A stretch of 64,000 nucleotides of DNA from Octopus vulgaris (lineage: Eukaryota), in NCBI GenBank assembly GCA_951406725.2, contig OX597818.1, positions 13,888,001-13,952,000 on the forward strand. Reading direction: 5' to 3'. Of this stretch, positions 1-64,000 are shown one piece after another. The notes under the pieces were generated by a model. That model did no database searches. It saw only the letters and a program-made list of their open reading frames with translations, and had not been told where the DNA came from. The number at the start of each line of letters is the position of its first letter. Positions within the stretch are counted from its first letter, which is position 1. The position numbers and the translations under genes were made by a program.

Positions 1-1418
1 AAGGTTCCGAGATGATACAAGCCCTGGACACTTTGCTTTTACATTTTTAGCAAACATTTCCCGAATATAGCTTAGACTGAGCGATGTTCAATATTTCCAT
101 ATACACACACACGCACACATACATACAAACACACATACTTATATAACCATTACCATATCCGATTGAGGAGTTATAATATATCTATGTCCTGCCTAATCAG
201 CCTGGATTTGGCTTTAATAGCATTGTCAATAGTATATCTAACAAGAATTCTTACCTCTCAGTTAATAAGCGTTCCTTTAGTAAACATGCCCTGTACTAAA
301 ACCTGATTCTCCAGAATAAAATATTTGTTAGAATTTCCTTATACCCAGTAGATTAAAAACAAAAGTAACACTTATTTTTCTCAGTTGACAATCTAAGCCT
401 ACCAGGCTTGTCTTTACCCATCAAAACACCGTCAACTTGAAACTGTATTCCCTTACAGCCAGTACTTACCCAGTATTACGGAAGGTGAATAATTTCATGT
501 TCTCCCGCGGTAGACTTCTCATCACCTCACTGCGTTTTAAGAACTCCAAGAGCTGAAAGCTGAGATCTAGTTTGCCCCATAATTCTTTCTCCAGTTTAAA
601 TCTTTTACCAAACTTATTTTTCAAAATCCTTATATTTAATTTATCATCAGATAATCTTTAATAAAAATTAAATAAAAATCTCGTATTCTACAACACCACA
701 TTTAGAATCAAGAATTACCTCTTCCAATAGTGAGGCTAAGTTGCCTTACTGTGGAACTTATGGTTTGCTCCCCTGAGTCCAACATTAACCCACCAGATAC
801 TAATACAAGGAACTTCAAACATAGCAACTAGTATCATTTAAACTTCGAATGACGTGTTAAGTTTAAGAGGTACAAGAACTGTAATCATATTATATTCCAA
901 CGCTAACTCTAATCTCCTGTAATCTCACTTGGAATGGTCCTTCAATTAGAATATAAGTTCAGAATCCCTATCTAATACTTGGATCTTCAGTTCAATTCAC
1001 TCAATCGCATGGGTGAGGCCTTGAACAAAGTTACATAGGAAAGTATAATTTGGATGAATATGTACAACTATTTTAAATTTAAATAAAATAAAAGGATATA
1101 GGTGCAACATCAAAAGACACTGGGGCACTTATTAAGCAGTAACACGTGTCAGATTGCAATTTTATAACAATAATGGCAGAAGATATATAATTCTCCATTC
1201 TTCTGTATGTTGTATATATATATATATATATATATATAATAATAATAAATATTAGGGAATAAATCCAAATTTACAGGGAAAAAATCAGATTTCGGATTAA
1301 ATCCAATTTTATAGTAAAATATTATAAAATATTATTAGAGACAAAACCACTATTTTGCAAAACAAACAAGGAAAGACTTAATCAATACATAAAATTTTAA
1401 TAAATAGTCAAAAAACCG

Positions 1419-1461
1419 CCACTACAATTGTTTCCTGTCTTGATCGACAATCTTCAGGTGG
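1419..1461 (-). ncRNA. Minimal type I hammerhead ribozyme (sense to the PLE)
   Basis: Reverse complement reads ccac CUGAAGA uuguc-gaucaa-gacag GAAAC AAUU GUA gugg. Stem I is ccac/gugg, stem II is uguc/gaca, stem III is the palindrome ACAAUUGU, and the cleavage triplet is GUA. Confidence 0.85.
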
Positions 1462-1627
1462 ACTTCCAATCTAAAATATCAATATTTTAAAATATAAAAA
1501 TAATAATTTTAAAATAATTAAAGTATTAATGAAAAAATATAAATATATAATCCATATATAACCTATATATAATCCATATATAATCAATATATAAACAATA
1601 TATAAACTAAAATAAACCTATCAACAA

Positions 1628-1715
1628 TTAAATATAAAATATAAAATATAAAATATAAAATATAAAATATAAAATATAAAATAAAAAATATAAAATATAA
1701 AATATAAAATATAAA
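1628..1715. repeat. 7-bp tandem repeat (ATAAAAT)n; inverted counterpart at ~6125-6230
   Basis: Read directly. The mirrored ORFs 1584..1772 and 6067..6276 differ by 21 nt, which equals 3 units. Confidence 0.85.
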
Positions 1716-1949
1716 ACAAAACAAAAAAATAATAATAATATAATAATAAACTATATATACACCCATACACATATAACTAATTATATATAACCATATCTAA
1801 CTACATACACTAAATCACACTCCTATATATATATCCCTATACATACACATAAAAACGTCTAGGCAACTATAAATAAATAAAATAGCTAAATACTTCAACA
1901 CAATACTTATTCATACTCTCACACACACACATACAACCCACATTCACGC

Positions 1950-3620
1950 TCTAGAAACGGACATCACTTAAAATTATGAACGGAGAAATGGAATAAATGG
2001 AATTAAAAATTATATTCACTTGGTAAAACGAACACTACTTAAAAATTATGAATGAAACAATGCAATAAAACAACAGACATCGCAAATAGACACAAATTAC
2101 TACGAATTCCTTAACAAACCTACCATGATAAACCAAAACTCATAAAAACATATAATGATAAAATCTCCCTTTACTAAACTCTATAACATACCTATATAGC
2201 AATCCCCCTAACCTAAACATTCACACACAAATACACACACGTAAACCACACACCCACGACATATACAAATACCCACACCACTTACACATACCTATACATA
2301 CAAATAAAACTCAACATATACACCAAAAACCCACTCAACCCCACACAGACAAATAAACACAAAAATTATGAATGGATTCTTTTATAAAACTACCATGATA
2401 AGCTAAAACTCACAAAAACATAAATGATAAAACCTCCCTTTACTAAACACTATAACATACTTATATAGCAATCCCTTTAACCTATACATTCACACACAAA
2501 TACACACACGTAAACCACACACCCATAACAAATACAAACACCCACCCCACTCACACACACCCGCAAGTACATATAAGCATCAACATATACACCAAACAAA
2601 ATTACTTTACCAAGGAACTTAACATATGTATAAAAAGTATAAACGCTCTGGAAACGAACATCTTATAAAATAATGAATGGAGAAATGGAATAAATGGAAT
2701 TAAAAATAATATTCACGTGGCAAAACGAACACCACTCAAAAATTATGAATGAAACAATGTAATAAAACAACCAACATCGAAAATAGACAAATTACCACGA
2801 ATTCCCTAAAAAAAAAAAAACCATGATAAACCAAAACTCTTAAAAACATATAACGATAAAATCTCCCTTTGCTAAACTCTATAACAAACCTATATAGCAA
2901 TCCCCCTAACCTAAACATTCACACACAAATACACACACGTAAACCACAGACCCACGACTTATACAAATACCCACCTCACTGACACATACCTATACTAACT
3001 TATACACCTCAATATACACCAAAAACCCACTCACTCCCCACACAGACAAATTAACACATACATCCCAAGACCTAAATAACAAACCCATATACACATTCAC
3101 ACACAAACACACACACACGCAAAACACACACACATAACAGATACATATACTCCCTCACATATACGCATATACATACTCACTAAACTCGATATATACAACA
3201 ATATTTACACACCCACACTCATACAGATAAATAAATTATACAACTAAAAACTCACACACAATCTCATATACATAAACACTCCATGAAAAACAACATTAAA
3301 TACATCGTAATTAACCAGAATATCAAAAATAACAATATGACATAAGGAGAAATAAAAAACATACTTACAAGTCAGTTTCAAATTATGATGTGAAATTAAA
3401 TTCTAAGCCGTTAAAAAAATCAAACCAAATTTACGTTACCATAGAAATAAACTTATGTATAAAAAGAATACGCGCCATGGAAAGTAAACGTCATTTAAAA
3501 TTATGAATGGAGAAATAGAATAAATGGAACTAAAAACTATATCCACGTGGCAAACCAACACTACTTAAAAAAAATTTATTATGAATGGATTCTTTAAAAA
3601 AACTACCATGATAAATTATT
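1950..3620. repeat. Modular, diverged tandem repeats inside the PLE 3' region
   Basis: Module 'gaaacg.acatc...atgaa.ggagaaatggaataaatggaattaaaaa' at ~1950, ~2646 and ~3478 (also ~5476). Module 'ccatgataaaccaaaactc...ctccctttactaaac...cacacacaaatacacacacgtaaaccac' at ~2121, ~2391 and ~2821. Confidence 0.8.
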
Positions 3621-5008
3621 ATATACATTTATGAGCTTTAGCTCATCTTAGCAGCTCTAACAAACAATTTGCAGTAACCCAAACCTATTCTCGATGCCTA
3701 CCTTACTACTACACTATTCCATTCCCAATTCCAATCAACGCTAGCCCACCACCCGGTTACAATTCCCATCTCCACTCATTCATTCACAATTTCAGCGACG
3801 TTCGCCTCCACAACGCTACGTATTAGCCTCAATATATACACCGGTGATGCGCTTTCACATCCGTGCGGATAGATGATAGTATACATTGAGTGTAGTGATG
3901 GGGCTCACTTTACTATACACATTTGTACCTGTGTAGTAGTCTCCATGTGTATATTCACGCACGGGTATAAATGCGGGGGGTACACGCGCACGGCATGTGC
4001 GTGTACCCCCTCACATGTACATATGCATGCTAATTGGGCTCAATATGTGCAACGGTGTAATCGCGCCCGCATACATGCAGATGGGCGAATTGCACAATCA
4101 AAATACGCACACATGTGTGTGTGCGTTCCTTGGTTGTGCAGTTCACCCATCTGGGTGTGAGTGGGTGTAAGCGTATTGCTGTGGATGTCGAGCTTGATAC
4201 GTATGTATATGAGTGTGTATTGGGGGGTTGTACGTATTTATTGTGTGCATGTGCTTCACGCACGTGCGTCCATGTATGGATGAATATATTGGGATTGCTA
4301 TGTGGGTGTAAATTGGGTATGGAGGGGGGAGTTTTGTCATTGTATGGGTGTGGGTTTCATTTGTGATGTTGGTTTGTTGGTGATTTTTGGTATGTTCTGT
4401 ATATTTGGGTTAGTTATGTATTATTCTAGTGTGTATAATTGTATACCTATATGATTGGTGTGAGTGGGATTACGCCCATTTTTGGGGATGTATGTGTTTA
4501 TTTGTCCGTGTGGTACGGGAGTGGCCATTTGGTGTATATGTTGAGGCTCACATACAATCCCAGGTACGCGCGAATGAAGTGGGCACTTATATTTGTTATG
4601 GATGTGTGTACTTTATTATAACAGGCAATACCCAAATAAAAACTGTCAATTCAACATACCAAATAAAAAACAAAAAACAAAGGGATCGTAAACATTCACA
4701 CATACATACAAAACTCAATAAATACACCACTAAATAACACCCATCAACATATAAATATATCCTCCAAAATACACATAACAAATAACAAATGCATAATAAA
4801 AATACATAATAAAATAAAATAAAAATAAAAAAATATATAAATAAAGAAAATAAAAAAATCTAATATAAATTATTAAAGTTTTAACATACCATAAACTGTT
4901 ATATTAATATACATTAAAAATGAACTAATTAAAACAAAGAAATAAAAAATATAATTATCTAAACTAATTTAAACTAAACTAAAGTAACCTAATAGGGAAC
5001 TATTAATG

Positions 5009-5357
5009 CTATTTATCATGAAACTTATTATATAGGTAAAGTAACTTATGTCTGCATTTTATTTTTCGCTCTTCACCAGTATTAAGTAAATTATCATACT
5101 TATAAAATAAAATTTCTTTAAACTCATTAGAGCATAAATAACAACAATTAGCTCCTATAGTATATGATTTAGTTTTACAAATTATTTCCCAAATTAAACT
5201 ATAATTAATATTTAGTGATTTAAGACTCCATATGTACTTACTAAGTCCGGTTGAGTTGATTAAGTTTTTATTTTTAAAAGAATTCATATGTTGTGCGATT
5301 CTTAGTTTTATTTTTGAGGAAGTAGAACCTATATAAACCGCTTTTGGGTAATTATTA
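5009..5357 (-). pseudogene. Penelope-type GIY-YIG endonuclease, C-terminal fragment
   Basis: Translation: VYIGSTSSKIKLRIAQHMNSFK...STGLSKYIWSLK...WEII...CYLCSNEFKEILF...LLN...KCRHK. It is collinear with the 27614-28063 endonuclease. Confidence 0.88.
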
Positions 5358-6398
5358 TTAAATACAAACACCCACCCCACTCACACACACCCGCAAGTAC
5401 ATATAAGCATCAACATATACACCAAACAAAATTACTTTACCAAGGAACTTAACATATGTATAAAAAGTATAAACGCTCTGGAAACGAACATCTTATAAAA
5501 TAATGAATGGAGAAATGGAATAAATGGAATTAAAAATAATATTCACGTGGCAAAACGAACACCACTCAAAAATTATGAATGAAACAATGTAATAAAACAA
5601 CCAACATCGAAAATAGACAAATTACCACGAATTCCCTAAAAAAAAAAAAACCATGATGAGTTTAGTAAAGGGAGATTTTATCATTATATATTTTTATGAG
5701 TTTTGGTTTATCATGGTAGGTTTGTTAAGGAATTCGTAGTAATTTGTGTCTATTTGCGATGTCTGTTGTTTTATTGCATTGTTTCATTCATAATTTTTAA
5801 GTAGTGTTCGTTTTACCAAGTGAATATAATTTTTAATTCCATTTATTCCATTTCTCCGTTCATAATTTTAAGTGATGTCCGTTTCTAGAGCGTGAATGTG
5901 GGTTGTATGTGTGTGTGTGAGAGTATGAATAAGTATTGTGTTGAAGTATTTAGCTATTTTATTTATTTATAGTTGCCTAAACGTTTTTATGTGTATGTAT
6001 AGGGATATATATATAGGAGTGTGATTTAGTGTATGTAGTTAGATATGGTTATATATAATTAGTTATATGTGTATGGGTGTATATATAGTTTATTATTATA
6101 TTATTATTATTTTTTTGTTTTGTTCTATATTTTATATTTTATATTTTATATTTTTTATTTTATATTTTATATTTTATATTTTATATTTTATATTTTATAT
6201 TTTATATTTTATATTTTATATTTTATATTTAATTGTTGATAGGTTTATTTTAGTTTATATATTGTTTATATATTGATTATATATGGATTATATATAGGTT
6301 ATATATGGATTATATATTTATATTTTTTCATTAATACTTTAATTATTTTAAAATTATTATTTTTATATTTTAAAATATTGATATTTTAGATTGGAAGT

Positions 6399-6441
6399 CC
6401 ACCTGAAGATTGTCGATCAAGACAGGAAACAATTGTAGTGG
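6399..6441 (+). ncRNA. Minimal type I hammerhead ribozyme (inverted arm copy)
   Basis: ccac(6399) CTGAAGA(6403-6409) ttgtcgatcaagacag GAAAC(6426-6430) AATT GTA(6435-6437) gtgg. Confidence 0.85.
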
Positions 6442-6650
6442 CGGTTTTTTTGACTATTTATTAAAATTTTATGTATTGATTAAGTCTTTCCTTGTTTGTT
6501 TTGCAAAATAGTGGTTTTGTCTCTAATAATATTTTATAATATTTTACTATAAAATATATATATATATATGATATGTGTTTGTGAATAAACACTTACATAC
6601 ACACATACACACATACATATATACATATATATATATATGTATATGCATAT

Positions 6651-6728
<78 letters not shown>

Positions 6729-7806
6729 GTATATATCTATCTATATATATATAATGCTGTATACGTAGACAATGAGAAAATGTGTTCGTGGTGAGGAAGA
6801 AATGGAGGACTTGAAATTGTACAGAGTATGTGTTAATATTTCCGTTTACACTCATACGCGTTTTATTTGACAACTAGATTTTCCTCAGCACGTGCATGTG
6901 TAAAAAAAACATTTTTTCTTCCGTCATTCTAATATTGTTAATTGGCATAAATGTGCTCAGATTTGTCAATGAAAATCAAATACCAATCACTTTGTATACA
7001 GCGTGCATTAGGTGTCATTATGAGTTATTCTGATGTGGGAAATGAATGTTCCTTTCCCAACGGCAGACGTAATTCCGTATAGCTTTCAATTAACTGAGTG
7101 TTGTCACCAATATAAAAATATCAACTAAACTGGAAGCATCAGCTGAATAGAAAATATTTTTTTTCAATACTCTGTGTAAAACAGAAATAGTTTTCATATC
7201 AAAGAAAGTCGAAACCCATAAAAATAAGACTCAGATGTAGTCAATAGAACTTTTATACTATAAGAGAATTTTTTCCCCGTCTACATTAGAACACAGGTGG
7301 ATATTGACATCGCTTCTATAAAATATTCTCATTCACATATTTATACATGATTGCTTTTATTATATTCTTCAGTTTTCATTTTTAGCTAATTTTATTACTT
7401 TTTCCTTAAAATATATTTTGATTCATATACATATACATACATTCACAAACACACGTATATATATATATACATACACATACATACTTTCAGAGAGGGCGGG
7501 CGAGAAAGAGTAATATAATACAAGCAACATGTATGTGTGTATCTAGATGTGTATATGCATATGCTTTTATATTTGTTTCGGTGTGTTTATGTCTTTAACC
7601 GCAGTTATTATACAACTATACATGTTTCTGGTGGGTGGTGTTTCTCTCTGGGCATATGTCTATAAACGTACACTTCTAAGATACTGTTTTAAAATTTGAT
7701 TGTACCTAATTTATTATTTGAAGAAAATATATCACATTTCAATTTATCCACAATTTCTTGGTACCTGCTCGGCTGTTGTTGTACTGATAATATCGACACT
7801 ATCAGT

Positions 7807-7841
<35 letters not shown>

Positions 7842-7939
7842 CTATCATCATCATAATGAACAAAAGCAACAATGAAAAGATCATCATTACCATCAGCCTA
7901 CATTTTACTCTGGTCCCTCCAGAGACGCACGCTATGCTT

Positions 7940-8020
7940 TACGTTTCATCTCCTATGTACATGATCAGCTTTGGCCCAGCAACCCTGTCACAGGATCTTC
8001 GTATAAGATTTCCAGGAAAG
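7940..8020 (-). pseudogene. Possible very degraded GIY-YIG remnant
   Basis: Minus strand translates as NLIRRSCDRVAGPKLIMYIGDET, loosely resembling NLIY..C....YIGET. Weak. Confidence 0.25.
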
Positions 8021-9861
8021 AGATCAGTTTATCTTACGATGCATAGATCGATTTCCAGATGACTATTTGCTTGGTTTACCACTTTTGGTTTCTCAGCGAG
8101 TATTCAGGATGTTGCAGCTGGAGATATTATAAGTAGGCTTTTTTTACTCGATATTTCCGCAGATTTATTCATTATTTGCTGACTGAAAACAATTGACACT
8201 AAGATCAATTTATATCATCCGTGTGCAGCATTTATCGAGAGAGTATGATGATTGAATATATTGTGTATGATAATTTCATACCGTCGACAATTACTTTCAA
8301 CAGAACGTTGAAATCTATAACATTAATTGAATTAGCTTAATTACATATCGTGAAAGTTAATTGGCATTAGTCCAAATCTCGCACTTGTTCAGAATCATTT
8401 AACTTGTAAAACGTTGCACCTGTTGTCTTCTTGAATTTTCATTTTTCAAAAACCATTCTTTTGATTTTTGTTTTTTGAAGTGGTGTAACCAGAGTAGGTT
8501 ATGACTATATTAGATTAATGATAATCCTAGTTTAATTTTGACCGTATATAGATTAATATGACTGGTGTTGTAATAGACATATTTATAACTGCTCTATTTT
8601 TATTTCATACATCTTCATTTCCCACACATTCTACATTAAATATCACCATATATTCCGCCCTCCCAACCTCTCTTTTTCAGTATTGTAGCACTGGGGAAAA
8701 TTTGCCAGCGTCTGGAAACATGAACAAAAATAATAAAAGTAGAGCGTAAAAGACAAAGTACACAATGACAAAGAAGAGAAGAATAATGAAGAAAGAAACT
8801 ATTTTCTGGACGGAACCTGATTTTCTCATTTCTTTTTCTTTATAACGAATATGCCTTTATTCCTTCTGCTTTCCCTCGACAATTACTTTCATAGGAAATG
8901 TTTCCTAGTTTCTTAAGAGATGTGGTATGAAAAAGTTATAATTCATAAGGATATATGTCACAGAAACACAAGCACTCACATATACGTAAACACAACCACA
9001 AACACACACGCAAATATAGCTGTCTTAGGATATATATTCCTTAAAAGAACGTTTACATGTACATCTTTCGAATCCTTTATATCTTATATTATCTTGAAAT
9101 CACATTTTTACACTTCCATTTTAACGTTTTAAGATATATGTTAGCAGCAGAAAATCATTCTGCAACAGTAATGCTGCAGCAGCAGCTTCATGATGGCTTT
9201 TTTTGTCTAAAAAGTTTTCTCCTCTTTCTGACACAAACAGATCAATTTATTACAATTGTTTCCCCACCAATGATAAAGAATGACTTCTCCAGATAGCTGA
9301 AACAAACGAATGGAATTTAAAAAAACGGCAAGTTAAAGCTTCTCTGCATGCATGTTAAGAATGGTAGTGAACATGTCCAAGGCCTGCAATCAAAAAGGTG
9401 GTAGGTAGAAAAATAGAGATGCCTGAAAAGCAACAGAGTGTTGCCAAAAAGGATGCAGGTAGATATAAGTTAGCCTGACAACAGCTCAAAGCTAGGTGGA
9501 ATGCACAGAGCGAGGTTAGATTCCACACATTCGACCAAGAGCAGTGGAAAAGTACCTTCAAATATGATGACCTTCACCATGACTGAGCATCTGAAAATAT
9601 AGGTTCAAATACTACCATATCCAAAATTCATGATACGTCTAAGCCAACATATAGCTAAAAGTGACAAATACAATGTGCTGTCACATTGGAAACGAAAAAA
9701 AACAACAACTATTCCATGCTTGTCTACTTGAGACGCCGAAACCACTTAGTGCTGCAGACACTGATAAATCCATGCATTTTTGAGAACACCAAAAGATTTA
9801 TTTCTACTTACACAATGGCTTCATTGGATGTGAATACATACATACATACATGGTGGCTGCC

Positions 9862-10345
9862 CCCTCGTTATCGAGTATGGCCATTGCACGCTTAATCAAT
9901 GTTGTTATCGTGCAATGCCTGTGCAAGAAGATTTTTTTTAAATGAGAAAAGGCTGTGCACTGAGTCAGTCCCACTCATTAAGCAACAGCAGCCATAATCC
10001 GAAAAAAAGATCAAGTCAACATCATCGGTAACCACTGAGCCGCAGGTTTTATGTCGGAGTTATCCCAGTTACCTGAGTTACCTTCTCCTGGAAAGATGCC
10101 CTAACAAAGGCTAGGAGTCCTTCACTACCAATGTTTTAACCGCGCGATCGGGTATTCAGTCCGAATATCTCTATGTCCCCGCGCATGATCCAGTCTTAAG
10201 ACATTTATTGGATGGCCGTTGAATCTCAAGAGTTCCTCCGCCCTTTGACGGGTTTTGTGTCCAATAAACACCCTCCTCACCAAGCAAGCTTGGTGGGGTT
10301 GCCGGTTTAGTTGCCGACGACCCAGACAGGTTGTATTGGGTTACA
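9862..10345 (-). mobile_element. RTE-like non-autonomous retroelement (5'UTR/3' end composite)
   Basis: GC-richer ~480 bp island. Collinear homology to 25030-25540 (ccaagcttgcttggtgaggagggtg; gcggagga; caacggccatc; atgcgcggggac; aaaacctgcg; gtgggactg..agtgca). RTE assignment is from recalled UTR resemblance only. Confidence 0.5.
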
Positions 10346-10389
10346 TACATCCATGCATGTATACATACATACATACATAAAACTACACG

Positions 10390-10725
10390 TATGAGATGTA
10401 TTCCACAAATTCTGAGACACTTTTTACGAGAGACAATTATAACTGTCCAATATTAATGCAGATTAGGATGTCATTACTATACATCTAATAAGTTAACCTG
10501 TTAAATCTCTTGACAATCGGCAAAATTTGGTATTGCGATGTTATAAAGTACTAGCAGAAAAATGGTTTAAGCCTTGAAGACATTCCTGCTAACATGTTTG
10601 CTACATTACGTGATGATGCTGCAACATTATCACCGGCGCAATATGGGCCGCTGTGTTTAGGAGAAAAAAGGTGAGAAGCTGACCCTAGGTCTGGACATGC
10701 TGCAATTGCCACCAGCGAGAGCTAA
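10390..10725 (+). mobile_element. Mariner 5' fragment (terminus plus degraded HTH region)
   Basis: Starts 'tatgagatgtattcc'. Frameshifted peptide pieces TLRDDA...WAAVFRR...DPRSGHAAIATSE match the mariner F..G...D.PRSGRP region. Confidence 0.6.
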
Positions 10726-10816
10726 AGTTTTGAGCATTAGACAATATTGTTTTAATTGTTAAAATACCATAGTAAAAAACGTGAAAACCAGACCATGTTG
10801 TAACTTTAATCAACTG

Positions 10817-10851
<35 letters not shown>

Positions 10852-10972
10852 CAAATATATACATATATATCTTAGTATTTAAGGCACTACTAAAATAGTA
10901 AAAGGAATATAAAACGTAAATAGCGCATTGGATTCATTAGAAAATATATAAATTTTCTGGAGTTCGAAACTG

Positions 10973-11068
10973 AGTTTAAGTACATATATATATATATATA
11001 GCATAGTTTAAGTACATATATATATATATATAGCATAGTTTAAGTACATATATATATATATATAGCAT
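10973..11068. repeat. Three tandem ~32-bp units agtttaagtac(AT)n-gcat; fourth partial copy at 11547
   Basis: Read directly. Confidence 0.85.
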
Positions 11069-11553
11069 AGTGTTTGATGATTTTAACCCACGCTGGTGGA
11101 AAGGGGAGAACAGAAATTCTTCGCTTGCTTATTTGAGTTTGTTGGCACTGTTAATTACGAGCAGATCTTCGAGAGCGATGAGAAGCCGAAAGGGTATGTT
11201 CTTACTTTCAGTGTTTCCAAATCCAAACCAAGGAGTTTCTGAGCTGATGATAGAAATGTCGTTTTGACTAATCTTAAACGTACGTTCTCAAATAACCTTA
11301 GCATTTGATTTTTTGATGTCCTTACCCCCAAACTTTTGTGAGTTGAATTAAGCAAACACTATATATGAGAGAGATTTTCTTAAGTATTAGAAATAGCTTT
11401 AAAAAGTTTTTTAGCTGCTATTTCTAATGAGTTCAGTATGCGGCAAAGTAATTTATTTTACTAAGCCCTTTTATATAATGTAATAATTTGAATTCGCCTT
11501 AAATGGTCCCTTTTCATACTGAACACTTGGTGAAATTGATTAATATAGTTTAA

Positions 11554-11646
<93 letters not shown>

Positions 11647-12005
11647 TGTGTCTGTGTGTCTGTGTGTGTGTGTGTGCGTGTGTGTGTGTGTGAGTATGTG
11701 TGTGTATGTGTGTGTGTGTGCGTGCGTTTGCACGTATGTATGTATTTGAAAGAATAAGTAGAAATGCCTTTTTTTGAGGTGATAATTATTATTTCAATTT
11801 TAATAGTGTTTACAGTGAAATACACTGATATCAGTTTCAAGCTTTCGAGTAGCCGTTTTCAAACTGGAGAAAGTATGTTTCACTGGTTGCCTAAATAGCA
11901 AAATATATTTTTCTCACAAATATACATACAAAAAAAAGACTATTCACAGAAAAGAGAAAAGTATATAACAAATATATAAAAGTATTTAAAAAAATGAAAT
12001 TACAT

Positions 12006-12060
<55 letters not shown>

Positions 12061-13861
12061 AAGCATGTGTGAAGAAGAACAATAACAACAAAATGAAGGA
12101 AGAAAGAAGATGAGGAGGGGAAGGAGATGGAGAGCAAAAAGTGAAAAAATATATGAAATCAAGAGAAAGTATAGATATATCAAATAAAAAATAAAAATTA
12201 ATATGAAAATTTAAAAAATAGAAAATAGGATTACTAGTAATTGAGAACAGTGAGGGAAGATTTAAGTCTATCAAGAATAATTAAATGGAAAATTTACGAG
12301 TCATTCTTGTGTTCTTGTCAAAAGTTGAGCTCTGTGGTGAGGTCGCCTATTCAGTTCTCACACATGGAATGGTGTATATATATATACATACACATACACA
12401 CATACATATATATGCATATATACACACATACACATCTACATACATATACTAATGAACTTTTATGTCTCTTGACACACCTTTGCATGTACAATCACATATA
12501 TGCATAAATACATGCCTATACATATACATAGATGTATACATACAAACACACATTGATATATACATACTCCCATACACAGACCAGTTTCTTGTGATTTTGG
12601 CGCCTTGGCTCTGATTTTAGCAACTCGTAATATATACGCTCCTGATTCTAAATTTAGCTCATATTTTGCTTGTAATGGTGTGAACCTTCTTTCCATCTTA
12701 TTATTTCCTTATTAATATCATTATTAACGGGAATAATACATCTTTATTTAAATTTATTCTTGATCACGATAGATGTCTTTTACATGGAGTGGGACCTATA
12801 AGTAAGGAACGCACACAAGCTAACGTAGTTAATATTTTACAAGATGTTGAAATGTTACTTTCAACTGAAGATTCCAAAGTATGTTGGACATACAGAGGTT
12901 GAAAAAAATTCGTATTCAAATATACATTAATGACTGTTGACTGTTGTATTCAACGCTAATATAAGCCTATTTCTCATATCTTCGTTGCATCACTCGTATG
13001 CATCTTTATTGTGAGTTTCTGGTGGTTTTGGAGCATTGGCACTGATTTTAGCAAGTGCTATTATATACACTGCTGAATCTATGTTAAAATTTTAACATTT
13101 TCCTATACCTTATTTTTCCTTTATTAATACCAATATTTACCATTTAATAAATAATTATAAATATATGTTAAGTTAGAATTTAAATATATAAATATGAAAA
13201 TATTTCTATATTTTCTGTCCCTCTATTGTGTAAAAGTTTGATATATTCTGAAAGAATTCAAAAATATTCTTCTTCATATTCTTTAGATTAACTCTAAAAT
13301 GTATCTGTGTATATACAAATAACAACATTGTTTTATAGTAGGTAAATGTACTACTACTATATGATAAGATGTTCCCTGTCCGATAAGCATTGGTCTACTT
13401 AATAGCAACTAACATCTTGTCTGAAGTATATTCTTACTGAATCAAATGCCTTTGCTTCAAAGAAATGTTGATTTATGACTACGCCATTTAAATTGTCTAT
13501 CTATTTTTTCCTACCCCAAAATTATACTACACTCTGTCTTCTCTCAGATTTGATAAACTAGCTTATAAATTAAAATTGAACACCCCCATATTTAAATCTA
13601 AATAACAAAAATAAGCAGTGATAAGCAGAGTCTTTTTTGAAAAAATCTCAGTTACAACTGTGATGTTGTTGGTAAAACATGTTCTTTGCTTATCTCCTTA
13701 TCCTCCTGGTGATTTTGGATAACATTACACAAATGAGTCCTTCGAATTTAACTAAATTCTATATTTTTATGCAACTGAAGATTGCTCTACATTTTAAATT
13801 CATGTAATGTTTGCATTGTTCAATTAAATAGAGTCGCATGCTTATTTTGATTATATATATA

Positions 13862-13907
<46 letters not shown>

Positions 13908-13990
13908 AGCATATATATATATACATATATATACATTCATATATATACATATATATATATATATATGTACACAAACATATATATACATTC

Positions 13991-14025
<35 letters not shown>

Positions 14026-14114
14026 ATAAATTAATAAATAAAGCATAAGCATATATACATACATATTTGTACGTACCTACCTCTATATTTATATATACAT
14101 GCATATATGGCTAC

Positions 14115-14300
14115 AGGACAAAAAAAACGTCGGACACAATGAGAAACGAAAACATAAACACAAAACCAAGGAAATGGACATCTTTCTTAAACAACGAAAA
14201 AATAGAGTACAGGACATACAAAACAAGGAAAATTCCCCTTCTTCAGTCGCCTTTGTTTCCTCTGCTCCACTTTTCGAAGGTCAAGGCGATACATGACTTT
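14115..14300 (-). mobile_element. Dispersed repeat end (homologous to 32165-32349) carrying a permuted hammerhead-like motif
   Basis: Shared 'ggaca.aaaaaaacgt...acacaatgagaaacgaaaa.ataaa...aaggaa.attccccttc.tcag...ctccac.tttcgaagg'. Confidence 0.7.
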
Positions 14301-16172
14301 AATGAAACAATCCTCCCGCGAAAATCAAATTAAATAAAATTTGAGATTTTTTTGCGGAGGGGTAAAAATGGTAGAAACAGGACATTAACGACAGTACAGA
14401 ATATAAGCAGTAAAAGACAGGACAAGGAGAATAACAGTAACACAAACAAGAAGGGCTGTTAAGCCGAACGAGATATAAATTTTTTAAGAACGGTATTTTT
14501 TTTTGAGAAGTATTTGCCAGTAGAACTTGAGGGTCCTAGAGATGACCGTATTACTGTTGATACATCCCAGGTAAATATCTTTTCCAGCTGGCTATCGACA
14601 TAACGTCTGTGACCGTAAAGTGTTTTCAAGGGAGGTCATCGTTCTCATCTCCAGCCATACTTTATACTCAAAGACCATGGTTTCTGGGTCATTACCCGTC
14701 CACAGTATGAGAAATCACTGGCTGTTGATGAAAGCTTTCTCCACCCACAAACACTATATATACTTTAAGCGACACACAATCGCTAATCTTGTATAGATTA
14801 AGACAACTTGTTTTAAGTCTCTCAGTGAAAGATATACAGTAACTGTACCGAATAGTGAAGTTTATTTGGGAACAGAATGTGGCGGTGCTATAGAGGACGA
14901 CGTTACTGTTGTGTTGGCCCCATGTAAAAATCTTTTTCAGAGTCTGTGTCCGTATAGTGTCTGCAAGAGAGGTCATCGCTCATATCTCCAGCCTTACGTG
15001 ATACACACAGACCATGGTTTACATATATGTATATACATATATATAAAATAAAATTTAAAATACACATTAAGTACAGTATATCACCAACGAACGAAAAACA
15101 CGTAAACACACGTGAGATAAGTACAGCACAAAATACCAAAAGATACAGAATAAGAACAGGACATCAACAACGCGTGAAAATTCGTAAACGCATACGAGAG
15201 ACAAGTACGGAACAAAATACCGAAAGAAGTCTAACTCCTCCTCAGTTATTGACTGTTTATTATTCCCAATTTCGAGCTTTCAACAAGATATGAAAACTTC
15301 ATAAGATAGCAGCATCCAGAAATTTTAAAATTATAAAATTTGTGGTGAGTTAGGGATTCAAACGAACAAAAAGCTACACTGTGGACGTACAGAGTAAACA
15401 ATCTCTCCTTTGCATTAATGAATACAAAAAAAAAAAATTAAAACAAGACCTTGAAATGTAATTATAATTCTTACTGGAAATAATGAAAAACAATCTCTGG
15501 CCTTCCTTGGATACAAAAATGCCTTTCTTTCCCCACCCAGATGGTCTCTAAAATGAGAAAAACAAATTATTGAATCAAGCAAGTTTGAGCACACGGGTAC
15601 AAAAACACACTTCCACCTCCCTCCGAAACCTTTCTCTTCTTTTTTTTCTTTCCTCTGCAAACTACCAAAACACCCCTACTTTCTTTTCTCTTCTTTATCT
15701 TCAATATCTCCCACTTTCTCCTCCTCGCTCATCTCTGCACCCACCTTACTAATTTGTCACCTTTCCCCCTCTCTCTCTCTCATTCTTTCTAAAACGTCAT
15801 CAATTTCATATTAAGAAAAGACCACGCAAACTTATCATAAACCATTTTCTTGATGAATACGATAATAGAAGGAAGCGCTGAAAATCTAAATGAAAAATGT
15901 ATAATCATAAATGAAAAATGTATAATCATCCAACATTCTGACAACCTTATTATTCTCAATAGACAATATCTATATATCATTTCAAAAGCTTTCTAAGTAT
16001 ATATACATACATATATATATATATGTATGTATGTATATATATATGTATATATATATGTATGTATGTATATTTTTATATTTATATGTTATTTTATTAATTA
16101 ATTAATTAATTAATTAATTAATTAATTTTTATTTATTTTTTAATATCAAAAGTATTAAAAGTTTAATATATT

Positions 16173-16229
<57 letters not shown>

Positions 16230-16256
16230 ATAAACATATATACATACTTAGATATG

Positions 16257-16314
<58 letters not shown>

Positions 16315-16717
16315 CAGATTTATACATATATATACAATATATACAAATATACAAATATACAAATATATGCTTTTTAAATACTTTTCTCGCTGGATTTCGT
16401 GTTCATTTCTGTTTTTGCGATTTGTTGTTTTATTTTTCATCTTCTTTATAAATGAGAATATTTCCTCCGTCTGGGTGTCTTGCTTTCTACAAAACGAGTA
16501 ATTACATTGCGGAAGAGTTATTTTAACGTGTTGTATTTATATATCAACTGACGCGATACACCTGCACTGCTGGATGCTTTTGAACCTGTTGCTGAGTGTC
16601 CCACCCATGAGGAATCGATGCTAGATGTGTCGCAACAATTGTTGAGATTAATAATAAATTCTCGTATATTCCATCTTCCGTCTTTCACTTGCCATATATA
16701 TATATATATATATATAT

Positions 16718-16988
16718 ACGAGAAAGAAGCAACAAGAATGGATTAGTCTTTAGTACAATTGTTTCATACAAAGACAGGCTTTATTACAAGTTGCAAAATT
16801 TTGTAATAAAGCCTGTCTTTGTATGAAACAATTGTACTAAAAACTAATCCATTCTTGTTGCTTCTTTCTCGTTTATAATCACCCCACATTACTGTATGGT
16901 TAACACCATATAGTTTTTCTGGTGCATCTAAGTTAAGTACCACATTCAAGTAAATTCATTGGAATTGACTTGAATCTTAATTGCTTTG

Positions 16989-16993
<5 letters not shown>
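16718..16993 (+). mobile_element. Minimal PLE fold-back insert, same family as 26245-30191
   Basis: 72-bp arms 16718-16789 / 16801-16872 and a tail 16873-16993 homologous to the reverse complement of 26245-26364 (the paired ORFs MNVVLNLDAPEKLYG / MNAVLNLDAPEKLYG show this). (TA)n on both sides. Keeps GAAACAATTGTA but not CUGAUGA. Confidence 0.9.
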
Positions 16994-17020
<27 letters not shown>

Positions 17021-18516
17021 CATTGTACTTATAAGCCCATATAATGTGTGTATGTATGTGTGTGTGCACGTTTTTCTTTCAAAGTGCATCGTATAGTTTC
17101 ATAAACCTTGCCTATTTAATTTCGTACTTCACATTAACTATTATATATATAAACATGTCTTAAGAGAATTGTAATTAAACTTCCCAACGTTCCCATTTGT
17201 AGATGTAATGTACGTGAAACTGATAGTGTGCGGACTTTTATCATCAGCTTTGTTTTGTTCTGTTTCTTTATATTCCAAATTACTTTGTTTTTCTCTGATT
17301 TTAAATATTGCATTATACATATAAAATTGTATGCAAGATGTATTATTCAAATAAATAATTACCGTAAATCATAAATTATTATCTTTTTTTATAACCGTAA
17401 TACATAATATATTCAGATATTTATTAACACCTAGACATTCCAAATTCAAATGCGTTATAAGTCAAAAGCATTTGATGACAATTTTTAATAATTTACACAA
17501 ATCATATTCCTATAAAATATGTATTTTCATTTAACTTGGCTCCCATTATTAATGTTCAATAAAGAAGTAGAATTTACAAACAGGAGTAATGTATGTAAGT
17601 TTGCATGCTTAGCTAAGATGCCTACTTAATAACGTCATAATTGTCTCCTTCACAGTTTTATATGCAATCATTTTCACAAAATTAAATAAACGCGCGAGTA
17701 ATCTTAGTTTATATATCAGATATTCATTGACATTTAGATTTAGTGAATATATTATTGATATTAGCAAAAATATACGTCCATATAAATATATAAATGCAAG
17801 CCATTATATATTTCAATTATACTTGCGTTATAGTGTAAAGTTATTCTTGAAAATCAGTCATTAAATCTCATAGTAACACGCGTTCAATGTTAGTTTTCAT
17901 CTATGTGATAACAATTCAGATACACTAATGCTTTGTTTCTTTGTCCTGAATATTGGAAACCTTTGATATTTTATCGTTAGTCAATATTAATTTATGGGTT
18001 TTTGACTATTAATCACAGATTACTATCCAAATGTTAAAAGATAGTAAGTTTAGTTTTCTTCGGGTTTAGATTTTTACGCATTGCGATTTATCACAATAAA
18101 ATGTAACACATGCCTCATAAATATAAGCTACTTGACTATTTCACCTTTAAGAAGCATTGACTACTTGATGATAGTATTTATTTCGTAACAGGTAAAGTGT
18201 TAGGACGATTACGATTAATAAATTATTGTATCATATTTTGTCTAGATTGTATATAATGAATGTCTATTCAAATGAAAGTTTTTAGCTAATGTAATCAGAT
18301 GCACATGATTCTTTTGACATTGATTAACCAATATCGCAACAGCTGGGTTGAGAATGAGTTGTCATAGAAATAAATATTTTAATACGTGTATTTTAACATT
18401 GTATCATAAATACCAAAACATCGAACAGAATATCAATGCTTAATTAAAATACATCAAAAGAATGGCTTTATAATTCCTCGACTCATTCTCATTTTAGTAT
18501 TACTCCATTATTTCTT

Positions 18517-19690
18517 AAGGTGGTGAGCTGGCAGAATCGTTAGCACGCACGGAAAAGTGCTTACCGGCGTTTCGTCCCTTCGGGGTCGATGAAGTACTGG
18601 GCTCGATGTAATCGACAAGCCCCCTCCCCAAAATTTCAGGGCTTGTGCCTATATTAGAAAAGAATTTTATTCCATTATCCAGACGGCGGTGAGCTGGCAG
18701 AATACTTAGCACGCCGGGCAAAATGCTTATCGACATTTCATCCATTTTTTCGTTCTGAGTCCAAATTCGCACGATATCGACTTTGTCTTTCATCCTTGAA
18801 CCGAATATTGAAAACAATATCATTAAGCTGATAGAATCGTTACTGCGCTGGGGGAAATGCTTAACAGCATTTCTTCCGTGTATTTCATTTTGAGTTCAAA
18901 TCCTGCTTGGGTCGACCTTGACTTTCATCTTTCGGGGTCAACAAAATAAGTACCAGTTTAACACTGAGATCAATGTAATTCCCACTGGGATGAAAGTAAA
19001 ATCTGAGACAAAAGGCTAGCCTCAGGAATTGCCAGCGTTTTGCCAAAATTGAGAATAATATTATTTCATAATGTAATTGACGAATTATGAGTGAAACAAG
19101 ATGGTTTGTAAACGTTAGATAGTCATCATCTTGGATAAATTTTACGTGAATGATTTTCTTGAAACAAATTATATTTATGAAATAAGGGCTCATTAGCGTA
19201 ATATAAGGAACGCGTTATGAGGGTTGAAATGGTTAGTCCAATGAAATTTTATTAATATTCCTTTTTCATAGTAGGGCTGCGAGCTGGCAGATTCGTTAGC
19301 ACGCCGAGGCAAATGCTTAGTGCATTTCGCTCAGAAGTAAAATATGCCGAGACCGGCTTTGCCGTTCATCCTTTCGGCGTTGATAAATTAAGCATCAGTT
19401 GAGCACTGGAGACGATGAAATCGACTGTCATCTCCCCGCCCCAATATTTCAGGCTTTGTGCCTATAGTAGAAAGAATTATTATTCTATTAGCCAAGGCGG
19501 TGATTTGGCAGAATCGTTAGCATGCCGAGATTAATACTTGGCAGCAATTTTGTGTCATTACGTTATCAGTTCAAATTCCGCCGAGCTTCACTTTCGTTGG
19601 GATCAATAAAATTAACTGCCAAACACTGTGGACGATGTGTTCGACTTAACCCCTACTCTGAAATTACTGTCCTTGTTACAAAATTTGCAA
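18517..19690 (+). mobile_element. Cluster of five head-to-tail tRNA-derived SINE copies/fragments with a Meta-type central domain
   Basis: Heads 'ggcggtgagctggcagaatcgttagcacgccgggc.aaatgctta' at ~18517, 18685, 18826, 19274 and 19494. B-box-like 'gagttcaaat'. Core 'ttcatcctttcggggtcgataaa.taagtaccag'. Confidence 0.8.
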
Positions 19691-21960
19691 TAATTTTTAC
19701 TTTTTTATTGCGCTCTCGCTTTTTTTTTCAGCTTTTATAGTGAAAAGTTAGTTAATTCTCCCTCTCCCAGTATATAACATGTACAAACATTCTGCAAACG
19801 TTAATGCAAGCTTTCAAGTTATGTTTGGTGTTTCGTTTTGTTCCTTTCATTGCCAATAGAAACACAAGAATAATACAAGTGAATATATTCTCATATCTAT
19901 GAATCCAATGCAAATATTTTCGTACACAAGTCTAATATTTATAAATGGCGTCACTAAATTCATCGATCGTTTTGCAATTATCATTAAAGATTAATTTATA
20001 TAACGTAAATGGCTGCAAATACACAAGCAACGTATCCTACTCGAATTAAGTAGTTTACAGTTTATATATATATATGCGCACATAGACACGCACACACACA
20101 CACATATAGACATATACGTAGTGAATTATTTACCTTCTCTTCTATTGTATCAACTTGTCCTAAGCTTGTTATTTCCCTATTCAGTTTAATTAGCAATTTT
20201 TAGGATATTGTTTCATCCCGTTACCATCATTTATAATGTCCTTTAATTTGCTTAAATTTCTAAACATGATTAAGTAATTTACATTTGTATAATGTAATAG
20301 TTACATCCCTTCATTCACTACCTTACACTATTCTTTACTTTTTGGTTTGTTTTGATTTTAATTGTCTCCTGTGACATATTTATTATAAAGTTTTACGTGA
20401 TTACTAAGAGTTTAGACCGCATTATTTGGACTTATATTCCTGTACAGTTGTCCTTTCAGTGAGTTTTTGCCTTCTCTCCTCCTCTATTATTTATCTGTAT
20501 TTTTCCCTTCTCTACACTCTTTTAGATTAATTTATGATCTATCTTGCCGTCTGAACTTCGTATCATTTATATCGTCGTTTATCTATTTATCTATTACAAA
20601 TTGTATTTTCTGTGGCTGTCCTTTTTTCTTTCTTCGCTCTTTTTATTTACTTTCTCGTATATGGTTTCATCTTTCCTCTACCTTCTCACCCACTTTCATA
20701 GATTTTTCTTACTCTCCCTTCCAAGCCTTTATTTTTGCTCCGTTACTGATACAGTTGCCTAGACACCCCAGCTTTTATCCTCATGTTTTACTCGTAGGGC
20801 TTTATATAAATCATCAGCAACTATTATGTTTATTATTTTTCTTGAAGGGAACAGGTGGCGACACGAAAAATATATATAACCATTATTTTGCGTTTATACA
20901 TATATACTGAATGCTTATTATTACTGCATGAATTTGATATCGAATCTATGAATTGTGAAGCACGCTCAAAGGTTTGTCCATTGACAGTTGGGTTATATTT
21001 CCACTTGACAAAATCCAGGAACATTGCAGTGTTAGTTGCGAACATAATCATGGATGAAAGAGACGGAACATGGATTTGGCATTTGACTTAATTCGGTACA
21101 ACGATAGCTTCGGCCCCTCCTGTAACTGTCCTTTATGGATGGGATGTTGTGCATCCATCAGGGCTTTCTGGGTCCCATCAGGTACATGCACACATAAAGT
21201 GGTGCTCCGATAAGTATATTGTGCTTTCACTGTCATGTTGATGTTTGCCCCGCTAGCACAGCAGGAAAACATCGATATGACTGCGATAACATACACTATT
21301 TAGCGGAAAATCACTTTAAATTTTTATGTTCCTGATGTGACCCAGCCAGCACTGATGAATACAACAGCAATCCATCCATAAAGTAAAGTTTCAGGTGGGG
21401 TCGAAACGATCCTCATACTGATTAAAGACAAATGCCGAAATATCTTACGTTTCTTTCATCGATTATTATATATACATATACATATATAATTATAATAATA
21501 AAGGTTTTTTGCAACAAGTTGCTTAACCACATACCGAAAATTTTAGAAATAGCAGCCAAAAGACTACTATTTCCTTTTACTACAAAAATACGTCTCCACA
21601 GACAACAATATTTGTAACTCACATATGGCAAAAGAAAGAAGAAAAATAATGTATTTCCCTCCAGAATTTTTACTACGTGAGTCACAAAAAATAGTACTGC
21701 CGAAAAAAAGATTCGTAATTTTGTCGTAGGGGAGTAAAATAGTCATTACAGATATAGGGTGAAATATAATTAATTTAATAAAATCAACAAATTTCGGTAT
21801 AAAAAAGATCCATATTCGGTAAAAATTTATAGAATTATATTAATAAGGGTTTTTTGCAACAAGTTGCTTAACCACATACCGAAAATTTTTAAAATAGCAG
21901 CCAAAACACTACTGTTTCCATATATATATATATAAATATATATAAACATACATATACAGA

Positions 21961-22002
<42 letters not shown>

Positions 22003-22006
<4 letters not shown>

Positions 22007-22556
22007 CGAAGAATAGGATATCTGACTCGTTAGTAAGAGCAGTTAAAACTCCAAGCCACCAATTGTTGTAATTACCTTAATCCTAGACCCTGCAAGGTTT
22101 CTGCAGACTTAAATACAGACTGAAATAAATTGCCGATTTTCTTCCAAAATTAGCCAAAAAACATTTTACCATTAATTAAATTCTGGAAGAAAATCGGCAA
22201 TTTATTTATTTAGTGCTGGTTGATTTCTGCATCTGCACGGTAAATTCGAAAAATTAGAACCTATAGACACGTGGCTGACTACTTATAGCTCCATGTCTAT
22301 GGATTTAGTCTTGGCAACCTACTGAGGACGCAGCGCCAGATATAGACTGAAATGATCTTGTTTCAGTCTGTATTTAAGTCTGCAGAAATATTGCAGGGCC
22401 TAGAATTAAGGTAAATTTTTTTTTTATTTTTCAATCACTTTCGGAACTACAGCGATGGGTGGCTTGGAGTTTTAACTGCTCTTTCTAGCGAGTCAGATAT
22501 CCTCTTCTTCGGGTATCCCTTTCGTGCTTGAAGATACACTGTATTCTTCTCTGAAT
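22003..22556 (+). mobile_element. Fold-back insert with nested inversions and a short tail (PLE-end-like)
   Basis: Inverted arms 22003-22125 / 22361-22515 (left arm has a ~30-nt deletion). Second inverted pair 22123-22151 / 22179-22207. Tail to ~22556. (TA)n on the left. Confidence 0.7.
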
Positions 22557-22639
22557 AATATATAGTCTATTGACTAATTTTTTTCTTTCTCGCTAGACCA
22601 CTGGTAACTAAGAATTTTTCGATGAATATTCTTGCCACC

Positions 22640-22780
22640 GGGCTTCTTTCAGTTCAGTTTCTGTCTACCAAATCCACTAGCAGGGCTTTTGTCGGACCGA
22701 AGCTATAGCAGAAGACAGTTGGCTAAGGTACCACGCAGTGGGACACAATCCGGAACCACGCGTTTGCTAAGCAAGCTACT
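22640..22780 (-). mobile_element. CORE-type tRNA SINE copy
   Basis: Reverse complement of the 22881/59876 family: cgggcttctttcagtt...tctaccaaatccac...ccacgcagtgggac...ccggaaccac. Confidence 0.8.
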
Positions 22781-22880
22781 TTATTTCATAAAATTTCTCA
22801 TATAGACAGTACAAAGATTGGGTAGCTTTGCGGACTGGACAAACACATTAATTGATGAAAATAAAATAAAATGAATAAAT

Positions 22881-22974
22881 AGGCGTAGGAGAGGCTGTGT
22901 GATAAGTTGCTTGCTTAGGAGCCACATGGTTCCGGGTTCAGTCCCACTGCGTGGAACCTTGGGCAAGTGCCTTC

Positions 22975-22980
<6 letters not shown>
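22881..22980 (+). mobile_element. CORE-type tRNA SINE, 5' half
   Basis: ggcgtaggagaggctgtgtgataag...ggttccgggttcagtcccactgcgtggaaccttgggcaagtg; B-box-like sequence followed by CORE-like ccttgggcaagt. Confidence 0.8.
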
Positions 22981-23025
<45 letters not shown>

Positions 23026-23210
23026 CATATATATATGTATGTATAAATATTTACATATATACATATGAATATTATATATATATATATATATATATGTATA
23101 TACATACGGCATGTGTATATGTATGTGTTTGTATGTGTTTGTACAGGTACATATAGATATGTGTACAGATGCAGGCACACATAGACACGCACGCACACAC
23201 ACACACACGC

Positions 23211-23273
<63 letters not shown>

Positions 23274-25029
23274 AGTTTTGATAACTCAGGTATTTATGCC
23301 CATATGTATGTGTGTGTGTGAAACTAAAAATAAAATATAACTTGTAGCATGTTATGATAACTGTTTATCGTTATCTTTTGGAATACGGTGCAGTAAAACT
23401 TGCGCATTCATTCTTGCATACTAAAATAGCAGCTTGATATACCTACAGACACCTCTATCTCATAAGAAAAATTTCTTCCCGACTAAGAATCTGTTAATAA
23501 TTTGTTGAAATTTATTTTTCGCCCTAGTCGTAAGAACCATTAGCTTCTGTTAGAAAGATTTATTGACTGAATGATTATAGTTTTACTCATGGCAAATATA
23601 TCGATTAATATTCAATATCTTATGATTTAATGATACAACGCGTTAGTGAAATAAAACCGTGTAAAATAGATATATTCACTAATATGCGTGTATGCATGTT
23701 GTTGTGTATGAGTTGTGTGTGTGAATTTGAGTCTCTGATTGTGCGGGCGTGCGTGTGCGGGGATGCTTTTGTGTGTGTCTGTATGACTGAGAGAGCTTGT
23801 AGGATTGCTGTAGATATTTATTAATTGGGAAACAAGAATTTCACTTTAATAATGATATTTGATATTCCGTTTAACAGCTGTCTTATCTTTAGCAATACTT
23901 AATGTAAAACGCTTAGTTCAGGCAATTTAAGATATGGATATTAAATAACGATATATCAATGAGAGAAACATATAGCAATTATATCATACATAACGATCAA
24001 CATTTCAGACAGAAACAAACGAGGCGGTGATATACGTTGCGTAACGAGTGATATCTTAAAATTATGGTTTAAATATATATTCATCCTATGAATTGAATTG
24101 TTCCATATATAATTCAATTTCGAAGACAAATGTCTGCTTAATTCTTCTTTATAGAACAAAATCATATTTGGAAGAATTCCACATTTTTATATGTGGGGGT
24201 CACGATTTCTAGTAAATTAAAATTTACCCAAGAAAATAAGCATTATATATATTTATTTTCATAAATTTTCTCTCACTTTTTCCTTAATTTTTGAAATTAT
24301 AATTGAATTTTCTTCTCCAAATTAATTCCCACAATTTCTCTGTTTTGCGTATTTTAGTTCAGGTAATTATTTATTCAAACTTTGTTCCATGTACAGGTGT
24401 CTTACTTATGTATCCTTGAACAAAATCCTTTTGCTTCTTATTGCTTACCCTTCTACATTGTCTCACTTTTCTCTGTACTTTTTGTCTGTACTTTTCTCGA
24501 TCCACGCTTTCTTGAAACACACATTAACGTCTGATATTCTCACTAACAAACGTCACAATACTTCCGTACGTGCATAATTTTAGTCACATTAATCCCACCT
24601 CCAAATACAAAAGAAGAAGGATACAAAAGACATCATACTCCTATTCCCAATGTTAGACGGAGATACGCTCCTGTGCACGTGTATACAGAACCGTTACACC
24701 TACCTTCTTAACTCATTCATACAACCGCATTCCAACCACATTCCTTAACCAACCGTCGAATTTCTTTCTCTCATTCTCTTGGTTAAGTATGAACACGCAA
24801 AATATTACGACTAGGTAATAATAACGTGTTTGTGAGACTTTGTCCCTTTCGTACTGTTCAATGCTTCAAAAAACACACAGACACACAAATATTTATATGT
24901 GCATATGAATATGCATAAGGATTTATACATGTATATATTTTCGCATGTGTGCATGTATGTATCTACGTATGTATGTTATGCCAGGTCACACTTGGGTGTT
25001 ACTCGTAATGTGTAACGCAGCACAACCTG

Positions 25030-25540
25030 TAGGTTACGCAACATGTAACCTTGACAAACCTATCAAGCTTACTTGATGAAGAGGGTGATTGTTGGACATC
25101 CTCCAGGACAAAAAAAAACCTGTGAAAGAGCGGAGGAGATCATGAGCAGCCAACGGCCATCTAACAATATGTATACATATGTATGCATGTATGTATGCGC
25201 GGGGACGTGGAAATACTTGAGTTGGGGTGCAGGCGCGCAGTTCGCCCACTGAGAGGGGGAGTCTCCTCTGTTATTACCACAACATCTCTATAGGAGAGTG
25301 AAACTCTGACGGAAAACCTGCGACAATGAAAATATTCGTTGATGTAAACTAGTTCTTCTTTTCGAGTTTATGTTGTCCAGGTTCAGAAGGTGGGACTGGA
25401 TTAGTGCAATCCCTTTCTTTACTATCAAAAATCATGTACAGACATCGCATGAAAAACAGTGACACTTATCACAAAAATGGCTGATCTTAGCCATCGCATG
25501 TGTGGGACTTTCGATCAGGCGTTGTCAATACACGAACACA
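25030..25540 (+). mobile_element. RTE-like non-autonomous retroelement, diverged relative of 9862-10345
   Basis: Collinear shared motifs with the reverse complement of 9862-10345. Confidence 0.5.
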
Positions 25541-25893
25541 AGTTTGCAGCCATCATGTATGTGTGTGTGTATGTATGTATGTATGTATGTATGTATGTAT
25601 GTATGTATGTATGTATGTATGCGCCCGTGTATGTAACTTTAGCACAACTGATCATCTGAAATTTGTTTAAAACTTCCTAATCCTTTCATCGGTGGTCAAT
25701 TAATTATGTGCTGGATTCGTCGTCCAAGAAATTCGTACCGGATTTCGAGACAGAATATCACAAAATATTTATTTTATTATTGTTGTGTTAAAACCTAATT
25801 TCATATTACACTTTTGTTACCCGTGTATCTCTCGACCTGTGCTACAAAGGGTTATCAGTGTGTTTCGTATATGTATGTGTTTATATATATATA

Positions 25894-26229
25894 AAATTAA
25901 ATAAGGGTAGAAATTGATAATTAAAACCAGTGGCCTAGCATATTCAAAAAATCCGAAGATTAAGACTCTTTTACATACAAAATTTAGAGGATTGACTACT
26001 AAAATTGGACAGCCTGTATGCTAGATATAGACGTCAAAATCGCCAGTTTCCACAGAGAATGTATTCTCAAGAAAACAATTCAGCAAAAAACCAAAGCGTA
26101 AAAATACGCTTTGGTTTTCGCTGAATTGTTTTCTTGAGAATACATTCTCTGTGGAAAATGGCGATTTTGACGTCTATATCTAGCATACAGGCTGTCCAAT
26201 TTTAGTGGTCAATCCACTAAATTTTGTAT
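25894..26229 (-). mobile_element. Fold-back insert: ~125-bp arms plus ~80-nt tail, between (TA)n tracts
   Basis: 25975-26100 is inverted to 26105-26229 around a 4-nt AAAA loop, with few mismatches. Tail is 25894-25974. Confidence 0.85.
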
Positions 26230-26393
26230 ATATATATATATATAGTAAAATCAATTAAGATTCAAGTGAGTTCTATTGAATTCACTTGAATGCTGTACTT
26301 AACTTAGATGCACCAGAAAAACTATATGGTATTAACCATACAATAATGTGGGGTGATTATAAACGAGAAAAAAGCAACAAGAAAGGATTAGTT

Positions 26394-26483
26394 TTTCAGT
26401 ACAATTGTTTCATACGAAGACAAGCTTTATTAAAAGCTGCAAATATTGCAGCAAATACAAGTGTCCCGTATCATCAGCCAAAA
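26394..26483 (-). ncRNA. Type I hammerhead with extended stem II (sense copy; lacks the G after CUGAUGA)
   Basis: Reverse complement: uuuugg CUGAUGA uacgggaca...ugucuucguau GAAAC AAUU GUA cugaaa. Confidence 0.75.
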
Positions 26484-27613
26484 CACATATGAGTTTTCCA
26501 AGCATCCTAGTGGGTGATGCTACACTCATGAAGTATCGGAGATAGTTCTATAAAAAGCAAATTTAGGTTGTAAGCAGACTTCCAAAGTTCTCTAATGATG
26601 TTGCACAGTCTTATAACAGGTTTTAAAAAAGCTTGTTAGCTTCACAGAGAAGATGAATCCATCCATAATGTAGATGCAAATTACCGGAGATATGAGGAGA
26701 TATTTCATACTCACAGACGATGAATCTATCCATGATTAATCCATAATAAGGTAGGTATAATTTCCTGATATATGATAAGATAATTGTCACACTTCTGTTC
26801 ATTTCACAAAACTGCTATGTTAGAATTATAATGGCTGAGGGAATTTTGTGGAGCATAGAAAAACCGCCCACATAGAGTATTCTGGGATAACTGAGAGGGA
26901 AGGGGTCGCAGGTACCCACCTACACAGAAAGATCTCTTTCTCTGGAGACAGACAGTCTGGCTTAGAATTTGCAGGAATCTAAGATTTATAAAGGAGAACA
27001 TTACTTTTGACCAGTATACAGCTGTTAATTGCCAATCCCACGGAGCTAAAGCAGATATAAGAATCTAAAGAGAACAAGGGAAGGGATAAAGGGGTCAAAG
27101 GCTATCACTAGAGGAAAATACATTAAGAGAATTAAGTGCAATACTAGAAAGGAGGCCATTTAATTAATTAATTTATTATTGTTACTGTTTATACAATGAC
27201 AGTCTGTAGGTCTATACTTAGAGGTCAATTACAAGTTGTGAGAGAATTGCTTATCATATTGAAATTTCTTATACTACTTTTAAGGGAGTAGCATTACTTA
27301 TTTAACTTTATAATAGAATTATGAAGTATTAGTAACTTATTTGATTTAAGTTGTGTTACCTAAATTAGATTAAAATTAGATTAACTTAAAATAACTATAT
27401 AGTCAATTAAACTTTTTTAGGCAACGTACAAATACTATAAATTTCTTTATGTTCCAAATCAGGTGCAGTTAGAAAGAAAGAAATAACCATAGTGTAAGAG
27501 CTCGCGGTTATCTATTTAAAAATATTAGAGTTTTGTTTTATTAGTAAAAGCAAGATAGATCTATCTCCATACGATTATTCTATACTATTTTTATTTAAAA
27601 TATTTTAGAGACT

Positions 27614-28063
27614 TCATTTAGCATGAATACAAAATTGACCCAGTTCTATACGGTTATTTAACAAATTCCTATTTTTTGTATGCATTAGAATTTCATACGT
27701 CTCCATGGAGCAGAGCTGGCAACCAACCCTGTTATTTCTATAAGGCATCGCTCTTCTAACTATTTTCCAATTAATGTTATATTTAATATTATTATTTTTG
27801 AGTTCCCAGATCTTACTTGAAAGTGTGGTGGTACCAGCTTTATGACGTAATTTAAAAGAGGAGATATGATTGCTAACTCTTTTCCTAAAATTTATAGTAC
27901 AACCTAAATAAAGAAATTTGCTATTCTCAATAGTTATGGTACATTTATAGATTACGTTATTTACACCGCACAGACCAGGTGCCGGGCATTTTGACCTAAT
28001 TCTACAATTACACCTAGGGGGAACATCTTCAGATGTTGAATTATTTATGGATAGATGTTCCAT
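27614..28063 (-). pseudogene. PLE GIY-YIG endonuclease domain
   Basis: CNCR..CP..C..NVIYKC...YLGCT.NFRKRVSNH.SSF...LSSKIWELK...WKIV...PY...CQLC..E...IL...LLN.R.E...C.H. Confidence 0.92.
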
Positions 28064-28804
28064 GTTCTTGCTATTCTGATTATCATGAGTATATTTATCG
28101 TTATTATAGTTAATGTTGTTATCTAAAGCAGTGTTATCATTTATCGATCCTTTTACACTATCATTTAGTTATATAGTCCTACCATGATTACCTACATTAT
28201 TGGTATTGTTACTATTATTGCTATTATTTGTATCCGAACGTATATTGTTGTTATAGATATCAATGTTGTCTTCATTCCCGGTATTTTCTCTATTAGCATT
28301 ACTCATATTATTAACATTATTACTCCTATTAATATTAATATTATTATTAGTTATTCCATGGTTATTGATTCTACCTATGTTTTGATAGTTACTATTGTTG
28401 CGGTTATTGCTTTTATTTTTTATAGTATTATTACAATTGTTATTGGTATTCATGTTGGTATAATTTTTATCTTTCCTGGCTAGCTTAATGTTATTATTAT
28501 TAATCTTAGCTATTAATATTAAAGTGGACATATTTGGGAGGGTTGAAAAAGAAATACTAACCGCTTTTTTAGAAATAATTCTATGATATCTATGAGAGGC
28601 TGGGAAATTTTTTCTAGAATTACTTTGAATTTGCTTTGTATATCCGATAGAATCGCTCTGGTCTATGTTTTTATATGTATGATTAGGCTTGTACGTTAGA
28701 TTTGTAGTTACCGTAAATCTATTTCTACTTTTATTTCGGGTGTGGTCTATATTGTTGTTTACGTGGTTACTAATACCTTCTTTATTAGGAATATGTAAGC
28801 TCTC

Positions 28805-29995
28805 CTAATCAATAAAGGTAATCTTTTGGTTGTATCCTGCCTTAGATAACGCCGCATTATAATGCTCAAAATTAGAGTTAAATATATCATTATTGGATGA
28901 TAATTTAGAGATTCTTAAGGAAATATTTCCGACCAAAGATTTAATTATATTTGGGGGATGATTGAATAATTTATTTACGTATCTCGTGATTTCACCTTCC
29001 TTTCTAAATGGGTAATGCAGCTTAGAGTTAAGGTATAATGTAATACCTAGGAAATTGACTATTTTAGTGCCAGGTTCATACGTTATGCTAAGGTTGAAAT
29101 CGTTAAAGAACTTATTAATTTTCTTTCTAATCCTTTCAATGCTAGATTTATTATTACTAGGGATAACAAACAGAGCATCATCCCTATATAGACAACCTTG
29201 TAATTCTGGGATATCCTTATTTATGCATTTTAATAGATACGCGCCTACCAAGTTAGTCACCTCAGCTGAATCACCGGAACCCATGGGTATATCGAAATTA
29301 TTAGGTGTATTAGTCCATAACTTTTCTTCAAATTCAATAAATGTTTTCTAGCTAATAACACAATGTCGATTTCCTCTCTAGATATGAGGGAGCGATTCTT
29401 AGCAAATATAAGTGATTTATTTAGCAAAATAGGGGAAATACTAGAGTAATAATTATTTATGTCGAACTGAATAAAGGACAGACTACTAGTATTAGTTAGA
29501 GAGTTAAACCATTTTAATACCTCATCGGTATTTAGCCATAGACTTAAGGGAAGAAAAGGGGTTATTTGGGGTAGAACAGTATCAAGGATAGATTTACTAA
29601 GCCGGCCAATGTCTGACTTAGTTGGACAAATAAGCCTTACCGAAGGGTTTTCCATGAAATTCCTTTTGTGGTCTTTAAGGTTGATTCTAGGTTTACACGG
29701 TTTTAGCGGCTCCGTTCTATCTGTTAAATTGTATCTTTCCATATTTTTTTCAAATTTTTCTTAGTAGTAATTTTATATTTGGAGTTGAGTTCCTTCTTGC
29801 TATAAAGAGTGTAATCTACTCTATACAGATTACCAGTTTTATCCGCTGGTACTAAGATTCCTTGTTTATTCCGGGTTGAATGAATAAAGTTACTGAGATG
29901 TTTGAGGTGAGGGTTGTATCTTAACGGGTGTTCCTTGAATTTAATATCTTCTATAAGATTCAGTAAATCTTTTTCGAAATTCTCTAGGAGTGGGT
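28805..29995 (-). pseudogene. PLE reverse transcriptase, frameshifted
   Basis: Motifs ADKTGN; LKDHKRNFMENPSVRLICP; FIQFDINNYYSSI; PMGSGDSAEVTNLVG; LYRDD; VNFLGITL; NHPP. They are split over several frames. Confidence 0.92.
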
Positions 29996-30072
29996 TTGCT
30001 TTTTATAGAGCTATCTCCGATATTTCATGAGTGTAGCCTCACCCACTAGAATGCTTGGAGAACTCATATGTG

Positions 30073-30163
30073 TTTTGGCTGATGAGTACGGGACACTTGT
30101 ATTTGCTGCAATATTTGCAGCTTTTAATAAAGCTTGTCTTCGTATGAAACAATCGTACTGAAA
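30073..30163 (+). ncRNA. Type I hammerhead with extended stem II (inverted arm copy)
   Basis: ttttgg CTGATGA(30079-30085) g-tacgggaca...gctgcaa-tat-ttgcagc...tgtcttcgta-t GAAAC(30146-30150) AATC GTA(30155-30157) ctgaaa. Confidence 0.75.
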
Positions 30164-30190
30164 AACTAATCCATCCTTGTTGCTTTTTTC

Positions 30191-30251
<61 letters not shown>

Positions 30252-30546
30252 TGGTTCCCTTTCGTTACGAGAGAGTCAAGGAGGAAGAGTGAGAGAGAGA
30301 TAGTACGATGAACAGGGGAGGAGAAGAATAGTGAAGGGTGGGAGAAAAAACAGAAAGGAAGAACAAGAGAGGGAGGGAGATTGACAGAGAAGAGATAGTA
30401 GAGATACAAGAGTGCGCATCGTAATTATTAATATAAAACTTACTTGGAAAAGGATGCGTGGCGTTCGATCATATGATAATATAAATAATATATGAATATA
30501 TGCATATATACATATATACATATATATATGTACATACCTACATATA

Positions 30547-32135
30547 CAGTGGAGGGAAATAAATATTCGTAAAAGACAAAATTCTTTATTTATTTAATTT
30601 CTAATGAACATAAATTGGATACATCTGTACTATATTTGCAGACAGATGCATAAACTAAGAATATGCAAAAGAAACTAATAAATTATAGTAATTAAGGAAT
30701 TTATATACAATCATAAATATTTAGGGGGGGGGAGTATTCATACAGAATAAATTTATGATTTTCTATGCCACAAAACACTGTTAAAATAATTTTTTTTTAC
30801 TAGAACTTTCTCGTTTGTTCCAATAATCTTATCAGTTGTCATTTCTAAGTGTCAAAACGCTAGCTTCTTCATTCAGCACTGAGACACCATAAAGTAGTAT
30901 TGTAATAATGGCGAAAAGTAAAGAACTCATAAATACAGTGAAAAACTTAAATACTGAACAATGGAAAGCAGGTAAAAGTTACAGGAAAATATCAGAGACC
31001 CTTTGTATTCCATATCTTCATTTATTCAAATATATAAGAAATTGGGAACTGTTGAAAACAGAATAAAATCCAGTGCACCATGCAAGATTTCCCCTAGATC
31101 TTTAAGAAGAATGAAGGGAAGAATCGAAAAAACGCAATGATCACCAGAAAGGAGTTGCAAGAAGATTTGTAAGGTTCAGGGACTAGTGTTACACTATGAA
31201 CAATCAGCAATGAACTTCATAGGAATGAACTGAAGTCACGCTCTTCTAGAAAAACTTCGCTGTTGACTAAAAGGCACAGAGATGCCCATTTAAAATTTGT
31301 TTATGAACATAAAGATAAACCTGATACATTCTGGGAAAATGTTCTGTGGACAGACGAGTCGAAAACTTAATTGTTTAGAAGAAATTCGCATAGCCATGTT
31401 TGGAGGAAAGATGGTACTGCCTATTCGCCGAAAAACACAATTCCTACCATAACGTTTGGAGGTGGCAACATCATGGTGTGGAGGTGTTTCGCTGCAAATG
31501 GTACTGGTAATTTACATGTGATAGATGGTAGAATGAATGCAGAGATGTACCAAAATACTTTGAACAATAATTTATGGGACTCTGTAGAAAAGCTCCAGCT
31601 TTGTGAAGGGTGGGTTTTACAACAGGATAACGACCCTAAGCACACGGCGAAGTCTACCAAAAAATGTATTGTCGATCACAATATAAAATTATTAGAATGG
31701 CCAAGCCAGTCACCTGACTTGAACCCCATTGAAAATTGTGGTGTTATTTGATAATTAAAATTCATTCAAGAGCCCCAACGTGTTTTCCAGATTTGAAGAA
31801 AATTTGTCAAGAAGAATGGGAAAAAATTCCTAAAGAAATATGCGAGTCATTGATTAAGAAGAGATTGGTTGAAGTGGAACTGAATAATGGTTATGCTACG
31901 AAGTATTAAATCAGAACTATCAGTTATGTTCTTTACGAATACTTTTTTCAACCCAAAATTTTTATAATTGAATATAAATTTAATAGTTACTATAATTTAT
32001 TAGTATCTTTTGCATATTCTTAGTTTATGCATGTGTATGCAAATATAGTTTTGGTGTATCCCATTTATGTTCATAAGAAATTAGATAAATAAAGAATTTT
32101 GACATTTACGAATATTTATTCCCCCCCCCCCACTG
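30547..32135 (+). mobile_element. Full-length, inactivated Tc1-family DNA transposon with ~200-bp TIRs and TA target duplication
   Basis: TA|CAGTGG ... CCACTG|TA. TIRs at ~30547-30745 and ~31925-32135. Internal transposase pseudogene. Confidence 0.95.
30908..31909 (+). pseudogene. Tc1 transposase, DD34E, with stops and frameshifts
   Basis: MAKSKEL start; VLWTDESK; FGGGNIMVW; QQDNDPKH...SPDLNPIE with 34 residues between D and E; GYATKY* end. Confidence 0.95.
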
Positions 32136-32164
32136 TATATGTATATACACGTGCATATATTGAT

Positions 32165-32345
32165 ACAGGACATAAAAAAACGTTAAACACAATGAGAAAC
32201 GAAAAGATAAAAATAAAAACATACAAAACGAACTTTTCCTGACCAACGAAAACAACAAACAGAGAAATGAGACATGCAACATAAGGAATATTCCCCTTCA
32301 TCAGTTTTTTATCATCAGTAGTTTATCTACTCCACATTTCGAAGG

Positions 32346-32349
<4 letters not shown>
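32165..32349 (-). mobile_element. Dispersed repeat end (homologous to 14115-14300) with permuted hammerhead-like motif
   Basis: Collinear with 14115-14300; followed by (TA)n. Confidence 0.7.
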
Positions 32350-32397
<48 letters not shown>

Positions 32398-32402
<5 letters not shown>

Positions 32403-33022
32403 AACACATGAGGAATCTACTCGTGGGATTCAACACGCTAGAAAGAACAGCTAGCTTCCATAACCACAAAATTAGGGATAAAATTCGATAGGAATGAAGT
32501 GAAAAACTTTTTTTTAAATTTACCATCTAGACTATGTATTAGTCATAAAATACAGTGTACATTTAAATACATGAGGAATCTACTCGTGGGATTCAACACG
32601 AAGGACTGCGGCTTCGCAGTAGATTTTGAAAAGAATTAGAATGTATAAACAAGAGGCACATAGTTTGTTCGTCTCGTGTTTATATATTTAACCAAAGGTG
32701 TTCCTGCTAAGGACGATTTCAGCTAGTGAGTATATGTGATTTACTTGCTAAACTAAAATCAGAAACCAATTTGTCCAGGAAACTAGATGGTAAAATGTTT
32801 TTACTTTTTCATTTCGTCCCTGTCGAATTCTATCCCTAATTTTGTGGTTATGAAACCTAGCTGTTCTTTCTAGCGTGTTGAATCCCACGAGTAGATTCCT
32901 CATGTGTTTAAATGTACACTGTATTTTATGACTAATACATAGTGTTTGGACTAAATTTTTACCCGTTAGGCTACTGGAAATGAAAATTTTAATTAATTTC
33001 CATTTACCCTCGATATGATTAA
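32398..33022 (+). mobile_element. Fold-back insert with two stacked inverted pieces and a tail
   Basis: 32398-32530 is inverted to 32783-32913. 32531-32600 is inverted to 32874-32943. Unpaired end runs to ~33022. (TA)n on both sides. Confidence 0.8.
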
Positions 33023-33364
33023 ATATATATATATATATGTCTTCGTGTGTATTGTGTATGTGTGTGTAAGGGTGTCTGTGAGAGTTAGTAGCAGGTAAAT
33101 TTAATACATCCAAGTAAGAATCAGAAATATAGAATAATACTGTAGAATATCATTATGAATAACAGCTTGGATAAATAAAGCAAGATATATTATTTTAATT
33201 ATTCAAATATATAGTTTTATTATTCATGCAGTGTCATCTCTACATTACGCAAATTCGTGTCTACATATTCAAATTCATTTGATGTTTTAAAATATGAAAA
33301 TATATTTTCATAGTGTCATATAGCAGCGGGGAAGATACATACGTACATATACATATGTATATAA

Positions 33365-33422
<58 letters not shown>

Positions 33423-34062
33423 TTACATATGTGCATACACATAGGCATATACCTATATATGTTATACATAAATTTCATAACCTGTATCTATATATCTATC
33501 AATCCACCTGTGTGTGTATATTTCCGTCCGTGTATTTGATTTCCACAAGATACATGACTATATATATATATATATATATTTCCTATCAATAGTTTTGACA
33601 GTGTCGAAGAGTAGACATCTTCAGTGTATGTGCAATGGTTCACGGACTCCCTTTCAGGAACTGAATTCGGTATAATTTGTTCTGATTGAATTCACTTAGA
33701 ATTATCTGCCGAAGAGTATTAAACATTTATCGCCATGAATTAGGAGTCAAGTGTCGATGAGTCGCTATCAAATTTTGACTTTTTATGTTTTATATTATGC
33801 CTTATATTATTTGTAAGTCAGTAACCAAGAGTTCATTTTATTTATGTATATTTTTTGTTAACTTATTAATATATTGCAATATCATCAATATTTAATGCTC
33901 TTTTTCTGTGGAATTGTTTAAAGTATGTTTGTATATTCCAAAATTATTCTCCATCTCACGTAGTACTGTCGTGTGTAATCAGACTGCGGTCAGCAATAGG
34001 GCATATATACCTGAATTAGCTTGAAATGTTGAAACACATAAACATACACACATGCGAGTGCA

Positions 34063-34103
<41 letters not shown>

Positions 34104-34499
34104 ATATACATCGTTTTTGCATCCGGTTTGCATGATTCATAATGTGAATTCGTGTGTTAAAGCAAATTTATTGTATTAATGCTGTATTCTCTAACAAACT
34201 CACCGGTTCGATTTCCACTAATTTATCATTTATATTACTTCTTACAATATTTTCGTTGCTCTTGCAATTTTGTGAATGGATGTTGATGGAGTCAACATCC
34301 ATTGACAGAGTCACACTAACAGAAGCAACGAATTTTTGGGACGAAAAAATATATGAGTGGAAATCGAACTATTGAAGAATTTATGTAGTTTTTTTCTTGA
34401 TAAGCTCTAGTTTCCTATTTGAGGGTTTCTTAATTATGAAGAGAGCGTCGTTCCTGTCTAATCCACCTTTGACTTCCGAGAATTCGTCCTGTATGTATG

Positions 34500-34625
34500 A
34501 CAGCAAAGATTTGGATTTTCTATCGATATTGAAAAGTAATACAACGCTATCAAATACTTAGACACAACCTGCAACCTAACCACAGGACTCTATGAACCCT
34601 ACATGAAACAACACGAACCTACAAA
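34500..34625 (+). pseudogene. PLE RT fragment (motif 7 region)
   Basis: From 34549: IKYLDTTCNLTTGLYEPYMKQHEPT, comparable to VNFLGITLYLNSKLHYPFRK in the 28805 ORF. Confidence 0.65.
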
Positions 34626-34689
34626 AATAATAGTAAAAACCTATACAGCGGTATCAATAAAATTAAAATTTGATGTGGAGGAGTATATC

Positions 34690-35180
34690 TTAAAAATCCG
34701 CCGCCCCAATTGTTTCCTCTTCATAGCAGAATTAATAGTCATGACTATTTAAGCATCAACTATTTTATCGCATCAAATTCATCCTATGGTTGCGGAACTG
34801 TTTCCGGGGGAAAACGCAATATTTCAGGATGATAATGCCCCAATTCACACAGCTAAAGTTGCTACTTAATGGCACGAGGAACATCCTAGTGAAGTCAAAC
34901 GTCTTATCTAGCCACCACAGTCCCCATATCTCAATATTATTGAACAATTCTGTTGCATTTTAGAAAAAAAAAAAAAGGAGTCGATATCCACCACCATCAT
35001 CAATACAAGAACTGGAGACTGTTTTAGCTGAAGAATGGACAAAGCTTCTTTTGGAAACAATTCAAACTTTCTACTCGTAGAATTCAAGCTGTAATTACTG
35101 CCAAAGATGATTCTACCCCATTTTAAAATTAATTTGCTTGAAATTTTAAGGTGTATCTATTATTTTATCCAACCCATTTA
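34690..35180 (+). mobile_element. 3' fragment of a Tc1-superfamily transposon with DD36E spacing and right TIR
   Basis: FQDDNAPIHTAKVAT*WHEEHPSEVKRLI*PPQSPYLNIIE (D codon at 34831, E codon at 34942). Terminal 'ggtgtatctattattttatccaacccattta'. Confidence 0.8.
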
Positions 35181-35803
35181 TATATATATATGTATGTGTG
35201 TGTGTGTGTATGTACATATACATGAATATATATAAATATATATGTGTATATATGTATGTATATATATGCATGTGAGTATATAATGTGTGTCTGTATGCAA
35301 GTATGTATGCATACACATACGTCGGTGTGTTAGTGCAGAGTTCTTTATTTCTCTTCATATTTCCCTCTTTGTGTGTGTATGTGTGTGTGTATGTGTATGT
35401 GTGTGTGTCTGTGCCTGCGAGCGTGCGCGTATACAAGAAAGATAGACCATCTAAGGCTGCAATGTCTTCAATTATCTTTTCTACTACATCTTAGAAAATG
35501 AGCTAAACAACGACTCGTTCATTCTTCGCTGAAGATTCTTTATTTTACAATTCGTTTGCTACCATTAACAGCATACGTATGAATAACTTTTCAACGAATT
35601 TGAAGTGACTGACAATTCAAACATCAGTGCAATTTCAGCCGATTCTGTTCTATTGAACAGTGCATAATCACACACACTCACACTCACACACACAAACACA
35701 CACACACACACACACACACACAAGCGCACACACACAAATTGCACCAATGACTACTATAAGCACAGATTCGAACCTCTGATTTAACCACACACACTTATAC
35801 ACA

Positions 35804-35884
<81 letters not shown>

Positions 35885-36717
35885 AATGAGTTCTGGTTTC
35901 ATCCATTTTAAAAATACTATCTAGCTGCCGCTAATTTTCACGCACTTTCTTACAAGTACCGTAGTCACATGTATTATATTCGAGGAATAACTGTGTAGAG
36001 TGTAGTCCAAAGTAATCAATCTTCCTTAAATGGCAGGAGAAATTCGAATTAGAAATGCAGTAAATGATTTAAGTAGTACAGAATATTAAGAAGCTGACAT
36101 CTCTTTCTCATAGGCCTGCTCAGTCACAATTAATCTAGATTTATGAAAATAAACAATAAACATCACCTATAAAAAATTGGAAATATAATGTTTCCCCACG
36201 TGTCTCTTTTCCGTCGAGAGACACTTTCCGTTGAACTATTCATGTGAAAGGAGTAACATATACAGAAAAACACTAAAATTAACATACCGATTTAAAGAGA
36301 GAGAGGCGTGAGAGCATCTGAAGGAAAAAAAAAACGGAAATAGAACGAAAGAAATTTGTTGTAGAATTACGACAGGAGCAAAAAGCAAATTTACATAAAA
36401 GATATAATTAATTGAATACAGAATTATAGAAAAAAGAATAACATAATGTAGAATATTAAATGCTACACGTGGAAAAAACAAGAATGAAGTGAATACATGT
36501 GTGTGAATGTTTGTATTTTTTATGATTTTATATTTTTAGTATTTTACTTGTTGCAATCATTTGACTGAAGCCATGGTAAAGAACCACTTTGAAGGAATTT
36601 AGTCGAACAAATTGACACTAGGGCCCTTATGCCGAAGCTCTGTGGACATAAGCAGTGACGACAGTGGGGACACAAAAACAGACAGAAAGACACACACATA
36701 GCCATATATATGTATGG

Positions 36718-36774
<57 letters not shown>

Positions 36775-36775
<1 letters not shown>

Positions 36776-36905
36776 GACGAGATTCTTTCGGTTTCCGTCT
36801 AACAAATCCACTCACAATTCTTTGGTGTACCCAAGGTTATAGTAGAAGACTGAACTTGGAACTATATGGTTGGGAAGCAATCTTCTGGAAACATAGCTAC
36901 GGCTG
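36775..36905 (-). mobile_element. CORE-type SINE copy, degraded
   Basis: cgacgagattctttcggtttccgtctaacaaatccactcacaa...atagtagaagac...ggaactatatggttgggaagcaa. Confidence 0.7.
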
Positions 36906-36999
36906 AGCTTACAAACACACACATGCATATATTTCTCTCTGTGTGCTCTATGTGTGTATTTGTATGTATGTATACATGTGTATGTATCCATGTATGTAC

Positions 37000-37061
<62 letters not shown>

Positions 37062-38243
37062 CTAAAACATCGGAACATCAATGTTTGGGTTTCCTGATAG
37101 ATGGTGACACTGAACAACCAGGTTGTTTTCACATCTTTTTACCATAACAGAGTTATTTTCTCCACGGCATCTGCAGTGAAATTGCCTTTAGCATTTGAAA
37201 TATGTCACAAACACTGCTTGACGCTAACATTTTGATATATATGAGAAGTTGAAAACTCATTGGCATTCATTTAAACTTTTAAAATAAAAAAATATAGACG
37301 AATTCCAGAATATTTTAAACTTCCTATATTTATATTTCTAACCGTGTGGAATAAGATAACTTCGTTATATATATATATAGAATCGTCATATTCTAATGGC
37401 CATTTTGAATGACCTCATGTCCTATCAAAAGTGCATATATATCTTTATATGTTACATTTAATTACACATCTCTTCATTCTGATTTATAATTTTATATTTG
37501 ACATTCTATATTTGACATTCGAAGTTTGATATATGTTCGCTAATTTATATTTATAATTAATGATTTTTAATTTTTACTTCTTAATTTTGTAAAGGTTATT
37601 TTTAATATTTAATTATTAATTTCACGCTTAATTTTTATGGCGATTTGAAATAGCTGAACAATACTTTGAAAAATGAACCGAAAGATAAGTTGGAAGAATT
37701 ATAAATCTGATGATTACATACATTTTGATTTTCCAATACAGAAACACGTGCCGTTCCTTTCTAATTATAATTTTAACTTAAGTAAGGACTAATTAAGGTA
37801 GTATATTTTATATCCTGCTATTGTACTAGTTTTGTCCTCAAATATTATTTCTTGATGTGCATATAAATACCACGAGTTTTCCATCATAAATACTCGTTAT
37901 ATTCTTTTTGCATTATCTGAAATGCAATACCCACAAATCTATTGATTGAAATGCCAATAACTAAAAATATTAATAATTTCTATTATTATATATTTCGTAT
38001 ATTCTACATAACTATATCATAATCATGACCCTATTGCACAATATGCTGATGTAGAATATACTGTATATATTCTCCATATTAAAATACATGTAATGCTAAA
38101 GGATCTGTACCTGATCGATTTGGAAATTCGTTTTCAATCATTATTCAAATATATATATATATATATATATATGTAATTTTTTTTTTCAGAATGAGATAAA
38201 AAAAACAAGGGTGTGAAGATTTTAGAATATTTATAAACAGAAT

Positions 38244-38291
38244 GTCTTACAGCTGTTTCCAGGATATTTATTATATTCTTTCATCTAAGAC
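38244..38291 (-). ncRNA. Degenerate minimal hammerhead (core mutated)
   Basis: Reverse complement: gucu UAGAUGA aagaauauaauaaauauccug GAAAC AGCU GUA agac. Stem I gucu/agac and the palindromic stem III are intact. Confidence 0.6.
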
Positions 38292-38528
38292 GGTGTGAGA
38301 AAATGGTGGAAGAATGAAAATAGATGTGAGATATGCAAGGATATTGCTATTGCAGATCCATAGCACTTACACAGCATTACCTGACACCTTGTGGGTCTTA
38401 CTGACACCATTATCTCTCATAACCTCCATTTCTCGCATTTATAAGCACTTATCTCCGGTAACGCTTCAGTAATGGATAAACAATTTCTTGGCATCTCTCT
38501 TAAGACCACAACCTCTCTGTTTCTCTCA

Positions 38529-38580
<52 letters not shown>

Positions 38581-38635
38581 ATATCTATCTATCTCTCTAT
38601 ATATATATACATATATATATGTGTATGCGTATATG

Positions 38636-38696
<61 letters not shown>

Positions 38697-39010
38697 CATA
38701 TCTATGGGACTCTAAGACGCCTTATCTGTTTCTAGACTGGGTAATATCTTGGACAAGTACTAGCAAAGTATTAGCTAACAGTACCAAGTATGCAATGACG
38801 ACGTCGGCAGCAGGACATTGGATAACCAAAATGGCGGAAGAGTCCTTCTCCCACGGCTTAGTAATTTCGAGCAAGCGCATGGCCTGTACCATCAGACAGC
38901 GGTTGGGTGTCAACTAGCAAGTGAGCTGATACTGTGGGGCTGCCTCAACGAGGCCCATGTCCATAGCACTCTTGTACAACACTAGGTACCTGACATGGTG
39001 ACAAAGAGAA

Positions 39011-39050
<40 letters not shown>

Positions 39051-39200
39051 TATACACATACACTTTATTAAAAAACAGCAAATATATGACAGCAGCAAAA
39101 GTATCACAAAAACTGTGATGTATTTGCTGCTTTTTAATAAAGCGTATTACTATAGAACTGTTATTCGAGTACTATTTTTTCCACCTTGTTTCGCTTGTTC

Positions 39201-39253
<53 letters not shown>

Positions 39254-39450
39254 GAAAAATATACAGGGTAGTAAAATCAGAAATGTTTCTACGAGTGGCC
39301 TAGCATGTATAATATAGTCAATAAACAAAGTATTTTTAATTCCTTTCGAAATTGCACTTAACCGTGGTTCGGATTTTGACTGTTCTTCCTGGCATGCAGG
39401 GTATCCTCTTAGGCTAACTTCGTTTGTGTTTAAATGTGCACTAATTGTAT

Positions 39451-39483
<33 letters not shown>

Positions 39484-40396
39484 GAGAGAGAGAGCGAGAG
39501 AGAGAGAGAGAGAAAGATACATGCGTATATGAGTACTAGATATCACCAACCGGTTCAAACAACATGAAATACGTAAACAGCGAGAAAAAATGGTAAAGAA
39601 GACAAGTAAGAACAGAGAAAGGACCCTTCATCAGTTATCGGCTGTCTATCGACTCTTCATTTCTAGCTTTCTATATATATATACGTAAATGCCGAAGGAT
39701 GACAACGAGTGCTCAATACTGCATTGGTGGATATAATTTCATTTTGCGAATTAAGGCTACCATTGGTTTCATGTCAAGAAAAGTAGGAAAATATACTAGT
39801 GTCTTAACAATTTTACAAGCCGATCACATGGTGCTGCAAAGTGGATTTCTCTCACTAATGTGATGTGTGACTACCGTTGTTCTGTAGTTACTGGCAAACA
39901 CAATAGTTACTACTCATCGGATACCGTTGTATCGCTCCGTACCGGAATAATAATACACTAATTTCTTCCGTCTTAGTATCACTGATAGCTCCACAACCAC
40001 TATAACTATCGACTCTCAACTCTTCGATTCTTGATCCTCTCTTGACAACCGGCTACTGCTCTATTTATAATGGCTGATTCCTATCACTTTTTACCAGAGG
40101 TGTATACAGTTTCACTATACAATATATGGAGAAAGGTGTTCACCTACAATTTGGAAACAGAGCTTCGTTTCGTTCGTGGGTATCCTCGTGAATTCCAGTG
40201 AATAAAGCAATGAATCAAGGGACGTTACTCTTCAGTGGCATCTTTTGGATGTTTTTCTCCCTTCCATCTGTCATTTGGGCAAATCGCTGAGTGGTCAATT
40301 TGTTTGCATTATTTTGTTTTTGTTCTGGGCATGGAGTTCTTATACTTGTGTGCTGCGATAGTTTGTCCTGATAGGAATTACTGTCGTAGATATTGG

Positions 40397-40522
40397 TCAA
40401 GGTCGACTGTGTCTTTCATCTTTTCGGGGTCGATGAATTAAGTACCAGTTGCTTACTGGGGTCGATCACATCGACTGGCACCCTCCTCCAAAATTTCGGG
40501 CCATGTGCCTAGAATACAAAAG
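40397..40522 (+). mobile_element. Meta-type SINE 3' half
   Basis: aggtcgactgtgtctttcatcttttcggggtcgatgaattaagtaccagttg...aaatttcgggccatgtgcctaga. Confidence 0.75.
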
Positions 40523-42488
40523 AAGAGATAGTGGCTCTTCTTTAAAATATTTGCTTGTATATGCAGTGAGAGAAGGCTTCATTTCTAGAATGTTATCTGT
40601 TGATTGTATAATGCTTAATTTTTCAAGCAGTAATTAGATTACGCAAATTTACTTTGCCGTGGAATATATTTAGCTTCTTTAACCACTTTATGTTTTAGGG
40701 TGAAGGTACATTTGCTCACATAATATATAGAATATGCACAGTATCTTCATGTATATAAATTTTTATTGGTAAAAATTTCGGATACACGCATGTAGAAGTG
40801 TGTTTGTGTGTGCGCGTGTTTTTCAGGATTTATGTGTATATTAATCTCATAAATTCTATGACTTGATGACCAGTGGGTGAAATCGAGAAATATGAACTTT
40901 TCGTAAATTTACGAGAGATTACTTCATTAATGTAAAATATGTTAGCTCAAAAGCAGTTGTAATCAAAACTCAATAATAATGGTGATATTCAATTAATTGG
41001 TTATCGATAAACATGTTTGCTTGCAGATATTCATTGATGAAACGGATAAAATCAATAATTAAAAATCAATACACACTTAAGTATATGCACGCACGCATCA
41101 CTCCCTCCCTCTCTCTCTCTTTCTTTCTCTCTCTCTCTCTCTCGCTCTGTATATATATATATATGTGTGTATGTATGTATGTATGTATTCAGTTAAAGAT
41201 TATTAATATATGCTACTTATTTTATATGTGATAGATTTTGATGCAAAATTGATACACTTCATACTGTTCACATGTTGCATAATCTAGAGGATTATAAAAT
41301 ACAGTCAGCTACGAACAAGAATAATAGTTCAATTCGTTGTAAATGAATTCAAATACTTTTTTATTCATCGTTGTACATATTTTCTCAATAATTCATCAGT
41401 AACGTTAGGTGTTGCTTCTGGATTATTAAAGAAATTCATACTATATATATGTGGTTTAGAAGATACTTGTTATGAAGAATTGCAATATAATACTTATGTG
41501 TATTGAAGGCATGTACCCAAACAAAAGGAAGATAAATGTAAATTTTGTTACTGGAGATAAACATCTCATCTTCTAAATGCAACACATATAGTTCTAGGAT
41601 GTTTTCTCATCGAAAAAAAATTCATTGAACTTAGAATTTCAAAACTTTACAAGAGCTACTAGAAAAAACTTTAGTATGTTTCACCCATCCAAATGTCAAA
41701 ATTTCGTAACCTGATAAATTAATATAAATGCTGTGATAGATATTTTTATACAGCAACATACCATCATAAACGTGAATATTAAACTGTAAATAGAATATTC
41801 ATAGAATCAGAAGAATTATTTTGACTGATTTATAGAGAAGAAATTCGTAACAAATGCATATCTATGTCCATACAAATATATTTCTTTCCCATTTTATCTG
41901 TAAATTTCTCGGAAATATCAATCGTGACCTCATAGCAAATTCCTCGACTTTCAAAAACAGTGCATTAAAATTTTTATGAGTCATATTGCTTTCTTTTCAA
42001 GTCAGGAATATGTCGATTTAAGAGTATAACGTACAATGTTGACAAAATTGTTACGAATAAAGAGAATGTGGTGAAATATAAATAATGTTATGTTATATTT
42101 ATATTGCAGAAATTCTAAAGTTGTATGTAGTAACATTTTTAATAGTTAAAGAACACGATGCGAAATTTGTAATTATATCACGTGACTCATAGATTTGGAA
42201 ATCCAGGACATATATATTACAGTCAGGAAAGAAAAAGAATATAAAAAATGAAAATGTGGACAGAATGTCATTGTGTTGCCTGAGTCATACACAGTGGGGA
42301 TAACTATTAAAGACATTTTAATTTATGTTTTTTCTATGTGAGTAATGTTGTTTTTGTACCTCTTATCTTTTACTTGTTTCAGTCATTAGACTGCGCCCAT
42401 GCTGCACCCACCTTATCATTATTTTTATGTTAGTAATGGTAATAATACTTTATTAAATTTATATACATACATGCATACATACATATAT

Positions 42489-42526
<38 letters not shown>

Positions 42527-42674
42527 TATACATACATATATATACACATATATACGTATACATATATATGTATATATGTATATATGTATATATATATATG
42601 TGTGTGTGTGTGAATGTATGTGTATTTATATATATATATATATATATATGTGTGTGAGTATGTGTGTATGTACA

Positions 42675-44097
42675 TAATTGTTAAAGATGACAACAAACGT
42701 TAAGTCAAGACAAATATCTCAAGTCATATACGTTATTATTATTGGAAAAATTCAGTCCTACAGCTCTCTCTGGGATATCCCAGAGAATGGGATATTCCGT
42801 TATTGGGGAAAAATAAGGAAAATGAAAAGAGTATAGAGTAATGAAATTACGATACATAGGACAGAAGACATTGAATTAGGAGATGGAGAAAGAAAGAAAA
42901 AAGACATAAATGTTCACACTTCAACTTTCTGATCATGTAGAAGTAAGTCCGTAACTCCTTAGGTGCAATCCTGCATGTCGGTTAAATTCCTAATAGTGTA
43001 AATATCCAGAAATGGATGCGAACGTATCAACGTTCAATAACAGAATGGTATCGGCGGTGGTTATTAAATGGAAAGAAGAAAGAAAAATAAATATATAAAA
43101 TGAGAGGCAGAGAGAGTGAGGGAGGAAATCAAGGATTGGTACTAAGGAGAAAATAAGGATATAGTGTATAAGAATATAGTATATATAAAAATAGATATAG
43201 AAGGGTAAATAAGGTGAGAGGAGGAGAAGTTAAAGGGAGATAATTTTTTAAAAAACTACAAAATAGTAAAATGAAAGGTATTCAAAGAGAATACTGGGTG
43301 CCGGCGGAATTCTTCTAGTCTGTACCCACTATTCGCTTTGAATTCCTTTCTTTTACCATTTTAAAAAATTATATTCCTTTAACTTCTTCTCCTCCCTTCT
43401 TATTTACCCTTATATATTTATTTCTTTATTTATCTTCTTGGTTATTCTGATAGACTACGACCTTATATACCTTATTTTATTCTTAGTGCCAGTTCTTAAT
43501 TTCCTCCCTCACTCTCTCTATGTCACTTTCTATTTATATATTTTTCTTTCTTCTTGCAATTTAATAGCCACATCCTCTGCCATTCTGCTACTGAAAGTTG
43601 ATACGTTCGTGTCTATTTCTGGAAAGTTACACTATTAGGACTTCATCCTACGTGGATTTACACAGGATTACTGCACATAAGTCCTACTTCTACATGATCG
43701 GGAAGTTGAGATGTGTGTACTTTTATGCTTCTTTTATCTTCTCTTTCTTCTTCTCCTTATTCCTTTTCTCCTGCCCTCTGTGTCGTCATTTCATTACTCT
43801 TTACCATTCTCCTTCTCCCTTTTTGTCTCCGATGACGGAATAACCCATACACCTGCCATATCCCAGAGAGAGGTGTAAAACTGAAATTTTCCAATAATAG
43901 CAACGTATATTACTTGAGATATTTACTTGCCTTAACATTTCTTGACCTCTTTAACAATTATATATCCGCTACATCGGAAATCTACACTGGCTTTAAAACT
44001 ACTGTCGCGGCTATAGCCTTGGAACCCTTGCAATTCGTTACAGAATGTATTAGCGTACGTAGTTGTTTAGCCCACCTGTGAAATAAACCCACGTACT
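42675..44097 (+). mobile_element. Old, diverged large fold-back (~630-bp arms) with tail and hammerhead relic
   Basis: 42675-~43300 is inverted to ~43322-43961 (e.g. ataattgttaaag/ctttaacaattat; atatctcaagtcatatacgtt/aacgtatattacttgagatat). Tail runs to ~44097. Relic 'tccgatgacggaata...atatcccagagagaggtgta' at ~43826-43878. Confidence 0.75.
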
Positions 44098-44216
44098 TTA
44101 TATATGTTTATATATATATACATATATATATATATATTTTCAAAATGTGACCGCGTGTGTACCGTTGGCGATTTTTTTCCTCCGTCTTCTCTTCTTTGGA
44201 TCTTTCCTTTTCCTAT

Positions 44217-44251
44217 GTTTCTGACGAAGCGCTCCGCTTGAAACGTTAAAC
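44217..44251 (+). ncRNA. Ultra-minimal type I hammerhead in a short repeat (~44141-44350) between microsatellites
   Basis: gttt CTGACGA agcgctccgctt GAAAC GTT aaac. Stem I is gttt/aaac and stem III is the loopless palindrome AACGTT. Confidence 0.7.
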
Positions 44252-44385
44252 CCTCTTTCCTTCTTTCCTGAGTGTCCAATAATACTATACTTGTTCCACG
44301 TCCTCGCGTTGTTGTGTTTTCTCTTTGTGTTTTCATGTTTGGTTTAACTATATATATGTCGTGTTTCTGTGTGTGTGTGTGTGTG

Positions 44386-44438
<53 letters not shown>

Positions 44439-44820
44439 CTGTATATATGTATATATTGTTTTGGGAACTCAGCATACAGATTATTTGCTGAGGCGTGCAG
44501 ATATCAGCCAAACAGATAAAAATCAATGAATGACGTATGTTATGCCTCCATATTGCACATAGGAAGGAAGCTTCCTCCGGTGGGGAAAAAACTGGGATCA
44601 GATATTCATGTTCGTATCTTTCACAAAGTATTGAGATGAATAGATATGTCACTATCTATAAACCATCATTCTTTGTAATTTTCTCCTCGACATTCAAGCG
44701 TTTGTAATTTCGTAGCGGCATATGCGCCATGTAATGTATCTGACGCATTTTAAATCTCAGTTTATTCCTAATTGATCCATTCATTTCTATTTCTAGATGG
44801 TAAATTACACCACTCATATA

Positions 44821-44887
<67 letters not shown>

Positions 44888-45341
44888 AAGGACAAGTAGA
44901 AACAAACACGTGTAGCCGTATGTACATAGAATACAAAATAGTGATAGAGGATAAAAGAATAAAAGAAAAAATTAAAACAAACGGCATTATATCTACAGCT
45001 GTTTCTAGCGTACCATAACTTGTTCGTAACCACATTCATGCATTATTTGTGGATGACGTCATAGCTGAGTGTAACACAATATGTTCCAGTGGAATTGTTA
45101 AGGCATGTTAAATGATCCTCTTCAGAAGTGTGGCGAACGTGTATTTGTATGTTGACAAATGTTTGTATATATGTATATGTATGTGTGTATGTATGTATTT
45201 ATATATGTGTGTGTGTGCCTGTATGTGTGTATATGCATCTGCATGTGCGCGCACGCGAGTATATGTGTATATGTATGCACATGGTAGTAAAGACATCCTA
45301 GACAGTGCTGCACAGCAGATTTTCAGAGAAGGCGCCCCTAG

Positions 45342-45382
<41 letters not shown>

Positions 45383-46578
45383 CACATAAACTCTCACTCA
45401 TGAATCTGTTTTGTCCCTTAATTATTTACACACTAAAAATTATGACAGGCGAAGCAACTGAAAATTTTAAAAATATTTACATGATTCTTTTAAAGCACGT
45501 AACGTTTTATTCTAGGAAATCAATTATATTAAGGTAACATTTAAAATTTATGTAAAGTTTCCAAGAATTCTTCATAAACTACTAAAATAGCCGAATTCGT
45601 GCCACGAAAATATTTTACCAGGCTATTTAAAATAATGTTGCATATCTTGATCCTTTCCTGCAATGAGACTGTTTTCAACAATACTTTTAAGCAACATATT
45701 CATGCATCTAAATGCCACTGTTTCATAAACAAATTCATATCGAAAGAGGTAATTCCGAAATAAAATACAATAGAACGCATCTACAATTTGTTCCCCATTT
45801 TCTTCGTCAGTAGCACTGTTTTGTTAACGGTTTATTAGAAATAAAATTTTATAAGAAACAAAGTATTTATTAGAAATAATGTTTGTAAGAAATAATGTGT
45901 TTTGTCTGCTTCTGTGTTACATTTGGAGTAATCTTTACTTAATATGAATATAATTACATCATCCAATTTCCTTACTACCCAACAAAACTTGTAAGTCTAC
46001 AAACGATTATTAACATTCCATTCAATATCTCTACAGGCATTAGTCATGTTGCCACTTTTGATACTAATGATATTTCGAAATATTATATAACATTAACAGT
46101 TTGTTATGCAGTTTTGTCATTGTGAAACCGAATTGGATCCAATGAAACATATTAGAATTTTCATTGGTATCTTAACACTAATTATATAGTTCTTATTAAA
46201 GAGAAATCCACCTGCATAGGTAACATACAGACACTCTAGCAAATATAAGTTCTGTAGCTCGAACTCGCACGAGTTTTAGCTTCCTAAATCTTCAATTTAA
46301 AATGTAATAAACGTTTGACATATAAGTGAACATAGATTAATTTCGGCTATCACGTTAAAAATGCATTGAGCCGTTCATACGACATCTGCATACTTTATAT
46401 TATTTCATTTTTTATTAAAAATCAGTCTTTGGGAGTTTAGCGCCTCAAAATGCTCCTCTTCGTGTACACAAGTAACTGTAACCTGCAAAAATCTGGAGGA
46501 AAATTATATAGAGATTATAGAATTTTCTACGCAGGTTTTCCGTTTCTTGAGTAATAGTATACAATGAACCGTTAAATT

Positions 46579-46646
46579 TTCAAGTTGTGTAACCCTAGTT
46601 ACTAAAGACATCGATGTCTTTAGTAACTAAGGTTACACAACTTGAA
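46579..46646. repeat. 68-bp spacerless palindrome (one mismatch)
   Basis: ttcaagttgtgtaaccctagttactaaagacatc|gatgtctttagtaactaaggttacacaacttgaa. Confidence 0.95.
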
Positions 46647-46746
46647 TGACCGTGTTAGCTCGAAAATATATAAAACACTATGCACATGAAAAACAGTATT
46701 TATTAAATTGACTCAGCTGTACATAGTTTCTCCGAAATTATAATTT

Positions 46747-47141
46747 TGATCGTCATTTTCAAATCCTCCGAACGTTCTTGCATATATCTCAAGTGTGGGT
46801 CAAAATCATGATATTTTAAAGGAATTTTGGAATGCTTTAAAAACCATCTCAATGAACATGATTAATATAAGACACAAGCAACGACAATCAGATGTGACTG
46901 CCTTAAACTCTTAATAACACAACTGAGTCTAATGCTTTAGCAAGGTAAACATTATCACTGAATCATTATATCGGAGAATACTGTAAAGTACCAAGTGTAT
47001 TTCCAGTGTACAACGAATTTAAGCTAAGGAAAATATGTATTAAATAATTGATCCCCTCATATATATATTAATATAGATATTGATAGACACATACATCCAT
47101 ATATGTATATATATAAAACATTCAACCTTTAATCTTTAATA
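46747..47141. repeat. 395-bp direct repeat, copy 1 (copy 2 at 48244-48638)
   Basis: Offset 1497; only one substitution noticed (gatattga vs gatgttga). Confidence 0.92.
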
Positions 47142-47475
47142 GACATGACCTTAAAATATTCTACTCTTCTCCGCCCAATATATAATCTATTGTTCCCTCT
47201 TCCAATAAACGTAAACTTTTTTCTACTACCTGAATATATATAATCATAAGTCAAAGTCACGAAAGCACAAATACCGATATCGATGGCATATACTTCACCT
47301 GCAATCCTAGCGCTAGACCCACGCTTCCTATGAAGGCCGAAATGTAGCTGAGGCGAATGTTGATACTTATAACACCACCACAAACACTAATATTAATAAC
47401 CCTCATGCGACCTCTACCACCACTAATGCTAATAATAATATGATTAAAAATAATAGTATCATCACTACTAGAACT

Positions 47476-47530
<55 letters not shown>

Positions 47531-47985
47531 TCAATAATAATAAGAGCCAATCCCTAATAACACCTTTAATTTTAATTTCTCTATAAATAGTACTACATCT
47601 TACCTTTCCACTAATAACACTCGAACGCCTATTGAGAGCCCACTGCAGAAGGTTTAACGTAGTATAAAAATACACGGTCCACAACATATTGCATAATTCT
47701 ACTAACTATTATATCGGTTCTACTGTTAATGTTAAACGGAGATATTTGGCGCATATAAACTCATTTAAGTACGAGTAGTATAGCAAATCTGCCTCTCTAG
47801 GTAAATCATCTAATAAAATGAAAGGATATCTTAGGCCATAATAGATTCCTGTTCCCATACCAAGGCTAATGATCCACTTGTAGATTATGCCTAAAAGAAA
47901 CCTTCTATATATTAATGCATAATTCACCACAATTACTAAATAAACAAGAAGATTTTTCTACATGTGATAGGTTCTATCACACCTT
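47142..47985 (+). pseudogene. Degraded PLE C-terminal region: RT tail, Asn-rich linker, GIY-YIG
   Basis: LKIFYSSPPNI*SIVPSSNKRKL; (AAT)n linker; NVV*KYTV...YIGSTVNVKRRYLAHINSFK (YIG at 47710); PYQG..STCRLCLKETFYILMHNSPQLLNKQE. Confidence 0.85.
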
Positions 47986-48200
47986 TACATTCTTCCATAT
48001 ATCCAAATGCAAACAAATTCAACACGCATAATAACTTCCATCCATGGTCGTTGCAATATACATACATACATACATACATACATACATACATACATACATA
48101 CATACATACATACATTCATACATACATACAAATATATATGTATATATATATATATATATGTATATATTCATGTATATGTGTATATGTACGTGTATCTATG

Positions 48201-48235
<35 letters not shown>

Positions 48236-48243
48236 ATAAGGGA

Positions 48244-48638
48244 TGATCGTCATTTTCAAATCCTCCGAACGTTCTTGCATATATCTCAAGTGTGGGTCAA
48301 AATCATGATATTTTAAAGGAATTTTGGAATGCTTTAAAAACCATCTCAATGAACATGATTAATATAAGACACAAGCAACGACAATCAGATGTGACTGCCT
48401 TAAACTCTTAATAACACAACTGAGTCTAATGCTTTAGCAAGGTAAACATTATCACTGAATCATTATATCGGAGAATACTGTAAAGTACCAAGTGTATTTC
48501 CAGTGTACAACGAATTTAAGCTAAGGAAAATATGTATTAAATAATTGATCCCCTCATATATATATTAATATAGATGTTGATAGACACATACATCCATATA
48601 TGTATATATATAAAACATTCAACCTTTAATCTTTAATA
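48244..48638. repeat. 395-bp direct repeat, copy 2
   Basis: Matches 46747-47141. Confidence 0.92.
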
Positions 48639-49116
48639 TATATATATGTTTGTGTGTGTGTGTGCGTATGTGTACGCTTTCTTTTTCCTCTACCTCTCTA
48701 TCAACATAAGTATCTTAGAAGCTAGCTAGTTTCAATTGGATAATTTTTAGTTTTTGTAACTTTAGGTTTTATTTTTCTGCGTTGGGAATTTTAGGTTTTC
48801 ACTTTAATCCTTAATCCTTTATCTCGTATCGTTTAATTGCTATTAAGCATGAAATATAATTTTAAATATCCGTACAAACCACTATACTATTGCTCTTTGC
48901 AACCTTAGCTAGAGTGGCCTTCTACTCCCTCTTTACTGAAACTTTAACGTTTGACCTCTTAGCCCAATGCTATACAGACGTATTTCGATAGTTACCTTTA
49001 CTTTACTTTTATTTTTAATTTTATTCTTATTTTGCCCCTTTACCCCACATTCTACTGTTACCTTAATTCCTTTCTCCTCTCTCCTGTCTCTCTTTCTCCT
49101 CTCCCTCTCCTCTCTC

Positions 49117-49147
<31 letters not shown>

Positions 49148-49512
49148 TTCCTGTCTTCCTCCTTTCTCTTCTATTTACACCCACTCACAAAACCCATTTA
49201 TGTCTATCTTACTTTCTCGCTCAACATACACATTTACAAATGAATAAATCATTTAAAATGCTGCCACAATACCACCTCGATTTAACTTGGTTTTAAACTA
49301 AGGACCTGATTTTTCATGGAAGTACTGACCAACATCCATATCTTCTGGAAAAAGATGAGTACTGAACATTATTCTCTTGCCTATATTCGTCTGGCTACCA
49401 GAACATTTTGTTCTTCAATTCACTCCTTTATACTTTTATTTCATTCCTTATAAACTGTGAATTTTATTCCTTGTAAACTGTAAACTTCCATGTCGAGAAT
49501 ATTCATCACCAT

Positions 49513-49588
49513 GTCTCTGATGACAGAATACCCAGGGCGTGGACATACTAACCTACCACTTGTGTTATCCCAGAAAAGGCTGTAAGAT
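49513..49588 (+). ncRNA. Hammerhead motif with long stem II in a PLE-end family repeat (~49295-49620)
   Basis: gtct CTGATGA(49517-49523) ... GAAA aggct GTA agat; homologous to the reverse complement of 57560-57870. Confidence 0.6.
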
Positions 49589-49672
49589 TCACCTTACCCT
49601 AATTAAATAATTTTAAATGACTTTTTATGTATTTATATATGTATGCATGTATATATATATATATATAAGTAA

Positions 49673-49754
<82 letters not shown>

Positions 49755-51172
49755 ATGTGTGTGTGTGTATATATACATATATTTATATTGGGTATATAAA
49801 TATATATATATATAAATAACATAATATTGTGTTTATATATATTGAATATATATAGTGAGAGAGAGAGAGAGAGTGAAAGAGGGAGAGAGAGAATATATCA
49901 ATATATACCTACTCATAAATACACACATTCATACGTACGTACATACAGACCCAAATATATTTGAATGAATATGCACTTGCAGTCATTATATACAACCAGT
50001 CTCACTATGAGTGGCTGAATATATATGTTGTGGGCATCTTGAATATTTCTACCAATGTCGCAATGCAGAGAGATTTTTCTTATAAGTATAATGCTTATAT
50101 TTTAATGACGTGTTGTTCTCTGCTTGTATACATGTGGTTAACAGTCAGCGAATCCTCTGAAATGAGTTGGGTTTTTTTACAATTTTAATGACGTCTTCTC
50201 TCTTACATATGCGGCTGTAATGCACGGCAGCGTTTCAACATTTAACGCTTAGTAGATATTTTCTAAGGTTTCCATGGAAAGACTGACTGTGCTGAAGTTT
50301 AGACTCTGTCGTTTTGTTTTTGCTTTATGTAAAGGGTATCTGTATTACTGTGGAAGCGGAAATTCCTGTTATGAATTAATAACCTTCGGGTTTTAACTTC
50401 AAAAGTGTCGACCCAATTTAGTGCCTTATGAAGAAGCCTATATATTGGCGCGGGCACATTATTAGCTATTGAATTAATTACAACTGGAATTTCCGTGAAC
50501 CATATTTTATGTTATTACTCCCAAGTTAAGCCTTTCATTTATGGCAATATGTTGGTACGAATAGAATAAAGATTAGATTATATGAGCTGCATATATATGG
50601 GTTGGTGAAAATCTGTTTTGCAATTTAAACTGATGTGTGAGTTGGCAAGGAGATAAAGTTTCTTTCCAGGTGTTCAAGACGTTTACTTTTAAATTTAGTA
50701 TAGTTCGTTCCCCTACACATACACATGTAACATTTTCACATATATAAACGAGTTTTTTCGATATTCTTTTAGCACATGCACGCACATTTGTTATCCAAAT
50801 ATATGCACGATCTGCACTGCAGACCTTGCACTAATATACCTTCGTATACTGATGTAAGGGAAATAGAAATTGCCAACCTTCCTAAATGTTTACATTAGCT
50901 TATGTGTGCATTCCATAATAATTTTTCATAACCTGGGTAACGTTTGCAGACTAGTGAAACCTCATGAGGCAAAATCGAAATTGGAAATACTCCAATTACC
51001 CATGTATATGCAACGCATTTGAAAATTCTTCAAATTCCAAAGCATTATACTTAAGATTATGAAGTAAACATAGAATTTGATTATGAAGTAAACAATAATT
51101 TCTTCAAAACGCAATTTCTCTGCTGCCCACCAACATATATACATGCGTGTGTGTATGCGTGTGTGTATATGT

Positions 51173-51239
<67 letters not shown>

Positions 51240-51288
51240 CTGTGTGTGTTTGTGTATGTGTATATATATATATATATGTATATGTATT

Positions 51289-51319
<31 letters not shown>

Positions 51320-51432
51320 TTATATTACAGTGGCAAACAAGGATCTTAAGTATTCAAAAACACAAATATTAAAACATTATATATATGCACACACACACAC
51401 GTACGCACGCACGCACATACACACACTCAAAA

Positions 51433-51490
<58 letters not shown>

Positions 51491-51730
51491 AATCCTTGTG
51501 TCCAGTAGGTTAGAGTGTTGCACTCACGATCGCTAGATTCTGGTTTTGCTTCCCAGACAGGTAGTACTTCAATCTACTCAGGTATGAATTTGTAAACCTA
51601 TAACCGACTTGTTTTCCTTTACGGAGAATATTGGTTTTCCCAACATTCCACAGTGACGGTACCATTCGAGGAAGCACAATGTGAGCTGTGGTGCATATTG
51701 ATACACGATGACTAGTCAATACAGGGATGC

Positions 51731-51800
<70 letters not shown>

Positions 51801-53819
51801 AGATATACAGAGAGAGACAGAAAGAGATCGGAGGATTGATAAAAATGATAAATTTATATATAGAGAGAGGGGGAGATAGAGACTGGTTGGCAGTCAGAGA
51901 ATAAGACAGCGACACCAAAGATCATATAGAATCATATAATTAAAAGAAAAGATATTTAGCCCCATTGCGATAATTGGCATCATGATACAATTATAGGTTA
52001 TTTAGTACCTTGTTTCGTCTCGTATTAAAAGTTCATCAGTAATCGCTTTAACGCTACTTCCCGAGGTAAAAAATCTTGCAAGCGTAAGCTTGTAGAAATA
52101 ACTTAGTCCTAGTAAAATAATACTACAAGGTAATCTTGAGAAAATGATTAAGTTGATTCCATGCATAAATAAATTATATGTCTGGAGAAATATCTGACTA
52201 CCATGTGTGTATTTAGGAATGTGTATTATATTTTCGCACAGAGATAAGCAATATATTTTTATGTATATAAAATTAATTTTGCTTTACTCATACAGTTACA
52301 CGACGAAATACCTGTTATCTGATCAAAGACATTTCCTTTTAACATTATCAACATCACACCTTCAGTTTCTCTGTTGATACTGAATTACATTTTTTTTTTA
52401 CTTTTGCTTTTGCAGTTGAACGTCTTTCGTTAAGCAGTGACTTTGTAGTATATTTCGTGCTTTTCGACTTTTTGTTTCTGTGTCTGTTTTACTGTTTCTG
52501 TACTTGATGAATATAAATTCAACCAAGACACCTCATGTTGCCAGGTTGTTATTGACCCCATTTACAACAGGGGCACAGATTCAACCTTCTGCTATGCTAA
52601 CTGTATAGAATAAAAATACCTTGTGAGTAGGAAAGCAAATAAGATATAGGTTGCATATAGAAAATTGTCTGTCTATTTATAACATATACATGTACATGTA
52701 ATTTACAAAGAAATAAGCAAAGCTGGAGCTAGACAAAGTTTGTTATTTAAATAAAATAAAACAGGTCCTTAGTTGAAATCCAAGGTAAATCTAGGCGGTA
52801 TTTTGGCTGTATTTTGAATGATTCATTCATATTGTAAATGTGTATGTTGAGCAAGAAAGTAAGATAGTTTTCTTTTGCGTGTGGAAAATTTTACTTTTAT
52901 CAATAACGCATAAGGGAAACTGAAAACGAAGAGTTATTAATCTTCTAACTCGCATCCTATTTATGTTCTTGAAAAAAACCCTCAATTGATAAAGTAGATA
53001 CGCTACATTAAAATTATCTAAAGAATTTAATCCCGCATTTCCTAATAAGTGATCGGTCCTCCGTCTTGACATCTCTCTCCAGACTACTGCTGAATTGCTC
53101 CCACTTGTAAGTGTCGTCAAGGTCGAATATTCGGGTCTTAGACGTGAACGTGTTTGTGAAGAAAGTGACATTCAAATGTGCCCCAGGTAACAAAAGTATA
53201 TCCTATGTGATGTACAAATACTGTCCGATTAATTGTGAAGTGAAAGAACTGCTGTACAGAACAGGTAAAGATGTAAGGGTTTGAAGGAGCATAAGAAAGA
53301 GAGGACGTTATCATTCTATGAGCTTCGGGGGATTCGTTCCATAAACTAAGAAAGCAGAGATCCTTAATAGAATGATCGTAAAAGAGATTATGATGTTTCT
53401 GATAGATATCATGAGGGTGGGTTACCATTTCTCCACATGGTTGCAATGGTCATAGAATAGTCATTGAGCGGTGTAAAATGATGCTCCGATTGAGTGAAGA
53501 TCAGAATGCATTTATCTCAGCATTGCATGCGTTTAGTGATGACATTATAGTCATAGTATTTATAAGAGAAGAAGCAAACACTTACTTCGCGATGTGCGCT
53601 CCACAAGCAATATCGACTTTACACGATATTCAAAAGAAGTCGCAAATTGTGCGAAGAATATGATAGCAACATCATACGATGTTAATCTTGGCTTATTTGT
53701 TTTATTAGTTCTCAACGCTAGTTCAAATTACACATGTTGGTAAGGTAACTCTTCATCTCTCCTAATATTCTTCCAGTTCTACATTGCAGAGAATTAATGG
53801 ATTCAAAGTGAAAGCAATG

Positions 53820-54480
53820 TCTTGTCATTGGGCTATTGACAAAGAAGGGAATGCTGGCTCTCCCACATCCAGAAAAGGATATGTTGCGTACTCAGATGAC
53901 AGGAGCGAGAAGAACGATGTGCACAGATGAGGAAGGAGTTTAAAGAAGTGAAATCCACCAATGAAGACAAACCATTTGGTGCGAGACCAGGAAATCTGCC
54001 ACAAATGGCCTGCTACTGAAACAAATCCTCAAGCATTCCACTAACAGACACACACGGATAGACGACTCACAATCCGCGAGCTTGCAGGATAACTTTGCTA
54101 TGATACCAACAACTTATAAAAGATTGTGGAAAACTTTGGGTAACAAAAAGTGTTCGCAAAGTAGGTACCTCCGCATTTTATGTCCAATTTGAAAGGAGAA
54201 GGGGCAAAAGTTTGCGTTGAACTGATGGAGGCATTTGATGCCATGACAGTTACGCTTGTTGGTGATTTCTCGGTCGGGAATGAAATATGGATGTATCTAA
54301 ACGGTTCAGTCCTTGGAATGGTATTACATTTCTTCTCCAAAACTTAAATAACAGAACCAGAAAGTTATGATGGCCGATTTAGTGAGTTGATAACGGCTTC
54401 ATTTTCCTGATGGAAACTACATCGAAAAGTATTTCTCTGTCGTATAGAGGAAGTATTATTCCCCCAACATAGGCAATATA
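53820..54480 (+). mobile_element. Degraded mariner transposase fragment
   Basis: Pieces RLTIRELA, KVFAK*VPPHF (WVPH motif) and VGNEIWMY (GDETW motif). Confidence 0.6.
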
Positions 54481-55249
54481 ACCGATATCTGTGAGTTGAT
54501 AAAAAAAAAATCACGTCCACTTTTCCATTACTTTCAAGACGGGTGATTTATTTTGCTTTGTATAATTTCTTGAATTGCATTATATCCTATCATTATCTAT
54601 ATTCTCTCCGAAATTTTGCTTTCTTCCTTACCTTTCTTTCCTTAAATTAGAGTGAAAGCAATAATCTGAATAGACTACTTAGTAATAAAATATTGAACTC
54701 TCTAACTGTTAATCCATACCAACGCAGTAACTTAATATCTTTAATTAAATATATTTAATATTTCATATTTTCTGATATAAATTTGACCATAAATAGATTT
54801 CTTATGTTTATGTACACCAGACAAGTCTTTATCTTATTTCAAATTAGTATACGCAGATTAGTGTGTTCATTATAAGATACGTCAGTAAAATATAATGAAG
54901 AAGGGGAAAAACGAAATAGAAATATTAAAATTATCCATCATTCTCCTTCTGAGAAGACTAAGGCGGACATTTGAAGTTCAATTCAGATGGTATATGCACT
55001 CAGTATCTTTTCTTCATATCTGCGACGTGTTTTGCCTCTTATTGATATAATGTTGGTACGAGTATATGGAATTCTAATGTAAATTGATTTGTCTATTAGT
55101 GGAGGGCTGATTGAACCTGTGGGTCAAAAATGGAAAGAACAAAATTAATAAATCATTCATTGTTACCATACCAATTTGGCATTAAATACCTACTAATATG
55201 GTATCACTATAAATTCAGTTTAAATGAAAAAACTTATAAATTCACATAT

Positions 55250-55520
55250 TTTTGGAGTTCTTTTAAAATTTGAATTTTTAAATGTTAGCATATAACAAAT
55301 CCTCTTCTAGACCTGATCCAAATGCTAAAAGTTCTCGATCCAAATGAAGGGCAGATTTTTAATTCTGGGATCGTCTTGATTTCATAATAGGGTAATATGT
55401 ATATGTAGAACAAATGTAGATTGAGATACAGAGGTCTCGGACGGACGAAGGGAGAGACAGACGAAAGGACAGACGGACAGACAGGTAGAATTTCGCGTTT
55501 CTTATTATAGAAAAAAGATT
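55250..55520 (-). mobile_element. Possible non-autonomous Helitron-like 5' end
   Basis: Minus strand begins aTCtttttctataataagaaacgcgaaa followed by (GTCY)n-like repeats, resembling non-autonomous Helitron 5' ends. No 3' CTRR hairpin was located. Confidence 0.35.
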
Positions 55521-56033
55521 GCATGGTGAGATGTCTATATAGTCTATATAGGAGTGACGCACTGTTTGTAGTCTCAAAGTATATTAAATAGAGTTATAGG
55601 AAATAATTGTTTAGATATATCAAAAGTGCAGATATGTCCACAATATTTATTAGTAATCATAAAATATTCAACTGCTTGTATGTTATATTGGAATTTCACA
55701 CTGGCTATTATAGGTAGTATCATAAGCTCAACGAGCATTTACTATATGTAAATCGCCTCAGAACGTCTATACGTTATGATCTTTGAGGGCAATTACTGTT
55801 GTCTTCGGTCTTCAAAATAACTCATTCAAGTTGAGTTGGATGTACAAGTTAATAGCCGTTACAAAGGCTGATTCCATCGGTAATAACTAATTTCAACACA
55901 ACCTAAGAGCTTTTTGCGACATCACTGGCTATTTATTTACTTGTAAATACATCGATATGATGGATGTTCAATCTGGCATTCGGTTGTTGAAACTGAGTCT
56001 TTTTTCTTTTCTTTTTACTTCTTTTACTTCTTT

Positions 56034-56285
56034 CTAAAGGATATTCAACTGTGGTTTATATTTTTTAATCAGCATGTTTTCCTTATTTAAACGGAAATGG
56101 GTTGAAATGTTTCCAGTGCATTGATAGAGGGAGAAGATTTGGTATTTAGGGTTTATGTCTACGGGGCATTGGTCTAGGTGCTTGCTTACGGGAATTTTCC
56201 TAGTAGTGGGGTCCCGGATTTGTTGCCTGTGCGACATAAGTCAATCCCTCAAAGTTAAGCTAGTTTGGCCAATGTAGTCACCACC
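56034..56285 (-). pseudogene. GIY-YIG endonuclease C-terminal fragment of a different PLE lineage
   Basis: DYIGQTSLTLRD*LMSHRQQIRD...VSKHLDQC...RLNKENMLIKKYKPQLN; cut off upstream at a SINE. Confidence 0.8.
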
Positions 56286-56287
56286 TT

Positions 56288-56436
56288 TCACTTTCTGTCT
56301 ACCAAATCCCCTCAGAGGGCTTTGGTAGGTCCGAGGCTACAGTAGGAGACACTTGCCGAAGGTGTTACACAGTAGGACAGTACCCGGAACCATGTGGTTG
56401 TGAAGCAAGCTTCTTACTACACTGCCACGCTTGCTC
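56288..56436 (-). mobile_element. CORE-type SINE copy
   Basis: tctaccaaatcc...ccgaggctacagtaggagacacttgccgaaggtg...cccggaaccatgtggttg. Confidence 0.8.
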
Positions 56437-56623
56437 CACTATATATATCATATATAAATTTTATCATAATAAATTTATAATAACATGAAATGTGTTATAG
56501 AAGTAAATTTACATATTTATGTATTCCTGCTGTTTTTCTCTGAGAAAGAGAAAATATATGGTTTTATATATCATTAATAAAATAACTAAAGTGTGTGTAG
56601 ATGGTATAATATATTCTACAACT

Positions 56624-57022
56624 AAGGCGGCGAACTAGCAGAAACGTTAGCACGCCGGGCGAAATGCTTAGCGGTATTGCGTCAGCCATTACGTTGTGAG
56701 TTCAAATTCCGCCGAGGTCGACTTTGCCTTTCGTACTTTCGGGGTCGATTAAATAGATACCAGTTGCGCACTGGGGTCGATATAATCGACTTAATCCGTT
56801 TGTCTGTCCGTGTTTGTCCGCTCTGTGTTTAGCCCCTTGTGGGTAGTAAAGAAATAGGTATTTCGTCTGTCATTACGTTCTGAGTTCAAATTCCGCCGAG
56901 ATCGACTTTGCCTTTCAACCTTTCGGGTTTGATAAATTAAGTACCAGTTGCGTACTGGTGTCGATATAATCAACTGGACCCCTCCCCCAAAATTTCGGGC
57001 CTTGTACCTAGAGTACAAAAGA
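56624..57022 (+). mobile_element. Meta-type SINE with duplicated B-box/core segment
   Basis: Head at 56624. 'gagttcaaattccgccgag.tcgactttgcctttc...gtcgat...taccagttgcg.actgg' occurs twice (~56698 and ~56882). Confidence 0.85.
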
Positions 57023-57587
57023 ATATATGCTACAACTATTTTATTTTCATTTAAACCACTATTATTCATATTATTAATTGTAGAGATATGAAATCAAGGA
57101 TCAACCTAAAACAAGTTTATGTTAGGTTAAGTATGATTATTTTATCTTACCATATCGTCCTGTACAAACAGCGATGAAAATTCTTCTATGACATCTGTAT
57201 GCAAATACACACACACACATTTATACACTCATGCACACGCGCTTACATGTATAGCCATACATTTACATATTTATATGTATGTGTGTGTGCTTGTTTGTGA
57301 GTATGTTTGTGTTTGTGTGTGTATGCGTGTGTATGTGTGTGTGTGTGTGTGTGTGTGTAAAAATATGCGGGTTTAGTTGACTTGTCTAAACGTAAAGGTA
57401 CGCTGAGTAAGTGCTAAAGTTGGTCGTCCGTTAGGTTCTAAGTTCACAGTTGAGATTGGATCTAGGAATCCGTATTAGGGTTCCGTTATAGCGGGTATAT
57501 ATTACATTAGAGGAAAAAGCAATATCAAGGCAGAACGAGTATCTCAAATGATGTAAACAATTTTATTAGGGTAAGGGGAATTTGAAG

Positions 57588-57658
57588 CTTTTCAACTGTT
57601 TCTGGGTTAACCCAAGTGGTATGTTAGTATGTCCACTGGGTGTTCCGTCATCAGAGAC
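57588..57658 (-). ncRNA. Hammerhead motif relic in PLE-end family repeat (~57540-57900)
   Basis: Reverse complement: gucu CUGAUGA cggaacacccag-uggacauacuaacauaccac-uuggguuaaccca GAAAC AGUU GAA. The triplet is mutated. Same family as 49513-49588. Confidence 0.55.
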
Positions 57659-58589
57659 AAGGTATGAATATTTTAGATAAGGAAAATTTATAGTTTACAA
57701 GGAATAAAATATATTCACAGTTTATAAGGAACAACATAGAAGAATAAAGGAGTATATAGAAGAATAAATAGTAAAGTAGAATACGGGCGGGAGAATTATG
57801 TTCACAGCTCATCTTTTTCCAGAGGGTATGGATGTAGGTCGGTACTTCCATGAAGGTACAGGTCCTTAGTTAAAATCTTATAAGGACCTGTACGTTTACG
57901 TTTTATTCTCCCTGTGTGTATGTGTGTGTGTGTGCCTGCTTGTGTGCGTGTGAGTTTGTGTATGTGCGTATTTCTCTTTATGTGAATTAGTGTCAATCAC
58001 GTTCAGTTAATAGCTCGTTCTGTTTATTTAACGCATCATTGTATTTAGGGGAAGTCTGGGAATGACACGAATGAGAATGGTTGTTAGTTCTAGCTCTTGT
58101 AATGACAGCATCTAGGATTCCTCTATAGCTAGCTTGGGTTTAACATATTTGCCATATTTGCAATAAATTGTAAGATGTTTGCGTCTCTACTGTAATTCAG
58201 GCATAACACTAAATGTTAAGTGCAAGACCTTTATAGCAACAAATGTCCATTCAGACACACAAGACCGCTTTATTCGATTCCACTAACGAAAACCGTTAAT
58301 ACAACATCACAAGAAACCTAAATCACTACAAGAAAGGTTTTGAGAAGTGTGAATTAGAAAAAAGCAAAGCAAAACACAACAAAACACGGATATAATGGCA
58401 ATATCTTATTTTCTCGGCCTTTATGTGTCTGTCACCTGTCTGTCCAATCAGTTTTTATTTATCAACATTACTTCTTTAATTTCCTACAATATCTGTATCT
58501 TATAGATAAACGTTTGTCGATAAATACAGGAAGATTTTTAAGAGACGCTCAATAAAGTTATACAGTTGATGCACTGACATGAAGAAAAT

Positions 58590-59005
58590 TATAACTGTCG
58601 AGAACCTAAGGTTTTCCCACTCACCCAGGCATGTATGATAAACGTCATCTTATATGAGGTTGAAGTGATAGCTACGCTCCAAGACAAATCAGTTGAAAAG
58701 AAGTGTTACATCGGGCTATGTGATGATTATTTCAAGCGACGTTATGCAAAACAACTTCTTTCAGCCACATCGGTAAACCCAATGCAACTAATTTGGCTAG
58801 CCCTGTATGGAATGTGAAAAGCAGCTCCGCACCACATACAATTAAGTGGAGAATAGTGTATAGATCCAAGTCATGTGTTAATGGATCTAAGAAATGCAAC
58901 TTATGTGGAGCAGAAAGATCTCATATTCTTTTTCGATCCAGTAATTCTAAAACACTACTTAATTCGAGATCTGAAAGTTTAGCAGCTGCAGACACATGGA
59001 CAGGT
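58590..59005 (+). pseudogene. PLE GIY-YIG endonuclease remnant, frameshifted
   Basis: YNCREPKVFPLTQACMINVILYEV...CYIGLCDDYFKRRYAKQ / LASPVWNVK...IKWRIV...KKCNLCGAERSHILF...LLNSRSE. Confidence 0.85.
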
Positions 59006-59875
59006 TTCTTTTATCAAATTGGAGGACCCCCGCCGACACTAGATTGAGTTTCCGTCTAGCAGACAGCAACTGTTAAAATTAAATATACAGCCGAAAGGAC
59101 CACTAATAGTTTCATTTTATTATGATACTTGAACAAGCATATTTATAAAATACGTCATGTATCTTAAATTAATCTTTTAGGCTCTGTCAATGCGTTATAT
59201 ATATTCTTTAAAAACAAGGACGCTAGAGAGTAAGAAAAACAAGAAAAAAGGAAAAACGTGAAGAAGTTGGTGCAAAAAACGGAACGAGAAAAAAGAAACA
59301 AATTCAAGAATTACGATCCTTGTCCTCCCTCATTAAAGAAAGTTCATTAAATACAACAGGTTTAGGTCAAAATAACAGAAAATATATAATTTCTTTCGTC
59401 TTGAGATTGTGGTGGAATCTGAGGTTATTATTTTGAGTAAAATTTTATCATCTAGCCACAATCTAGTTCATAACATTTGGTTTTTCAAAAACGCCTTAAT
59501 TCTAGTTGGGATGGTTCGACAACAGAAAGTAATAGAATAAGGAAATAAGGAACAGAATTTAAAAATCTGTACCAGGGTTCATTTGATTTATCTCAAGGTT
59601 TTCTAACAGCAAATCACATGTTTATCTAACATAAAAAAACGTGCAATGATGAATAATTAATACCAACATTTTCCAGATTCCTGTTTGATATATAATACTT
59701 CTGTAACAAATATTTCCAGAATTTTCAGTTGTAATGTGTAGGTTACATCATTGCAACAACGGCAGCCACCACATATCAGATTGGTGTACGGGAATAAGCA
59801 GAGGTGCTCCAAGAGAACACGGCTTGGATTTTTGTCATACTTACATTACATATATATATATATATATATATATAC

Positions 59876-60038
59876 AGGAGTAGCGTGGCTGCTTGGTAAG
59901 TAGCTTGTTTACCAACCTCATAGGTCCGGGTTTAGTCCCACTGCGTAGCACCTTCGGCAAGTGTGTTCTACTATAGCCTCGGGCCTACCAAACCCTTGTG
60001 AGGAGAGTTGGTAGGCGGAAAGTGAAAGAAGCCCGTTG
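59876..60038 (+). mobile_element. CORE-type SINE copy (tail continues past the (TA)n to ~60240)
   Basis: gtggctgcttggtaagtagcttg...ccgggtttagtcccactgcgtagcaccttcggcaagtg...gaaagaagcccgt. Confidence 0.85.
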
Positions 60039-60044
60039 TGTATG

Positions 60045-60111
<67 letters not shown>

Positions 60112-60726
60112 ATAGATATATATATAGTTAGATAGATATACGTGTGTGTGTATGTTTGTGTGCGTTTGTCCCCCCCACCATCGCTTGACAATCGATGTTG
60201 GTTTGATTACGTCTCTGTGTAATTAAATTATTTGGCGAATATATATACACAGACATACATACAGAGAAGCGAGTATAGACAGTCGGACTGGTAACGACTT
60301 TCTGAGCTCCTCGCATCTCTTAATGTTCCACTATCACGGGATCCGTGACGACTTAAAGCAGTGTCATTCTTTTTCGCGTTGTCTTTGACCGGACTGGTCA
60401 CGATTTTCTGACCTCCTCTCTCTAATACCCGCCCCAATACTCTCTACAGTCTTTTAGGACTGCTTCGTGTTACCCATTTTTGTCTTGTCTTGCATCCCTA
60501 ATGTTTTCCTGCTGTATGTGTATTATTATCATTTTAATTGCTGCCTCCATGTCGCCCTAAGCCGTTTTTTTTTTTATTATCTTGTCCCTCGCACGTCTAC
60601 TAAGGGTCTCGTCTTCAGCCCGTACCGTTTTGTTACGTTTTGGTCCCAGTTCCTGCAAGTGGCTTGCCGGTACCTCCAGAATGGAAGCAGAATTATCGAT
60701 AATAGCCGAAATTACCCTCGATACTC

Positions 60727-60819
60727 TGACCAATAACTGCAGAGAAGTTGGTGACTTACTGTGTTTCACGCTCGTCTTTGCATTTAATAAATATTCGTAT
60801 GTTTATTTACAACATGTTT

Positions 60820-60890
<71 letters not shown>

Positions 60891-61276
60891 TTTTATATAG
60901 TGAAAACAGAAAATGAAGAAATATTGATGAACAACAATTGACTTACCAATGGAACAACCGTAAACATTCCGCACAATGAATGGACAAATATGAGCGACCA
61001 AAACACAGTCCTAAAAGCAAAATTCATCAAAAGAAGCTGATGGTGTGTGCGTTCGGTGGACTGGCGCAGGTGTGATCCTGTATGATTTCATAAAACCTGA
61101 CCAACAACTACAGAGATGTTGGTGACTTAATGTGTTTCACGGTCGTCTGTGCATTTAGTATATATCCGTATGTTTATTTACACCACGTTTTTGTTAATAT
61201 AGACATATATATATATATACTTTTATATAGTGAAAACAGAAAATGAAGAAATATTGATGAAAAACAATTGACTTAC
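60727..61276. repeat. Direct duplication 60727-60946 / 61097-61276 enclosing a mariner coding fragment
   Basis: Shared ctgaccaa.aact.cagaga.gttggtgactta...gtgaaaacagaaaatgaagaaatattgatgaa.aacaattgacttac. The sequence between reads NNRKHSAQ*MDKYERPKHSPK..IHQKKLMVC..RWTGAGVILYDFIKPDQ. Confidence 0.8.
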
Positions 61277-61484
61277 ATCAATTATTATTTATTAATTTAA
61301 TTCAAATAGACTGGATCCCAATTAACAGTTGTTTCTGATTCCAATGTTGTATGGTACTGCCATTTATATGCTAAAGATATTTATCATATTTGGTAATAAA
61401 ACCGATCTGAAGCATGGAACTTCATCAGAGTGAAAAATAAATAAAGAAGAAGAAGAGCATAGAAACGAAAAAGGGGAAAATTGA

Positions 61485-62260
61485 ATATGGAAGTAATCAT
61501 ACCATTTTGTTTGTGTTTCACTTTCGGGCGTTAAGTAAATGTCTAAACTAAACAGCGATTTTTGTGCTTCAAAAATGGCAATTTTTATCTTAAAGATAGA
61601 TCACACGCCGGTCGACCAATTGAGTTCGATGAAGAGCGGTTGAATCGAATTCTTCCCGAAAATCTACGTTAAACGACCAGAGAATTAGCGTAGTAGATAT
61701 ATTGTTATAAAAAACCCATGGATAACCACATTCACTCAATGGACAAGGTTCAGAATCTCTGAATCTTGCGAAAGTAACAAATAAATGCTCCATAATCACC
61801 GCTAGTTTGCTCGCTCGTCATCACTCCACACATGGTCACAAACAACGTTTTCGTTACCGCATTGTCACTGAGCAATGAAAAATGGTGTCTTTACGAAAAG
61901 AATGGCTTAGCCCCGACGAACATGCGACTTCGCGAGCAAAGCAAGATTTTCATCCTCGAAAAACCATGTTGTGAGTATGGTAGGACCGGGAAGGAATATC
62001 TCATTACGAACTGCTAGAGCGCAACCAAACATTCGATGTGAAGCACTACGTACGTTGAAGAAATGCACCGATTAATCGAAGCAATTCAGCAAAAAATACC
62101 GAATAGGTAAAATGGTGTTCTTCTGCAACACGACTCCACATGTCCTCACATCTCAATATGACCAATGCCACGGCTCAAGAACTCGAATAGGAAGTGCTGC
62201 TTCTCGAAACTCCCCAGGCTTGGTGCCGTTAGATTCTCACCTCTTTTGACCGCTTCCCAA
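61485..62260 (+). mobile_element. Degraded mariner transposase
   Basis: KNGNFYLKDRSHAGRPIEFDEE; IVT..EKWCLY; HPRKTML*VW*DREG.SHYELLERNQT; GVLLQHD; SPGLVPLDSHLF (SPDLAPSD motif). Confidence 0.85.
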
Positions 62261-62376
62261 CGCTCTTCTTCTTCTTCTTCTTATTATTATTATTGTTATG
62301 ATGATTATTATTATTATTATTATTATTATTTATATGATTGCTGTTGTTGTTATTGGGGCTGCATGCTAGTAGAATC

Positions 62377-62790
62377 CTTAGCACGCCGGAGGAAATGCTT
62401 GGCGGTATTTTGTCCGTCTTCACGTTCTGAGTTCAAATTCCGCCGATGTTCACTTTACCATTCATCCTTTCGGGGTCGATAAAATAAGTACTAGTTGAAC
62501 ACTGAGGTTGATGTAATCAACTCATTCCCACATCCCCCAAACTGCCCTTGTGGCAAAAATTGAAATAATAATTATCATTATTATTCAGACGTTGAGCTGA
62601 TACAATCCTTAGCACGCCGGATCAAATACTTGGCCGTATCTCGACTGTCTTGACATTCTGAATTCAAATTCCGCCGAGGTCGACTTTGCCTTTCAACATT
62701 TCGGGGTCGATAAATTAAGTACCAGTTAAGTACTGAGATCAATGTAATCGACTATCCTCCTCCCCCAAATTTCAGGCCTTGAGCCTATAA
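62377..62790 (+). mobile_element. Two tandem Meta-type SINE copies between (ATT)n tracts
   Basis: Heads at ~62377 and ~62590, each with gagttcaaattccgccga or gaattcaaattccgccga followed by tttcggggtcgataaa. Confidence 0.8.
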
Positions 62791-62808
62791 TACAATGGAT
62801 TATTATTG

Positions 62809-62878
<70 letters not shown>

Positions 62879-64000
62879 CCCTGCATGTATCAATTGTAAA
62901 GGTTTTGGGTGCATAGAACACACTGATAAAATTTTTGCTGTATTTCCTCTTACTTTTAAGAAATTCAAAGCATAAAACAATATCTGCACAAAACAAAGAG
63001 CGCGCAAAGCATATACATGAATTGAAATCTTAATTCATTAACTGTCAACAGTATATCGTTTTGGTTTTGACAACTTTATGAATTTGTACATACATACACG
63101 AACACATAACCCCCCCCCACACACACACACACACACATGCACGCACACAAGCGCGAGCGCATACGCACACACACACACACCTGCATCAGAGCCAAGGTTA
63201 GTTAAAATGTGTTTGTGACATATTTCAACTCCTAAAGGCAAATTCACTGCAGTTACCATAAAGAAAAAAATTCCTCTTATAGAAAAACGTGTAAGAACTT
63301 AATGTCTGCCCAGCGTTGATCGCTATCGGATTATCTGTCACCGCGCTTCTGGTTCTTTCGCCGCCAAGAACCGCCACACAAGAGTGGTTCAAAAAACACT
63401 CCTGTGATATTCACACACACGTACATTTACACAAGCATATGCACTATACATACACATATTCACATAACGAATCTAGCCAAAATCAATATACTTTCATATA
63501 CGAAGACACATCTGTTTATATACTTACATGTGTTGTAGATATATACACATATACACACATATACGCATATATTGATAAACATAAACACGTATAGTCGAAA
63601 CATGCGGAGCACTATAATAAATTTGCCGACCACTAGAATACATTCAGACATGCGTATACGATTACTTCTTCCCAACAAATGTATATAACCAATTATAAAG
63701 TTTCTATTATATGTGATAACCATGCCTACGTATAATCTATATAACGATTAAAAAGCAAAGAATAAAGCGAATAAGGGGAAAATTACATTAGACCAAGCTT
63801 ATAGATTTCGGTCACACATTATTGAGTGATAACTAAGAATGTAGACCTAGAAAGTAGTTTGAACATATAATTCGATCAGGTTAATAAGTTCTGGGCATTA
63901 TACTCATATTAATATGAATAGCCGAATGGAAGAATATATAGACTATATTCTATAGAAATCAAGGTTATTTATCATATCGATTAGACTTCCAGAGTATAGC

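What the first reader, a model, noticed from the sequence alone, without database searches (positions are those of the whole stretch)
1239..44097. Recurrent 'fold-back + unpaired tail' PLE insertion architecture in (TA)n microsatellites, at least 7 times in 43 kb
Seen: seven inserts from about six unrelated sequence families share one layout (1239-6554, 16718-16993, 22003-22556, 25894-26229, 26245-30191, 32398-33022, 42675-44097). Each has an inverted copy of its end that stops ~40-135 nt short of the true terminus, and most sit between TA tracts. Two include GIY-YIG/RT coding sequence and four carry whole or partial hammerhead motifs. Established: PLEs can carry an inverted terminal repeat plus a tail, and minimal hammerheads. 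Inference: this is a multi-family, microsatellite-targeted retrotransposition system in which first-strand cDNA snaps back or switches template. It would seed the genome with long dsRNA-forming palindromes. The density and the size range (0.28-5.3 kb) make it look like a main genome-shaping process here.
Basis: partly seen in the sequence, partly recalled or inferred. Interest (0 to 1): 0.82.

Follow-up and report, generated by a model that had tools for sequence, protein, structure and literature searches.

The report
Fold-back Penelope retroelement insertions in octopus
These hairpin-shaped DNA inserts are real and are the already described footprints of Penelope-like jumping genes in TA repeats of a likely octopus genome, with one modest twist: their one-sided tails are 67-136 bases long, not the published 30-40.

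Summary
Real but mostly known. All seven inverted-repeat units exist, and an eighth (21044-21469) was missed. Arms differ by 0.3-23%, which argues against assembly artefacts. Six of seven arm ends touch (TA)n (background 6%). The two coding units are Hydra-clade Penelope-like elements (DKT, CxCx5C, no CCHH), a clade already listed for octopus with (TA)n targets. The inverted 5'-truncated copy, one-sided tail, hammerheads, self-priming idea and siRNA from the arms are all published. The scan also noted similar fold-backs in two shark-type genomes. Corrections: about five family groups, not six unrelated ones. Unit 3 ends near 22640, so tails are 67-136 nt, all above the published 30-40 bp, and five of seven are confirmed as element sequence by a related copy. 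'Main genome-shaping process' is overstated: PLEs are 6.8% of O. vulgaris. Not found in my searches: the long tails, ends falling on element-encoded TA motifs (P about 0.009 here, 0.0007 in three foreign loci), and Asn-rich RT-EN linkers in octopods. The likely mechanism is TA-primed reverse transcription, then cDNA snap-back, with dual priming as the main rival. Independent reads were not examined.

The parts
1239..6555 (-). E1: young 5'-truncated Hydra-type PLE. Tail 1239-1305 (67 nt), 3' arm 1306-2181, long repeat-rich 3' region, GIY-YIG fragment, 298-nt exact internal duplicate (5360-5657 = 2530-2827), inverted arm 5658-6555
   Evidence: 3 substitutions in 876 nt of arm
1419..1461 (-). Type I hammerhead motif of E1; its mirror copy is at 6399-6441 on +
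5009..5380 (-). GIY-YIG endonuclease fragment of E1, cut off inside the N-terminal motif; CxxC..E and CxH present
   Evidence: Pfam PF01541 E 7.9e-5; alignment
16718..16993 (+). E2: 276-nt hairpin copy of the E5 family's 3' end. Tail 16878-16993 (116 nt); apex inside the family's hammerhead stem II hairpin
21044..21469 (.).
22003..22640 (+). E3: fold-back with about 150 nt missing from the inverted arm. True 3' end about 22640, tail about 124 nt, abutting a SINE-like repeat
25894..26229 (-). E4: hairpin with a 4-nt loop and a 78-nt tail. No hammerhead, no coding sequence, no relative in the window; PLE identity rests on layout alone
26245..30191 (-). E5: near-full-length broken Hydra-clade PLE. 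Tail 26245-26365 (121 nt), 3' arm 26366-26561, inverted arm 29995-30191; hammerhead with a 59-60-nt stem II in both arms
27614..29993 (-). E5 coding region, broken by frameshifts and in-frame stops: DKT motif, RT, Asn-rich linker (175 aa, 35% N), CxCx5C, GIY-YIG with CxxC and CxH
32400..33022 (+). E6: two tandem inverted copies ending at different points (tails about 106-110 and 79 nt), then the direct copy with a hammerhead carrying one core mismatch
42675..44097 (+). E7: old 630-nt-arm hairpin with a 136-nt tail and a degenerate hammerhead
57360..57875 (-). Solo related PLE 3' end without an inverted arm; ends at the position homologous to E7's tail end and confirms that tail as element sequence
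   Evidence: tail-only score 66 against a shuffle maximum of 47 in 300

Best explanation
These are 5'-truncated insertions of several Penelope-like retroelement families (the two coding ones Hydra-clade) in (TA)n tracts, and the inverted arm likely forms when the new cDNA folds back and copies itself. Shown: layout, RT and GIY-YIG remnants, hammerhead motifs pointing outwards in both arms, TA flanks, tails of 67-136 nt, and short TA-like overlaps at the arm ends. Inferred steps: (1) the GIY-YIG nuclease nicks (TA)n. (2) The freed TA end pairs with a UA-rich motif downstream of the hammerhead and primes cDNA; this is the long, tailed end. (3) The cDNA stops early and self-primes, mostly across a small loop and sometimes far back. 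(4) The returning strand is joined to the other target end at a second TA-like motif; this is the short end. The tail is the distance between the two sites.
For: Layout in 7 of 7 units plus an eighth. Inner ends within 4-27 nt in 5 of 8 units, 53 nt in E1 via a paralogous repeat, 273 and 3433 nt in E6 and E5; 165-860 nt in 3 of 73 foreign Hydra-like loci. E2's apex lies in a hairpin encoded by the family itself. E2 and E5 share the tail end within 2 nt and the arm end within 3 nt. TA-like overlap at arm ends sums to 14 against 5.6 expected, P 0.009 (6 units, E5 left out as same family as E2). In the 3 foreign loci where the uninterrupted template is visible it sums to 16 against 3.2, P 0.0007. 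Published: inverted copy plus tail, self-priming inferred from palindromic junctions, Hydra clade in (TA)n.
Against: In vitro, an anole PLE nicks and extends both target strands from two start sites without homology to the target, which favours dual priming. E5 and E6 have no hairpin at the inner junction. In E2 the loop belongs to the short-end strand, so snap-back needs a later 6-7-nt slippage deletion. E6 has two different short ends, and E3's maps about 20 nt from E6's nearer one, so the short site is not strictly fixed. The TA overlaps in the window are short (1-3 nt) and I read them by eye. E4 has no independent PLE mark. No genome or reads were examined.
Confidence: 0.58

Rival explanations
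1. Same elements, but made by dual target priming: a dimeric RT-EN primes one cDNA from each target strand at two start sites, and the two cDNAs are joined head to head by microhomology.
For: PAc cleaves and extends both strands, and its tail equals the distance between two RT start sites. Both arms point outwards, both ends show TA overlap, and E2's loop is continuous with the short-end strand. E5 and E6 lack a junction hairpin.
Against: Independent cDNAs would not be expected to stop within 30 nt of each other in 5 of 8 units with arms of 77-630 nt, unless they anneal at template hairpins.
Confidence: 0.3
2. The short units (E2, E3, E4, E6, E7, eighth) are non-autonomous fold-back mini-elements that spread as units in their own right.
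For: Small size, terminal inverted repeats, hammerheads; no coding sequence in six units.
Against: E2 is simply the truncated end of the E5 family. Related copies differ in apex and length, and solo non-inverted copies of the E7 group exist. No two units share an apex.
Confidence: 0.08
3. The palindromes are assembly or amplification fold-back artefacts.
For: E1's arms are 99.7% identical and it holds a 298-nt exact duplicate. No independent reads were examined.
Against: The other seven units have 2.6-23% arm divergence. Arm ends sit at family-specific positions beside (TA)n. An exact 298-nt copy is expected at E1's age (P 0.36).
Confidence: 0.04

Closest known systems
[quoted passage not shown] 2021, PMC8557442), incl. 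Hydra-1_Obim and Penelope-13_HM
   Same: DKT motif, CxCx5C linker, no CCHH, CxxC and CxH around the conserved E and N, type I hammerhead, (TA)n targets; an inverted 5'-truncated copy is noted for Penelope-13_HM; octopus already listed as a host.
   Different: Published Hydra elements are generally under 3 kb. E5 is 3.75 kb without its 5' end, with an Asn-rich linker and a 1.4-kb 3' region; E1's 3' region is about 3.8 kb. Hammerhead stem II plus loop is 44-60 nt in most units here, against short stems in the published table. E5 is a different family from Hydra-1_Obim (compared by eye only).
Canonical PLE insertion unit: pLTR, adjacent inverted 5'-truncated copy, one-sided tail (PMC8557442 fig. 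2 legend; PMC3846280; PMC2377424)
   Same: Head-to-head inverted copy, tail on one side only, heavy 5' truncation, microsatellite bias, no discernible target duplication.
   Different: Tail published as 30-40 bp (31 in A. vaga, 34 in D. virilis); here 67-136 nt in 7 of 7 units. No upstream direct pLTR is seen in E1 or E5.
Poseidon of Anolis carolinensis in vitro (Frangieh et al. 2024, PMC11167929)
   Same: Two alternative 3' ends, AT-rich target, hammerhead upstream of the ends.
   Different: There, RT starts inside the ORF without homology to the cut DNA. Here the ends fall on TA-like motifs, and in three foreign loci they lie upstream of the start codon (ATG at +151 to +187 from the hammerhead site).
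Asn-rich inserts in Adineta vaga Penelope ORFs (PMC3846280)
   Same: Long N-rich insert between RT and EN.
   Different: Here in a different clade and host group: octopod Hydra-type elements.
Non-LTR retrozymes (bioRxiv 10.64898/2026.07.22.740005) and opposite-strand minimal hammerhead pairs in Schistosoma (PMC4209133)
   Same: PLE-derived, type I hammerhead, non-coding; opposite-strand pairs 100-700 bp apart match the short fold-backs.
   Different: Retrozymes are head-to-tail tandems; these units are inverted.

Membership tests
EN+ Penelope-like element | RT followed by C-terminal GIY-YIG endonuclease | tested here: met
   E5: RVT_1 E 0.003 and GIY-YIG E 0.004, both below Pfam cut-offs, but tblastn to P0002 E 1e-36. 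E1 has the EN only. The six short units have no coding sequence.
EN+ Penelope-like element | Inverted 5'-truncated copy at the 5' end | tested here: met
   7 of 7 units plus an eighth
EN+ Penelope-like element | One-sided tail | tested here: met
   7 of 7; confirmed as element sequence by a related copy for E2, E5, E3, E6, E7; single-copy for E1 and E4
EN+ Penelope-like element | Tail length of 30-40 bp as published | tested here: not met
   67-136 nt in 7 of 7; a typical value, not a clade-defining one
EN+ Penelope-like element | Type I hammerhead in the terminal repeat | tested here: met
   Descriptor hits in E1, E5, E6; partial or degenerate by eye in E2, E3, E7 and the eighth; absent in E4; Rfam negative; lowest-energy folds mostly do not give the hammerhead fold
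EN+ Penelope-like element | Partial tandem forming an upstream direct pLTR | tested here: not met
   None in E1 or E5, both 5'-truncated; optional in truncated copies
EN+ Penelope-like element | Hammerhead cleavage and retrotransposition activity | not testable with these tools
   Needs experiments
Hydra clade | DKT in place of DKG | tested here: met
   E5
Hydra clade | CxCx5C linker before the EN | tested here: met
   E5; E1 is truncated downstream of it
Hydra clade | CCHH absent; CxxC and CxH flanking conserved E and N | tested here: met
   E5 and E1 in the alignment
Hydra clade | N-terminal RWK motif | tested here: inconclusive
   E5 is truncated downstream of it; present in several homologues
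Hydra clade | (TA)n insertion preference | tested here: met
Hydra clade | Falls in the Hydra RT clade in a tree with reference elements | not tested
   Reference proteins were only seen, cut short, in a supplement; compared by eye
Neptune clade | CX2-5CxxC linker and CCHH motif | tested here: not met
   E5 has CxCx5C and one cysteine in the GIY-YIG core
Naiad clade | N-terminal EN, no canonical hammerhead | tested here: not met
   EN is C-terminal in E5; hammerheads present

The most novel reading that the evidence does not exclude
Hydra-clade PLEs integrate by base-pairing the cut (TA)n target to two element-encoded UA motifs downstream of the hammerhead. The spacing of those motifs sets a family-specific tail of 65-140 nt, and a cDNA snap-back links the two ends. 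That would be a homology-primed route unlike the only PLE studied in vitro, and each insert would carry an arm-divergence clock like an LTR pair.
Probability: 0.3. Interest if true: 0.55.

Novelty: new member of a known kind. Interest (0 to 1): 0.28.

Why it matters
How PLEs make their inverted arm and tail is an open question named in the literature. A genome with many families and insertions of all ages offers thousands of natural products to separate snap-back from dual priming by counting junctions. Longer tails and TA-matched ends would change how Hydra-clade boundaries are curated. Arm divergence could date single insertions. The short units could be mis-called as MITEs or microRNA hairpins: Rfam gave weak, sub-threshold miRNA hits on E2, E3 and E4.

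Tried and rejected
No whole genome is held for this window, so there were no genome-wide counts. The run search listed 24 runs, 20 holding part of a 9.9-kb stretch, all as short-read contigs; no RNA holder was listed. No reads or contigs were laid, so presence in independent data, empty sites and family-wide ends stay open. A family motif scan of metagenome contigs found 0 matches. Of 73 foreign Hydra-like loci, 22 hold some inverted repeat and 21 a sense hammerhead, but none gave a measurable arm-plus-tail pair. I first called the clade Neptune and dropped that after reading the motif definitions. Published Hydra consensus ends lie 25-148 nt past the hammerhead in 23 of 24 families (one at 350), in two loose groups. 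E2/E5's two ends (28, 149) fit this, but E1, E3, E6 and E7 do not, so it is not used as support. My first microhomology test (P 0.002 and 8e-5) ignored forward matches and was replaced. An older nested palindrome inside E1 was suspected; it gave only weak, composition-driven matches. The inverted pair 49204-49608 / 57560-57875 points inwards and was read as two separate insertions.
Full report
Observation. A self-comparison of the window finds all seven inverted-repeat units at the stated places. Arm alignments give substitution rates of 0.3% (E1), 2.6% (E2), 3.9% (E4), 4.1% (E5), 7% (E3), 8% (E6) and 16% (E7). With simple repeats masked, five shuffled windows gave no inverted hit. The real window also showed an eighth unit at 21044-21469 (23%), a Tc1-type TIR pair and a 68-bp palindrome. 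The spread of arm divergence argues against artefacts for all units but E1. I could not examine a genome or independent reads.

Host and clade. The closest proteins to E5's RT are from Octopus sinensis (82-86%) and O. bimaculoides (71%), so the host is likely an Octopus; the species is not established. E5 carries DKT, RT, a CxCx5C linker and a GIY-YIG domain with CxxC and CxH but no CCHH; E1's nuclease fragment aligns with it. These are the diagnostic motifs of the Hydra clade (PMC8557442 section 11). The supplement lists (TA)n targets for nearly all Hydra families, an octopus member, and a family with an inverted 5'-truncated copy. Five more PLE-like coding remnants lie elsewhere in the window. 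The six short units have no coding sequence. E2 is tied to E5 by about 90% identity; E3, E6, E7 and the eighth rest on hammerhead motifs and layout; E4 rests on layout alone.

Families reduce to about five groups: E2/E5, E3/E6, E7 with two solo copies, E1, E4. E3 continues to about 22640 by homology with E6's tail (score 87.5 against a shuffle maximum of 45), so its tail is about 124 nt. E7's 136-nt tail aligns end to end with the terminus of a solo copy at 57360-57875. Tails are thus 67, 116, 124, 78, 121, 79 or 106-110, and 136 nt. Within the one family seen twice, both ends agree within 2-3 nt. E6 has two short ends 27-31 nt apart, so the short end is not strictly fixed. Hammerheads: Rfam found none; a descriptor scan found five in E1, E5 and E6 among eight hits, with four hits in total over ten shuffles. 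The rest were read by eye. In each case the motif points outwards in both arms.

Mechanism. Shown: both arms point outwards, one carries the tail, and inner ends lie 4, 11, 14, 24 and 27 nt apart in five of eight units, 53 nt apart in E1 (through a paralogous repeat), and 273 and 3433 nt apart in E6 and E5. Three of 73 foreign Hydra-like contigs show an inverted ORF-internal copy at the 5' truncation, with offsets of 165-860 nt. E2's apex is in a hairpin that the family itself encodes. Arm ends overlap the TA tract more than chance predicts (sum 14 against 5.6, P 0.009, six units). In the three foreign loci where an upstream tandem copy shows the uninterrupted template, the 3' end falls on an internal TATA-like run of 4, 7 and 5 nt (P 0.0007) and lies upstream of the start codon. 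Inferred: the nuclease nicks (TA)n, the cut end pairs with a UA motif and primes cDNA, the cDNA stops and self-primes, and the returning strand is joined at a second TA-like motif. I give this 0.58. Dual priming from both target strands gets 0.30: it is what the anole enzyme suggests, and E2, E5 and E6 fit it equally well. Using the calibration JC 0.09 = 25 My quoted in PMC13282606, arms date from about 0.5 to 38 My. The rate is borrowed, and conversion between arms would make these underestimates.

What is known. The inverted 5'-truncated copy, the one-sided 30-40-bp tail and the (TA)n bias are stated in PMC8557442 (passages, sections 11-12, part of a cut supplement). Self-priming inferred from palindromic junctions, a 31-bp tail and Asn-rich inserts are in PMC3846280 (parts 1-4 of 5). 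The tail as the distance between two RT start sites is in PMC11167929 (parts 1-2 of 4). Opposite-strand hammerhead pairs 100-700 bp apart are in PMC4209133 (parts 1-2 of 4). siRNAs matching Penelope inverted regions are in PMC3681739 (passages). A 34-bp repeat and large inverted termini are in PMC2377424 (passages). Curation advice on inverted pLTRs is in PMC8969392 (passages). Retrozymes: bioRxiv 10.64898/2026.07.22.740005 (part 1 of 5). PLEs make up 6.83% of O. vulgaris in 190 families, below LINEs and SINEs (PMC13282606 part 1 of 3, passages, supplement search). Two earlier scan notes describe the same layout in shark-type genomes; I did not check them.

What I did not find in print. Nine searches (listings only, apart from the papers above) gave no report of tails above 40 nt, of TA-matched ends in Hydra elements, or of Asn-rich linkers in octopod PLEs. 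The library lacks most subscription papers, including Arkhipova 2006, and the Craig supplement was cut, so this is weak evidence. On the linker: E5 spans 392 codons from the RT catalytic motif to CxCx5C, against 214-245 in 28 of 37 homologues that hold both; nine are longer. Eight of 164 proteins have a window of at least 30% Asn; four are named as octopod, and four are unnamed or were not looked up.

Consequences. Units E2, E3, E4 and E6 would fold into perfect helices of 32-57 bp if transcribed through; transcription was not shown. The eight units cover 20% of the window but none lies in the last 20 kb.

Verdict. A real, well-populated example of a known insertion layout from a known clade, with three modest additions: long tails, TA-matched ends and Asn-rich linkers. 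Interest 0.28.

Noticed in passing
window 28169-28804 and 27614-28168 (-); P0001, P0017, P0018, P0021: Asn-rich expansions between RT and EN in octopod Hydra-type PLEs; an Argonauta protein keeps an open frame through both inserts into the EN.
   Followed up: partly
window 46747-47141 and 48244-48638: 395-nt direct repeat, 99.7% identical, flanking a decayed Hydra-type EN remnant preceded by an (AAT)n run; recent duplication or assembly slip.
   Followed up: no
window 46579-46646: Near-perfect 68-bp palindrome without loop, TA flank or hammerhead.
   Followed up: no
window 30551-32127: Tc1/mariner-type DNA transposon with terminal inverted repeats and a DDE_3 fragment (E 1.9e-9), between E5 and E6.
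   Followed up: partly
window 14605-15020 (-): Head-to-tail pair of hammerhead-bearing repeats without inversion: partial tandem or retrozyme-like.
   Followed up: partly
window 49204-49608 (+) and 57360-57875 (-): Two solo copies of an E7-related family; one may stop near the short site, the other reaches the long site.
   Followed up: partly
window 654-737, 34297-34617, 55541-55759, 58593-58975: Further decayed PLE-like RT or EN remnants found by tblastn.
   Followed up: no
window 44221 (+), 14246 (-), 32304 (-), 52039 (-): Further hammerhead-core-like motifs in repeats next to microsatellites, without inverted arms.
   Followed up: no
window 26227-26244; L010:2444-2610; L020:2605-2988: Different PLE ends pile up on one TA tract (E4 and E5 share one), also in foreign loci.
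   Followed up: partly
window 1946-3614 and 3620-4620: E1's 3' region holds decayed tandem repeats and a GC-richer middle with switched strand composition.
   Followed up: partly
window 18500-19709, 40400-40524, 56597-57076, 62365-62856; 22636-22981, 56285-56459, 59856-60038: Two dispersed SINE-like repeat families; one copy abuts the true end of E3.
   Followed up: no

Follow-up and report, generated by a model that had tools for sequence, protein, structure and literature searches.

A 276-bp fold-back in Octopus vulgaris is a truncated insertion of a Hydra-clade Penelope-like retroelement that shares its outer end with a longer copy

Within the 64,000-nt stretch of Octopus vulgaris DNA analyzed here (the window), a 276-bp piece folds back on itself at the remains of a ribozyme hairpin, and its inverted arm stops at nearly the same site as that of a 3.9-kb element further along, which raises the question of what sets these two points. 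A preliminary description had proposed that the outer end is programmed, either by a nick site or by the footprint of a ribonucleoprotein (RNP), and that the inner turn falls where reverse transcriptase (RT) stalls on RNA structure. We find that the 276-bp piece (the mini copy) is a 5'-truncated, dead insertion of a Hydra-clade Penelope-like retroelement (PLE), in AT-rich surroundings with many microsatellites, and that its shape, an inverted arm plus a tail, is already published PLE anatomy. It consists of the following parts:

16694 to 16718, no strand: (TA)n target on the short-end side of the mini copy
16719 to 16800, minus strand: tail-less inverted arm, with its outer end at the putatively fixed short end and its inner end running into the stem-II hairpin
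16790 to 16800, no strand: unpaired center, a partial copy of the stem-II apical hairpin
16801 to 16871, plus strand: direct (tail-bearing) arm, beginning at the first base 3' of the stem-II hairpin
16872 to 16994, plus strand: tail of 122-123 nt with two predicted hairpins (hairpin A at 16880-16924)
16995 to 17020, no strand: (TA)n target on the tail side of the mini copy

The arms (16719-16790 vs 16800-16871) are identical at 75 of 77 aligned positions, and the short end lies 35 nt 3' of the predicted ribozyme cut. The tail-less arm ends about 10 nt further into the hairpin than the start of the direct arm, which keeps GAAAC, stem III, and the GUA cut site. As had been described, CUGAUGA is lost: a motif search found no CUGANGA core in the mini copy, where only GAAAC..GUA (16825-16836) is left.

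The longer copy, at 26245-30191, has the same layout around a broken coding region:

26227 to 26244, no strand: (TA)n target on the tail side of the long element
26245 to 26365, minus strand: tail of 121 nt, with predicted hairpin A at 26311-26355 and hairpin B at 26260-26291
26366 to 26561, minus strand: the stretch of the 3' pLTR that is repeated in the inverted arm
26392 to 26484, minus strand: type I hammerhead motif with CUGAUGA at 26477 and a 59-nt stem II
26436 to 26452, minus strand: apical hairpin of stem II, 7 bp
27614 to 28168, minus strand: GIY-YIG endonuclease with CxCX5C linker and CxxC and CxH motifs
28169 to 28804, minus strand: thumb region and asparagine-rich stretch, with in-frame stops at both bounds
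28805 to 29994, minus strand: reverse transcriptase in three frames, with the DKT motif
29995 to 30191, plus strand: tail-less inverted arm of 197 nt with a whole hammerhead (CUGAUGA at 30079, 60-nt stem II)
30192 to 30228, no strand: (TA)n target on the short-end side of the long element

Its arms (26366-26561 vs 29995-30191) agree at 188 of 196 positions, and the hammerhead copy at 26392-26484 has one base fewer after the core than the copy in the other arm. The elements of a minimal type I hammerhead (CUGANGA, GAAA, UH, stems I and II, and a short palindromic stem III) are present in the long element only; its lowest-energy predicted folds differ from the active fold, and Rfam gave no match in the window at gathering score.

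Judged by motifs and anatomy, the long element is almost certainly a broken copy of a PLE of the Hydra clade, which was defined by Craig et al. 2021 (PMC8557442). As in endonuclease-bearing (EN+) PLEs, RT and GIY-YIG lie in one reading unit, together with a pLTR, an inverted 5'-truncated copy, and a tail at one end. The Hydra-type traits are a C-terminal EN, a change of DKG to DKT (PADKT, in the 5' frame), a CxCX5C linker with CxxC and CxH flanking conserved E and N and no CCHH (read by eye in the translation of 27614-28168), and insertion at (TA)n combined with a hammerhead motif. The copy is truncated downstream of the place of the N-terminal RWK motif, and its RT begins near residue 70 of a 704-aa relative (P0003), along which the protein is 29-38% identical; frameshifts and stops break the reading unit. 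Pfam matches to RVT_1 (E 0.003) and GIY-YIG (E 0.004) are both below gathering score. The best protein match of the RT piece, 82% identical, is an Octopus sinensis protein misnamed as a kinase, and the RT pieces are 35-49% identical to the best Hydra-type loci. Naiad, with an N-terminal EN and no canonical hammerhead, was dropped since the EN here is C-terminal and a hammerhead core is present; Nematis was also considered and dropped.

We note that the window holds other elements of similar form. A second Hydra-type element at 1238-6553 has a tail of about 67 nt, arms at 1306-2181 and 5658-6555 (97%), ribozymes at 1457 (minus) and 6403 (plus), GIY-YIG at 5009-5380, and about 3.7 kb of 3' region, which contains internal repeats; in this element, 5360-5637 is a 100% copy of 2530-2807 that is joined in front of the endonuclease. 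Three more elements of unrelated sequence run (TA)n-arm-arm-tail-(TA)n (25894-26226, 32400-33022, and 22005-22560, with tails of about 78, 110, and 45 nt), and older fold-backs lie at 21044-21469 and 42671-43964. Further Hydra-type endonuclease and RT fragments were seen at 58593-59047 and 55541-55753, and a 311-bp direct repeat, 100% identical, at 46747-47057 and 48244-48554. A DDE_3 transposase fragment (31371-31751, E 1.9e-9), likely Tc1-like, sits between inverted repeats at 30513-30726 and 31952-32165.

The mini copy and the left end of the long element are identical at 191 of 208 positions (92%), which places both in one family, as first proposed. In long-element coordinates the inverted arm of the mini copy ends at about 26364, or at 26363 when the count includes one A of the TA run, and that of the long copy at 26366 (26367), so the ends are indeed 2-4 nt apart. 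The counterpart of the mini-copy center (16790-16800) in the long element is indeed the tip of hammerhead stem II, a 7-bp hairpin (26436-26452). The tail lengths, given earlier as about 121 and about 120 nt, were right for the long copy (121 nt) and slightly short for the mini copy (122-123 nt, 16872-16993/4). By a rough estimate from these two ends, the chance that they would fall no more than 4 nt apart among some 300 positions is about 3%; the evidence from the octopus family consists of two copies read whole.

A shared end would be uninformative if both copies derived from one insertion by segmental duplication, a reading that their 92% identity and similar tails might suggest. We found no homology between the 300-nt flanks of the two copies, and among the 73 columns shared by all arms, the two arms of one copy agree against those of the other at five sites, and no site unites arms of the same side. 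Thus, the two copies are separate insertions; their inner junctions differ as well, and we regard duplication of a single insertion as extremely improbable. We also considered that the mini copy might be a non-autonomous unit that amplifies as such, like a MITE or retrozyme, given its compact fold-back shape and the five shared sites at which its arms differ from those of the long copy. This is very unlikely: it is single-copy within the window, has lost the ribozyme core, shows standard PLE insertion anatomy, and has a tail end without a terminal inverted repeat.

For comparison, we examined relatives: 93 loci that encode Hydra-type proteins, plus 60 stretches surrounding ribozyme motifs in G001. 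The latter is a binned genome that is rich in PLE copies resembling animal DNA. We note that 16 of the loci (L078-L093) come from prokaryote genome records, and are likely host DNA carried into prokaryote bins. Patterns of the element family gave no match in metagenome contigs or in viral contigs, and its RT gave none in viral contigs.

In the relatives, a hairpin motif lies 3' of the ribozyme: GCUC pairs with GAGC, with a 2-nt 3' bulge and an upper stem, and ACU follows. It was found 3' of 32 of 59 ribozyme cores near Hydra ORFs, and in many of the others the sequence stops at the short end or at the contig end. In 76 kb there were 70 matches in sense and 7 in antisense orientation, compared to a shuffle mean of 0.68. 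The pair directly above the bulge, which is outside the search pattern, was Watson-Crick in all 51 distinct instances (27 C-G, 24 U-A), an outcome seen in 0 of 100,000 shuffles, which ignore relatedness, families being split at 85% identity; pairs were counted by anchoring, because in an automatic alignment of 52 copies of the motif the 5' strand was out of register. A second copy of the hairpin follows 55-83 nt on from copy 1 in 16 of 38 families, all selected because they combine a ribozyme with the motif; G001 families whose locus has no ORF are assigned to Hydra by inference. Copy 2 sits 3-43 nt before the ATG, such that both copies fall between ribozyme and ATG. By eye, the published Hydra-1_Ajap consensus begins 2 nt before copy 1 and has both copies, Hydra-2_Amil and Hydra-2_Ajap have copy 1, Hydra-1_Crog and Hydra-1_Obim have variants of the hairpin, and in Hydra-1_Amil no hairpin was found. 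Literature listings yielded no description of a paired hairpin in print; this predicted pair, known from the relatives and not from the two octopus copies, is the novel part of our results.

Copies of the relatives end at two fixed places. Among 104 alignment rows, 38 abutted a microsatellite and 15 ran through; the 51 that ended without a microsatellite, mostly through cross-family divergence or at inner junctions, were left out. Short ends that abut a microsatellite 5' of copy 1 lay 2-6 nt before it in 16 of 20 cases, from nine families, and the remaining four lay 13-15 nt before it, against diverged references. Downstream ends fell 55-61 nt after the start of copy 1 in 16 of 18 cases; some references had been cut at the first TA run, which in part predetermines this figure. 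The distance from tail end to copy 2 was 2 nt (L007), 4 nt (L167 vs L029), 4 nt in three copies compared to L213, and, by eye, about 4 nt in L175 compared to L024. G001 contains 21 places at which the motif is followed after 20-50 nt by (TA)4 (control, 0). Tail-less ends without a matching inverted partner in the locus were found in L207, L206, and L168. We also note that in L213 (G001:C716:2534-2615) a copy that continues into the ORF starts with the second base of hairpin 1, with (TA)n immediately before it.

A fixed outer end is what the published work on another clade leads one to expect: in the in vitro assay of Frangieh 2024 (PMC11167929), the tail of Poseidon is bounded by two RT start sites, both target strands are cut, RNA 3' of the starts is needed, and a dimer is predicted. 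The outer end is thus very probably fixed across the family. What had been presented as a programmed breakpoint therefore holds up as an instance of a published PLE tail boundary, the second of the two mapped RT starts. The 2-6 nt distance from the hairpin of 16 of 20 short ends in relatives favors the RNP footprint over the other option that had been offered, a nick in the element DNA.

Assembled contigs of four sequencing runs (997, 898, 661, and 455 contigs) were also aligned to the element. Of the 24 runs listed, 20 contain part of the element and none contains half of it, and no RNA run containing it is among those listed. The contigs of the four runs show no pile-up of molecule starts or ends, and no TA loose end at 26364 is among the 24 rows listed (there are 305 further rows); such ends may have been masked by the 13 nt of TA that the reference included. 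Four joints are listed, one with a strand change; the lack of hairpin joints is no evidence, since contigs drop rare forms. Depth at 26356-26417 is 1.7-7 times that at 26263-26324 in all four runs, although depth is not copy number and the bin at 26325-26355, inside the tail, is also high.

The tails of the window do not contain the canonical hairpin, either by the strict pattern or by a relaxed descriptor, and covariance models R1 and R2 had no match there up to E 10; the combination of GCUC/GAGC, 2-nt bulge, ACU, and a 2-6 nt distance is likewise absent from them. In both octopus copies a hairpin A is predicted, with a 4-bp lower stem and a 3' strand that by eye resembles the Hydra-1_Crog variant. 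It begins 6-9 nt from the short end, a distance that just reaches or exceeds the upper limit of the 2-6 nt range of the relatives. Both also have a second predicted hairpin that is different from A. Hairpin A may be a loose look-alike of the motif, a candidate and a lead. The octopus-family tail is twice the 60-66 nt of the relatives. Since the motif is missing from the tails in the window, the link between hairpin and octopus family has to be drawn from the relatives.

We next consider the inner ends. The claim that the turn falls at the stem-II hairpin was borne out in the mini copy, and failed in the long copy, whose inverted arm meets the ORF at a point 84 nt upstream of CUGAUGA; the second Hydra-type element of the window turns about 724 nt upstream. 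As a rule, stalling at the ribozyme hairpin did not survive comparison with the relatives. Their 12 events provided 20 inner ends, of which two are at stem II (one inside it and one 3-4 nt 3' of it), three near stem III or the cut site, three at -9 to -14, eleven at -54 or beyond, and one in the tail. One of these values was set by eye (from +50 to +38), and the sample is biased in that most loci were picked for an intact ribozyme core, which undercounts events like the mini copy. A DNA-based search for one family placed none of five inner ends in stem II (40 of 127 candidates scored).

It is therefore unlikely that inner turns cluster at the stem-II hairpin through RT stalling, an account that would fit either model of the outer end. 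Five of the relatives' 20 inner ends do lie in or within 6 nt of the ribozyme, and summed contig depth drops 3-5-fold from 26356-26417 to 26449-26510 in all four runs, a weak indication as depth is not copy number. Against this stand the turns elsewhere, including a joint at 26525/26561, and the fact that 43% of the 237-nt region is in or beside a predicted helix of at least 5 bp, so that one match is unremarkable. For the mini copy alone, a stall at the hairpin is plausible, because the tail-bearing arm starts at the first base 3' of it. We also note that the end of the inverted arm of the long copy at 26561 is one side of the sole strand-change joint listed (26525/26561; one contig, run X3); with two instances, 26561 may be a preferred stop or the 5' end of the RNA. 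Furthermore, in a single case (L088:8257-8307) the inverted arm stops, on its inner side, within 1 nt of the base that immediately follows the predicted ribozyme cut, as would be expected had RT run off a self-cleaved RNA.

Eight junctions could be mapped on both sides: five have 1-3 nt of microhomology, where chance would give at least 1 nt at 45% of junctions, and the other three carry inserts (2, 3, and 14 nt), of which the 14-nt one by eye matches sequence close by. Such junctions resemble the product of end-joining between two truncated cDNAs. As pairing between two cDNA ends of the same sense requires self-complementary sequence, hairpins at the turn could be favored without any stalling.

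A different origin of the arms would be self-copying by a single cDNA: begun at the tail end, it would fold back at a palindrome and continue until stopped or cut at a fixed site, by endonuclease resolution or a bound protein. Palindromes occur at inverted junctions and self-priming has been argued from them (Arkhipova 2013; PMC3846280), the tail has been ascribed to endonuclease resolution (Craig 2021; PMC8557442), a hairpin forms the center of the mini copy, and the junction of one relative contains an 8-bp palindrome. However, in the mini copy and in 5 of 7 Hydra-type events of the relatives, the arm without the tail extends further 5' than the arm with it, an inequality that later deletion at the palindrome center could mimic. 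Moreover, the arms of one insertion (L088:8257-8400) do not overlap, which excludes simple fold-back for that event, solo tail-less copies exist, and two starts were seen in vitro for Poseidon (PMC11167929). We thus consider a self-copying fold-back improbable, slightly more so than clustering through stalling.

The best explanation as a whole, and in our judgment a likely one, is that there are two RT starts, with ends set by hairpins and the cDNAs joined head-to-head. A protein would bind the element RNA 3' of the ribozyme and cut both strands of a (TA)n run. One cDNA would start at the tail end; the other, on the opposite strand, would start about 120 nt 5' of that point and give the fixed outer end. 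A protein-binding hairpin would determine each start from a position 2-6 nt 3' of the start, such that tail length would equal hairpin spacing. Both cDNAs would stop at variable points and likely be joined head-to-head by end-joining; in the mini copy, the stop of one of them at the foot of the stem-II hairpin may reflect stalling. We infer the two starts, at the tail end and about 120 nt 5' of it, from the Poseidon in vitro work and the relatives, and hold them to be probable. A role of the hairpins in binding RT and measuring off the ends is fairly likely in motif-bearing relatives, and is tentative in the octopus family, with its diverged motif, where the relatives are the guide.

In its most specific form, each of two hairpins would dock one subunit of an RT-endonuclease dimer, cDNA would start 2-6 nt upstream on opposite strands of the cut (TA)n, and octopus-like families would use a diverged pair about 120 nt apart; we give this somewhat less than an even chance. 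If true, it would explain tail, fixed outer end, and tail-less solo copies in one step, and the full-length RNA of the octopus family should have a second hairpin A after the tail end. Frangieh 2024 (PMC11167929), in the portion of the paper available, found the two RT starts without a sequence rule for them. An RNA motif repeated twice, a few bases past each end, provides a testable rule for PLE ends. The RTs of PLEs are sister to telomerase, and an RNA element that fixes the start on an internal template would interest that field. For curators, the hairpin motif would be an exact marker of Hydra element ends.

Among known systems, L1 twin priming is similar in that a second priming on the other target strand yields an inverted segment joined by microhomology, and differs in that its second site varies and its segments barely overlap, whereas here the site is fixed and the arms usually overlap. 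For PLEs, Craig 2021 (PMC8557442) described as usual a 5'-truncated copy in inverted orientation and a tail of 30-40 bp, and named the origin of tails and inverted repeats as open. Minimal ribozyme pairs on opposite strands, 100-700 bp apart, were reported by Cervera and de la Pena 2014 (PMC4209133). Passages of the O. vulgaris repeat paper (PMC13282606) and of a retrozyme preprint (10.64898/2026.07.22.740005) contribute nothing further on this.

The long element shares with the Hydra clade (PMC8557442), which includes Hydra-1_Obim of Octopus bimaculoides, RT and C-terminal GIY-YIG, DKT, the CxCX5C linker, CxxC/CxH, the (TA)n target, a hammerhead at the 3' end, and an inverted 5'-truncated copy. 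By eye, its family is not Hydra-1_Obim, the ribozyme sequence of which is different. It also differs in length (>3.9 kb, compared to generally <3 kb for Hydra elements), in its tail (121 nt, compared to 30-40 bp given for PLEs), and in having an asparagine-rich stretch, a 1.4-kb 3' region, and a 60-nt stem II. The available text of that paper makes no mention of the paired hairpin, yet it is visible in the accompanying consensus file.

The Penelope elements of Adineta vaga (PMC3846280) likewise have an inverted pLTR, an optional tail, asparagine-rich inserts, and palindromes and microhomology at junctions; unlike here, they have a 31-bp tail and TSDs, and were explained by self-priming on an antisense template. 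Poseidon PAc of Anolis (PMC11167929) shares a tail with two fixed ends, an AT-rich target, and a hammerhead upstream of the tail. In contrast to the Hydra-type elements, it belongs to another clade, its 30-40-nt tail lies inside the start of the ORF, and both starts fall within one AC-rich stem-loop, no repeated hairpin being reported in the part of the paper available.
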